From positions 3,534,001 through 3,598,000 of the forward strand of contig OZ210885.1 in NCBI GenBank assembly GCA_964658305.1: 64,000 nucleotides of DNA, written 5' to 3'. The position numbers were made by a program, and so were the translations under genes. Shown in pieces: positions 1 to 64,000 of this stretch (positions are counted from its first letter, which is position 1; each line of letters begins with the position of its first letter). Below the pieces are notes generated by a model. The model did not search any database. It had not been told where the DNA came from and saw only the letters and a program-made list of their open reading frames with translations. The DNA is from Leptogorgia sarmentosa. Its lineage: Eukaryota.

Positions 1-635
1 TAAGTTGTCAATGATGTTTATGGAATGTATATACAGTATAAACTCTAATATAGTCTTGATCACCACGCATACTGTATAATTTATCGTAAGCAAAACATTT
101 GTAAGACTGATGAGACATACATTTTGATTTTAAACTCATATTATCAGAGAGTTTAAGCTTCGGTCAACGGCGAACGGAAGGTCTAACTTTTGCTGCAGAA
201 TGTTGGTTTTACCACTTCATTTCAAATTTTCTTTCTCATGTTAAAAGAATAATTAAACATTGAAGTTTTGAAACAACAAGTCCATTGACATTCTACTGCT
301 TACGGTTGAAACTTTGTCAGTTTGTGTCTGCTGTTTGACGTTTGACACTTGAAAGCGAATCTTGAAGCCTTAAACTTTCTATGATCGATATTGGTGGGCA
401 ATTGGCGTAAAAAAATATTGTCAATACTGTTGGTGTACTGACCTACAACCGTATCACACATTACCTTCAAACACCAGCAAGGATATGCTGAAATAAGAAA
501 GCCAACGATGAAAAAGCCACGACATCTTTTCGTAGATTTTCAATACTGAAAGAGTAAGAGCATGTACTTCCGCATCACATTATTTCTCAATAATCAACGA
601 AATGAAAAATATATGCACCAATTATTAACAATTAA
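1..635 (-). repeat. Inverted copy of the paralogues' upstream region
   Basis: The reverse complement matches ~14795-15417 and ~29060-29677. For example, 1-40 reverse-complements to TATACATTCCATAAACATCATTGAC at ~29646-29670. Confidence 0.85.
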
Positions 636-3144
636 ATTATCCCCGCGAGGCAAGCCGTTCGGTCGTTAGCCCGGGCTGAGGGTAATAATTCCGCACGGCT
701 ATTTACACCAGGGTAAAGGAAAGCATAGCGGAGTCTGAAACATTGAACTAAAAAATAACTAGAACGATAAGTCAGGGGGGAAATTGAAGCCGTGCTTGAA
801 GATGTTTTTGTATGCAGACCCAGTTTTTTTCGAATATTATATGTAGCATGATAATTAAATTGTAAGGCGTGCGTTCATAGTCTTAGTTCTTAAAAGTTTG
901 AGACAAAACAGAGACAAAACTAAGACGTCAAACCTCAGGAATTATTTAACCCTATGTAAAATACATCAGTATGCGAAGCTTCGTGAAGATTGGACGCATG
1001 AAAGTCGAAAGAAATGCGTTTGATTTTAATGTTGACAAAAACACTCATTACCAGAAATCTTAAGCGTCGCGCCCGCTGTCATGTGTCAGCGGCAACAATC
1101 ATGAATTAAAATTATTCAATGAGCAGGCGATGAAGCGAGTCAGAATCACTATGTAGCACAAGACGTATATTATATTTACCACAGAGAAAAGTGAGGCAAA
1201 TTTATTTATTCGCGGCTCAAAACTACTTGATTCTTAAACCTGTAATATTCTTTTTTGCTAACCTTTTCGTTTTAACGCTTCGTTTTTGTTCATTTGACCA
1301 CGTTTGTAGCCTAACCGCGTGGGATTATGTAGGAATTATTACAAATATCAAATGTAAGGAGCATGAAATGCGATAATCGTAGAAGTAATGTTAATTTTAT
1401 TCATTTTGAGCTAACTTTTTTCCATACTTTCCTTTCATGCTTAATATGCTTAACCAAAATTCCCATTTTTAATTTTTGGTGTAAAAATACTAAAAAAGCT
1501 GCATTAACCAGTATACTCCTATGGCTTCCAATAAATAATAAATGATTCACGACTTTGAATTGTGAAGGCCTGGGGAGAGCGCATCATTTTAGGAATGGTT
1601 AAGTTGTCTGGTGATTATTTATTCGGAGTACTCGGATTGCCCACGAGAAGTGCGAAGTCAAAAATAGCAACATTTGCAAAAGTCGATTTATTAAAAGACT
1701 CATAGCGACAATGAAATGGTTAAAATGACAGTTTCATTATTTTTGTTGGTTGAAGCTAGAGCAAACATTTGTCATTTTTTTGAAATATAAAACTAAAAAT
1801 CCTCACTATTTGCCGTGTACTCCTTGGCAATTTTTGCTCAAAAACAAACTTGTGAGAAAAAATCCTCACTCGATCCTCCGAACTCTCTCAGTCCTTTTGT
1901 ATATTAATTTTACTGCGGGCCGGGTTCTGCCAATCATAGGACCAAATCATAGAAGTTATCATCCCAAATGCTTCAGACAGAAGATCCATCTTGAAATTCT
2001 AACTAAAGCTAAAGGTGAAGAACATGTTTTTTAAGACTTATATTATTCGAATAACCGCAAATGGGCTCAAATCCACCAAAACCTCGCCCTTAATAATTCC
2101 TTATATGTTCGATCTCATTCCATAATTGTTAATAATTAGTGCATATATTTTTCATTTCGTTGATTATTGAGAAATAATGTGATGCGGAACTATACGCTCT
2201 TAGTCTTTCAATATTCAAAGTCAACGAAAAAATGTCGCGACTTTTTCATCGATGGCTATCTTATTTTAGCATATCCTTGGTTGTGTTTGAAGGTAATGTG
2301 TGATACGGTGTAGTCAGTACAGCAACAGTACTGACAATATTTTTTACCCCAATTGCCCACCAATATCGCATGGCTAGAAATATGCGACATGCAGTATTAC
2401 GCAAAGGGCATTCGGACTTTCAAAATGCTCGTTAATTTATAGTATGCAGCAAGGCAAAATAGTATGTTTTCTTACATGCGAAGTATAAACATGGTAAATC
2501 GACTTGTAGCGAATCGAAAAAGCAAAATATTGTGATATTTAGAAGCCGATAAACCTTGTCCCCGAGCGATTCAAACGTATCCATGGATTGTAGCGTATTA
2601 GCCGCCATTAATCATCAATTCTTATATACTTCACTGAAAGAGAGCGGTGTTTTAGGATACATGAAATACAAATTCCAACATGCGAAGCTTGATTTGTCAA
2701 GATGGGGTTTCGGCGGCTTCAACTAATATAAAACCTATAAAAGGTTACGTATCTTTCCCTTGTCCAGCTTTACGTTTATGTTCGGCAAAGTGCTTCGCTT
2801 TGCTTGAAATATCCATAACTATTGAAGAGAAAGAGAAACTGACAAAGTTTCAACCGTAAGCAGTAGAATGGAAATGGAGTTGTTGTTAAATTATTCTTTT
2901 GACATGAGAAAGAAAGTGGTTAAACCAAATTCCGCGGCAAGAGTTAGACCTTCCGTTCGCCGTTCACCGAAGCATAAACTCCCTGATAATATGAGTCTAA
3001 AAATCAAAATGAATGTTATATTTGGTTTAAAAATGTTTTGCTTGCGATAAATTATGCAGTATGCGTGGTGGCATTAATGATCAAGACTATCATAGGCTGA
3101 GTTTATACTGCATATACATTGCCTAAACATTATTGACAACTTAG

Positions 3145-3243
3145 GTTCTGGAAGTTGGTTCAGGAACAACAACTTAATTGGTTCAGGAAGTTGTGATATT
3201 ATAGTTAAGTGCCTGTTAACTGTTGTATATCTCTGGGTAGAAG
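3145..3243 (+). other. Candidate leader/signal-peptide exon (no ATG found)
   Basis: ttag|G...IIVKCLLTVVYLWVE-G|gtttat would splice in phase 1 to DCRG-LFLRH, giving a signal-peptide-like stretch. Homologues at 15418-15516, 29678-29768 (frame-breaking indels) and 56585-56680 (3-nt indel); deleted upstream of copy 4. Confidence 0.35.
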
Positions 3244-3974
3244 GTTTATAAATTACACTGAAACCCTGTCGTTATTATTAGTACCTTGATAAAAACGAAA
3301 CGAAAACGAGTTATATATATCGTTTGGTACATATGAGAATGCTCACACCAGACGCATCTGATACGCACCGAGACATCAACACATCCACACATGCGCAGAG
3401 AGGCATTGGGGCAGAGTGGTAAATAGACATTGCTAGAATGTGCCTATTTATAACAATGTTGAAAAACAATATGATGTATTCACGAGTAACAATCGTGTTT
3501 AAGCGTGCATTGACATGCACATTGACAGGGTGCATTTAGCTATATTATAGGTATTGACTTATTAAGAATTTAAGATATCTTTGTAAAGCCCACTGACGCC
3601 ATCGATTTTCTGCCCTTAATTGGGATTTCAAAGGAGGAGCTTCGTAAATTCTGAAGAAGAATATTTCGCCAATAATGCATGCATGCACTCGTGGGTTCAA
3701 CTTCGTGCTATGGGCATCGAAATTCTAACAATGGATTATTTTAAATATTTGCGATTTTTTTGTACACCCTGTATGTGAAAATTGAAGACATTTTGTGCAG
3801 CTAAAATATATTCATGTCGAAAAGGTTGGGGGGGAAGCAATATCAATGTGTCGCGGGATCAGAACTTTACATGTATAGCCTGAGTATATTCGGAAATTAT
3901 TTTACTGAAAGTTCTTTGTTATCAGTGTCATTGATAATTGCGTCATCATTCAATTTTTATCCTTCTTTGTTCAG

Positions 3975-4382
3975 ATTGTCGAGGTCTTTTCCTCAGGCAT
4001 ACCCAGACTGGAAAGTGTATTACGCCATCGGAAGATCTCGTGTACGATGATCCAGACGTCTCTCGTCCTTACTTTGTTGTATTGACTGACAACTGCTTGA
4101 ACGATACAGCACAATTCCGTTATCTTGACAGGCCGCTGTTATTCAATATTGAGAAGCAAGGAACGCTGTGGTCTCCCGGCGGCTATATGTCTCGTTGGTG
4201 GGTTTACAATGGCGTACATCCCAGTAGAGTTAGGAGTGAAATCAGCAGTTCCAATTATTTAAAACAAACAGCTGCAGGGTCTTTATTCTTGTACAATCGG
4301 GGTGTATGTGCTCAGTCCAGTTCATCAAATTATCTATTACGTGCAACGTGTGGTAACACAGCAGAGCAAAAGTTTACCTTTG
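3975..4382 (+). CDS. Copy 1 exon A: ricin-B/beta-trefoil-like N-terminal domain (hypervariable between paralogues)
   Basis: ttcag|AT...TTTG|gtaag, phase 1-1. FLRHTQTGKCI, AQFRY and EQKFTF resemble the GKCL and QxW/F repeats of ricin-B lectins. Fold assignment is by motif only. Confidence 0.7.
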
Positions 4383-7300
4383 GTAAGTGAGAATTATACT
4401 GGACACCCCGCACAATTATATCGAAAGAATAAAACTGATTACTATATTCGTCTTCTCCCCGACAGATTTCTTTTGAAATAAACTTGAAAGAAATTCGTCG
4501 AATGAGGGCAAACATTGGGCTTGATAATTCTTCATATTGTGCGAAAACCGAATTTAATAATTGTTTTATTATTTATTTACAGTCGATTTCAGGTCAATTC
4601 ACTGTTTGTATTTAGCCAACCAGAAACCAGGAATTTTAAAATAAATAATAACGGATTTTGCATTGTGTGTAGCAAAGAAATATTTGCAAAATGGAATTTG
4701 AAATTGCGAAAGCTAATTAAGTCTACAGTTCAAAATGTTAATTATCAGGTGACTGTGTCAAATCGCTTTTCACATTTGGTTTATCTCTACTTAGGGCGAT
4801 GTGAGATTTCCCTATGACCAGACGAAAATCTTTTATTTGGATTTTTTTAAAATGCATTCCACGATTGGGAAAATTAGTCTAATATCAACTCTGTTTTATA
4901 GGTGCAGTGACAGCCTATAACGCTGAAATGGAAAATGTCCACTGCTCTTCAGAACAGCATATGATGGTAAAGAGTGCTGATTATGGAGATTTTAATGATA
5001 GTGGTACATTTAATCACAACCCAAAAAACATTGATACACAATGTAGCAAGCTTACCAATTGCCAAGTGAAATCTCGTTGTAGCGGAGGGAAATCGTGTGA
5101 ACTGGTAATCGACAGTAATTTGCTACCATCGCAATATTGTTCTGATACTTCAAAACAAATATACACCAAGTACACTTGTGTGGATACCAACAGCTCCTCC
5201 GCTATAACTGCAGGTAAAATTTATTGAAATGCTATTGTATATTATTTTTTCTCTTTTAAAATCCCTTTTTTGCACTCTTGATGTTGATGAATCAAAGTTA
5301 ATGATCTAAATTCTTTGTTTGAGATCATTTACATTAGGGTCGACATATGAAAAGTTCCACGTCTGAACTACGATCTTGGCCAATAATGCATGGAACGGCA
5401 GGCCGAACCGACTATTTCCAGTTTTAAATATGACTAAATATGATGTTTTACCTCAAGGGATTCTAATAATTATACGCACGACAAATGAATCATTGTTCGA
5501 TAATTTAAGGCCGAGACTGTAGGCCTGAGGATCGTTATCGCAGGCTCATGAGACCAGCAATTGAAAACCGAATAAATGAGACACAGCGACAACTATCTTT
5601 ACTTTGGATGTGCAGTGTCCTCAGAGCATGGAATGACTTCAAAACTACATGTTTGCATTATGAAGTATATAAGGCTCGAAAGAATTTTATATGATTTATT
5701 ATGGCAATCACATTAACAAAAAATAGTATCAATAATATGTGCAAGGTGACCCAGCCAAAGCAATTAAAGTTCTCCATCAAGAACGAGCACTTTTCCTACG
5801 ACGTTTTTTGAATGCGAAGTATTTCATAACCATAATAAGCGATGAAACGCAAATCCCAGCAGCAATTTCTTTAAGAAAATATATTTTTCTTTGCTTTTGG
5901 TTAAAATGTGTTCAGAAAGTTAAAATAAGTACTGCCCAACTGTTTCACGACTTGGAAAACAGCTCTATCGAACGATAACAAAGCATATGAATTATTTAGG
6001 AGTGTTCATGATTTGATAATATTATTAATGTTTCAGCTTCCAATATTAGATTGTCAAACCGAAACGAGGGGTATATTGAAATAAAAAATGGTTCAATATG
6101 GAAGAAAGTTGTTGAGGAAAACTGGGATAAAAACCGTCAAAAAATGCTGTGTCAGTATTTAGGATTTGAAGAGATTGATGGCAATAATATTGAAACTACA
6201 CAGTTAGGGAGTGGACAAAAGATTGCAACTGGGGGCCTGATATGTTATAACACACAATCAAACATAGCATCCTGTTGTGTCCATCTTAATCCTTTAACAA
6301 CCAATACAAGTACTACGATTCCAGATGTGAGATGTAAGTACGCGGCTCTGCGTGTAGCAACTGAGAGGATGTTTGCTAAACGTTTCGGAAAAGTCTGGAT
6401 TTGCCCCCCCCCCTGCCGAATAGCTCCCCCGTCGCCACTGAGCTGTGTAACAAAAAATCTGAAAAACTATTATCCACCCATCAGTTCTATATACAGAGCA
6501 GCCATGTTACTCTAAATTAATGTTGGTGCTGCATTAATACATTTCCGCTATACTGGAATGGATTTCTAAGCATGTGAACGAGGCCGAAAAATGCATCAAA
6601 CATTTAACTCACTGCGATGATTGTGTTTTTGTTCAAAGTAAACACCTACCTTAATGAATGACGTAATTTCAACCTACGAATGTGGCTGAATCAATGTTCT
6701 GAAAATGTACATAATTCAGTCTGAGATATTCAGTTTCCTACAACAATAAGTAATATTGTATTCCTGCACCGATGAATTTAATTTAGTTTTTCAATTTTCG
6801 TCGCAGGCAAAATATGTAAGAACCCACTACTGCAAGAAGAAAATACTTTTCCAGACTCTGTGCTTTCCGGCAGTGGTGATCCAAGTGGGAACTACAAAGA
6901 TGCAAGAATCACTAAAAGTGGCTGGTGTCCATTGGGGTCCGGCAGCACATACCTCTTGCTCGACCTTCAGAAAGAATATCACATAACTCAAGTCGTGGTT
7001 ATGGCTGATGAAGAACAAACAAAATGGAGCGGCTCATATTCTTTGAAATACAGTCACGACACTTCTTATAAAAACAGCGCAAAGGTACAGTTATTATAGT
7101 AATGAAGTTATGGTTTCCTGAAAATGAATGGTAGAAAAAAGTTGGTAGAGAAGACTTCATGAAACAAGACCTTGCTGACGTATCGAGATTGACAAACTCC
7201 TACCCTTGTAATATAAAATAGAAACGTGATTTACCTAATTCCGGCGATCTTCAGTGCATGGTATACAATAGCGTATAATTAATTAACTATAAAGCGTCGA

Positions 7301-10300
7301 AAAAGTGAGGAGATTTTAAATCTAAGAGTCTAAGACAGCACATAATTTTATTTAACTTAACAAGGAATTGAACGAATTTAATTATCGATGATGTACATAT
7401 TACTTAACGTAACTGTTTGAGATCACGAGTTCTTCCTAATTTTCAGGAATTTGGAAACCAAAACGGCTACCAAGCATCAAGAACAAGCCTTAATATTTAT
7501 AATGTTAGACGCATGAAAATAGAGTCCACTGGAAACAGAAACTTTTGTCTACGTATACAACTTTGTGGAGAGGGTAAGAAATTGAGGAACAGTGAATAAC
7601 ATACATGAATGCCGAGATTGTCAGCTCGCAAAGAAACAGGTTATTTAGTCGAATACAAAGTTTTCATTGTATTTTAATATCAAACAAATTTTGGGAGTAA
7701 TTAGCATGGTAAATCGTGTTAGTCAATAGTCAATATTCAAGATATGAAGATAATTCAAGATGTTTCGCGACTTAAATTAGAGCGGTTTCTGGCCCCCTCA
7801 AATTTCTTTCAGGACCATTCTCACAAAAGGTCTAAAACTGTGTAGATGTGATAAACGGCGGGGGGGAGGGGGGGGTGTGGGTGTAAGGGGCGTTAGAAGA
7901 TCCAATAATGATGCTGTTGAAGCATAGAATATTATGCTTTAATCTGAAATCTCACCAGGAAAATGCAGTCTAAATTTCAACATTTTCTGGTGGAGCAAGC
8001 ACTTGCCCGGGATCCCCTGCAGTACCACGAATCTCGCTCCAAAAAAAATGACCTTGGCTTGATCGTCTATACTTTGTTTTTAGTTCAAACGCCAGCTCAA
8101 GTATCCAATATCTCAGTTTCACCATCAAAATTCTCTGCAACAGTAATGTGGAAAATATCTACATCCACTCAGCACTCCAGCTATATAACAGGGATCATCA
8201 TATACATCAACGGCCAAGTACACAAGACTGTATCTCGGGGGACTCAAGTATCTATAGAGGGACTTTTACCGTACACTTCGTATTCCGTGGGAATTCAAAC
8301 TCAGGATGGTTCATCACAAAAGAGTCAAATAGTTACCAAACCTTTCATGACAAGAGGAATTGGTATGTTTGGGGAATCATGCTTCCATGGAGATATCTTA
8401 TTCGACCTTAATTTCGTGTGACTTTTCTTTCGCGATTCGAAAAAATCGCAAATTAAAGTCCCGCGAAAAACTCTTCCCCACAAATTTACACACGCGAAAT
8501 TAAATACCCTCGTATATAAACAATTTAAAATTATTAAATTATTAATGTTCTCATAAATACAATGAATCACATGTTGAAGAAGGTTGGGATAGCGAACGTT
8601 CATATCAGTACATAAGAACTTCCCCTAGAAGACCAATTGTCGAATGAGTTTCATGTGAAGTAGAAAAAACATTATGGGCTACTTGTCGTGGTTCTGTCTT
8701 CCTTGAAAAGTTGTTTAAATATTTTAAGTTGAAGTTTAAATCATAGTGTAAATGATTCTCAGGAAAAACTCTATCCCTTTTTCTATTTTCGGTCATTAAA
8801 ATCGCGAAATATGGTTTCCAAAAAATCGCGAAATTAATTAGGTGCAAAATTAAGTACGAATAAGGTATGTAATCGTTGGGTTAAAATTCTTAGAAAATTT
8901 ATTCACATAGCCCCATTACGATTTTTCTTTCATGGATTAGTTAAGTTGTGGTAGGGTGCTGCTTGTGCAATCATCTTCTATAATCTGCTAAAATCGGGGA
9001 CAAATTTATTTCCGCTTCGAATTCTGGAAAATTCATTCATCAAAGTGAACATCACCTTGTCATGATAACACTGTATTTTGAAGCTACACACAGCATTGTT
9101 CGAATCTATACTATTATAAACAACAACTTTTCCTCTTTCATAATATGTGATTGATCTTCCATTTTTTCTTGTCGTAGCACCTCCCATAGTCGTTTCAAGG
9201 ATCGTATCAACGGCCTCTAAAACGTACACTATCTTCTGGGTTCAACCAACACTACCGGCTGGACAAACCGTCCTGAAGTACTTTATAAACTACAGAGTTC
9301 TCAATGGGCACAATAATTCAAGAAATGTATCAAAGGATATGACATCTATTACTATTGATGTTGAATATGAGAAACAATATATTTTTGAAATACAAGTTGT
9401 GACCGAGCCGGGAATGAGTAATGTGACGTCAAGAACCTGGTTCTCTCATTCAGGTAAAAATACATGAATTTTTTTTGTACAATGTGACAGTAACAACGGT
9501 TTAGTCTATGGAACTGCCAAATTTATCTGCGCCGAATTTTTTCTTGGAGGGAGGGATGGGTACTTGAAGAAACTTCTCAACCAGCCTTAGTACACCTCAA
9601 ATTTCTGGCATATAGTTAAAATGTCGGCGATTTAAACAATTTAGTTGTCTTTCTATTATTTATTCAATTTTATTTGTTTTTTATCCCTTCTATGTAGCGC
9701 CCTTGAAAACGCCGACCAAAAAGAACGACAGTTACACAGTAACACTGATAAAGCCAAGAAAAGAGCAAAATATTAAGTAAGTTGACATGAAATAGTTAAT
9801 AATTTGAAACAACTCACTCATAATGAAATCATTTTGTTGTAAAATATGTCTTTGTTCTCTTTTCTTTGAACTCTCGGAAACTGTGCTATTTAGTTACTTA
9901 CCTTGAGCTGGTTGACGTTGTCCGCGGTTAAAGTGCGAAAGTTTAGTCAGACGAAACTGTAGGTAAAAGTTGTAACTAAACTGCAACTACTGCGAATTGC
10001 AAGAAGAAACAACTGAAGGTTCCGGATAGCGAAATACCTACACGCAGATACTTTCTTTTCTTAGGCAAGTCGCTCTTGTGTTACTCAAATCAAAAAATCT
10101 CCTGGCACCAGAAGAAGTTGAGCTGCGGTTGTGCCGAGAAGAGAACGATATCGCCTTTAAAGCTAAAGTATTTGATATAACGGACTTTCAAGAAGATACA
10201 ATAGAAATATCACTTCAACAGACTCCAGACAAACGCCGAAGAAAGAGAAATGCAGTTGTAGTTGAGGCATTGTCACCTATGTCAACCTACAGAGCTGCCC

Positions 10301-12764
10301 AATTAAACACTGACGAGTCTGAGGTAGGTTAAAATAACTTCTTCTCGCAGGAAAGATTCATGCGAAAAACGAAATTGCCAACGTCAAATGATCACTCCCA
10401 AAATCTCAACATCTATTTTGGGTAAATTCATGGAGCTCTTCCGAACCCTTGCATATCATTGCAATTCCTATTGGTGGCGACTAGCGGGCTTACAAGATCT
10501 TGTTTATAACCCATGATTTCAGAACCGTAACGAATAAATGTACTGTCGCAATGAGGAATAGCGTCATAGTGATAGTTGTTTAACTGAAATTTGCATTTTT
10601 TTTAGAATGAACGTTGGTCATATTGGAGTGAACCTTTTACTTTCATTGGAGGTAGGCTGCATGGCGCATGTATTTATAAAATAACCGGAAGTAAGTGAAA
10701 AAGACTGCGCGCGCGTGATTGGCTAACAGTCGTGTTGATGTGAGATTATGTATATTGTGAAATGTGGGATTATTTCCACACATTTCTCGTTCTCCCAATC
10801 TTGCACTCGTGTTTACATAACTCGATGCAAACATGGAAAATGTTTTCAATTCCTTAAATACAGCTAAGGCTATATACTTGCGAACTTCAAACCTTGAACA
10901 TTATTTGGGAATCTTATTGCACATGCAAATTGTTCAAGTGTTGTATAATTTAGTCATTCAGATTTCAGATAATTTAAAAAATAGATGGCGGTTACGCCGC
11001 AAGGTAAAAAGTATTTTAAAACCAATTTCTATTCCAAATTAATTTTCTTTAATTTTTTTTATAAAATATTCTTATATAGTCAGTAATCAAGGCAAAGAAG
11101 ATGAAAGTAAATCACTTTCTTGATGGTTTATTTATTCTGTTCATGAAATCAAAATACCGTTGACAAAATGTTGGGATGAACATGCAACATTCTGAATTCT
11201 TGTATTATAGAAACTGTTGACGGTCAAGATACGAAGCAATCCAGTTGTGGGAAAATCCAAATAGATCTCCTCATTCCTCTGGTTATATTTATTCTTTGTT
11301 TTCTGCTGTCACTTGGTGTAATCATATATCAACGTCGTCTCATTCAAAATTATAAAAAGCTATCTGGCCGGGACTACGAGGTGCCAGAAAAGGCAAAAGC
11401 ACAGCAAACGATTAAATCTAGTATGTATACTTATTCTTTCAGTTAAGTTATTCTATTAACCAGGGGCGTAGCCAGCCCTACAAAAGTGAGGGGGTCCATT
11501 CATCCAGTAGATCATATACAGTTATACTGCGCAACAATATGTCCAAACGTTCATGTATTTTAGGCGGGGATGTTATGAACTTGAAAATAACAAATGTTTC
11601 ACAAGTGCACCTTAAACAAAACAGCCTAATGTGTGTGTATATGAATCAAATAATATATTAATCAAATGTTGGGGATGCAATGGTGCATGATTAGACTGTG
11701 AGGAGGCGTACTCGATATTCCTTATATCCGCTTTCTTACTTGATTTTAAAGGAATTGAAAGACATGTTTTGAATAAAAGTGGGGGGGTCCGGACCCCTCC
11801 CCCTCCGATTCCATCCCGTTAAATTAAATTTGTCAGCAGTAGACTGTCGTACATGAAAACGCAAATCTTAAAATATAACTTGCTTCTTGATCTACAACCT
11901 ATAACTTGTTTAAACTCGTTGCAAGACATTTTTATTTTGTTATTCAGGCTTTGCCATGGTTATAGAAGTAATGTTAATCAGAGAGAATGCATAAAAATGC
12001 CACGGGTTCTAAACTCGGCCTCAAACGAAAAGGCCTTTTGGGGTCTGCCCGTTCCAGAATCCTTCGGTTTATGAACACTTGTTTGGCCAAAAAGCACAGA
12101 AAAGAGTCATGTTTCAGCTATATAATACACTTCTCACATCATAATTCTCATTGACCGCGGAAGATCGATAATTGGGGGGGGGGGGCTCATATTCATATAT
12201 TCGAGTTCACAAATCTTGATTTCAAAACAACCCATAACAATTGACTTCAAAAGGAATAAGGAATGCAAAAGACGAATATATAAATATTAGCCCCCCCCCC
12301 CCCCCCGTCATTTGTTGAACTTCCGCTGTCGCTGAATTTAACCCATGACAGCCTGTTGTATATTGCATATCCGTTAGGGTTATCTCGAGCGGTTGTTTCG
12401 TGTGGGTGTACTGACAATGATAACTGATTATCATGGATCAAAATGGAAGAGATGCATCAACACCTTTCTTAATTCCATTCCAGCTCTTGAAGGTAACAAC
12501 AAAACTGTGAAAGCCGTCAAAGCTGCTACCGGCAGTGATTTGAACAAGAATGATGGATATGAATCACCTGACTGCTTTGCTAAAGGGAACAAGCAAAATG
12601 AAACTGAATCTCAACAAGAACTTTCTGCTGCAGAAGAATCCTCGACTTACATGTCTTTGAAAAACTGCAGAGATCCTGAGAACGTTTATCAATCGCTACA
12701 ATACCCCAATATTCAGACCGTGGAATATGAAAATCCCACATTTACGTCCAAAGGGCAAATGTAG
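3975..12764 (+). CDS. Receptor paralogue 1: multi-exon type I membrane protein (ricin-B-like, SUEL, SRCR, F5/8-C, FN3 x2, juxtamembrane FN3-like, TM, tyrosine-motif tail)
   Basis: Exons 3975-4382, 4902-5213, 6037-6333, 6807-7084, 7447-7573, 8084-8362, 9178-9453, 9698-9776, 10065-10323, 10606-10651, 11211-11420, 12484-12764. All have AG/GT boundaries with matching phases. They total 2852 nt, open to TAG at 12762-12764 (~950 aa). The 5' leader exon with ATG is not identified. Confidence 0.85.
4902..5213 (+). CDS. Copy 1 exon B: SUEL/galactose-rhamnose-binding lectin-like domain (degenerate)
   Basis: VHC...MMVKSADYG...C...VKSRCSGGKSC...C SDTSKQIYTKYTC follows the SUEL Cys/YG pattern. Phase 1-1 exon. 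Confidence 0.8.
6037..6333 (+). CDS. Copy 1 exon C: SRCR-like domain
   Basis: IRLSNRNEGYIEIKNGSIWKKVVEENWDKNRQKMLCQYLGF matches the SRCR N-terminal consensus (RL..EGrvEv...W..V...W......C..LG). Phase 1-1. Confidence 0.8.
6343..6502. mobile_element. Old MITE-like element in intron C-D, shared by all five copies
   Basis: Imperfect terminal IR GCTCTGCGTGTAGCAACTGA / TCAGTTCTATATACAGAGC around a poly-C tract. Confidence 0.5.
6807..7573 (+). CDS. Copy 1 exons D+E (6807-7084, 7447-7573): F5/8 type C (discoidin) domain
   Basis: C.NPLL...FPDS..SGS...DARI...GWCP....YLLLDL......QV......WS.SYSLKYS | EFGN....CLRIQLCG is the discoidin pattern. Phase-0 intron inside the domain. Confidence 0.85.
8084..8362 (+). 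CDS. Copy 1 exon F: fibronectin type III domain 1
   Basis: PAQVSNISVSP...ATVMW...IEGLLPYTSYSVGIQT is a classic FN3 (W, L.P.T.Y). Phase 1-1. Confidence 0.9.
9178..9453 (+). CDS. Copy 1 exon G: fibronectin type III domain 2
   Basis: APP...YTIFWVQP...KYFINYR...YIFEIQVVTEPGMS FN3 pattern. Phase 1-1. Confidence 0.85.
9698..10651 (+). CDS. Copy 1 exons H-J (9698-9776, 10065-10323, 10606-10651): juxtamembrane FN3-like domain with KRRRKR furin site and WSYWS motif
   Basis: Phases 1-2-0-1 join in frame: APLKTPTKKNDSYTVTLIKPRKEQNIKQVALVLL...PDKRRRKRNAVVVEALSPMSTYRAAQLNTDESE|NERWSYWSEPFTFIG. The small exons H and J are conserved with their splice sites in copies 1, 2 and 4 (H also in copy 5). Confidence 0.8.
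11211..11420 (+). CDS. Copy 1 exon K: transmembrane helix plus start of cytoplasmic tail
   Basis: LLIPLVIFILCFLLSLGVIIY (11267-11329) is followed by QRR (positive-inside) and DYEVP. Boundaries tatag|AA...TCTA|gtatgt. Confidence 0.85.
11461..11817. mobile_element. hAT-like MITE fragment, copy 1 only
   Basis: Starts CAGGGGCGTAGCCAG with a G-run/C-run subterminal region. Copies 2-4 read CTATTAAC|GTTAAA without it. The right TIR is not recognisable. Confidence 0.65.
12484..12764 (+). CDS. Copy 1 exon L: terminal cytoplasmic exon with ITAM-like tyrosine motifs
   Basis: GYESP...STYMSLKNCRDPENVYQSL...EYENPTFTSKGQM*. The stop position is conserved in copies 1-4. Confidence 0.8.
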
Positions 12765-14236
12765 ATTCAACAAAAGCCTTTCGTCGAAGATCGTTTTGTA
12801 GTGACCGGAACTTTTGCTGCATGTAGAGTGGCCAGAGTGCATTTTCCTCGGATATACGTAAGAGGGTTTATAACTACACATCTTTATATATATTTTAACA
12901 AGGGCCTCAGCTAGAGTGTTAATTGAGGGGGGGGGGGGCGCCTATGCATATATTCCTCTTCTGCCCAACGGATTTTTATCAAATTTGTTGTTTTTAAATA
13001 AAAGAAATCCGTCGGGGAGAACATGACTACACTACCGCCCCGATTGTGACTATTTTAACGATTTGCAAAAATGCATGAATAAGCCTATAGCATGCATTTA
13101 ATACCATTTTACTCCATATTATAATTAACTTAACGCATTTAGTACTTTTTAGCTACTACATAATCATGATAACACATTAGTGTGAAACCGAAAAAGTTAC
13201 AAATAGTGTAGGTATTTTGGTACTGTACATGCATATCTATGTTGGATATTTGTATTGGTGTATTTTGAAAAACAGTTATATCGTATTTCTTCATATTAAC
13301 GTTATTAACCTACATGTAGTTCTTAGAAAATGCTATGGAAATGATCCAACAGCATAGATACATCTCTTGACAAATCATGAATAGGTAGTTTGTGTTGAAA
13401 AATAAATTTCCCTTATTCATTTATACTACCTGATTTTGAAAATACAAATGACATTTCAGAATATATGCACTAATTATTAACAATTAAATTATCCCCGCGA
13501 GGCAAGCCGTTCGGTCGGCTATTCACACCAGGGTAAAGGAAAGCATAGCGGAGTCTGAAGCATTCAACAAAAAAATAACTAGAACGATAAGTCAGGGGGA
13601 AATTGAAGCCGTGCTTGAAGATGTTTTTGTATGGAGACCCAGTCTTTTTCTAATATCATTTTATAATATTCATTTAGACAAAACTAAGACGTCAAACCTC
13701 AGGAATTATTTAACCCTATGTAAAATACATCAGTATGCGAAGCTTCGTGAAGATTGGAGGCATAAAAGTCGAAAGAAATGGGTTTGATTTTATTGTTGAC
13801 AAAAACACTCATTACCAGAATCTTAAGCGTCGCGCCCGCTGTCATGTGTCAGTGGCAACAATCATGAATTTTAATTATTCAATGAGCAGGCGATGAAGCG
13901 AGTCAGAATAACTGTATAGCACAAGACGTATAGTATATTTACCACAGAGAAAAGTGAGGCAAATTTATTTCTTCGCGGCTCAAAACTACTTGATTCTTAA
14001 ACCTGTAATATTCTTTTTTGCTAACCTAAGTTCACCTTTTCGTTTTAACGCTTCGTTTTTGTTCATTTGCCAATCATAGGACCAAATCATAGCAGTTATC
14101 GTCCCAAATGTTTCAGACAGAAGATCCATATTGAAATTCTAAATAAAGCTAAAGGTCAAGAACATGTTTTTTAATACTTATATTATTCGAATTTACCGCA
14201 AATTATCTCAAATCCACCAAAACTTCGCCCTCAATA

Positions 14237-14766
14237 AATATAGGATATTACACGGTTGCGAAAAGATATGGATTTTATGTTCGAGTGTCAAGAACAATAT
14301 CTCACGTGTGAGCGCAGCGAACGAGTGAGATATTGCTTTTGCCACGAGAACATAAAATCCATATCTTCGAGCGAACCGTGTAATGTTCTGTTTATTATAT
14401 GGACTTATTCAGAGTGACACAAATACACAACAACTACCCCTTTAATGCAAACATGCAGTCTAAAACACGACAATTAATGGCTTTAAAATTAGCCTTTAGT
14501 AAATATAGATTATAAAATACCGCTTTATTGTAGTTTATTGTAGTATTGTAGCTTTATTGTTCGTCGCAAAACGTACTAATATCGTCTTCGCTTAAATTCA
14601 CAAACCTTGAAGTAGAAGCCATTTGTAAACAGCGAAAAAGGCGGGAAGGTTATGTCACCTCTAAGCGTGACAAACGGAAAATACGCGCACCGTATCCCGG
14701 ATGTAGTGGCGTATGAGTTCTACGAGTGTTTTAGTTCCCAATAAAATACCGCTGTCCATATAATAA
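14237..14766. mobile_element. ~530-bp insertion with a terminal ~150-bp hairpin (non-autonomous element)
   Basis: Interrupts CTCAATAA|TTCCTTATATG, which is contiguous at ~44942-44960. 14241-14390 is an imperfect palindrome centred on GAGCGCAGCGAACGAG. Confidence 0.7.
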
Positions 14767-16290
14767 TTCCTTATATGTTCGATCTCATTCAATAATTGTT
14801 GATAATTAGTGCATATATTTTTCATTTCGTTGATCATTGAGAAATATTGTGATGCGGAAGTATATGCTCTTACTCCTTCAGTATTCAAAATCAACGAAAA
14901 GATGTCGTGGCTTTTTCATCGATGGCTTTCTTATTTTACCATATCCTTGCTGGTGTTTGAAGGTAATGTGTGATACGGTTGTAGTCAGTACAGCAACAGT
15001 AACTAGCTACTGACAATATTTTTTACCCCAATTGCCCACCAATATCGATCATAGAATGTTTAAGGCTTTAAGCTACGCTTTCAAGTGTCAAACGTCAAAC
15101 AGCAAAGACAAACTGACAAAGTTTCAACCGTAAGCAGTAGAATGTCAATGGACTTGTTGTTAAATTATTCCTTTTACATGAGAAAGAAAGTGGTTAAACC
15201 AAATTCCGCGGCAAGAGTTAGACCTTCCGTTCGCCGTTCACCGAAGCATAAACTCCCTGATAACATGAGTCTAAAAATCAAAATGTATGTTATATTTGGT
15301 TTAAAAATGTTTTGCTTGCGATAAATTATGCAGTATGCGTGGTGGCATTAATGATCAAGACTATATAGACTGAGTTTATACTGCATATACATTGCCTAAA
15401 CATTATTGACAACTTAGGTTCTAGAAGTTGGTTCAGGAACAACAACTTAATTGGTTCAGGAAGTTGTGATATTATAGTTAAGTGCCTGTTAACTGTTGTA
15501 TATCTCTGGGTAGAAGGTTTATAAATTACACTGAAACCCTGTCGTTATTATTAGTACCTTGATAAAAACGAAACGAACACGTGTTATATATATATCGTTT
15601 GGTATATATGAGAATGCTCACACCAGACGCATTTGATACGCACCGAGACATCAACACATCCACACATGCGCAGAGAGGCATTGGGGCAGAGTGGCCTAAC
15701 GACCACAAGGGACGCGAGCTTTGCTCTCGCCCCAAAGCATAAATAGACATTGCTACAATGTGCCTATTTATAGCAATGTTGAAAAACAATATGATGTATT
15801 CACGAGTAACAATCGTGTTTAAGCGTGCATTGACTTGCACATTGACAGCGTGCATATAGCTATATTATAGGTATTGACTTATTAAGAATTTAAGATATCT
15901 TTGTAAAGCCCACTGACGCCATCGATTTTCTGCCTTTGGGATTTCAAAGGAGGAGCTTCGTAAATTCTGAAGAAGAATATTTCGCCAATAATGCATGCAT
16001 GCACTCGTGGGTTCAACTTCGTGCTATGGGCATCGAAATTCTAACAATGGATTATTTTAAATATTTGCGATTTTTTTGTACACCCTGTATGTGAAAATTG
16101 AAGACATTTTGTGCAGCTAAAATATATTCATGTCGAAAAGGTTGAGGAGGAAGCAATATCAATGTGTCGCGGGATCAGAACTTTACATGTATAGCCTGAG
16201 TATATTCGGAAATTATTTTACTGAAAGTTCTTTGTTATCAGTGTCATTGATAATTGCGTCATCATTCAATTTTTATCCTTCTTTGTTCAG

Positions 16291-19200
16291 ATTGTGAAGG
16301 CCTTTTCCTCAGGTATACCCAGACTGGAAAGTGTATTACGCCATCGGAAGATGTCGTGTACGATGATCCAGACCTCGCTCGTCCTTACTTTGTTGTATTG
16401 ACTGACAACTGCTTGAACGATACAGCACAATTCCGTTATCTTGACAGGCCGCTGTTATTCAATATTGAGAAGCAAGGAACGCTGTGGTCTCCCGGCGGCT
16501 ATATGTCTCGTTGGTGGGTTTACAATGGCCTACATCCCACTAGAGTTGGGCACGAAATCAGCAGTTCCAATTATTTAAAACAAACAGCTGCAGGGTCTTT
16601 ATTCTTGTACAATCGGGGTGTATGTGCTCAGCCCAGTTCATCAAATTATCTATTAAGGAAAACGTGTAGTAACACAGCAGAGCAAAAGTTTACCTTTGGT
16701 AAGTGAGAATTATACTGGACAACCCGCACAATTATATCGAAAGAATAAAACTGATTACTATATTCGTCTTCTCCCCGACAGATTTCTTTTGAAATAAACT
16801 TGAAAGAAATTCGTCGAATGAGGGCAAACATTGGGCTTGATAATTCTTCATATTGTGCGAAAACCGAATTTAATAATTGTTTTATTATTTATTTACAGTC
16901 GATTTCAGGTCAATTCACTGTTTGTATTTAGCCAACCAGAAACCAGGAATTTTAAAATAAATAATAACGGATTTTGCATTGTGTGTAGCAAAGAAATATT
17001 TGCAAAATGGAATTTGAAATTGCGAAAGCTAATTAAGTCTACAGTTCAAAATGTTAATTATCAGGTGACTGTGTCAAATCGCTTTTCACATTTGGTTTAT
17101 CTCTACTTAGGGCGATGTGAGATTTCCCTATGACCAGACGAAAATCTTTTATTTGGATTTTTTTAAAATGCATTCCACGATTGGGAAAATTAGTCTAATA
17201 TCAACTCTGTTTTATAGGTGCAGTGACAGCCTATAACGCTGAAATGGAAAATGTCCACTGCTCTTCAGAACAGCATATGATGGTAAAGAGTGCTGATTAT
17301 GGAGATTTTAATGATAGTGGTACATTTAATCACAACCCAAAAAACATTGATACACAATGTAGCAAGCTTACCAATTGCCAAGTGAAATCTCGTTGTAGCG
17401 GAGGGAAATCGTGTGAACTGGTAATCGACAGTAATTTGCTACCATCGCAATATTGTTCTGATACTTCCAAACAAATATACACCAAGTACACTTGTGTGGA
17501 TACCAACAGCTCATCCGCTATAACTGCAGGTAAAATTTATTGAAATGCTGTTGTATATTAATTTTTCTCCTTTAAAATTCCTTTTTTGCACTCTTGATGT
17601 TGATGAATCAAAGTTAATGATCTAAATTCTTTGTTTGAGATCATTTACATTAGGGTCGACATATGAAAAGTTCCACGTCTGAACTACGATCTTGGCCAAT
17701 AATGCATAGAACGGCAGCCCGAACCGACTATTTCCAGTTTTAAATATGACTAAATATGATGTTTTACCTCAAGGGATTCTAATAATTATACGCACGACAA
17801 ATGAATCATTGTTCGATAATTTAAGGCCGAGATTGTAGGCCTGAGGATCGTTATTGCAGGCTCATGAGACCAGCAATTGAAAACCGAATAAATGAGATAT
17901 AGCGACAACTATCTTTACTTTGGATGTGCAGTGTCCTCAGAGCATGCAATGACTTCAAAACTACATGTTTGCATTATGAAGTATATAAGGCTCGAAAGAA
18001 TTTTATATGATTTATTATGGCAATCACATTAACAAAAAATAGTATCAATAATATGTGCAAGGTGACCCAGCCAAAGCAATTAAAGTTCTCCATCAAGAAC
18101 GAGCACTTTGCCTACGACGTTTTTTGAATGCGAAGTATTTCATAACCATAATAAGCGATGAAACGCAAATCCCAGCAGCAATTTTTTTAAGAAGATATAT
18201 TTTTCTTTGCTTTTGGTTAAAATGTGTTCAGAAAGTTAAAATAAGTACTGCCCAACTGTTTCACGACTTGGAAAACAGCTCTATCGAACGATAACAAAGC
18301 ATATGAATTATTTAGAAGTGTTCATGATTTGATAATATTATTAATGTTTCAGCTTCCAATATTAGATTGTCAAACCGAAACGAAGGGTATATTGAAATAA
18401 AAAATGGTTCAATATGGAAGAAAGTTGTTGAGGAAAACTGGGATAAAAACCGTCAAAAAATGCTGTGTCAGTATTTAGGATTTGAAGAGATTGATGGCAA
18501 TAATATTGAAACTACACAGTTAGGGAGTGGACAAAAGATTGCAACTGGGGGCCTGATATGTTATAACACACAATCAAACATAGCATCCTGTTGTGTCCAT
18601 CTTAATCCTTTAACAACCAATACAAGTACTACGATTCCAGATGTGAGATGTAAGTACGCGGCTCTGCGTGTAGCAACTGAGAGGATGTTTGCTAAACGTT
18701 TCGGAAAAGTCTGGATTTGCCCCCCCCCCCTGCCGAATAGCTCCCCCGTCGCCACTGAGCTGTGTAACAAAAAATCTGGAAAACTATTATCCACCCATCA
18801 GTTCTATATACAGAGCAGCCATATTACTCTAAATTAATGTTGGTGCTGCATTAATACATTTCTGCTATACTGGAATGAATTTCTAAGCATGCGAACAAGG
18901 CCGAAAAATGCAGGAAACATTTAACTCACAGCGATGATTGTGTTTTTGTTCAGAGTAAGCACCTACCTTAATGAATGACGTAATTTCAACCTACGAATGT
19001 GGCCGAATCAATGTTTTGAAAATGTACATAATTCAGTCTGAGATATTTTTCCTGCCGCCAAAAGTAATATTGTATTATTGCACCGATGAATTTAATTTTG
19101 TTTTTCAATTTTCGTTGCAGGCAAAATATGTAAGAACCCACTACTGCAAGATGAAAATACTTTTCCAGACTCTGTGTTTTCCGGCAGTGGTGATCCAAAT

Positions 19201-22200
19201 GAGAACTACAAAGATGGGAGAATCACTAAAAGTGGCTGGTGTCCATTGGGATCCGGCAGCACATACCTCTTGCTCGACCTTCAGAATGAATATCACATAA
19301 CTCAGGTCGTGGTTATGGCTGATGAAGAACAAACAAAATGGAGCGGTTCATATTCTTTGAAATACAGTCACGACACTTCTTATGAGAACAGCGCAAAGGT
19401 ACAGTTGTTCTAGTAATGAAGTTATGGTTTCCTGAAAATGAATGGTAGAAAAGAGTTGATAGAGAAGACTTGATGAAAGAAATCCCGCTAACGTATCCAG
19501 GATTGACAAACTCCTACCCTTAATATTAAATAGAAACGTGATTTACCTAATTCCGGGGATCTTCAGTGCATGGTATACAATAGCGTATAATTAAATAACT
19601 ATAAAGCGTCGAAAAAGAGAGGAGATTTTAAATCTACTGAGACTGCACATATTTAACTTAACAAGGAATTGAACGAATTTAATTATTGATGATGTACATA
19701 TTTGTTAACGTAACTGTTTGAGATCACGAGTTCTTCCTAATTTTCAGGAATTTGGGAACCAAAACGGATACCAAGCATCAAGAACAAGTCTTGACATTTA
19801 TAATGTTAGACACATGAAAATAGAGTCCACTGGAAACAGAAACTTTTGTCTACGTATAGAACTTTGTGGAGAGGGTAAGAAATTGAGGAACAGTGAATAA
19901 CATACAAGAATGCCGAGAATGTCAGCTCGCAAAGAAACATGTTATTTAGTCGAATACAAATTTTTTATCGTATTGTAATATCAAAAAAGTGTTCGGCAGT
20001 AGTTAGCATGGTAAATCGTATTACTCAATACTCAAGATATGAAGATATTCTAGATGTTTAGCGACTTAAATTAGAGCGGTTTCTGGCCCCTTCAAATTTC
20101 TTTCAGGACCATTCTCACAAAACTGTGTAGATGTGATAAACGGCGGGGGGGAGGGGGGGTGTGGGTGTAAGGGGCGTTAGAAGATCCAATAATGATGCTG
20201 TTGAAGCATAGAATATTATGCTTTAATCTGAAATCTCACCAGGAAAATGCAGTCTAAATTTCAACATTTTCTGGTGGAGCAAGCACTTGCCCGGGATCCC
20301 CTGCAGTACCACGAATCTCGCTCCAGAAAAAATGACCTTGGCTTGATCGTCCATACTTTTTTTTTAGTTCAAACGCCAGCTCAAGTATCCAACATCAAAG
20401 TTTCACCATCGAAAGTCTCTTTAACCGTAATGTGGGAAATATCTACATCAATTCAGCACTCCAGCTATATAACAGAGATCTTCATATACCTCAACGGCCA
20501 AGTACACAAGACTGTATCTCGGGGGGCTCAAGTAACTATAGAGGGACTTTTACCATATACTTCGTATTCTGTGGGAATTCAAACTCAGGATGGTTCATCA
20601 CAAAAGAGTCAAATAGTTACCAAACATTTCACGACAAGAGGAATTGGTAGGTTTGGGGAAGCATGCTTCAATGGAGATTTCTTATTCGTACTAATTTCGT
20701 GTGACTTTTCTTTCGCGATTGGAAAAAATCGCATATTGAAGTCGCGCAAAAAACACTTCCCCACAAATTTACACACGCGAAATTAAATACCCTCGTATAT
20801 GAACAATTTAAAATTATTAAATTATTAATGTTTTCATAAATACAATCAATCACATGTTGAAAAAGTTGGGACAGCGAAGGTAGTTATCAGTGCAGAAGAA
20901 CTTCCCCTAGAAGACCAATTAACGAATGAGTAGTTCATGTGACTAGAAAATTAAAACATTACGGGCTACTTGTCGTGGTTCTGTCTTCCTTGAAAAGTTG
21001 TTTAAATATTTTAAGTTGAATTTTTAATCATAATGTAAATTATTCTCGGGAAAAACTCTATCCCTTTTTCTATTTTCGGTCATTAAAATCGCGAAAATAA
21101 AGTCTGGCGAAATATGGTTTCGAAAAATCGCGAAATTAATTAGGTGCAAAATTAAGTATGAATAAGGTTTGTACTCGTCGGGTTGAAATTCTTAGAAAAT
21201 TTATTCACATAGCCCCATGGCGATTTTTTCCATCATGGATTGGTTAAGGTGTGGTAGGGTGCTGTTTGTGCAATCATCTTCCTTAATCTGCTAAAAACAG
21301 GGACAAATTTATTTCCGCTTATAGAAAATTCATTCATCAAAATGAACATCACCTTGTCATGATAGCACTGTATTTTGTAGCTACACATTGTTCGAATCTA
21401 TACTAATATAAACAACAACTTTTCCTCTTTAAAATATGTGATTGATTTTCCATTTTTTCTTGTCGTAGCACCTCACGCAGCCATTTCAAAGATCCTATCA
21501 ACAGCCTCTAAAACGTACACTATCTTCTGGCTTCAACCAACACTGCCTGTTGGACAAATCGTCCTGAAGTACTGTATAAACTATAGAGTTCTCAATGGAG
21601 CCAATAATTCAAAAAATGTATCAAAGGATATGACATCTATTACTATTGATGTTGAATATGAGAAACAATATATTTTTGAAATACAAGTTGTGACCGAGGC
21701 GGGATTAAGTAATGTGACGTCAAGAACCTGGTTCTCTCATTCAGGTATAAAATACATGAACTTTTTCTACAGTGTGACAGTAATAACCAGTGGCGGCGCC
21801 AGGCCTCAGAATTTGGGGGGGCATTTGAGGGGCAAAGTCATATTTTGGGGGGGCAAAATAGAATTTTTAAAGTACTGTTATTTGCCCATGCCGTTATTAA
21901 ATATGTATGATGACACAAATTAATAATCGTTCTTTTATGCATAATTTTTATTATTTTAACAGATATGAACTTCGTTACAGTTATTAATCAACAATGTGAA
22001 CAAGCATAATGTAAACTTAACATTTTTAAACACACTTTTACGGCTATAGTGTATAACAAATTTTAATGCCATTTAGACAAGTGTATAATTCGGCACCTCG
22101 GAAACTTTTGAATAAACCTATCCACAACTCCTTTTCCAAATCAATACTTAGTGCTCTTTTTCTGTAAATGCTGATAACTGTTAAGAATTTTAACCTAGAG

Positions 22201-25200
22201 TTGGACATTCTGGTTCTTAAATGGTTTTTGATTATTTTTAATTTGCTAAGTGTTCTTTCACATCCCGCAGTACTAACCGGAAGTGTCATAGCAATTTTGA
22301 CAGCTTTACAGAGTTCCGAAATGCTAAGTTTAAAGGATTTAAAAATTCCGCAAATTTAGATCCGACTTGGTCGCATGGATCCAGGCTTGTGTAGCCTTTA
22401 GTCGCTCTCAGTGACTAATAATTTAGGGGGGCAAAATGGGGCGGGGCAGAAAAAAATTTGGGGGGGGGGGGTATTTGCCCCCCTTGCCCCCCCCCCTGGC
22501 GCCGCCACTGGTAATAACGGTTTAGTCCATGGAACTGGGAAATTTATCTGCGCCGAATTTTTTCTTGGAGGGAGGAATTGAGTACTGTAGTGCATAAAAA
22601 TTACGCATCGCTCATTCAAAAGTACTTTTAAAACCACGTTTGAAGAAACTTCTCAACCTCCCTTAGTACACCTCAAATTTCTGGCATATAGTTAAAGTGT
22701 CGGCGATTGAAACAATTTGGTTGTTTTCCCAATTGATTATTCAATTTTATTTGTTTTTATCCCTCCTATTTAGCGTCCTTGAAAACGCCGACCAAAATTA
22801 ACGACAGTTACACAGTATCACTGATAAAGCCAAGAAAAGAGCAAAATATTAAGTAAGTTGACATGAAATAGTTAATAATTTGAAGCAACTCACTTTTGTG
22901 TCTATAATGAATTCATTTTGTTGTAAAATATGTCTTTGTTTTCTTGTCTTTGAACTCTTGTAAACTGTTCTGAGTTACTTTACTTACCTTGAGCTAACTG
23001 ACGTGCGAAAGTTTAGTCAGACGAAACTGTAGGTGAAAGTTGTAACTAAACTGCAACTACTGCAAATTGCAAGAAGAAACAAGGTTCCAGATAGTGAAAT
23101 TTACACACAGATACTTTCTTTTCGTAGGAATGTCGCTCTTGTGTTACTCAAATCAAAAAATCTCCTGGCACCAGAAGAAGTTGAGCTGCGGTTGTCGCCT
23201 CCTTCAGTTGAAGAAAACGATATCGCCTTTAAAGCTAAAGTATTTGATGTAACGGAGTTTCAAGAAGATACAATAGAAATATCACTTCAACAGACTCCAG
23301 ACAAACGACGAAGAAAGAGAAATGCTGTTGTAGTTGAGGCATTGTCACCTATGTCAACCTACAGAGCTGCCCAATTAAACACTGACGAGTCTGAGGTAGG
23401 TTAAAATTTCTTCTCTGCGCAGGAAGTTCATGCAAAAAACGACTTTTAAAACGCACCCATGTCAGAAATATGGCGACGTCCAGGGCCGTCGCTAGAACGT
23501 TAATTGGGGGGGTGCATATTCATATTTTGGCGTTCTGCCGACTGATTTCTTTAGAAATTAATTCATAAACAACTGATTTCAAAAGAAATCAGTCGGCAGA
23601 ACGCCAAAATATGAATATGCACCCCCCCAATTAACGTTCTAGCGACGGCCCTGGCGACGTCAAATGATCATTCAAAACCTCAACATCTATTTGGGGTAAA
23701 GTCGGGGAGCTCTTCCTAACCTTTGCATGTCATTGCAATTCCTATTCGTGGCGACTAGCAGGCTTACAAGATCTTGTTTATAACCCATGATTTCAGAACC
23801 GTAACGAATAAATGTACTGTCGCAATAAGGAATAGCGACATAGATAGTTGTTTAACTGAAATTTGGCATTTTTTTTAGAATGAACGTTGGTCATATTGGA
23901 GTGAACCTTTTACTTTCATTGGAGGTAGGCTATATGTATTTATAAAATAACCGGAAGTAAGTGAAAGACTGCGCGCGTGATTGGCTAACAGTCGTGTTGA
24001 TGTGAGATTATGTATATTGTGAAATGTGAGATTATTTCCACACATTTCTCGTTCTCCCAAACTTGCCCTCGTGTTTACATAACTCGATGCAAACATGCAA
24101 AATGTTCTCAATTCCTTAAATACAGCTAAGGCTATATACTTGCGAACTTCAAACCTGAACTGAAACTTCAAACTTGAACTGAAACTATAAGCGTACAAAG
24201 CATGATGGGAGCCGCATTTTATCAGTCCAGAAATCATATATGAGGCTCATTCCTTAGGACAATGGTACACGACTGCTATATACAATAAAAACCCAATATT
24301 TATAGTTTCCGGGCTTGAAGTCTTGCTGCCCTATATGCTTTGCGCGCTCACAGTTTGGAAATTTTAATTTAACGTTTGCAAAGTAGTTGTAGTCTGTTTA
24401 TCAAATCCTCTTAATAAAATCTCAGTGCGATATGTTATATTTTAACATTATTTGGGAATCTTATTGCAAATTCTTCAAGTGTTGTATAATTTAGTCATTC
24501 AGATTTCAGATATTTTAAAAAATAGATGGCGGATACGCCGCAAGGTAAAAAGTATTTTTAAACCAATATCTATTCATGACAAAATTAATTTTCTTGAAAT
24601 TTTTTTATAAAATATTTTTGTATAGTCAGTAATCAAGGTAAAGAAGATGAAAGTAAATCACTTTCTTGCTGGTTTATTTATTCTGTTCATGAAATCAAAA
24701 TAACGTTGACAAAATGTTGGATGAAGATGCAATATTCTGAATTCTTGTATTATAGACGGTAAAGATGAGAAGCAATGCAGTAGTGAGAAAATCCAAATAG
24801 ATCTCCTGATTCCTCTGGTTATTTTTATTCTTTGTTTTCTGCTGTTACTTGGTGTAAACATATATCAACGTCGTCTCATTCAAAATTATAAAAAGCTATC
24901 TGGCGGGGACTACGAGGTACCAGAAAAGGCAAAAGCAGACCAAACGATTAAATCTAGTATGTATACTTATTCTTTCAGTTAAGTTATTCTATTAACGTTA
25001 AATGAAATTTGTCAGCAGTATACTGTAGTACATGAAAACGCAAATCTTAAAATATAACTTGCTTCTCTTGATCTACAACCTATATCTTGTTTAAACTCGT
25101 TGCAAGACATTTTTATTTTGGTATTCAGGCTTTGCCAAGGTTATAGAAGTAATATCAGAGAGAATGCATAAACATGGCAGTGTTCTAAACTCGGCCTCAA

Positions 25201-26384
25201 ACGAAAAGTCCTTTTGGGGCCTGCCCGTTCCAAAATCTTTCGGTTTATGAACACTTGTTTGGCCAAAAAGCACGCGGAAGAGTCATGTATCAGCTAATAT
25301 TATACCTCAAATTCAAATTGTCCAATGAAAAACCAGCATTTGTACCACGTGAGAGTGTGATTTTTTACGGTATTTCACTCAAATTCCTGATTTCGCAATC
25401 CAGCGTGGGATACTATAATATCCCACGGCAGATCCACCGTGGGATATTATAGTATCCCACGCTCACGCGTGACGCGTGGGCAACAGACGCTTAGCATAGC
25501 TAATTAGCTATGCAAAATGGCGGGCGAGCAAGACTCGGACGAAGAAATAAATAGACTTTTTGAAAACAATGATGCAAAAATGTTTTGTTCGGTATAATAT
25601 ATCATTTATAGACCCTCCGCTCGGGGGATTCGCCGTAATATTTCCCTCAGTAATGATATTTTCCTCGGGGCAAAGCCCCTCGGAAAATATCATCACTTCG
25701 GGAAATATTACGCCGAATCCCCCTCGCTCCGGGTCTATAAATGATAATAATACACTTCTCAAATCATAATTCTCATTGACCGCGGAAGATTGATAATTGG
25801 GGGGGGGGGCTCATATTCATATATTCGAGTTCACAAATCTTGATTTCAAAACAACCCATAACAATTGACTTCAAAAGGAATAAGGAATGCAAAACACGAA
25901 TATATAAATATTAGCCCCCCCCCCCGTCATTTGTTGAACTTCCGCTGTCGCTGAATTTAACCCATGACAGCCTGTTGTATATTGCATATCCGTTAGGGTT
26001 ATCTCGAGCGTTTGTTTCGTGCGGATGTACTGACAATGATAACTGATTATCAGTGATTTAAAATGCAAGAGATGCATCAACACCTTTCTTAATTCCATTC
26101 CAGTTCTTGAAGGTAACAACATAACTGTGAAAGCCGTCAAAGCTGCTACCGGCAGTGATTTGAACAAGAATGATGGATATGAATCACCTGACTGCTTTGC
26201 TAAAGGGAACAAGCAAAATGAAACTGAATCTCAACAAGAACTTTCTGCTGCAGAAGAATCCTCGACTTACATGTCTTTGAAAAACCGCAGAGATCCTGAG
26301 AACGTGTATCAATCGCTACAATACCCCAATATTCAGACCGTGGAATATGAAAATCCCACATTTACGTCCAAAGGGCAAATTTAG
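16291..26384 (+). CDS. Receptor paralogue 2 (full domain set, frame intact)
   Basis: Exons 16291-16698, 17218-17529, 18353-18649, 19121-19398, 19748-19874, 20368-20646, 21469-21744, 22774-22852, 23128-23395, 23879-23924, 24756-24956, 26104-26384. All AG/GT, in frame. Confidence 0.85.
21788..22510 (-). mobile_element. Non-autonomous hAT transposon (internally deleted), 723 bp
   Basis: TIRs CAGTGGCGGCGCCAGG / CCTGGCGCCGCCACTG with a perfect 8-bp TSD GTAATAAC (21780-21787, 22511-22518). It carries a hAT C-terminal dimerisation fragment (LPVSTAGCERTLSKLKIIKNHLRTRMSNSRL, 22044-22289 -). Absent from the same intron in copies 1, 4 and 5. Confidence 0.92.
23481..23653. mobile_element. Palindromic hAT-type MITE, 173 bp
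   Basis: Near-perfect hairpin (CAGGGCCGTCGCTAGAACG...CGTTCTAGCGACGGCCCTG) with 8-bp TSD GCGACGTC. Present only in copy 2. Decayed relatives at ~12160-12300 and ~12900-13040. Confidence 0.9.
25297..25747. mobile_element. ~450-bp insertion with a terminal palindrome, copy 2 intron K-L
   Basis: Absent at CAGCTA|TATAATACAC in copies 1, 3 and 4. 25600-25746 (TATCATTTATAGACC...GGTCTATAAATGATA) is a long hairpin. Confidence 0.7.
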
Positions 26385-28357
26385 ATTCAACAAAAGCCTT
26401 TCGTCGAAGATCGTTTTGTAGTGACCGGAACTTTTGCTGCATGTAGAGTGGCCAGAGTGCATTTTTCTCGGATATACGTAAGAGGGTTTATAACCACACA
26501 TCTTTATTTATATTTTAACAAGGGTAAGAGTGTTAGCTAGAGTGTTAATTAAGGGGGAGGGGTGCCTATGCATATATTCCTGTTTTGCCCAACGGATTTT
26601 TATCAAAATTAGTTTTTTTTAAACAAAAAGAAATCCGTCGGGGAGAACATGAGTACATACGAATATTCACCCCCCTCCCCCCCAATTACCTCTGTAGGTA
26701 CCGCCCCGATTGTGAAAATTTTAACGTCTTACAAAAATGCATGAATAAGCCTATAGCATTTAATACCATTTTACTCCATATTATAATTAATTTAAACGCG
26801 TATTTAGTACTTTTTAGCTACTACATAATCATGATAACAACAAATATCTATGTTGGATATTTGTATTGGTGTATTTTGAAAAACAGTTATCGTATTTCTT
26901 CATATTAACGTTATTAAACTAAATGTAGTTCTTAGAAAATGCCATGGAAATGATCCAACAGCATAGATACATCTCTTGACAAATAACGTATATTTTGTGT
27001 TGAAAAATAAATGTGTGTTTTTTTCATTTGATTTTCCCCTTATTCATATTATACTACCTGATTTTGAAAATAAAAATGATATTTCAGTCGTTGAAAAATA
27101 ATGATGGTATAAGTAATGCGAAATATATCTATTATTTAATTATAATATATGGATAAAAAAGGAATTACAGTAAGTAGATAATAAATGGTGCAGTAGTCTT
27201 GCATGTATAAACTTCGTCCATATGATTTTTATCAACACTTTAATGAATATATTAAACTTTACAACGAATAATTTTGCAATCATTGGCTACGGAGTACTCT
27301 TCAATGTTTCTAACGATATTCATATCGTCCCTTGAGCGATTAAACATATAAACTGACTGCCCTCCTCCCTTTTGGCAATCTATTTTTTACATTTACCTGA
27401 CATACATTCTGTAGAACATAATTCGTGAGCGCTGAGCATTCATAATGTCGGAATATAATCACGTATATATACGATTAATCAATTCAATTTACAATCGCAA
27501 ATACCCATCAAACTATATTATTTGGCTGATTCATTGCGCATGCGCAGAATTGTTTTTTATTTTTCTTCGTTTTTTCAACATCCCAACATTGTAAAAGGGT
27601 TATAAAAAGCAATAATAATCAACGAAGAAGCAAAAAAAATTTTTTGGGAGAAAAAACCCGAAAAGAATTCGTTAAGGTCTCTACTTTCCGCACAGGGCTA
27701 CCTCCTGGTAGATCGCCAGTAGCTTACTAAGGCAACCAGAACGCATCAAAATTTGTTTTTTGGTTCATGAAAACAATCCCAAGGAGAATGATTTTACGGA
27801 TAAATAGATTGGATTTTCAATCATTTGAATTTAGAGACTATATATATATTTAGAGAGTGCTTACACTTTCAAAACGTAAAATTTCTGGAATCAAATAAAT
27901 TTTAAAATCAGTGAACAGATTGAATGCAGCTAGGCCAGCTTTTCATATATAAATACGGAAGAGTTTAGTGCAAACAATATATTAACAAACTCGCCTTATG
28001 AATCCATAACCGTTTCTCCTTGCTTCTCTGCCTTTTCTAGTATTTATGTCTTCTCAGGAATCTTTTAAAGTAGCCCTTGACTTTGTTTTGGCCTTTTCGA
28101 AAGCCTTCTAGCTTTTTAGCTTTTTAATGATATTTTTAAATAACGATTGAAGGTACAGACATCAGGAGTATAAAAGTCTAATACAGGATATTGTTTACTT
28201 TTTGAATACTCGTGGGTACAAAACAACATGAAGACCTGATTTTTTTAAATTCAGCGTCTCATGCAAGTGCACGTGTAATGTAGACTGACGATCGCATGTC
28301 TGAGGATGATTCTATATTGAAACACTGCGAAGTAATGACACACACGCGTGAAATATT

Positions 28358-29066
28358 AAACAGTTATTGAATCAGGTAAGATATGTTGAATTATTATGGC
28401 AGAGGTTTGTGTTATCTGCCGAAGCCGATTATTATTTTACATTTATTATTGTCAATCAGTTCTCTATTTATTTGTAATTTTATTGTATTTAGGTTAAAAC
28501 GTTTGCATTTTAAACAAGAACCTTTCTTTAAGGAAGCCATATAAATTAGTGTGACGTCATAATGTCATATAATTTTCGATATACGACCAATTACGTCATA
28601 ATGTCGTATTTTACTGAATGGATATGAGGATTTTATCCACAGCCGAAACTCTTATAATTGTTATTATTTATTTACAATATTTCAAGAGTTTTGTTTGTTA
28701 AGAGCAGTGGGTGAATTCGTCATATCTGCTCGGTAAAACACATATACGACATTATAACGTAATTATGTCGTATATATTGGAAATTATATGACATTATGAC
28801 GTCGACTAATCTATGCTGCTGATGTTAAAGGAAGCGAAAAATACAAGTTCTTGTTTATAATTCAACCGTTTACATCAAGTTGGATAAAGATACAAATAAA
28901 TAATAAGACAATTATTAAATTCGGTTCTCGTAGGAAATCGGCTGAATTATTAAAGCCTCGGTTTGTGTTATTTGTCTCAGCCTTCAGCAATTAACATTCG
29001 GCAAATAACACAAACCTCACCCTTAATAATTCCTCATATCCTACTCGACCTCATTCAATAATTGTT
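28358..29066. repeat. Nested inverted-repeat (foldback) element remnants
   Basis: GACGTCATAATGTCATATAATT...ATGTCGTAT (~28550-28608) versus ATACGACAT...AATTATATGACATTATGACGTC (~28744-28803), flanked by GAGGTTTGTGTTAT / ATAACACAAACCTC arms. Confidence 0.55.
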
Positions 29067-29872
29067 GATAATTAGTGCATATATTTTTCATTTCGTTGAT
29101 TATTGAGAAATAATGTGATGCGGAAGTATATGCTCTTACTCTTTCAGTATTCAAAATCAACGAAAAAATGTCGTGGCTTTTTCATCGATGGCTTTCTTAT
29201 TTTAGCATATCCTTGCTGGTGTTTGAAGGTAATGTGTAATAGGTTGTAGTCAGTACAGCAACAGTACTGACAATATTTTTTACCCCAATTGCCCACCAAT
29301 ATCGATACTTGAGAAAGTTTAAGGCTTCAAGATTCGCTTTCAAGTGTCAAACGTCAAGCAGCAAAGACAAACTGACAAAGTTTCAACCGTAAGCAGTAGA
29401 ATGTTAATGGACTATTGTTAAATTATTCCTTTGACATGAGAAAGAAAATGGTTAAACCAATATTCCGCGGCAAGAGTTAGACCTTCCGTTCGCTGTTCAT
29501 CGAAGCATAAACTCCCTGGTAATATGAGTCTAAAAATAAAAATGTATGTTATAATTGGTTTACAAATGTTTTGCTTACGATGAATTATACAGTATTCGTA
29601 GTGGCATTAATGATCAAGACTATATAGGCTGAGTTTATTTTTATATATACATTCCATAAACATCATTGACGTCTTAGGTTCTGGGAGTTGCTTCAGGAAC
29701 AACAACTTGGTTCAGGAAGTTGTGATATTATAGTTGCCTGTTAACTGTTGTATATCTCTGGGTAGAAGGTTTGTAAATTACACTCAAACCCTATAGTTAT
29801 TATTAGTACTCTGATTATATAGCATATTCATCTCTTCTGTATATATTCTGTTACGAATTGTGATATTTTATT

Positions 29873-29930
29873 ATTTACCTGAGGAGTGTGGCAAGTTCAA
29901 CTAGCCATACGAAACAGTTTTGTAGTAAAT
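29873..29930 (+). ncRNA. Type I hammerhead ribozyme motif
   Basis: AUUUAC-CUGAGGA-GUGUGGC(loop)GCCAUAC-GAA-ACA(GUUU)UGU-A-GUAAAU. Stem I 6 bp, stem II 7 bp, stem III 3 bp, complete core, GUA cleavage triplet. Confidence 0.8.
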
Positions 29931-29957
29931 TTTCGATGAAGTAACTTGTGTTTCTCA

Positions 29958-29960
<3 letters not shown>

Positions 29961-30010
<50 letters not shown>
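29961..30010. repeat. (TA)n microsatellite
   Basis: About 25 TA units. Confidence 0.95.
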
Positions 30011-30011
<1 letters not shown>

Positions 30012-30196
30012 GATAAATTTTTGGTTAACGAAATGCCAAAAGAGTGCTCGATACCATATAGATAGAGCAAATAGTATAGTTTTGCCTCAAAAAGGTGCCA
30101 CTACAGCCTGTTTCATCCAAAAGAGCCACTCGGAAAGCACTTAATAACATAATTATCTTCGCAAATACAATACTTAATACATAAGGTAATGTCGGA

Positions 30197-30238
30197 GCCA
30201 TCTGATGATTCCTTTTGGATGAAACAGGCTGTAGTGGC
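30197..30238 (+). ncRNA. Minimal type I hammerhead ribozyme motif (Penelope-LTR type)
   Basis: GCCAU-CUGAUGA-UUCC(UUUU)GGAU-GAA-ACAGGCUGU-A-GUGGC. Stem I 5 bp, short stem II with a U-U closing pair, near-palindromic stem III, GUA triplet. Confidence 0.7.
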
Positions 30239-30253
30239 ACCTTTTTGAGGCAA

Positions 30254-30256
<3 letters not shown>

Positions 30257-30336
<80 letters not shown>
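30257..30336. repeat. (TA)n microsatellite
   Basis: About 40 TA units. Confidence 0.95.
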
Positions 30337-30338
<2 letters not shown>

Positions 30339-31787
30339 AAACGTATAACAATGTGCCCTCCCGCGCGTTATCACCATAATGGCCTTATGGCAACTCCTGA
30401 ACTTGGGCACAGGATGTACGGTCATATATATATATATTTTATTATATAAAATATTATAATTATATTATATTTTATTAAGCTTTCGGCTCGTTACTTCGAG
30501 ATATAATTATATTTAAGATTGGCGCTTTTGGTCTTGTATACGTTGGGATAAAACAAACCAACACAACAATCCAGTCATTCCAATAATACCACACTCAATA
30601 ACAATGTTCAATCAACCATGACAACGCATCCTTCGACCACCAATAATACCAGTTCAACCTCCAAACAGCCAATCAAGCGATCCCAACGTATACAAGACCA
30701 AAAGCGCCAATCTTAAATATAATTATATACATGTAATAATTCATACATTCTGAAGAAGGCTCGAAGTAACTAGTCGAAAGCCTAATAAAATAACATTTTT
30801 AAATCCAGAGAGCATTTTTTTTATATATATATATTGAAAAAATGTTCTCCGGATTGAGAAATGTTATTTTATTAAACTTTCGACTCGTTACTTCGAGCCT
30901 TCTTCAGAATGTATTAATTATTACATGTATATAATTATATTTAAGTTGTTTATTAACGTATATAAAAACGAAACGAACACGAGTTATATATATCGTTTGG
31001 TATATATGAGAATGCTCACACCAGACGCATGTGATACACACCGAGATAACATAGGGTCAGGCTACCTGGAGGTTCATAAACTTCCGAACGTGCGGCGATC
31101 GTCTCCCGATAACCCTCGACATTACCTTATGTATTAAGTATTGTATTTGCGAAGATAATTATGTTATTAAGTGCTTTCCGAGTGGCTCAAACGACCACAA
31201 GGAACGCGAGCTTTGCTCTCGCCCCAAAGTATAAATATAGGTATTCCTATAATATACCTATTTATAAAAATGTTGAAAAACAATATATATATGATGCATA
31301 TATTGACGAATACAATCGTGTTTAAGCGTGCATTGACTTGCACATTGACAGCGTGCATGTAACTGTTAAATATTAGGTATTGACCTATTATATAGAAATT
31401 TTAATTTCTTAAAAGATATCTTTGTAAAGCGCACTGACGCCATCGATTTTCTGCCCTTGAGAGTTCAAAGGAGCCTTCGTAAATTCTGAAGAAGTATATT
31501 TCGTCAACATCGTGCTATAGGCTTTGAAATTCTAACAATGGATTATTTTAATAAATGTTTGTGATTTTTTTTGTACACCATGTATATGACAAATTGCACA
31601 CAATAATCATTCTGTGCAGCTAAAATATATTCAAGTCTTAAAGATTGGGTAGAAAGCAATATCAATGTTTCGCGGGATCAGAACTTGTTTAGCTTGAGTA
31701 TATATATACTCGCGCGGAAATTATTTTACTGAACTTTCTTTGTTATCAGTGTCATTGCAGTTTCAATTTTCATCCTTCTCAATTTAG

Positions 31788-34700
31788 ATTGTCGAGGCCT
31801 TTTCCTCAGGTATACCCAGACTGGAAAGTGTATTACGCCATCGGAAGAACTCGCGTACGATGATCCAAACGCCGCTTTTCCTTACTATGTTGTATTGACT
31901 GACAACTGCTTGAACGATACAGCACAATTCCGTTATCTTGACAAGCCGCTGTTATTCAATATTGAGAAGCAAGGAACGCTGTGGCCTCCCAACCACTTTT
32001 CCTATAAGTCTCGTTGGTGGGTTTACAACGGCGTAGATCCCGAGAGAGTTAGGAGGGAAATCAACAGTCTCAATTATTTAAAACAAACAGCTGCAGGGTC
32101 TTTATTCTTGTACAATAAGGATGTATGTGCTCAGCCCAGTTCATCAAATTATCTATTACGTGCAACGTGTGGTAACACAGCAGAGCAAAAGTTTACCTTT
32201 GGTAAGTGAGATAATATTATACTGGACACCGCGCACAATTATGTCGAAAGAATGAAACTGATTACTATATTCGTTTTCTCCCCGACAGATTTGTTTCGAA
32301 ATAAACTTTCGTCGAATCATGGCAAACATTAGGCTTGAAAATTCTTCATATTGTGCGAAAGCTGGATTTAATAACTATTGTATTATTTATTTACAGTCGA
32401 TTTCAGGTCCCTTTTTAAAGCGCGATTCTCAGGTTTTATTTATTTATTTATTTATTTATTAAGCTTCGCCACTTGCAACATACAAGTGGCAGGGTCACCA
32501 CAACAGTATACACCAATTACTGTGGGCCCTTTAAGACACAGTACAATTACAACGAAACGCAACCATACGATACGATACAATACGATACGAAACAATACGT
32601 ACAAGATTCAACTTCCACCAACACTGCCGCCATTGACAATATTGTTTCGAGCTAACCAATACATGCACACCAGGTCAGCGAGAGGTAGCGGCAGTGGCGG
32701 TGAAAGCCAAATCCCAGACTGGCTAAAAACAACAAGAGATTGGACTAGCCAGGCTTCGAGCCTTGTTGCACTTTGGGCAAATAGATTTCCATGTCCGTGG
32801 ATTATTTTGTTCATAGACTAGATTTAAGGCAGAACGATAGTAGTCGAGTAATAAAGTTTTAAAATTGACTAAGCTTAAAGATTGATGTCTCAGTTCATCA
32901 GGCAGAATGTTCCATGTTCTGGTCGATTTGTTGATGAACGAGCGTTGAAATGTCACCGTTCTGCATTTCGTCTCACGGAGCAGGATGCTTTCTGGGTTGC
33001 TCGTGGCTCTTGTTCTTCTCGAGTTCCCAATTACGATCCTTTCTGGAATAATGTCATCGCTAACATCCACCAGACCATTCATCATCTTGAATAAGAGCAC
33101 TAGGTCTAAATATTCGTGCCAGAAACTAAGTGGTAATAACTTGCTTTCTATAAGCCGATACTTGTAGGTGGTCTGACAGTCATATGGAAGGTTTAAAATA
33201 AATTTGGATGCACGACGCTGCACTCGCTCTACTCGTTTGATCAGTTCGATTGTCTGAGGAGCCCAAGTCTGCGTGGCGTAGCCGATATGAGGTCGTACGA
33301 TCGCTAGGAACAGGCATCTTCTTGTTCTAGGGTTTCTTATCTCCTTGCACGATCTCTTGATGAAACCCAACAGTTTGTTTGCTTTTGAGCTCTGTTCAAC
33401 AACTTGCTTGTTCCAAGTCAAGTCACTATGAATCCACACACCGAGGTCCTTTTCCTGCTTTACATCACTAAGTAGTTGGCCATTCATAGCGTATGGATAG
33501 ATTAAGGGTGTTTTTCTCCTTGTGATGCGCTGAGACTTACATTTCGAATCATTGAACGCCAGTCCATTGAGTGCGGCCCAAGAATTGAGGTTGTCGATGT
33601 CACTTTGAAGATCAACGCTATCGTGTCGACTTACAACTCTCTTCAGGACTTTGGTGTCATCGGCGAAGCAAGCCACTTTTGATGACAATACGGCCTTGGG
33701 TAGATCGTTCACATATAGGACAAAAAGTACTGGTCCTAGAATCGAGCCCTGTGGAACTCCCGACGTCACCTCTTGTTCATGAGATGTTGCCCCAAGTACT
33801 GTCACTCGTTGTCTTCGACCACACAGATAAGAAGTGAACCAGCTCAACAAACTCCCGGAAATGTTGAATTCCCGCAATTTGGCAATGATGAGAGAATGTT
33901 GAACCTTATCAAAAGCTTTAGACATGTCTAAGTATATCACATCAGTTTGCTGGCCGGAATCCAGCAACGAGCCAATGTAGTTGAGAACTTCGACCAATTG
34001 GGTTACAGGATCTACCTGGAATAAAACCATGTTGCGCTCGGTGTAGCATTTGCAAGAGGTGATCCCGTAGTCTGACCAGAACACACCGTTCAAGGACCTT
34101 TGATATGCAGGGATATTGGACGATAGTTCTCTACATATTCCTTGATTTCTTTCTTGAACACCGGGACAATGTTTGCCAGCTTCCACTCATCTGGAAACAC
34201 ACCTGCGTTGAGCGACTGATTGTATAGTAGTGTTAGTGATGGTGCAATTTGTTCAGCCGTTTCTTTCAAACGTCTTGCGGAGATCTCGTCAGGTCCAGTT
34301 GCTTTAGTAACATCAAGTGAACGAAGGGCGGCGACTACTTCGCAAGGGGAGAGAGAAATTTCGGAGAAGTCCGGCCCGCTAGTAGGTGGTAATTGTGGGC
34401 CGTGGTACGACCGTGTCACTGGAGAATATGGATGCAAAGTGATTATTGAAGACTTCCGCGATCTCAACAGGTCCGGAGACTAATTTCCGAACAGGTTTAC
34501 CTGTTTCCGTGTCGTGAATAGTTGATGGTATTGAAACTTGTTGAGGAACACTGCTCGCTTTGTCCGAGAGTTTGAAAGCAGACCAGAATCTTTTCGGATT
34601 TGACTGAATAACTCGTTCAAGCGACTGAAAGTATCTAGCTCGGCTTTCGTTGATCATGCGTTTGACTGTCGACCGCAGTTGCTTGAAATTGGCGATCAAG

Positions 34701-37700
34701 TAACTTGATGATGAACTTCTCAACTTCTTACGTAACGTTTCCTTCTTTCGTATCATATACAGTATATGTCCGGATATCCATGGTGGTGAGCTCTTACCTT
34801 TTATCCTTCTCATAGGAATAAAGTTACGTACTGCGGCTATATACCTTTCTTTCCAATCTAACCAGGCTCCATTCACATCAGGATTGCTTTCCACGATGTT
34901 GGAAAAGTCAGTATTCTGCAAATTCAAGCGCAAACCGTCGAAATCGCCTTTCTGGTAGTCATAGATGAGTCTATTCAACTTAACTGGTGCTTTCACGTTC
35001 GCTTTCACATGGAAGATGAGACAATTGTGATCCGTGATTACTCCGCTTTCTTCTGGTAGCAGAATGGCGTCAACTTGAACTTTCTCTGGTACACTAGTGA
35101 TGACTAGGTCCAAGATGTTGTTTGCTCTTGTTGGTTGATGGTTAACTTGCGACAGAAAATAGTCATTCAAGAGTTCAGTGAATTGTATCTCGTCGACACC
35201 AGTAGTTTGATCTGGAAAGTCCCAAATAATTTTAGGTAGATTAAAGTCTCCATAAATGAGAATATCGTCATATCGCGCCGACAGGTTAGCGAGGTACGAA
35301 TCAAATTGTTGAAACCAATCTCTGTTGGAGTTTGATGGTCTATAGCAACAGCAAATGCACAGTTTAGTTCTTGATGACGTGGTGAGTTCCACGGAAATTA
35401 ATTCAAGTTCGTACTTTGCATCGACTATTTCATGTACTGAAGTAAACGAACCCGATTTCACCGCCAAAAGCACTCCGCCCGCACGACTTCCTCTATCCTT
35501 CCTGTAAACCTCGTATTCAGTTGGTAGTAATTCAGCGCTCTCAATGTCTTTATGTAGCCAGGTTTCTGTTACGAAAGCAAGGTCAGCATTTTCGGTGTAG
35601 ATCAGATCCTGAAAGCGGGATAGATTATTAACTTGCTGCCCGTTTACTGAGTGAGAACTCTTCAAGCTTCGAGCGTTAATTGCAAGACAGTTTAACGAAG
35701 AACTCGCACGATGTTGTTGTGCTGTTGTTTCACTTCTTGATTGAATAGGTTGTTCAGTTGCAGGGGAACGTTCAGGGGTATATACTGGACCAGGATTGAG
35801 TTCCACATCATTTGCCAATAAAATCAATATGAAGGGCAAGGTGGACCTCTGCAACAATACGAATCCGCGTACAAAGCGATGTACAGATAGCAGAGTTACA
35901 TGTTTCTTAACTCGACGAGCTCGAAAAAAACACGGCGGACCAGAAACTTTTGTTGTCGCGTAGAACAGATTTAGCCTACTTTCTTCCAAATTTTGGATTC
36001 CGCGTGAAACCAGCCACAGAAAAACAATACCGTAGCTCCATTTGAAGAAATTCATTGCTAATTGGTTTGAGAAATGATCTAATTTTGTTCTAATTATAAT
36101 AGCGCACGCTTAAATTGATTGGCGTGTTCGTTTGCACTCGTGATCAACCGTCTCTAGCTTGCGCGAGCGGAAAACCAACGGGAAAAGTCAAATTCAGCCC
36201 CCAAACGAACGAAAATCCACCAATTTCTTTACCAATGTTCAAGATAACTGATTAAATACCAGTAATTTCCAAGCACCAAAACCTTATCAAACGTTTCGTG
36301 GTATACTTTGTTGATAAATCCAACAAACAGTAGAAAAGAATCCGCAATTTCGCAGAGCAGGGCGGCGCACAGCCGCACGCGCTGCACGTCACGTCACGTC
36401 ACGTCAATATTACTAATTACATTACCAAATTTGGAATGTTGCTGAGAACTTGCAAAGCCAAGTTGTGATGTTGGCGAATTCAGTACTGAAGTTCTCAAAT
36501 CTCAACTCAAGTACTGAACTAGAGCTATATCTTCCTTGAGCTTGCAGCTGCAACCAGTTGCAGCTAATTGAGCTTAGATAAAAGAGAAATGTTTCTTCGA
36601 GCAAAAACATCCGCTAGTGCAAAACCGCCTTTAGTCACATTTCAGTAGTTTAGTTCGCTACGGGGCCGGTTGTCCGAAGCCCGTTTCGGTTTAACCTAAA
36701 CGGCAGATAAGCTGAAAAATAAAAACAAGTCTATTATAATTAATTCATTGCACAACAAAACTGAAAGTGTTCAACATGAACAGAACAACTATGACTATAC
36801 CACTACGTATTTAGTGCACAAAATTTAAATTTTACGTTTCATACGTTTACAAGAATTGTGAGGGTGTTATTAAATTTTGGCTTATCCACCGTTTAGGCTA
36901 AACGGGCTTCGTACAACCGGCCCCAGTACTTCGCAACCTCGGTACTTTAGTCGGGAACTTCAGTACTCAACTCACCAACATGCAATGGCTTAGTAATTTC
37001 TCACGCAACATTCCAAATTTGGTAATGTAATTGGGAATATTCAAAACAAACTTGTTTGAAAAGTGTCCTGAAATCGAGTGAAAAATTCAAAACTTCATAC
37101 TCGTTGTTTTTATCTAATCTTCAAAAACAATTAAAGAACTCTAGTCTATTGGAGATTTAGTTTGTTGATCTTCTTCTATTCAACGAAATCTTTATTTTCC
37201 TCGTCGTCGTCAGTATGGCGTCAGCGAGTAAAAATGATACAGGTCGCCATAGCAATATGACCCAAACGCGTCCAAAGTATTTTTCATATTGACTTTTTCA
37301 CGTCATTTTGCGGATATATGAATGCCAAAAATTCATATTTGATTAGCCATTGATTTGAGTTGATATGAAAATTAATTGTTTGTATTTAGCCAACCAGAAA
37401 CCAGGAATTTTAAAGGAATAATAGTGCTCTTTTGCATTTTGTCTAAGAAATATTTGCAAAATGGAATTTGAAATTGCGAAATCTAATTAAAGTTACCAGT
37501 GCAAAATGTTAATTATTAGGTGACTGTGTCAAATCGCTCTTCACGCTTGGCTTATCTCTTTCTTAGGGCGAATTTTTTAATTTTTTAAATGCAGCCCATA
37601 TGTAGTCTAATATCAACTCTGTTTTTTAGGTTCAGTGACAGCCTATAACGCTGAAATGGAAGATGTTAACTGCTCTTCAATACAACATATGATGGTAAAG

Positions 37701-40700
37701 AGTGCTGATTACGGAGATTTTAATGAGAATGGTACATTTAATCACAAGCCAAACATTGATACACAATGTAGCAAGCTTACCACTTGCCAAGTGAAATCTC
37801 GTTGTAGTGGAGAGATATCGTGTAAACTGGTAATCGACAGTAATTTGCTGTCATCGCAATATTGTTCTGATACTTCAAAACAAATATATATCAAGTACAC
37901 TTGTGTGGATATCTACAACTCCTCCGCTATAACTGCAGGTAAAATTTATTGAAATGTTGTTGTATATTATTTTTTCTCTTTTAAATTCCTTTTTCTGGAC
38001 TCTTGATTGTTGCTGAATCAAAGTTAATGATCTAAATTCTTTGCCTTGGAGCTCATTTACATTAGATTCGGCACATGAAAAGTTCGACGTCTGAACTATA
38101 CGATCTTGGCCAATAATGCATAGAACGGGAGGCCGAACCGACTATTTCCAGTTTTAAATATGACTAAATATGATGTTTTACCTCAAGGGATTCTAATAAT
38201 TATACGCACGACAAATGAATCATTGTTCGATAATTTAAGGGCAAGATTGCAGGCCTGAGGATCGTTATCGCAGGCTCATGAGACCAGCAATTGAAAATCC
38301 GAATAGACATGGGATACAGCGACAACTATCTTTACTTTCGATGTGCAGTGTCCTCAAAGCATGCAATGACTTCAAAACTACATGTTTGCATTATGAAGTA
38401 TATAAAGATAGAAAGAATTTTATATGATTTATTAAGGAAATCACATTAACAAGAACTAGTATCAATAATATGTGCAAGGTGACCGAGCCAAAGCAATTAA
38501 AGTTCTCTCTTCAAGAACGAGCACTTTGCCCACGACGTTTTTTGAATGCGAAGTATTTCATAATCATAATAAGCGATGAAACGCAAATCCCAGCAGCAAA
38601 TTTTTTAAGAAAATACATTTTTCTTTGCTTTTGGTTAAAATGTGTTCAGAAAGTTAAAATAAGTACTGCCCAACTGTTTCTTGGAAAACAGCTCTATCGA
38701 ACGATAACAAAGCATATGAATTATTTAGGATGTTCATGATTTGATAATATTGTTAATGTTTCAGCTTCCAATATTAGATTGTCAAACCGAAACGAAGGGT
38801 ATATTGAAATAAAAAATGGTTCAATATGGAAGAAAGTTGCTGAAGAAAACTGGGATGAAAACCGTCAAAAAATGCTGTGTCAGTATTTAGGATTTGAAGA
38901 GATTGATGGCAATAATATTGAAACTACACAGTTAGGGAGTGGACAAAAGATTGCAACTGGGGACCTGATATGTTATAACACACAATCAAACATAGCATCC
39001 TGTTGTGTCCATCTTAATCCTTTAACAACCAATACAAGTACTACGATTCCAGATGTGAGATGTAAGTACGCGGCTCTGCGTGTAGCAACTGAGAGGATGT
39101 TTGCTAAACGTTTCGGAAAAGTCCGGATTTGCCCCCCCCCCCTGCCGAATAGCTCCCCCGTCGCCACTGAGCTGTGTAACAAAAAATCTGAAAAACTGTT
39201 ATCCACCCATCAGTTCTATATACAGAGCAGCCATATTACTCTAAATTAATGTTGGTGCTGCATTAATACAATTCTGCTATACTGGAATGAATTTCTAAGC
39301 ATGTGAACAAGGCCGAAAAATGCATCAAACATTTAACTCACTGCGATGATTGTGTTTTTGTTCAAAGTAAGCACCTACCTAAATGAATGACGTAACTTCA
39401 ACCTACGAATGTGCCTGAATCAATGTTTTGAAAATGTACATAATTCAGTCTGAGATATTCAGTTTCCTACAACAATAAGTAATATTGTATTCCTGCACCG
39501 ATGAATTTAATTTAGTTTTTCAATTTTCGTCGCAGGCAAAATATGTAAGAACCCACTACTGCAAGATGAAAATACTTTTCCAGACTCTGTGTTTTCCGGC
39601 AGTGGTGATCCAAGTGAGAACTACAAAGATGCGAGAATCACTAAAAGTGGCTGGTGTCCATTGGGGTCCGGCGGCACATACCTCTTGCTCGATCTTCAGA
39701 AAGAATATCACATAACTCAAGTTGTGGTTATGGCTGATGAAGAACAAACAAAATGGAGCGGCTCATATTCCTTGAAATATAGTCACGACACTTCTTATGA
39801 AAACAGCGCAAAGGTACAGTTATTCTAGTAATGAAGTATGTGCTTTCCTGAAAATGAATGGTACAAAAGAGTTGGTAGAGAATACTTGATGAAACAAGAC
39901 CTTGCTAACGTATCTAGGATTGACAAACTCCTACCCTTGTAATATAAAATAGAAACGTGATTTACCTAATTCCGGCAATCTTCAGTGCATGGTATACAAT
40001 AGCGTATAATTAAATAACTATAAAGCGTCGAAAAAGAGAGGAGATTTTAAAGACAGTAATAAATAAACAACGGTGTACATATTTTTTAACGTAGCTGTTT
40101 GGGATCACGAGTTCTTCCTAATTTTTAGGAATTTGGAAACCAAAACGTCTACCAAGCATCAAGAATAAGCCTTGATATTTATAATGTCAGACACATGAAA
40201 ATAGAGTCCACTGGAAACAGAAGCTTTTGTCTACGTATAGAACTTTGTGGAGAGGGTAAGAAATTGAGGAGCAGTGAAGAACATACACACGAATGCGCCG
40301 AACTCGGCAGCTCGACAAAAAACATGATATTTAGTCGAATGCAAAAGTTATTGTAATATCAAACAAAGTTTGGTAGTAATTAGCATGGTAAATCGTATTA
40401 CTCAATGATACGAATGTATTCAAGATGTTTACCGACTTAAATTAGAGCGGTTTCTGCCCCCCTTTAATTTCTTTCAGGACCATCCTAACAAATGGTCTAC
40501 AACTGTGTAGATGTAATGTGGGGGGGGGGGGGGGGAGGTTGTGAGAAGATCCAATGATGTGGAGGTATAGAATATTTATTATGATTTATTCTGAAATCTC
40601 ACCCGGAAAATGCAGTCTAAATTTCAACATTTTCAGGTGTAGCAAGCACTCCCCCGGGAGCCCCCTACAGTACCTCGCAACTCGCCCCGGACAAAAATGA

Positions 40701-42791
40701 CCTTGCCTACGCCCCTGGTTAAAACTGTAAATCGTTTGATCATCCATACTTTGTTTTTAGTTCAAATGCCAGCTCAAGTATCCAATATCACAGTTTCACC
40801 ATCGAAATTCTCTGCAACCGTAATGTGGGAAATATCTACATCTACTCAGCAGTCCAGCTATATAACAGAGATCATCATATACCTCAACGGCCAAGTACAC
40901 AAGAACGTATCTCGAGGGACTCAAGTAACTATAGAGGGACTTTTACCGAACACTTCGTATTCTGTGGGAATTCAAACTCAGGATGGTTCATCACTAAAGA
41001 GTCAAATAGTTACCAAACTTTTCACGACTAGGGGAATGGGTATGTAAAGGTTTGGGGAAGCATGCTTCTATAATAAATACCTTGTTCGTACTTAATTTCG
41101 CGTGACTTTAATTTCACGATTGGAAAAAAAATCGCAAATTAAAGTCGCGTGAATAAAAATCCCCCACAACACAAATTTACACACGCGAAATTGAATACCC
41201 TCGTATTTAAACAATTTAATAATGTTTTTATAAATACGATCAATCACATCATTGATGAAGGTTGAAATAGCGAACGTAGTTATCGGTACCGAAGAACTCG
41301 CTAGATGACCAATTTCTGAAATCTTCTAATGAGTTTCTAATCAAAAAATGACTGATCAGTTTCATGAACTAGAAAAAACATTATGGGCTGCTTCAAATTA
41401 TATAGACAGTACACAATTTGTTGTGATTCTGCCTTTCTTGAAAAGTTGTTTAAGTTTTTAATTGTTCGTCAGAAGCTAATTTAAATCTCCAGAGGCGCAA
41501 TAACCCGAGATTAACAACAAAAGAGTGATTCTATAGAGGTCACTTTTTTGGGGACACCCTGTATAGTAGGCTCATCATAGTATTCATGCAATGGCAGATA
41601 CGTGAAATGTACAAAATAATTACATATAAATATCCTCGTCTTCATTGTAGTCTCTTATTCTGTTCATGAAATCAAAATACCGTTGACAAAATGTTGGGAT
41701 GAACATGCAATATTCTGAATTCTTGTATTATATAGACGGTCAAGATACGAAGCAATGCACTTGCACGGGTTGTGATAAAATCCAAATAGATCTCCTCATT
41801 CCTCTGGTTATTTTTATTCTTTGTTTTCTGCTGTCACTTGGTGTAAACATATATCAACGTCGTCTCATTCAAAATTATAAAAAGCTATCTGGCCGCGACT
41901 ACGAGGTACCAGAAAAGGCAAAAGCAGAGCAAACGATTAAATCTAGTATGTATACTTTTTCTTTCAGTTAAGTTATTCTATTAACGTTAAATGAAATTTG
42001 TCAGCAGTATACTGTAGTACATGAAAACGCCAATCTTAAAATATAACTTGCTTCTTGATCTACAACCTATATATCTTGTTTAAACTCGTTGCAACACATT
42101 TTTATTTTGTTATTCAGGCTTTGCCATGGTTATAGAAGTAATGTTAATCAGAGATAATGCATAAAAATGCCACCGGTTCTAAACTCGACCTCAAACGAAA
42201 AGGCCTTTTGGGGCCTGCCCGTTCCAGAATCCTTCGGTTTATGAACACTTGTTTGCCCAAAAAGCACAGAAAGAGTCATGTTTCAGCTATATAATACACT
42301 TCTCAAATCATAATTCTCATTGACCGCGGAAGATCGATATTCATATATTCGGGTCCACAGACCTTGATTTCAAAACAACCCACAACAATTGATTTCAAAA
42401 GGAATAAGGAATGCAAAACACGAATATTTAAATATTAGCCCCCCCCCCTCCCAATTATCAGTGATCAAAATGCAAGAGATGCATCAACACCTTTCTTAAT
42501 TCCATTCCAGTTCTTGAAGGTAACAACAAAACTGTGAAAGCCGTCAAAGCTGCTACCGGCAGTGATTTGAACAAGAATGATGGATATGAATCACCTGACT
42601 GCTTTGCTAAAGGGAACAAGCAAAATGAAACTGAATCTCAACAAGAACTATCTGCTGCAGAAGAATCCTCGACCTACATGTCTTTGAAAAACCGCAGAGA
42701 TCCTGGGAACGTTTATCAATCGCTACAACACCCCAATATTCAGACCGTGGAATATGAAAATCCCACATTTACATCCAAAGGGCAAATGTAG
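31788..42791 (+). CDS. Receptor paralogue 3: short form lacking FN3-2 and the furin/WSxWS domain, with a LINE in intron A-B
   Basis: Exons 31788-32201, 37630-37938, 38765-39061, 39536-39813, 40129-40255, 40761-41039, 41736-41945, 42511-42791. Exon F (phase-1 end) joins TM exon K (phase-1 start) in frame. Confidence 0.8.
32723..34467 (-). pseudogene. LINE ORF2 3' part: reverse transcriptase with a Cys-rich C-terminus
   Basis: RT motifs are spread over three frames (34090-34467; ~34005-34110 ISKVLERC...QHGFIPGRSC; 32723-34005). Confidence 0.9.
34379..36055 (-). pseudogene. LINE ORF2 5' part: N-terminal peptide, 2A-like motif and APE endonuclease
   Basis: 558-aa ORF with LLANDVELNPGP followed by exonuclease-endonuclease-phosphatase motifs. 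Confidence 0.88.
36407..37076. mobile_element. Foldback element containing a nested Harbinger-like MITE (36662-36924)
   Basis: IR AATTACATTACCAAATTTGGAATGTTGC (~36415) / GCAACATTCCAAATTTGGTAATGTAATT (~37005-37032). Inner TIRs GGGGCCGGTTGT...ACAACCGGCCCC. Confidence 0.65.
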
Positions 42792-45700
42792 ATTCAACCA
42801 AAGCCTTTCGTCTAAGATCGTTTTGTAGTGACTGGAAATTTTGCTGCGTGTAGAGTGGCCAGAGTGCATTTTCCTCGGATATACGTAAGAGGGTTTATAA
42901 CCACACATCTTTATATATATTTTAACAAGGGCCTCAGCTAGAGTGTTAATTGAGGGGGGGGGGGGCGCCTATGCATATATTCCTCTTCTGCCCAACGGAT
43001 TTTTATCAAATTTGTTGTTTTTAAATAAAAGAAATCCGTCGGGGAGAACATGACTACACTACCGCCCCGATTGTGACTATTTTAACGATTTGCAAAAATG
43101 CATGAATAAGCCTATAGCATGCATTTAATACCATTTTACTCCATATTATAATTAACTTAACGCATTTAGTACTTTTTAGCTACTACATAATCATGATAAC
43201 ACATTAGTGTGAAACCGAAAAAGTTACAAATAGTGTAGGTATTTTGGTACTGCATGTACATGCATATCTATGTTGGATATTTGTATTGGTGTATTTCAAA
43301 AACAGTTATATCGTATTTCTTCATATTAACGTTATTAAACTAAATGTAGTTCTTAGAAAATACCATGGAAATGATCCAACAGCATAGATACATCTCTTGA
43401 CAAATCATGAATAGGTAGTTTGTGTTGAAAAATAAATTTCCCTTATTCATTTATACTACCTGATTTTGAAAATACAAATGACATTTCAGAATATATGCAC
43501 TAATTATTAACAATTAAATTATCCCCGCGAGGCAAGCTGTTCGGTCGGCTATTCACACCAGGGTAAAGGAAAGCATAGCGGAGTCTGAAGCATTGAACAA
43601 AAAAATAACTAGAACGATAAGTCAGGGGGAAATTGAAGCCGTGCTTGAAGATGTTTTTGTATGGAGACCCAGTCTTTTTCTAATATCATTTTATAATATT
43701 CATTTAGACAAAACTAAGACGTCAAACCTCAGGAATTATTTAACCCTATGTAAAATACATCAGTATGCGAAGCTTCGTGAAGATTGGAGGCATAAAAGTC
43801 GAAAGAAATGGGTTTGATTTTATTGTTGACAAAAACACTCATTACCAGAATCTTAAGCGTCGCGCCCGCTGTCATGTGTCAGTGGCAACAATCATGAATT
43901 TTAATTATTCAATGAGCAGGCGATGAAGCGAGTCAGAATAACTGTATAGCACAAGACGTATAGCATATTTACCACAGAGAAAAGTGAGGCAAATTTATAA
44001 TATTCTTTTTTGCTAACCTAAGTTCACCTTTTCGTTTTAACGCTTCGTTTTTGTTCATTTGATCACGTTTGTAGCCTAATCGCGTGCGATTATGTAGGAA
44101 GTATTACAAATATCAAATGTAAGGAGCATGAAATGCGATGATCGTAGAAGTAATGTCAATTTTATTCATTTTGAGCTAACTTTTTTTCCGTACTTTCCTT
44201 TCATGCTTAATATGCTTAACCAAAATTCACATTTTTAATTTTTGGTGTAAAAAAACTAAAAAAATTGCATTAACCAGTATACTCATATGCCTTCCAATAA
44301 ATAATAAATGATTCACGACTTTGAATTGAAGGCCTGGGGAGAGCGCGTCATTTTAGAAATGGTTAAGATTTCTGGTGATGATTTATTCGGAGTACTCGAA
44401 TTGCCCACGAGAAGTGCGAAGTCAAAAATACCAACATTTGAAAGAGTCGATTTATTCCCGTTTTAAAAGAGTTATAGCGGCAATGAACTGGTTAAAAGGA
44501 AAGTTTCATTATTTTTGTTGGTTGAAGCTAGAGCAAACATTTGTCATTTTTTTGAAATATAAAACAAAAAATCCTCACTATTTGCGGCAGGTGGACGTAA
44601 AGCAGTTGGAAGTAAACAGGTAACCTAGTGTGTGTCCAAAACATTGATGTTTTTCTACTAAAAACCGTGTACTTCTTGCCAATTCTTGCTCAAAAACAAA
44701 CTTGTGAGAGAAAATCCTCACTCGAAACTTCGAACTCTCCTCAGTCCTTTTGTATATTAATTTTACTGCGCGCCGGGTTCAGCCAATCATAGGACCAAAT
44801 CATAGCAGTTATCGTCCCAAATGTTTCAGACAGAAGATCCATATTGAAATTCTAAATAAAGCTAATGGTCAAGAACATGTTTTTTAATACTTATATTATT
44901 CGAATTTACCGCAAATTATCTCAAATCCCCCCAAACTTCGCCCTCAATAATTCCTTATATGTTCGATCTCATTCAATAATTGTTGATAATTAGTGCATAT
45001 ATTTTTCATTTCGTTGATCATTGAGAAATATTGTAATGCGGAAGTATATGCTCTTACTCCTTCAGTATTCAAAATCAACGAAAAGATGTCGTGGCTTTTT
45101 CATCGATGGCTTTCTTATTTTAGCATATCCTTGCTGGTGTTTGAAGGTAATGTGTGATACGGTTGTAGTCAGTACAGCAACAGTAACTAGGTACTGACAA
45201 TAGTTTTTACCCCAATTGCCCACCAATATCGATCATAGAATGTTTAAGGCTTTAAGCTACGCTTTCAAGTGTCAAACGTGAAACAGTAAAGACAAACGGA
45301 CAAAGTTTCAACCGTAAGCAGTAGAATGTTAATGGACTTGTTGTTAAATTATTCTTTTGACATGAGAAAGAAAATTGTTAAACCAATATTCTGCGGCAAG
45401 AGTTAGACCTTCCGTTCGCCGTTCACCGAAGCATAAACTCTCTGATAATATGAGTCTAAAAATTAAAATATATGTTGTATTTGGCTTACAAATGTTTTGC
45501 TTATACGATAAATTACACTAAACCCTATCGTTATTATTAGTACCTTGATAAATATATATATTTTAATAGCGGTATATTAACGTATAAAAACGAAATTAAA
45601 CGAACACGAGTTATATAAATATCGTTTCGTATATAATATATTGAGATTGCTCACACCAGACGCAGGTGGTACACACCGAGACGCCAACACATCCACAGAG

Positions 45701-46335
45701 AGTCATGGGCAGAGTGCACATGCGCAGAGAGACATGGGCGCAGAGAGTCACGAGCTTTGCTCTCGCGTCCGTTGCCGCGAGTTTTGCTCTCGCTCCAAAT
45801 TATAGATATGGCTATAATATGCCTATTTATAGCAATGTTGAAAAACAATATGATGCATTCACAAGTATAATAACAATCGTGTTTAAGCGTGCATTGACAT
45901 GCACATTGACAGAGTGCATTATAGCTATATTAGGTATTGAATTCAAGCCAAGATATCTTTGAAAAGGGCACTGACGCCATCGATTTTCTGCCCTTGGGAG
46001 TTCATAAGAGCTTCGTAAATTCTGAAGAAGAATATTTCATCAATAATTCATGCACTCGTGGGTTCAACTTCGTGCTATGGGCATTGAAATTCTAACAATG
46101 GATTATTTTAATAAATGTCTGTGATTTTTTTGTATACCATGTATGTGAGAAATTGAAGGCATTCTGTGCAGCTAAATATATTCAAGTCTTGGGGAGGAAG
46201 CAATATCAATGTGTCGCGGGATCAGAACTTGTTTAGACTGATATATATATATATCCGCGTGGAAATTTTTTTTACTGATACTTTGTGTTGTTATCAGTGT
46301 CATTGCAGTTTCAATTTTCATCTTTCTCTATTCAG

Positions 46336-49300
46336 ATTGTCGAGGCCTTTTCCTCAGGTATACCCAGACTGGAAAGTGTATTACGCCATCGGAACTCGTG
46401 TACGATACTCCCGAAGCTATTCCTCACTATGTTGTATTGACTGACAACTGCTTGAACGATACAGCACAATTCCGTTATCTTGACAGGCCGCTGTTATTCA
46501 ATATTGAGAAGCAAGGAACGCTGTGGTCTAACAGCCACCCTGCCTACATGTCTCGTTGGTGGGTTTACAACGGCGTACATTCCAGAAGAGTTAGGAACGA
46601 AATCAGCAGTTCCAATTATTTAAAACAAACAGCTGCAGGCTCTTTATTCTTGTACAATCGGGGTGTATGTGCTCAGCCTAATTCATCAAATTATATATTG
46701 AGGGCAACGTGTAATAACACAGCAGTGCAAGAGTTTACTTTTGGTAAGTGAAATATGTACTGAACTCCGCACAATTATGTCGAAAGAAGAAAACGAATTA
46801 CGTAGAATGGATTGATTTTGATATACGGCGCTAAAATGCGGCGTTATGGTTTACTTAACATACATGCAGAAAGTACTGAGCAGACTTTATACTCCTTAGA
46901 TTAACTATGTAACCCAGTACTGTTTCCGTTTATATTCAAAGGGGGTTTATGTATTGTTCATATACTGATTTCTTTTGAAAAAAAACTTAAAAGAAATTCG
47001 TCGAATAACGGCAAACATTGGGCTTGATAATTCTCCATATTGTGCAAAAACCGAATTTAATACTTATTATATTATTCATTTAAAATTTTAAAAAATTCAA
47101 TTCAAATTCGCTATTTAATTTTGTGGAAACTTCATATTCTTATTTTAGCTATTCTTCACAATTAACTCTGGTCTGTAGAGGTTTTTATCGATCTTTTTGC
47201 ATTCAACAAATCATTTTCCCCAGTAGCTAATTCTTGAATTTCGACTTTGCTTTATTTGTATTAAGAAAAAAAAATTCCTTAGTCCCATATGACAGCCGTC
47301 GCTGTCAAGTGGGCGTCAGCACTCGCTGACGAGTCATTCTAGGTCGCCATAGCAATATGACGCAAACGCGACCAAAATTTTTTTCTTATTGACTCTTTGA
47401 TCATTTTGCTGATATGAATGTGAAAAATTCATATTTGATTAGAAATTGAGTTGATATGAAAATTTCACAGTTTGCTTTTAGCCTTGGAATTTAAAATTGC
47501 GAAATCTGAATAAGTCACCAGTACAGAATGTTAATTATTAGGTGACTTGGATTATCTCTTACTTAATGCGATGTCAGCTTTCCCTATGACGAGAGGAAAA
47601 TTTATTTGGAATTTTTTAAATGCATTCCACGATTGGGAAAACTAGTCTAATATCAACTCTGTTTTACAGGTTCAGTGACAGCCTATAACGCTGGAATGGA
47701 AAATGTTCACTGCTCTTCAATACAGCATATGATGGTAAAGAGTGCTGATTATGGAGATTTTAATGATAGTGGTACATTTAATCACAAGCCCAACATTGAT
47801 ACACAATGCAGCAAGCTTACCACTTGCCAAGTGAAATCTCGTTGTAGTGGAGAGATATCATGCGAACTGGTAATCGACAGTAATTTGCTACCATCGCAAT
47901 ATTGTTCTGATACTTCAAAACAAATATATACCAAGTACACTTGTGTGGATACCAACAGCTCCTCCGCTATAACTGCAGGTAAAATTTATTGAAATGCTGT
48001 TTTTATCTTTTCTTTTAAAATTTCTTTTTTTGGACTCTTGGCGTTGCTGAATCAAAGTTAATGAACAAAATTCTTTGTTGGAGATCATTTACTTTAGATT
48101 CAGCACATGAAAAGTTCGACGTCTGAATTACAATCTTAACCAATAATTAATGTATAAAACGGCAGGCCGAACCATGCAGCTTTAAATGTGATTAAATATG
48201 ATGTTTTACCTCCTGGGGTTCTAATATTATACGCATGAGAAATGAATGATTCTCGATAATTTATGGCCAAGATTCTACGCCTGAGGCTCGTTATCGTATA
48301 AACTCATGAAACCAGCAATTGAAAACCGAATAACTGAGATACAGCGACAAATATCTTTACTTTGGATGTGCAGTGTCCTCAGAGCATGCAATGACTTCAA
48401 AACTACATGTTTGCACTATGAAGTATATAAGGCTCGAAAGAATTTTATATGATTTATTATGGCAATCACATTAACAAAAAATAGTATCAATAATATGTGC
48501 AAGGTGACCGAGCCAAAGCAACTTTCGCTCTTCAAGAACGAGCACTTTGCGTACGACGTTTTTTGAATGCGAAGTATTTCATAACCATAATAAGCGATGA
48601 AACGCAAATCCCAGCAGCAATTTTTTTAAGAAAATATATTTTTCTTTGCTTTTGGTTAAAATGTGTTCAGAAAGTTAAAATAAGTACTGCCCAACTGTTT
48701 CACGACTTGGAAAACAGCTCTATCGAACGATAGCAAAGGATATGAATTATTTAGGAGTGTTCATGATTTGATAATATTATTAATGTTTCAGCTTCCAATA
48801 TTAGATTGTCAAACCGAAACGAGGGGTATATTGAAGTAAAAAACGGTTCAATATGGAAGAAAGTTGTTGAGGAAAACTGGGATAAAAACCGTCAAAAAAT
48901 GCTGTGTCAGTATTTAGGATTTGAAGAGATTGATGGCAATAATATTGAAACTACACAGTTAGGGAGTGGACAAAAGATTGCAACTGGGGACCTGATATGT
49001 TATAACACACAATCAAACATAGCATCCTGTTGTGTCCATCTTAATCCTTTAACAACCAATACAAGTACTACGATTCCAGATGTGAGATGTAAGTACTACG
49101 CGGCTCTGCGTGTAGCAACAGAGAGGATGTTTGCTAAACGTTTCAGAAAAGTCTGGATTTCCCCCCCCCCCCTGCCGAATAGCTCCCCCGTCGCCACTGA
49201 GCTGTGTAACAAAAAATCTGAAAAACTATTATCCACCCATCAGTTCTATCTACAGAGCAGCCATATTACTCTAAATTAATGTTGGTGCTGCATTAATACA

Positions 49301-52300
49301 TTCCCGCTATGCTGGGATGGATTTCTAAGCATGTGAACGAGGCCGAAAAATGCAGGAAACATTTAACTCACTGCGATGATGTGTTTTTGTTCAAAGTAAG
49401 CAACTACCTAAAGGAATGACGTAATTTCAACCTACGAATGTGGCTGAATCAATGTTTTGAAAATGTACATAATTCAGTCTGAGATATTTTTCCTGCCGCA
49501 AAAAGTAATATTGTATTATTGCACCGATGAATTTAATTTTGTTTTTCAATTTTCGTTGCAGGCAAAATATGTAAGAACCCACTACTGCAAGATGAAAATT
49601 CTTTTCCAGACTCTGTGTTTTCCGGCAGTGGTGATCCAAGTGGGAACTACAAAGATGCGAGGATCACTAAAAGTGGCTGGTGTCCATTGGGGTCCAACAG
49701 CACATACCTCTTGCTCGACCTTCAGAAAGAATATCTCATAACTCAAGTTGTGGTTATGGCTGATGAAGAACAAACAAAATGGAGCGGTTCATATTCTTTG
49801 AAATATAGTCATGACACTTCTTATAATAACAGCGCAAAGGTACAGTTATTATAGTAATGAAGTTATGCTTTCCTGAAAATGAATGGTAGAAAAGAGTTGG
49901 TAGAGTATACTTGATGAAACAAGACCTTGCTAACGTATCTAAAATTGACAAACTCCTACCCATGTAATATAAAATAGAAACGTGATTTTCCTAATTCCGG
50001 GGATCTTCAGTGCATGGTATAAACAATAGCGTATTTTAAATCTACCGAGACAGCACATATTTAACTTAACAAGGAATTGAACGAATTGTAAATATTTCTT
50101 AACGTAACTGTTTGAGATCACGAGTTCTTCCTAATTTTCAGGAATTTGGAAACAAAAACGGTTACCAAGCATCAAGAACAAGCCTTAATATTTATAATGT
50201 CAGACACATGAAAATAGAGTCCACTGGAAACAGAAACTTTTGTCTACGTATAGAACTTTGTGGAGAGGGTAAGAAATTGAGGAACAGTGAATAACATACA
50301 TGAATGCCGAGAATGTCAGCTCGCAAAGAAACATGTCATTTAGTCGAATACAAAGTTTTTATCGTATTTTAATATCAAACAAAGTTTGGCAGTAATTAGC
50401 ATGGTAAATCGTGTTACTCAATAGTCAATATTCAAGATATGAAGATATTCAAGCTGTTTAGCGACTTAAATTAGAGCGGTTTCTGGCCCCCTCAAATTTC
50501 TTTCAGGACCATTCTCACAAAAGGTCTAAAACTGTGTAGATGTGATAAACGGCGGGGGGGAGGGGGGGTGTGGGTGTAAGGGGCGTTAGAAGATCCAATA
50601 ATGATGCTGTTGAAGCATAGAATATTATGCTTTAATCTGAAATCTCACCAGGAAAATGCAGTCTAAATTTCAACATTTTCTGGTGGAGCAAGCACTTGCC
50701 CGGGACCCCCTGCAGTACCACGAATCTCGCTCCAAAAAAAATGACCTTGGCTTGATCGTCTATACTTTGTTTTTAGTTCAAACGCCAGCTCAAGTATCCA
50801 ATATCTCAGTTTACCATCAAAATTCTCTGCAACAGTAATGTGGAAAATATCTACATCCACTCAGCACTCCAGCTATATAACAGGGATCATCATATACATC
50901 AACGGCCAAGTACACAAGACTGTATCTCGGGGGACTCAAGTATCTATAGAGGGACTTTTACCGTACACTTCGTATTCCGTGGGAATTCAAACTCAGGATG
51001 GTTCATCACAAAAGAGTCAAATAGTTACCAAACCTTTCATGACAAGAGGAATTGGTATGTTTGGGGAATCATGCTTCCATGGAGATATCTTATTCGACCT
51101 TAATTTCGTGTGACTTTTCTTTCGCGATTCGAAAAAATCGCAAATTAAAGTCCCGCGAAAAACTCTTCCCCACAAATTTACACACGCGAAATTAAATACC
51201 CTCGTATATAAACAATTTAAAATTATTAAATTATTAATGTTCTCATAAATACAATGAATCACATGTTGAAGAAGGTTGGGATAGCGAACGTTCATATCAG
51301 TACATAAGAACTTCCCCTAGAAGACCAATTGTCGAATGAGTTTCATGTGAAGTAGAAAAAACATTATGGGCTACTTGTCGTGGTTCTGTCTTCCTTGAAA
51401 AGTTGTTTAAATATTTTAAGTTGAAGTTTAAATCATAGTGTAAATGATTCTCAGGAAAAACTCTATCCCTTTTTCTATTTTCGGTCAATAAAATCGCGAA
51501 AATAGAGTCTCGCGAAATAAGGTTTCGAAAAAATCGCGAAATTAATTAGGTGCAAAATTAAGTACGAATAAGGTATGTACTCGTTGGGTTAAAATTCTTA
51601 GAAAATTTATTCACATAGCCCCATTACGATTTTTCTTTCATGGATTAGTTAAGGTGTGGTAGGGTGCTGCTTGTGCAATCATCTTCTATAATCTGCTAAA
51701 ATCGGGGACAAATTTATTTCCGCTTGGAATTCTGGAAAATTCATTCATCAAGGTGAACATCATCACCTTGTCATGATAACACCATGTCATGATAACACTG
51801 TATTTTGTAGCTACACACAGCATTGTTCGAATCTATACTGTTATAAACAACAACTTTTCCTCTTTCAAAATATGTGATTGATCTTCCATTTTTTCTTGTC
51901 GTAGCACCTCCCGCAGTCATTTCAAAGATCCTATCAACTGCCTCTAAAACGTACACTATCTTCTGGGTTCAACCAACACTGCCTGTTGGACAAACCGTCC
52001 TGAAGTACTTTATAAACTACAGAGTTCTCAATGGGCCCAATAATTCAAGAAATGTATCAAAGGATATGACATCTATTACTATTGATGTTGAATATGAGAA
52101 ACAATATATTTTTGAAATACAAGTTGTGACCGAGCCGGGAATGAGTAATGTGACGTCAAGAACCTGGTTCTCTCATTCAGGTAAAAATACATGAATTTTT
52201 TTTCTACAATGTGACAGTAACAACGGTTTAGTCTATGGAACTGCCAAATTTATCTGCGCCGAATTTTTTCTTGGAGGGAGGGATGGGTACTTGAAGAAAC

Positions 52301-54998
52301 TTCTCAACCAGCCTTAGTACACCTCAAATTTCTGGCATATAGTTAAAATGTCGGCGATTTAAACAATTTAGTTGTCTTTCTATTATTTATTCAATTTTAT
52401 TTGTTTTTTATCCCTTCTATGTAGCGCCCTTGAAAACGCCGACCAAAAAGAACGACAGTTACACAGTAACACTGATAAAGCCAAGAAAAGAGCAAAATAT
52501 TAAGTAAGTTGTCATGAAATAGTTAATAATTTGAAACAACTCACTCATAATGAAATCATTTTGTTGTAAAATATGTCTTTGTTCTCTTTTCTTTGAACTC
52601 TCGTAAACTGTGCTACTTAGTTACTTACCTTGAGCTGGTTGACGTTGTCCGCGGTTAAAGTGCGAAAGTTTAGTCAGACGAAACTGTAGGTAAAAGTTGT
52701 AACTAAACTGCAACTACTGCGAATTGCAAGAAGAAACAACTGAAGGTTCCGGATAGCGAAATACCTACACGCAGATACATTCTTTTCTTAGACAAGTCGC
52801 TCTTGTGTTACTCAAATCAAAAAATCTCCTGGCACCAGAAGAAGTTGAGCTGCGGTTGTGCCGAGAAGAGAACGATATCGCCTTTAAAGCTAAAGTATTT
52901 GATATAACGGACTTTCAAGAAGATACAATAGAAATATCACTTCAACAGACTCCAGACAAACGCCGAAGAAAGAGAAATGCAGTTGTAGTTGAGGCATTGT
53001 CACCTATGTCAACCTACAGAGCTGCCCAATTAAACACTGACGAGTCTGAGGTAGGTTAAAATAACTTCTTCTCGCAGGAAAGATTCATGCGAAAAACGAA
53101 ATTGCCAACGTCAAATGATCACTCCCAAAATCTCAACATCTATTTGGGGTAAATTCAGGGAGCTCTTCCGAACCTTTGCATATCATTGCAATTCCTATTG
53201 GTGGCGACTAGCGGGCTTACAAGATCTTGTTTATAACCCATGATTTCAGAACCGTAACGAATAAATGTACTGTCGCAATGAGGAATAGCGTCATAGTGAT
53301 AGTTGTTTAACTGAAATTTGCATTTTTTTTAGAATGAACGTTGGTCATATTGGAGTGAACCTTTTACTTTCATTGGAGGTAGGCTGCATGGCGCATGCAT
53401 TTATAAAATAACCGGAAGTAAGTGAAAAAGACTGCGCGCGCGTGATTGGCTAACAGTCGTGTTGATGCGAGATTATGTATATTGTGAAATGTGAGATTAT
53501 TTCCACACATTTCTCGTTCTCCCAATCTTGCACTCGTGTTTACATAACTCGATGCAAACATGGAAAATGTTTTCAATTCCTTAAATACAGCTAAGGCTAT
53601 ATACTTGCGAACTTCAAACCTTGAACATTATTTGGGAATCTTATTGCACATGCAAATTGTTCAAGTGTTGTATAATTTAGTCATTCGGATTTCAGATAAT
53701 TTAAAAAATAGATGGCGGTTACGCCGCAAGGTAAAAAGTATTTTAAAACCAATTTCTATTCCAAATTAATTTTCTTTAATTTTTTTTATAAAATATTCTT
53801 ATATAGTCAGTAATCAAGGCAAAGAAGATGAAAGTAAATCACTTTCTTGATGGTTTATTTATTCTGTTCATGAAATCAAAATACCGTTGACAAAATGTTG
53901 GGATGAACATGCAATATTCTGAATTCTTGTATTATAGAAACTGTTGACGGTCAAGATGACAAGCAATCCTGTAGTGAGAAAATCCAAATAGATCTCCTGA
54001 TTCCTCTCGTTATTTTTATTCTTTATTTTCTGCTGTCACTTGGTGTAATCATATATCAACGTCGTCTCATTCAAAATTATAAAAAGCTATCTGGCCGCGA
54101 CTACGAGGTACCAGAAAAGGCAAAAGCAGACCAAACGATTAAATCTAGTATGTATACTTATTCTTTCAGTTAAGTTATTCTATTAACGTTAAATTAAACT
54201 GATTTGCCAGCAGTATACTGTAGTACATGAAAACGTAGATCTTAAAATATAACTTGCTTCTTGATCTACAACCTATATCTTGTTTAAACTCGTTGCAAGA
54301 CATTTTTATTTTGTTATTCAGGCTTTGCCAAGGTTATAGAAGTAATGTTAATCAGAGAGAATGCATAAACATGCCACGGGTTCTAAACTCGGCTTTAAAC
54401 GAAAAGGCCTTTTGGGGTCTGCCCGTTCCAGAATCCTTCGGTTTATGAACACTTGTTTGGCCAAAAAGCACAGAAAAGAGTCATGTTTCAGCTATATAAT
54501 ACACTTCTCAAATCATAATTCTCATTGACCGCGGAAGATCGATATTCATATATTCGGGTCCACAGACCTTGATTTCAAAACAACCCACAACAATTATTGA
54601 TTTCAAAAGGAATAAGGAATTCAAAACACGAATATATAAATATTAGCCCCCCCCCTCCCAATTATCAGTGATCAAAATGCAACAGATGCATCAACACCTT
54701 TCTTAATTCCATTCCAGATCTTGAAGGTAACAACATAACTGTGAAAGCCGTCAAAGCTGCTACCGGCAGTGATTTGAACAAGAATGATGGATATGAATCA
54801 CCTGACTGCTTTGCTAAAGGGAACAAGCAAAATGAAACTGAATCTCAACAAGAACTTTCTGCTGCAGAAGAATCCTCGACCTACATGTCTTTGAAAAACC
54901 GCAGAGATCCTGAGAACGTTTATCAATCGCTACAATACCCCAATATTCAGACAGTGGAATATGAAAATCCCACATTTACATCCAAAGGGCAAATGTAG
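46336..54998 (+). pseudogene. Receptor paralogue 4 with a 1-bp deletion in FN3-1 (pseudogene, secreted truncation, exon-skipped form or assembly error)
   Basis: Exons 46336-46743, 47670-47978, 48792-49088, 49562-49839, 50142-50268, 50777-51054 (278 nt versus 279), 51905-52180, 52425-52503, 52792-53050, 53333-53378, 53938-54147, 54718-54998. GTTTCACCA becomes GTTTACCA at ~50812, giving TAA at 50836-50838. Confidence 0.65.
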
Positions 54999-56728
54999 AT
55001 TCAACAAAAGCCTTTCGTCGAAGATCGTTTTGTAGTGACTGGAACTTTTGCTGCATGTAGAGTGGCCAGAGTGCATTTTCCTCGGATATACGTAAGAGGG
55101 TTTATAACCACACATCTTTATTTATATTTTAACAAGGGCCTCAGCTAGAGTTAATTTAGAGGGGCGGGCGATGCATATATTCCTGTTCTGCCCAACGGAT
55201 TTTTATCAAATTTGTTGTTTTTAAATAAAAGAAATCCGTCGGGGAGCACATAACTATATATACGAATATGCATCCCCCCCCCGCCCTTAGCTTTCTAGCT
55301 ACCGCCCCGATTGTGACCATTTTAACGATTTGCAAAAATGCACGAATAAGCCTATAGCATTTAATACTATTTTACTCCATATTATAATTAACTTAACGTA
55401 TTTAGCACTTTTTAGCTACTACATAATCATGATAACACATTAGTGTAAAACCGAAAAAGTTGCAAATAGTGTAGGTATTTTGGTACTGTACATGCATATC
55501 TATGTTGGATATTTGTATTGGTGTATTTTGAAAAACAATTATATCGTATTTCTTCATATTAACCAAAGAAATGTGTTTGATAATGTTGACAAAAACACTC
55601 ATTACCAGATTCTCGAGTATTCTCACAACATTGCCCGAGTGCAATTATAACAGCATAATGGCACGCGACGAGTTTTTCTATTTCTTTTATAATATAAGAG
55701 AATATAAGCGCAACAAATAACTTCGTTAGGAAGATCAAAATTACAATTCTCTTTACATGTAATCAAGCGTGTTCTCAAATGTTGCCAAGCAGCAATACAG
55801 CTTTATTCCTTTAGCTGAGCGAAAGCAAACAATTCAAGCGTTTTTTATGGATGTATTTTTAGTATATATGTATTTTTATTGTCTTTTTGTCAAACCAAAG
55901 AGTCGCGCTTAATAGCTAGATGCGTGCATTACGCTGTTATAATGCACGCTCATTAGCCAATCACTTTGCAGATTTTACCCTACTTATATTATAATGAGAA
56001 ATAATGTGATGCGGAAGTATATGCTCTTACTCTTTCAGTATTCAAAATCAACGAAAAAATGTCGTGGCTTTTTCATCCATGGCTATCTTATTTTAGCATA
56101 TCCTTGCTGGTGTTTGAAGGTAATGTGTGATACGGTTGTAGTCAATACAGCAATAGTACTGAAAACATTTTTTCACCACAATTCGGCCCACCAATATCGA
56201 TCATTCAAAGTTTAAGGCTTCAAGCTTCGCTTTCAAGTGTCAAACGTCAAGCAGCAAAGACAAACTGACAAAGTTTCAACCGTAAGCAGTAGAATGGAAA
56301 TGGACGTGTTGTTAAATTATTCATTTGACATGAGAGAGAAAGTGGTTAAACCAATATTCTGCGGCAAGAGTTAGATCTTCCGTTCGCCGTTCACCGAAGC
56401 ATAAATTCTCTGATAATATGAGTCTTAAAATAAAAATGTATGTTTTATTTGGTTTACAAAAAATCAATGTTTTCCTTACGATAAATTATAGCCTACAGTA
56501 TGCGTGGTGGCATTAATGATCAAGACTATATAGGCTGAGTTTATACTGTATATATACATTGCCTAAACATTATTGACAACTTAGGCTCCGGAAGTTGGTT
56601 CAGGAACAACTCAATTGGTTCAGGAAGTTGTGATATTATAGTTAAGTGCCTGTTAACTGTTGTATATCTCTGGGTAGAAGGTTTATAAATTACACTGAAA
56701 CCCTGTCGTTATTATTAGTACCTTGATA

Positions 56729-56732
<4 letters not shown>

Positions 56733-56807
<75 letters not shown>
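56733..56807. repeat. (AT)n microsatellite
   Basis: About 37 AT units at the site homologous to the copy-3 insertion cluster. Confidence 0.95.
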
Positions 56808-56810
<3 letters not shown>

Positions 56811-57677
56811 GTTTATTAACGTATAAAAACGAAACGAACACGAGTGATATATATCGTTTGGTATACATGAGAATGCTCACACCAGACGCATGTGGTACAC
56901 ACCAAGACATCAACACATCCACACATGCGCAGAGAGTCATGGGGCCAGTGTGCTCAAACGACCACATTGCTATAATGTGCCTATTTATAGCAATGTTGAA
57001 AAACAATATGATGCAGATATTCACGAATAACAATCGTGTTTAAGCCTGCATTGACATGCCTATTGACAGCGTGCATATCTATTACCACAGTTAACTGTGA
57101 TATTTGGAATTGACTAACTAAGAAATTAAGATATCTTTGTAAAGCGTACTGATGCCATCGATTTCCTGCCCTTGCGAGTTCAAAGGAGCTTCTTAAATTC
57201 TGAAGAAGAATATTTCGTCAAGAATTTATGCACTCGTGGGTTCAATGAACAACGGAGCAATATCATTTTGCTTAGTACATTTTGTAGTCTTTATAAACGG
57301 CTTACAAGCACGAAAACGTTTCATGTAAACTTTAATGGCAATTTACGCATCTTTGCTGTTGTTTTTTCAAATGAATATATATTTATTTCGTTTTGCCCTG
57401 CGAACTCCCTCTTTGCTCTGCAAAGTTAAGCATTGGGGGGGGGGGGGGTTAGTCACCCCCCCTAAGCCCCCCCTTAAATTTCGCCCCTGTGTGCAGTTAA
57501 AATATATTCAAGTCGAAAAGGTTGGGGAGGAAGCAATATCAATGTGTCGCGGCCCGCGGGATCAGAACTTGTTTAGCCTGAGTATATTTGCGCGGACATT
57601 ATTTTACTGATACTTTCTTTGTTATCAGTGTCATTGATAATTGCATCATCAATCAATTTTTCTCCTTCTCTGTTCAG

Positions 57678-60600
57678 ATTGTCGAGGCCTTTTCCTCAGG
57701 CACACCCAGACTGGAAAGTGTATTACGCCATCGGAAGAACTCGCGTACGATGCTCCAAGCACCGCTATTCCTTACTATGTTGTATTGACTGACAACTGCT
57801 TGAACGATACAGCACAATTCCGTTATCTTGACAGACCGCTGTTATTCAATATTGAGAAGCAGGGAACGGTGTGGTCTCCCGCCAACCCTGCCTATATGAG
57901 ACGTTGGTGGGTTTACAACGGCATACATCCCACTAGAGTTAGGAATGAAATCAGCAGTCGCAATTATTTAAAACAAACAGCTGCAGGGTCTTTATTCTTG
58001 TACAATATTGATGTATGTGCTCAGTCCAGTTCATCAAATCATATATTGAGGGCAACGTGTAATAACACAGCAGAGCAAGAGTTTACCTTTGGTAAGTAAG
58101 AATTATACCGGACACCGCGCACAATTATGCCGAAAGAATAAAACTGATTACTATATTCGTCTTCTCCCCGACAGATTTGTTTTGAAATAAACTTGAAAGA
58201 AATTCGTGAAATGAGGGCAAACATTGGGCTTGATAATTCTTCATATTGTGCGAAAACCGAATTAAATAATTGTTTTATCATTTATTTACAGTCGGTTTCA
58301 GGTCACTTTAACTGTTTGTATTTAGCCAACCAGAAACCAGGAACTTTAAAATAAATAATAATGGTCTTTTGCATTGTGTGTAAGAAATATTTGCAAAATG
58401 GAATTTGAAATTGCGAAAGCTAATTAAAGTCACCAGTACAAAATGTTAATTATTAGGTGACTGTGTCAAATCGCTTTTCACACTTGGCTTATCTCTACTT
58501 AGGGCGATGCGAGATTTCTCTATGACCAGACGAAAATCTTTTATTTGGATTTTTTTAAATGCAGTCCACGATTGGGAAAATTGGTCTAATATCAACTCTG
58601 TTTTATAGGTGCAGTGACAGCCTATAACGCTGAAATGGAAAATGTTCACTGCTCTTCAATACAGCATATGATGGTAAAGAGTGCTGATTATGGACATTTC
58701 AATGATAGTGGTACATTTAATCACAAGCCAAACATTGATACACAATGTAGCAAGCTTACCACTTGCCAAGTGAAATCTCGTTGTAGCGGAAGGAAATCGT
58801 GTGAACTGGTAATCGACAGTAATTTCCTACCATCACAATATTGTTCTGATACTTCAAAACAAATATACACCAGGTACACTTGTGTGGATACCTACAACTC
58901 CTCCGATATAACTGCAGGTAAAATTTATTGAAATGTTGTTGTATAATTATTATTTTTTCTCTTTTAAATTTCCTTTTTGCACTATTGATGTTGATGAATC
59001 AAAGTTAATGATCTAAATTCTTTGTTTGTGATCATTTACATTAGGGTCGACATATGAAAAGTTCGAACTACGATCTTGGACAATAATGGCCCAACCGACT
59101 ATTTTCAGTTTTAAATATGACTAAATATGATTTTTTACCTCAAGGGATTCTAATAATTACACGCACGACAAATGAATCATTGTTCGATAATTTAAGGCCG
59201 AGATTGTAGGCCTGAGGATCGTTATCGCAGGCTCATGAGACCAGCAATTGAAAATCCGAATAAATGAGATACAGCGACAAATATCTTTACTTTGGATGTG
59301 CAGTGTCCTCAGAGCATGCAATGACTTCAAAACTACATGTTTGCATTATGAAGTATATAAGGCTCGAAAGAATTTTATATAATTTATTATGGCAATCACA
59401 TTAACAAAAAATAGTATCAATAATATGTGCAAGGTGATCCAGCCAAAGCAATTAAAGTTCTCCAGCAAGAACGAGCACTTTGCGTACGACGTTTTTTGAA
59501 TGCGAAGTATTTCATAACCATAATAAGCGATGAAACGCAAATCCCAGCAGCAATTTTTTTAAGAAAATATATTTTTCTTTGCTTTTGGTTAAAATGTGTT
59601 CAGAAAGTTAAAATAAGTACTGCCCAAATGTTTCACGACTTGGAAAACAGCTCTATCGAACGATAACAAAGCATATGAATTATTTAGCAGTGTTCATGAT
59701 TTGATAATATTATTAATGTTTCAGCTTCCAATATTAGATTGTCAAACCGAAACGAGGGGTATATTGAAATAAAAAATGGTTCAATATGGAAGAAAGTTGT
59801 TGAGGAAAATTGGGATAAAAACCGTCAAAAAATGCTGTGTCAGTATTTAGGATTTGAAGAGATTGATGGCAATAATATTGAAACTACACAGTTAGGGAGT
59901 GGACAAAAGATTGCAACTGGGGACCTGATATGTTATAACACACAATCAAGCATAGCATCCTGTTGTGTCCATCTTAATCCTTTAACAACCAATACAAGTA
60001 CTACGATTCCAGATGTGAGATGTAAGTACGCGGCTCTGCGTGTAGCAACAGAGAGGATGTTTGCTAAACGTTTCGGAAAAGTCTGGATTTGCCCCCCCCC
60101 CCCCCTTCTGCCGAATAGCTCCCCCGTCGCCACTGGGCTGTGTAACAAAAAATCTGAAAAACTATTATCCACCCATCAGTTCTATATACAGAGCAGCCAT
60201 GTTACTCTAAATTAATGTTGGTGCTGCATTAATACATTTCCGCTATACTGGAATGGATTTCTAAGCATGTGAACGAGGCCGAAAAATGCATCAAACATTT
60301 AACTCACTGCGATGATTGTGTTTTTGTTCAAAGTAAACACCTACCTAAATGAATGACGTAATTTCAACCTACGAATGTGGCTGAATCAATGTTCTGAAAA
60401 TGTACATAATTCAGTCTGAGATATTCAGTTTCCTACAACAATAAGTAATATTGTATTCCTGCACCGATGAATTTAATTTAGTTTTTCAATTTTCGTCGCA
60501 GGCAAAATATGTAAGAACCCACTACTGCAAGATGAAAATACTTTTCCAGACTCTGTGCTTTCCGGCAGTGGTGATCCAAGTGGGAACTACAAAGATGCAA

Positions 60601-63600
60601 GAATCACTAAAAGTGGCTGGTGTCCATTGGGGTCCGGCAGCACATACCTCTTGCTCGACCTTGAGAAAGAATATCACATAACTCAAGTCGTGGTTATGGC
60701 TGATGAAGAACAAACAAAATGGAGCGGCTCATATTCTTTGAAATACAGTCACGACATTTCTTATAAAAACAGCGCAAAGGTACAGTTATTATAGTAATGA
60801 AGTATATGCTTTCCTGAAAATGAATGGTAGAAAAGAGTTGGTAGAGAATACTTGATGAAACAAGACCTTGCTAACGTATCTAGATTGACAAACTCCTACC
60901 CTTGTAATATAAAATAGAAACGTGATTTACCTAATTCCGGCGATCTTCAGTGCATGGTATACAATAGCGTATAATTAAATAACTATAAAGCGTCGAAAAA
61001 GAGAGGAGATTTTAAATCTAAGAGTCTAAGACAGCACATATTTAACTTAACAAGGAATTGAACGAATTTAATTATCGATGATGTACATATTTCTTAACGT
61101 AACTGTTTGAGATCACGAGTTCTTCCTAATTTTCAGGAATTTGGAAACCAAAACGGGTACCAAGCATCAAGAACAAGCCTTGATATTTATAATGTTAGAC
61201 ACATGAAAATAGAGTCCACTGGAAACAGAAACTTTTGTCTACGTATAGAACTTTGTGGAGAGGGTAAGAAATTGAGGAGCAGTGAATAACATACATCAAT
61301 GCCGACAATGTCAATTCGCCCAAAAACATGATAGTTAGTCGACTTCAAAGTTTTTGTCGTATTGTAATATCAAATAGTAATTATAATTAGTAGTTAGCAT
61401 GGTAAATCGTATTACTCAATATTCAAGATATGAAGGTATTCAAGATGTTTAGCGACTTAAATTAGAGCGGTTTCTGGCCCCCTCAAATTTCTTTCAGGAC
61501 CATTCTCACAAAACTGTGTAGATGTGATAAAGGGCGGGGGCGGGGAGTGGGAGTAGGTGTGGGTGTAAGCGGCGTTAGAAGATCCAATAATGATGCTGTT
61601 GAAGTATAGAATATTATGCTTTATTCCGATATCTCACCAAGAAAATGCAGTCTAAATTTCAACATTTTCTGGTGGAGCAAGCACTCCCCCCGAGACCCCC
61701 TTCAGTATCTCGCATCTCGACCCGCAAAAAAATGAACTTGCCTTGATCGTCCATACTTTGTTTTTAGTTCAAACGCCAGCTCAAGTATCCAATATCAAAG
61801 TTTCACCATCTAAAGTCTCTGCAACCGTAATGTGGGAAATATCTACATCTACTCAGCACTCCAGCTATATAACAGAGATCATCATATACCTCAACGGCCA
61901 AGTACACAAGACTGTATCTCGGGGGACTCAAGTAACTATAGAGGGACTTTTACCGTATACTTCGTATTCAGTGGGAATTCAAACTCAGGATGGTTCATCA
62001 CAAAAGAGTCAAGTAGTTACCAAACATTTCACGACAAGAGGAATTGGTATGTAAAGGTTTGGGGAAGCATGCTTCCATGGAGATATCTTATTCGTACTTA
62101 ATTTCGTGTGACCTTAATTTCGCACTTGGAAAAAAATCGCAAATTAAAGCCCCGCGAAAAACACTTCCCCACAAACTTACACACGCGAAATTAAATACCC
62201 TAGTATATAAACAATTTAAAATTATTAAATTATTAATGTTTTCATGAATACAATCAATCACATGTTGAAGAAGGTTGGGATAGCGAACGTACTTATCAGT
62301 ACAGAAGACCAATTGTCGAATGAGTTTCATGTGACTAGAAAAAACATTATGGTCTACTTGTCATGGTTCTGTCTTCCTTGAAAAGTTGTTTAAATATTTT
62401 AAGTTGAAGTTTAAATCATAGTGTAAATGATTCTCAGGAAAAACTCTATCCCTTTTTCTATTTTCGGTTATTAAAATCGCGAAAATAGAGTCTCGCGAAA
62501 TATGGTTTCGAAAAAATCGCGAAATTAATTAGGTGCAAAATTAAGTACGAATAAGGTATGTACTCGTTGGGTTAAAATTCTTGTTAAGGTGTGGTAGGGT
62601 GCTGTTTGTGCAATTATCTTCTATAATCTGCTAAAATCGGGGACAAATTTATTTCCGCTTCAAATTCTGGAAAATTCATTCATCAAAGTGAACATCACCA
62701 TGTCATGATAACACTGTATCTTGTGGCTACACACAGCATTGTTCGAATCTATACTGTTATAAACAACAACTTTTCCTCTTTCAAAATATGCGATTAATTT
62801 TCCATTTTTTCTTGTCGTAGCACCTCCCGCAGTCATTTCAAAGATCCTATCAACGGCCTCTAAAACGTACACTATCTTCTGGGTTCAACCAACACTGCCT
62901 GTTGGACAAATCGTCTTGAAGTACTATATAAACTACAGAGTTCTCAATGGGCCCAATAATTCAAAAAATGTATCAAAGGATATGACATCTATTGCTATTG
63001 ATGTTGAATATGAGAAACAATACATTTTTGAAATAAAAGTTGTGACCGAGCCGGGAATAAGTAATGTGACGTCAAGAACCTGGTTCTCTCATTCAGGTAA
63101 AAATACATGAAATGTTTTTTTACAATGTGACAGTAGGAACGGTTTAGTCTATGGAACTGCCAAATTTATCTGCGCCAAATTTTTGCTTGTAGGGAGGGAT
63201 GGGTACTGTGGTGCATAAAAATTATGCATCGGTCATTCAAAAGTAATTTAAAATTAAACCACGTTTTAAAAAATTTCTCAACCTGCCTTTTAGTACACCT
63301 CAAATTTCTGGCATATAGTTAAAGTGTCGGCGATTGAAACAATTTGGTTGTTTTTCCATAATTATTCAATTTTATTTGTGTTTTTTATCCCTTCTATGTA
63401 GCGCCCTTGAAAACGCCGACCAAAATGAACGACAGTTACACAGTAACACTGATAAAGCCAAGAAAAGAGGGAAATATTAAGTAAGTTGACATGAAATAGT
63501 TAATAATTTGAAACAACTCACTTTTGTGTCTATATTGAATTCATTTTGTTTCAATATGTCTTTGTTTTCTTGTCTTTGAACTCTTGTAAACTGTGCTACT

Positions 63601-64000
63601 TAGTTACTTACTTTGAGCTAGTTGACGTATTAGACCGCGGTTAAAGTGCGAAAGTTTAGTCAGACGAAACTATAGGTAAAAGTTGTAACTAAACTGCGAC
63701 TACTGCGAATTGCAAGAAGAAACAAGGTTCCAGATAGTGAAATACCTACACGCAGATACTTTCTTTTCTTAGGGAAGTCGCTCTTGTGTTACTCAAATCA
63801 AAAAATCTCCTGGCACCAGAAGAAGTTGAGCTGCGGTTGTCGCCTCCTTCAGATGAAGAGAACGATATCGCCTTTAAAGCTAAAGTATTTGATATAACGG
63901 ACTTTCAAGAAGATACAATAGAAATATCACTTCAACAGACTCCAGACATACGACGAAGAAAGAGAAATGCAGTTGTAGTTGAGGCATTGTCACCTATGTC
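57678..64000 (+). CDS. Receptor paralogue 5 (3' part runs off the window)
   Basis: Exons 57678-58091, 58609-58917, 59725-60021, 60502-60779, 61137-61263, 61768-62046, 62821-63096, 63402-63480, 63773->64000. In frame as far as visible, with IRRRKR retained. Confidence 0.85.

Follow-up and report, generated by a model that had tools for sequence, protein, structure and literature searches.

The locus raises the question of what kind of receptor is encoded by a tandem array in the octocoral Leptogorgia sarmentosa, and for what purpose its members have multiplied. The array lies in a window of 64,000 nucleotides, the whole stretch of DNA that was analysed, and was described in an earlier note as a candidate immune or allorecognition cluster. 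The analysis points to what is very probably one family, in which a common ectodomain is carried by two forms, one with a tyrosine tail and the other with a tyrosine phosphatase. The chances are about even that the array consists of the phosphatase-less, tyrosine-tail members of this receptor tyrosine phosphatase-related family, as the likely activating half of a set of paired non-self receptors.

Organization of the array

Alignment of the window with itself reveals five head-to-tail repeats on the forward strand (Table 1), with 81-96% identity over kilobase blocks, introns included, in agreement with the five paralogues described earlier. Splice-site modelling yields 13 coding exons instead of the 12 previously counted, and the first gene begins at 2232, outside the range given before, which started at 3975. 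Every modelled intron is GT-AG, and the phases join into a single frame of 970 amino acids in copies 1 and 2, the two of the five copies that are complete and undamaged inside the window. In copies 1-4 the stop codon is located 2 kb ahead of the next copy.

The truncated members and pseudogenes that the earlier note names as typical of immune clusters have their counterparts in copy 3, which is devoid of exons 8-11, and copy 4, with a deletion of one nucleotide. Apart from the missing base, exon 7 of copy 4 is identical to that of copy 1, so the lesion is either very recent or an assembly error, and copy 4 is either a pseudogene or a product of such an error.

Directly 3' of exon 2, copies 1 and 2 are identical, yet exon 2 itself differs by 4-5% between them; in later tracts copy 1 is nearest to copies 5 and 4, being identical to them or nearly so. 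The identical tracts are likely the result of gene conversion that spares the tip, the alternative being a chimeric assembly. Mis-assembled haplotypes were considered in the earlier note as a way in which its reading could fail; two haplotypes of one gene are ruled out, since there are five copies and each has insertions or deletions of its own.

A sixth, inverted copy is represented by its signal-peptide exon, which has an open frame with an ATG and a GT donor; the rest of this gene exits the window leftward and could encode the phosphatase form. The sixth copy and copy 1 are positioned head to head (465-2292) with their start points 1.7 kb apart. An inverted duplication of this kind around the first exons could promote inversion events or provide a common promoter.

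Table 1. Location of the gene copies, the exons of copy 1 and the inserted element in the window
Feature	Position	Strand	Description
Copy 1	2232-12764	+	Intact, 13 coding exons, 970 aa
Copy 2	14902-26384	+	Intact, 13 coding exons, 970 aa
Copy 3	29168-42791	+	751 aa; in-frame loss of exons 8-11 leaves a short stalk; intron 2 contains a LINE
Copy 4	45086-54998	+	13 exons present; exon 7 lacks 1 nt near 50812
Copy 5	56059-64000	+	Exons 1-10, open frame up to the window end
Sixth, inverted copy, signal-peptide exon	465-525	-	blastn 88% to exon 1, tblastn match
Exon 1, predicted signal peptide	2232-2292	+	72% to P0001 and P0009 at their N-termini
Exon 2, β-trefoil (ricin-B-like fold) variable tip	3975-4382	+	Predicted structure; copy variation
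Exon 3, SUEL lectin-like domain	4902-5213	+	PF02140 E 7.9e-9, above curated cut-off
Exon 4, divergent SRCR domain	6037-6333	+	PF00530 E 2.7e-10, above curated cut-off
Exons 5-6, F5/8 type C	6807-7084, 7447-7573	+	PF00754 E 9.1e-6 on exon 5, below cut-off
Exons 7-8, two FN3-type domains	8084-8362, 9178-9453	+	PF00041 E 9.9e-7 (above cut-off); PF25814 E 0.0023 (below)
Exons 9-11, membrane-proximal stalk	9698-9776, 10065-10323, 10606-10651	+	52-89% per exon to P0001
Exon 12, tail-type transmembrane helix	11211-11420	+	Hydropathy 3.1; 44-66% to tail forms
Exon 13, non-catalytic tail	12484-12764	+	YESP, YMSL-x9-YQSL, YENP
Insertion of about 5 kb in copy 3 intron 2	32406-37369	-	Holds non-LTR retrotransposon (LINE)
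LINE endonuclease ORF	36109-34379	-	PF14529 E 3.3e-11
LINE reverse transcriptase ORF	34186-32723	-	PF00078 E 8.7e-22

Domain architecture and the fold of the tip

The protein encoded by copy 1, taken as the reference, is a type I receptor and comprises a tip with a predicted β-trefoil fold followed by SUEL, SRCR, F5/8 and FN3 domains, a stalk, a membrane helix and a tail with tyrosine motifs. Pfam was run on single exons of this copy against the curated cut-offs; the F5/8 type C domain (PF00754) scores above its cut-off in full-length relatives, and no Pfam family was found for the tip exon, a stalk exon or the tail in the single-exon runs. The stalk contains a basic RRRKR sequence, also present in the Paramuricea clavata phosphatase receptor P0001, and displays weak kinship to a PTPRU-type domain (hhalign probability 49%, E 1.7e-4). 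The predicted trefoil tip and the SUEL, SRCR and F5/8 exons uphold the earlier description of a non-Ig receptor cluster, and the family has multiplied recently.

A profile search with the tip gave 76 cluster representatives, and 60 sequences went into the AlphaFold2 model of the tip, which reached a pLDDT of 95.4; with 12 sequences the value was 34.5. Foldseek aligns the model with β-trefoil lectin domains at a TM of about 0.7, and the best structural match is actinohivin (Z 16.4, rmsd 1.9, 113 aligned residues), with many ties that include designed trefoils. Structure prediction thereby supports a β-trefoil fold for the tip exon and the ricin-B-like tip previously proposed. A search of the tip sequence against solved structures produced no match, then two chance matches at E 1.5. 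The model resembles the mannose receptor cysteine-rich domain with a TM of about 0.67, at 8-18% identity to that domain and to R-type lectins, and the relative P0106 matches PF24562 below the cut-off (E 1.1e-5).

The canonical trefoil lectin motif is of the QxW type. In the tip, QxF is recognizable by eye, and because a motif of this type is found in the last trefoil repeat only, sugar binding by the modelled domain is uncertain.

Variation and selection among the copies

Exon 2 carries an excess of amino-acid change, and the tip is diversifying. Among the array copies pN/pS is 1.35 in exon 2, 0.31-0.55 in exons 3-7, 0.68-0.89 in exons 8, 10 and 12 and 0.27 in the tail exon 13, the last value indicating purifying selection. 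The tip has 68 nonsynonymous and 15 synonymous differences versus 72 and 50 in exons 3-7 (Fisher p 0.0007). The variable membrane-distal domain of the earlier note is thus borne out. To speak of four pattern-recognition modules overstates the case: only the tip varies strongly, the SRCR exon 4 is nearly invariant, with 5 of 98 columns variable among the copies, and sugar binding by any of the modules is putative.

Site models fitted to five sequences with purpose-written code gave an M2a-M1a likelihood-ratio statistic (LRT) of 58.2 for exon 2, with about 18% of the codons at high omega, and of 0 in exons 3, 4 and 5. The statistic for exon 2 was 31.7 without gap-near codons, with 1 of 44 null runs higher, and 0.9 once multi-difference codons were removed, a harsh filter after which omega was still 1.09. 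Neutral simulations with recombination and shifting trees reached a maximum of 38.2 in 44 runs, which is below the 58.2 of the full data.

Three variable patches, picked after inspection of the data, comprise about codons 19-33, 66-72 and 80-94 of the tip, and map to hairpin loops and a helical connector in the predicted model. The distance is 0.195 in the patches, 0.050 in the tip framework and 0.04-0.10 in the introns; as a whole, exon 2, at about 0.09, does not exceed the faster introns in divergence.

Further tip variants come from the three DNA sequencing runs listed, which are contigs of one other sample with many fixed differences from the window. These contigs extend over introns, and none of the joints listed for them is of splice type; the run search listed no RNA data. 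Between 152 and 197 contigs of this sample align to the 451-nt tip region, a figure that mixes alleles with more distant paralogues and is not a copy number. Taken one at a time, 35 of the 40 best-supported among 101 tip differences alter an amino acid, and 19 of the 40 occur in none of the five copies.

Relatives and the phosphatase form

Searches with the tip returned 7 proteins from 6196 candidates and 14 from 7492. The named relatives are all from octocorals (Paramuricea clavata, Dendronephthya gigantea and Xenia sp.); a species name was available for 2 of the 18 looked up among the 76 tip-cluster representatives, and by these sequences the family appears so far to be confined to octocorals among its named relatives. 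The direct homologues CAB3995581, CAB3997379, CAB4007475, XP_028402624-632 and XP_046857058 are octocoral gene models; those of the same subfamily as the window genes have 44-63% identity over the ectodomain. Octocoral homologues are annotated only as ‘uncharacterized’ or ‘PTP-like’. This is not a conserved single-copy gene, the case which the earlier note had set against its own reading, as both the array and the relatives are multi-copy. A literature search found no paper on the family, although a mention in genome-paper tables or supplements is possible.

Four of the 14 long relatives (P0001, P0002, P0110 and P0112) have the same ectodomain placed on tandem PTP domains, and in all four the D1 catalytic motifs KNRY, WPD and HCSAGxGR are intact. 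Copy 1 is 58% identical to P0001 over residues 1-593 and 50% over residues 588-821, with nothing matching beyond exon 11. Among six proteins compared, exons 8-10 are matched only by the two phosphatase forms and exon 11 only by P0001, while the stalk exons 9-11 have no match in the four tail forms; exons 12-13, conversely, match tail forms and no phosphatase form. The window gene therefore reads, by sequence comparison, as the ectodomain and stalk of a phosphatase receptor joined to the membrane helix and tail of a tail form. This link to receptor tyrosine phosphatases, with the whole ectodomain shared and a likely opposing arm, was missed by the earlier note.

No PTP sequence was detected within the window (best E 8.4), in keeping with the non-catalytic ITAM-like tail noted previously. 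Alternative splicing to phosphatase exons inside the array was rejected, as the window contains no such exons. Similar ectodomains with two different intracellular ends are thus seen within the set of relatives, and again when the window genes are compared with P0001.

Trees of the trefoil and SUEL domains contain two deep subfamilies (100/100), each with both forms, and the phosphatase forms cluster with tail forms from the same subfamily and the same species (SH-aLRT 96 and 100). A single clade of the four phosphatase forms is rejected with a p-AU of 1.6e-80, a value for a clade named after the first trees had been seen and driven mostly by the deep split. Copies 4 and 5 were absent from the first trees owing to a motif filter, and are included in the later ones.

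According to the database records, six Dendronephthya members report the same 2,088,173-nt contig, and the accessions XP_028402624-632 are near-consecutive. One of the six is a phosphatase, three have a helix and a tyrosine tail, and two are without a helix. Ectodomain identity to the phosphatase on the same contig is 60-78%, versus 27% between subfamilies. Several phosphatase-less relatives have no membrane helix, perhaps because their gene models are truncated.

The contigs that encode P0009 and P0087, proteins of 882-884 amino acids, measure 2854 and 3047 nt, which leaves no room for introns; they therefore likely represent spliced transcripts from a relative. Both proteins have the order of the window gene from the tip to the first FN3 domain, as well as its membrane helix and tail, which would lend indirect backing to the splice model. 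The full-length P0009 used as a query in a protein atlas gave no usable match, and a metagenome scan yielded one weak, uninformative locus out of 330 candidates.

Other members depart from this plan. A PF23144 juxtamembrane domain is present in P0008 and a weak PF18861 match in P0107 and P0108. The trefoil-SUEL module is duplicated in tandem in P0105, P0106 and P0107, and Ig domains adjoin the membrane in P0105 and P0107, features that indicate modular shuffling within the family. The P0112 cluster comprises 30 Xenia protein models, many of them phosphatase-form isoforms, on a 19.1-Mb scaffold, and the models apparently come from more than one locus; they offer a convenient way into public single-cell data. 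P0010, a Dendronephthya ‘PAT1 homolog’ model fused to the family's stalk and helix and to a portion of its tail, is likely a gene-model chimera.

The tyrosine-motif tail

In copies 1-3 the tail contains YMSL-x9-YQSL, which fits the ITAM consensus Yxx[IL]x6-9Yxx[LI] as applied to Alr (PMC9546547). The motif arises in 0.67% of 20,000 randomized versions of the tail. It is kept with its x9 spacer in all four full-length tails of the same type, altered in P0006 and missing from the truncated P0010. Across species the tyrosine columns are 61% conserved and the other residues 36%. Since the ITIM pattern, too, is matched by the first tyrosine motif of the tail, the sequence does not reveal whether the signal would be positive or negative; no ITIM pattern was found in P0001 and P0002 in their juxtamembrane region. 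Within the family there are at least three unlike helix-plus-tail modules. In the second subfamily three of four tails have a spacer of 11-12 residues, outside the 6-9 consensus, and the motif is absent from the tail of a Xenia member, which is 33 residues long.

Comparison with known systems

The vertebrate paired receptors KIR, LILR, PILR and CEACAM1/3, as described in PMC3533184, similarly combine like ectodomains with different intracellular ends, gene clusters and tyrosine motifs. Unlike them, the octocoral family has no Ig tip, its presumed inhibitory member bears a tandem phosphatase in place of an ITIM, and its presumed activating member carries the motif in its own tail and not on an adaptor (PMC3533184).

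The Alr complex of Hydractinia, where allorecognition has been genetically mapped, is likewise cnidarian, with clustered single-pass proteins, one domain per exon, an FN3-like stalk, an ITAM with an x6-9 spacer and pseudogenes (PMC9546547). Homology to Alr was nevertheless rejected, because Alr ectodomains are composed of Ig domains (V-set and I-set) and the window genes have a predicted β-trefoil tip followed by SUEL, SRCR and F5/8; a phosphatase-bearing member is not described for Alr in the portion of PMC9546547 at hand. Botryllus fester and its FcoR coreceptors likewise occur in polymorphic clusters that vary in copy number, and carry tyrosine motifs, but belong to the Ig superfamily, divide recognition and signalling between separate paired genes, use ITIM/hemITAM motifs and have no intrinsic phosphatase, as far as the excerpted PMC12582321 describes them. 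A survey of cnidarian pattern receptors that includes Xenia and Dendronephthya leaves the octocoral family unmentioned in its available sections (PMC8260672).

The family resembles the LAR, PTPRU and PTPRJ receptor phosphatases in its FN3 stalk, in a basic site of the cleavage type and, in the relatives, in a juxtamembrane domain and D1-D2. It differs from them in the trefoil-SUEL-SRCR-F5/8 tip, which replaces Ig or MAM domains, in the lack of a phosphatase in the window genes, and in being multi-copy and fast evolving. The mannose receptor family shares an N-terminal β-trefoil on a type I receptor, while its other domains differ. In sea urchins, lectin or SRCR ectodomains occur on receptor phosphatases, and in choanoflagellates receptor kinases and phosphatases share ectodomains; both would be partial precedents. 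No papers were found on the sea-urchin lectin/SRCR phosphatase names.

Proposed function and alternatives

On balance, the role of the family is somewhat more probably than otherwise in non-self recognition, and it is an evenly balanced matter whether the two forms oppose each other. The best reading of the ‘off’ member is that it acts by an intrinsic phosphatase and not by an ITIM. In the proposed mechanism, the variable tip would bind a foreign or allogeneic surface ligand, either glycan or protein, and clustering would then lead to phosphorylation of YMSL-x9-YQSL by a Src-family kinase. A tandem-SH2 kinase of the Syk/Shark type would dock on the phosphorylated tail, and the phosphates would be stripped by a paralogue that has a similar tip but carries a D1-D2 phosphatase itself, so that the outcome would be set by the balance of tail and phosphatase forms. 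Syk and Shark homologues are present in Hydractinia (PMC9546547). Unequal crossover and gene conversion would keep the ectodomains alike, swap tails and shuffle tips.

A more ambitious version is tentative and rather doubtful, namely that octocorals possess a paired system in which a hypervariable lectin-fold ectodomain is recombined between an active phosphatase (off) and an expanding ITAM-tail set (on), and that the cluster is a self/non-self or allorecognition locus. If true, this would be a kind of paired receptor not described before. The family is a non-Ig candidate recognition family in octocorals, with named genes in three sequenced genera and testable hypervariable patches; its brake would be an enzyme built into the twin receptor, and it suggests a possible route from receptor phosphatases to tyrosine-motif immune receptors by tail replacement.

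An arms race with decoys is an unlikely explanation. A microbe, parasite or symbiont would exploit the tip of the phosphatase receptor, and the phosphatase-less copies would multiply as decoys or competitors, with the tail serving uptake or trafficking and not a kinase switch. Many tail-type copies versus few phosphatase genes, variation confined to the tip and short, broken or membrane-less members speak for decoys; against them, four tail tyrosines and the 9-residue spacing are conserved across species, and purifying selection acts on the tail exon of the array copies (pN/pS 0.27).

Adhesion receptor phosphatases typically combine an FN3 stalk, a basic cleavage-type site and D1-D2 phosphatase domains, and gamete proteins are also marked by SUEL domains and fast evolution. 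The same stalk, site and phosphatase in the octocoral family could therefore indicate a code for cell identity, adhesion or gametes, in the style of LAR-type phosphatases or egg/sperm lectin receptors, with tip diversity providing homophilic or species specificity and not defence. This, too, is improbable in view of the many paralogues and variants in one individual, and the birth-and-death members and ITAM-consensus tail suit immune clusters better.

A neutral origin of the tandem amplification, in which surface loops are under relaxed constraint and assembly error accounts for part of the expansion, would fit the overall divergence of exon 2 and the patchwork identity of copy 1 to copies 2, 5 and 4, which both conversion and chimeric assembly can produce, but is very improbable given the private indels of the five copies, the pN/pS of 0.27-0.55 in exons 3-7 and 13, the many further tip variants in independent DNA runs and the clustering of the family in another genus.

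Mobile and repeat elements

The LINE in copy 3 has two long frames that overlap, one for the endonuclease and one for the reverse transcriptase, with a (TTTA)n run on the 3' side; no target-site duplication is evident around 32406-37369. A short repeat at about 10670-10860, in intron 11, has very high depth in the DNA runs and is probably a high-copy MITE-like element. Long AT dinucleotide runs are present in intron 1 of copy 3 (29958-30336) and copy 5 (56733-56807), and short inverted repeats are located close to AT runs, pairing 30123-30194 with 31117-31188 and 30501-30549 with 30680-30728.

What the first reader, a model, noticed from the sequence alone, without database searches (positions are those of the whole stretch)
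3975..4382. CDR-like hypervariable loops confined to the N-terminal beta-trefoil-like exon
Invariant framework (TQTGKCITPSE, VVLTDNCLNDTAQFRYLD, RWWVYNG, NYLKQTAAGSLFLYN) alternates with variable segments. Loop 1 in copies 1-5: DLVYDDPDVSRPYF / DVVYDDPDLARPYF / ELAYDDPNAAFPYY / LVYDTPEAIPHY / ELAYDAPSTAIPYY. Loop 2: SPGGYMS / SPGGYMS / PPNHFSYKS / SNSHPAYMS / SPANPAYMR. Loop 3: VHPSRVRS / LHPTRVGH / VDPERVRR / VHSRRVRN / IHPTRVRN. All indels preserve frame. By my manual count, copy 1 versus copy 2 has 12 amino-acid changes and only 2 synonymous codon changes in this exon, whereas the next intron is almost identical and exons B and C encode identical proteins. Inference: diversifying selection or short-tract conversion on a ligand-binding surface.
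Basis: partly seen in the sequence, partly recalled or inferred. Interest (0 to 1): 0.88.

Follow-up and report, generated by a model that had tools for sequence, protein, structure and literature searches.

The report
Variable trefoil-tipped coral recognition receptors
The window holds five tandem copies of a cell-surface receptor gene, likely from a soft coral, whose outermost domain is predicted to be a ricin-B-type fold and has three fast-evolving loops, and whose tail matches an immune activation motif, so it is likely one arm of a non-self recognition receptor family that our literature searches did not find described.

Summary
The copy 1 vs 2 counts are exact. My own codon models give omega about 2 and 2dlnL 52-67 on all 15 trees; 108 neutral simulations with conversion or double mutations reached at most 24. 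No other exon exceeds that null. AlphaFold (pLDDT 95.5) and fold searches give an R-type beta-trefoil. The gene is a single-pass receptor: trefoil-SUEL-SRCR-F5/8C-FN3s-TM-tail with YMSL-x9-YQSL, an ITAM consensus; family contigs confirm splicing. Of 23 relatives, 22 named from two octocorals, 7 carry tandem tyrosine-phosphatase domains and 10 an ITAM tail. The two classes interleave on the ectodomain tree (AU p=0.0004), a paired-receptor pattern. Corrections: not Ig, not strictly confined to three loops, and whole-exon divergence mostly equals intron divergence. Ligand, signalling and a phosphatase partner in this species are untested.

The parts
3975..4382 (+). Copy 1 exon A: R-type beta-trefoil domain with three variable loops
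2232..2292 (+). Copy 1 first exon, predicted signal peptide; near-identical N-terminus in Paramuricea P0006
4902..5213 (+). Copy 1 exon B: SUEL lectin domain (PF02140, E 8e-9)
6037..6333 (+). Copy 1 exon C: SRCR domain (PF00530, E 3e-10); homogenised among copies (0.3-2% divergence)
6807..7573 (+). Copy 1 exons D (6807-7084) and E (7447-7573): F5/8 type C domain
8084..9453 (+). Copy 1 exons F (8084-8362, FN3) and G (9178-9453, FN3-like, weak)
9698..11106 (+). Copy 1 exons H (9698-9776), I (10065-10323, RRRKR furin-type site), J (10606-10651) and 27-nt J2 (11080-11106): membrane-proximal region shared with phosphatase-bearing relatives
11211..11420 (+). Copy 1 exon K: transmembrane segment and start of the tail
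12484..12764 (+). Copy 1 last exon: tail with YESP, YMSL-x9-YQSL (ITAM consensus) and YENP
14902..26384 (+). Copy 2 gene, open 979 aa; exon A 16291-16698
29168..42791 (+). Copy 3 gene; exon A 31788-32201; lacks exons G-J2, predicted in-frame F-to-K join gives an open 751 aa product with ITAM; retroelement in intron A-B
45086..54998 (+). Copy 4 gene; exon A 46336-46743; exon F is one base shorter than in copy 1 (at 50813), giving a stop at codon 514 as assembled
56059..64000 (+). Copy 5 gene, open through exon H and cut by the window end in exon I; exon A 57678-58091
465..525 (-). First exon of a probable sixth copy, head-to-head with copy 1 and running out of the window

Best explanation
These are tandem paralogues of a single-pass receptor whose membrane-distal beta-trefoil is under diversifying selection and which likely act as activating sensors of variable non-self ligands, predicted to signal through an ITAM-type tail. 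Shown: gene structure, splicing of family members, domain content, predicted fold, selection on exon A, conversion mosaics, and conservation of the YxxL-x9-YxxL motif in octocoral relatives. Also shown: relatives with the same ectodomain carry either that tail or tandem tyrosine-phosphatase domains. Inferred mechanism: the variable loops bind a ligand from microbes, parasites, symbionts or foreign tissue. Clustering would let a Src-family kinase phosphorylate the two tyrosines and recruit a Syk/Shark-type kinase. Phosphatase-tailed members with near-identical ectodomains would tune or oppose that signal. New specificities would arise by point mutation kept by selection and spread by conversion, while SUEL, SRCR and F5/8C stay under purifying selection as a stalk or invariant co-binding modules.
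For: Selection: M0 omega 1.93-2.09 on 15 trees. M1a/M2a 2dlnL 52.3-67.3 on 15 of 15 trees; M7/M8 and M8a/M8 58.2, with about 17% of sites at omega about 16. 36.0 after masking 13 gap-adjacent codons. 0 of 108 neutral simulations exceeded 24.3. Exons B, C, D+E and F: omega 0.38-0.55, LRT at most 0.3. Loop 0-fold 0.265 vs 4-fold 0.033. Copy 1 vs 2 nonsynonymous 16/308 vs flanking introns 18/1517, p=4e-5; synonymous 3/97, p=0.13. Fold: pLDDT 95.5; Foldseek E 8e-6, 51 matches at E<=0.001; VIA-align Z 16.1, rmsd 2.1, 114 aligned to actinohivin. Splicing: contigs join exactly across 7 of the 13 predicted introns with GT..AG ends among the 15 joints shown. Tail: the ITAM consensus of PMC9546547 is met; 1.3% of shuffled tails match; 10 of 13 phosphatase-less TM relatives match. 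Pairing: phosphatase and ITAM members are sisters in three supported clades; one clade for the phosphatase members is rejected, p-AU 0.0004. The same loops vary within Dendronephthya and Paramuricea subclades, 50/91 vs 89/328.
Against: No ligand, expression site or signalling assay exists. With gap-adjacent and multi-nucleotide columns both removed the LRT is 11.1, which 14 of 108 nulls reach. One of 11 sites called selected (124) is Arg in all five copies, so site calls are distorted by conversion. 4-fold sites in exon A (0.037) are less diverged than nearby introns (0.04-0.17), so low dS inflates whole-exon omega. No phosphatase domain is in the window, so pairing is shown only in two other species. 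Those are automated gene models that may be isoforms or chimeras across tandem copies. STYMSL also fits the ITIM consensus, and receptor phosphatases can activate as well as inhibit (CD45; recalled). The codon models are my own implementation, on five sequences.
Confidence: 0.58

Rival explanations
1. An octocoral allorecognition locus: the trefoil domains bind homophilically, variant to like variant, between colonies, as Hydractinia Alr1/Alr2 do. Phosphatase-tailed members would signal 'self' and ITAM-tailed members rejection.
For: Clustered single-pass genes with a hypervariable distal domain and ITAMs, as in the Alr complex (PMC9546547, passages). Loop variants absent from the window occur in other samples: P0011-P0015, and a contig of run X9 that reads the loop 3 of P0014.
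Against: Diversity is shown between paralogues; alleles and paralogues could not be told apart in contigs. No linkage to fusion or rejection is known. No Ig domains. The lectin and scavenger modules fit microbial sensing as well.
Confidence: 0.24
2. A diversified adhesion or recognition family with a non-immune role (gamete, larval settlement or cell-identity recognition) that uses the same tyrosine motifs.
For: Positive selection also marks gamete-recognition proteins, and receptor phosphatases with FN3 repeats and a furin site are adhesion molecules (recalled). RRRKR is present here and RRKR in 6 of 7 phosphatase relatives.
Against: Tandem birth and death (copy 3 deletion, copy 4 frameshift) and interleaved opposite tail classes are more typical of immune clusters (inference; compare PMC12065747).
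Confidence: 0.13
3. No selection: surface loops are merely unconstrained, and short conversion tracts or multi-nucleotide mutations create the pattern.
For: Conversion is evident: copy 1's nearest partner switches from copy 2 to 5 to 4 along the gene, and 22 informative sites in exon A support six different splits. Whole-exon divergence is about intron level. The most masked test is within the null.
Against: Loop 0-fold sites (0.265) exceed 4-fold sites (0.033) and the four intron stretches measured (0.04-0.17). 0 of 108 neutral simulations approach the observed LRT. Exons B-F also convert and show no signal.
Confidence: 0.05

Closest known systems
Hydractinia Alr gene family in the allorecognition complex (PMC9546547; passages read)
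   Same: Cnidarian cluster of single-pass receptors; FN3-like folds; many tails with ITAMs of consensus Yxx[I/L]x6-9Yxx[L/I], which this tail meets; gene conversion proposed as a source of diversity.
   Different: Alr variable domains are V-set Ig; here the distal domain is an R-type beta-trefoil followed by SUEL, SRCR and F5/8C. Alr opposing tails are ITIMs; here the alternative tail in relatives is a tandem phosphatase. Alr1/2 are mapped allodeterminants; nothing is mapped here.
Botryllus fester / FcoR pairs (PMC12065747; passages read) and vertebrate paired receptors such as KIR, LILR and Siglec (recalled)
   Same: Clustered germline receptors with related ectodomains, opposite signalling tails, and birth-and-death evolution.
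   Different: Ig/sushi or sialic-acid-binding Ig ectodomains with ITIM or hemITAM tails or adaptors; in the passages read none carries its own phosphatase domains.
Octocoral receptor-type tyrosine phosphatases and uncharacterised proteins of Paramuricea clavata (CAB3995581.1, CAB3997379.1) and Dendronephthya gigantea (XP_028416881.1 and others)
   Same: Same family: 55-56% identity over exon A to the Paramuricea proteins; residues 1-593 align at 58% and 588-821 at 50% to P0006.
   Different: Automated names only; the trefoil has no Pfam call in them. The window's genes have no phosphatase domain and form their own recent clade (100/100).
R-type (ricin B, CBM13) lectin domains and the mannose-receptor CysR domain
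   Same: Beta-trefoil fold; N-terminal position on a type I receptor as in the mannose receptor family; weak PF24562 match, E 0.046, for copy 4.
   Different: At most about 16% identity with the confident model; no QxW repeat (QF and QxF instead); long insertions at the three variable segments; sugar binding untested.
Biomphalaria GRC and PTC2 polymorphic transmembrane clusters (PMC7494358; passages read)
   Same: Clusters of hyperdiverse single-pass proteins thought to recognise parasites.
   Different: No homology shown; the main text has no 'phosphatase', 'fibronectin' or 'lectin'. Diversity there is allelic and tied to a phenotype.

Membership tests
R-type beta-trefoil domain | Three-fold beta-trefoil fold | tested here: met
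   pLDDT 95.5, pTM 0.87; Foldseek E 8e-6; Z 16.1, rmsd 2.1, 114 aligned
Classical R-type lectin | QxW motif in each subdomain (PMC7744527) | tested here: not met
   QF at 46-47, QxF at 133-135, none in the middle repeat. The same paper notes that SeviL keeps one motif and MytiLec has no Trp, so this does not exclude sugar binding.
Classical R-type lectin | Carbohydrate binding | not testable with these tools
   needs a glycan array
Ig superfamily / CDR-bearing variable domains (Alr, VCBP, antibodies) | V-set Ig fold in the variable domain | tested here: not met
   The confident model matches beta-trefoils
ITAM-bearing receptor | Yxx[I/L]x6-9Yxx[L/I] in the cytoplasmic tail | tested here: met
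   YMSL-x9-YQSL in copies 1-3 and in copy 4's last exon; 10 of 13 phosphatase-less TM relatives match a 6-12 spacer pattern
ITAM-bearing receptor | Phosphorylation and Syk/Shark recruitment | not testable with these tools
   needs a cell assay
Receptor-type protein tyrosine phosphatase | Cytoplasmic PTP domain(s) | tested here: not met
   No tblastn match of the P0006 tail in the window; tails of copies 1-3 are about 123 aa and end in a stop
Paired receptors | Closely related ectodomains joined to different signalling tails | tested here: met
   In Dendronephthya and Paramuricea models; not shown for the window's own species
Paired receptors | Both classes in one genomic cluster | tested here: inconclusive
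   9 of 23 hits (5 with PTP, 4 without) list the same longest-contig length, 2,088,173; positions were not read and some may be isoforms
Paired receptors | Opposite signalling on a shared ligand | not testable with these tools
   needs assays
Allorecognition determinant | High allelic polymorphism linked to fusion or rejection | tested here: inconclusive
   Extra variants seen but alleles and paralogues were not separable; no phenotype

The most novel reading that the evidence does not exclude
Octocorals have their own paired-receptor self/non-self system built on a hypervariable beta-trefoil instead of an Ig domain. One class fires through an ITAM and its partner carries its own tandem tyrosine phosphatase in place of an ITIM, and this cluster is the octocoral histocompatibility or symbiont-screening locus.
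Probability: 0.3. Interest if true: 0.92.

Novelty: new variant of a known kind. Interest (0 to 1): 0.74.

Why it matters
Anthozoans discriminate self from non-self (PMC7563517, passages read), but the passages read name loci only for the hydrozoan Hydractinia. This cluster gives concrete, testable candidates in octocorals, with a defined variable surface and a defined signalling motif. It would add a further scaffold, the beta-trefoil, to the Ig, LRR and C-type lectin folds known (recalled) to carry diversified recognition loops. It also suggests a paired-receptor design in which the counter-receptor is itself a phosphatase. Ten full-text searches found no description of this family, but the library lacks most subscription papers and supplements were not searched.

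Tried and rejected
No whole genome is held for this window, so family size and a phosphatase-tailed partner in this species were not testable. Pfam gave no hit for copy 1 exon A and only E 0.046 for copy 4; a profile search of PDB sequences gave 0 matches. The first structure model (30 sequences) was poor, pLDDT 62, with no Foldseek match at E<=0.001; it was replaced by the 74-sequence model. No model coordinates were available, so exposure and loop proximity were not measured. The metagenome locus scan gave one locus, at 55% identity (1 of 80 pattern matches), so no extra DNA for the codon tests. No RNA holder was listed. S-A and A-B splice joints were not among the 15 of 56 joints shown. Contig depth cannot give copy number. 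Three long repetitive proteins (P0085, P0090, P0097) among the 67 HMMER hits have unrelated bacterial-type domains and were judged spurious. The Atlas gave Ricin_B clan look-alikes for exon A at 0.95 but with recognition under its threshold, and no usable hit for P0103. Marginal signals in G+H (LRT 7.1) and K+M (6.4) were rejected: 8 of 48 nulls reach 6.4. A candidate exon near 11948 was dropped because contigs join 11420 to 12484 directly. My recollection that snail PTC2 includes phosphatase genes was not borne out by the paper's main text. Haplotype-duplication artefact was judged unlikely as the source of the array, since copies differ by up to about 10% with private insertions; local mis-assembly of near-identical tracts is not excluded. 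Earlier findings of the scan: three look-ups returned nothing.

Full report
Observation. The five exons are at the stated coordinates, bounded by AG/GT and open in one frame. A self-comparison shows five direct tandem units of about 11-16 kb, plus an inverted partial unit at the window's left end. Among the five copies 41 of 137 columns vary, 24 of them in the 31 loop columns. No permutation of 2000 put 24 into the best three windows of the same lengths. Five close variants from unnamed public assemblies (79-83% identical to copy 5) vary at 16 of 28 loop columns and 21 of 87 others (p=0.002). Variation is not strictly confined: positions 92, 94, 110-111, 116-117, 122, 125, 128, 132 and 134 also vary.

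The gene. Copy 1 is a 14-exon, 979-residue open frame: predicted signal peptide, exon A, SUEL lectin, SRCR, F5/8 type C, FN3, an FN3-like domain, a region with an RRRKR site, a transmembrane segment and a tail of about 123 residues (Pfam). Contigs of runs X8, X9, X10 and X12 (two studies; kind not on record, X12 guessed as DNA) join exactly across 7 of the 13 predicted introns with GT..AG ends among the 15 joints shown. These contigs are mostly under 99% alike to copy 1, so they show splicing of the family, not of these exact copies. Copy 2 is intact. Copy 3 lacks exons G-J2 but stays in frame if F joins K. Copy 4 has one base fewer in exon F. Copy 5 is cut by the window end.

Selection. No PAML was available, so I wrote the codon models (F3x4). 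M0 gives omega 1.93-2.09 on all 15 trees. M1a vs M2a gives 2dlnL 52-67 on all 15, and M7 or M8a vs M8 gives 58.2, with about 17% of sites at omega about 16. Eleven sites pass 0.95 (naive empirical Bayes): seven in the loops and four outside; one of the four is Arg in all copies and so an artefact. Exons B, C, D+E and F give omega 0.38-0.55 and no signal; G+H and K+M give 7.1 and 6.4. Because the copies convert, I simulated neutral alignments in which tracts averaging 3, 10 or 30 codons each had their own tree, one set with 11% double mutations: the maximum of 108 was 24.3. Masking 13 gap-adjacent codons leaves 36.0. Also masking columns that need multi-nucleotide steps leaves 11.1, which 14 of 108 nulls reach. 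Independently of trees, loop 0-fold sites differ at 0.265 and loop 4-fold sites at 0.033, against 0.044 and 0.039 in the rest of the exon and 0.04-0.17 in four intron stretches. The loop figure is for loops chosen for their variability. By simple counting 8 of 10 pairs have dN/dS above 1. Against the reading: whole-exon nucleotide divergence equals upstream-intron divergence for 9 of 10 pairs, and low dS inflates the exon-wide omega.

Conversion. Copy 1 is closest to copy 2 from about 3800 to 5800, to copy 5 from about 6200 to 7400, and to copy 4 from about 7400 to 11000. Exon C is homogenised across all five, and 22 informative sites in exon A support six different splits. Both forces act: conversion shuffles, and selection retains changes in exon A.

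Fold. A 74-sequence alignment gave a model with pLDDT 95.5. Foldseek (best E 8e-6) and VIA-align (Z 16.1, rmsd 2.1, 114 residues) return beta-trefoils, led by R-type lectin domains: GalNAc-transferase lectin domains, CBM13, actinohivin, and the mannose-receptor CysR domain. By DSSP, loop 1 is the tip of a long hairpin (strands 14-21 and 29-37), loop 2 joins strands 62-65 and 77-81, and loop 3 is a helix (84-90) before strand 96-99. The QxW motif of classical R-type lectins (PMC7744527, passages) is absent, so the ligand need not be a sugar.

Relatives and tails. All relatives with an organism name are from two octocorals, Paramuricea clavata and Dendronephthya gigantea, so the window is likely octocoral. 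Most of the 67 HMMER hits are unnamed, so the family's range is not established. Of 23 full-length relatives, 7 end in tandem tyrosine-phosphatase domains with an intact first catalytic motif, 13 have a transmembrane segment and a short tail, and 3 have no transmembrane segment in the model. Ten of the 13 short tails match an ITAM pattern, one is a near miss and two do not match. YMSL-x9-YQxL or close variants, an upstream YExP and a terminal EYxNP recur across otherwise divergent tails. The window's tail meets the ITAM consensus used for Hydractinia Alr proteins (PMC9546547, passages); 1.3% of shuffled tails do. It also fits the ITIM consensus at STYMSL. On a tree of the trefoil-to-F5/8C region (25 rows; four of the 23 hits left out as partial or lacking a full trefoil), phosphatase and ITAM members are sisters in three clades (97/95, 100/100, 100/99). 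An AU test on 18 rows rejects one clade for the six phosphatase members (p=0.0004; run after seeing the tree, LG+G4). The same three loops vary within those subclades (50 of 91 vs 89 of 328 columns), though loops vary more than cores in any family. These are automated models; P0109 and P0112 share long identical stretches and may be isoforms or chimeras. No phosphatase domain lies in the window.

Mechanism. Most likely these are activating recognition receptors whose trefoil loops bind a variable non-self ligand. They would signal by tyrosine phosphorylation of the ITAM and Syk/Shark recruitment, balanced by phosphatase-tailed family members (0.58). Homophilic allorecognition is the main rival (0.24), a non-immune recognition role next (0.13), and neutrality is largely excluded (0.05). 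The ligand, the signalling and the partner in this species are all inferred.

Comparison and novelty. It works like the Hydractinia Alr cluster, Botryllus fester/FcoR (PMC12065747, passages) and vertebrate paired receptors (recalled), but is a member of none: the variable domain is not Ig, and the alternative tail is a phosphatase. It is not itself a receptor phosphatase. Ten full-text searches (listings seen) found no paper on this family. I read passages, not whole texts, of PMC9546547, PMC12065747, PMC7744527, PMC7563517 and PMC7494358, and no supplements; genome-paper supplements could list these genes. Verdict: real feature, new variant of a known kind, interest 0.74.

Noticed in passing
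window:32409-37370: About 5 kb insertion in copy 3's A-B intron; minus-strand frames at 34379-36109 and 32723-34186 look like the endonuclease and reverse-transcriptase parts of a LINE-type element, in separate frames (read by eye, no family scan).
   Followed up: partly
window:41039-41736: Copy 3 has lost exons G to J2, including the furin-type site; exon phases would let F join K in frame, giving a receptor about 230 residues shorter.
   Followed up: partly
window:50813: Copy 4 exon F equals copy 1's except for one missing base after a T run; recent pseudogene or assembly error, not resolved.
   Followed up: partly
window:465-525 (minus): Signal-peptide exon of a probable sixth copy, head-to-head with copy 1, 1.7 kb apart.
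   Followed up: partly
window:6037-6333 and its four copies: The SRCR exon is homogenised to 0.3-2% among all copies, synonymous sites included, suggesting a conversion hotspot or a recent sweep.
   Followed up: no
window:29958-30340 and 56733-56809: Dinucleotide-period repeats and short inverted-repeat elements in the first intron of copies 3 and 5; further inverted-repeat elements at 23475-23661, 25592-25753 and 30712-30945.
   Followed up: no
P0101, P0102, P0108 (Dendronephthya): Models with a second or internal trefoil domain, either true ectodomain duplications or fused gene models.
   Followed up: no
run X9 contig on window:3973-4298: Its differences read as the loop 3 variant of P0014, which none of the five copies has: a further paralogue or allele (read by hand).
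   Followed up: partly
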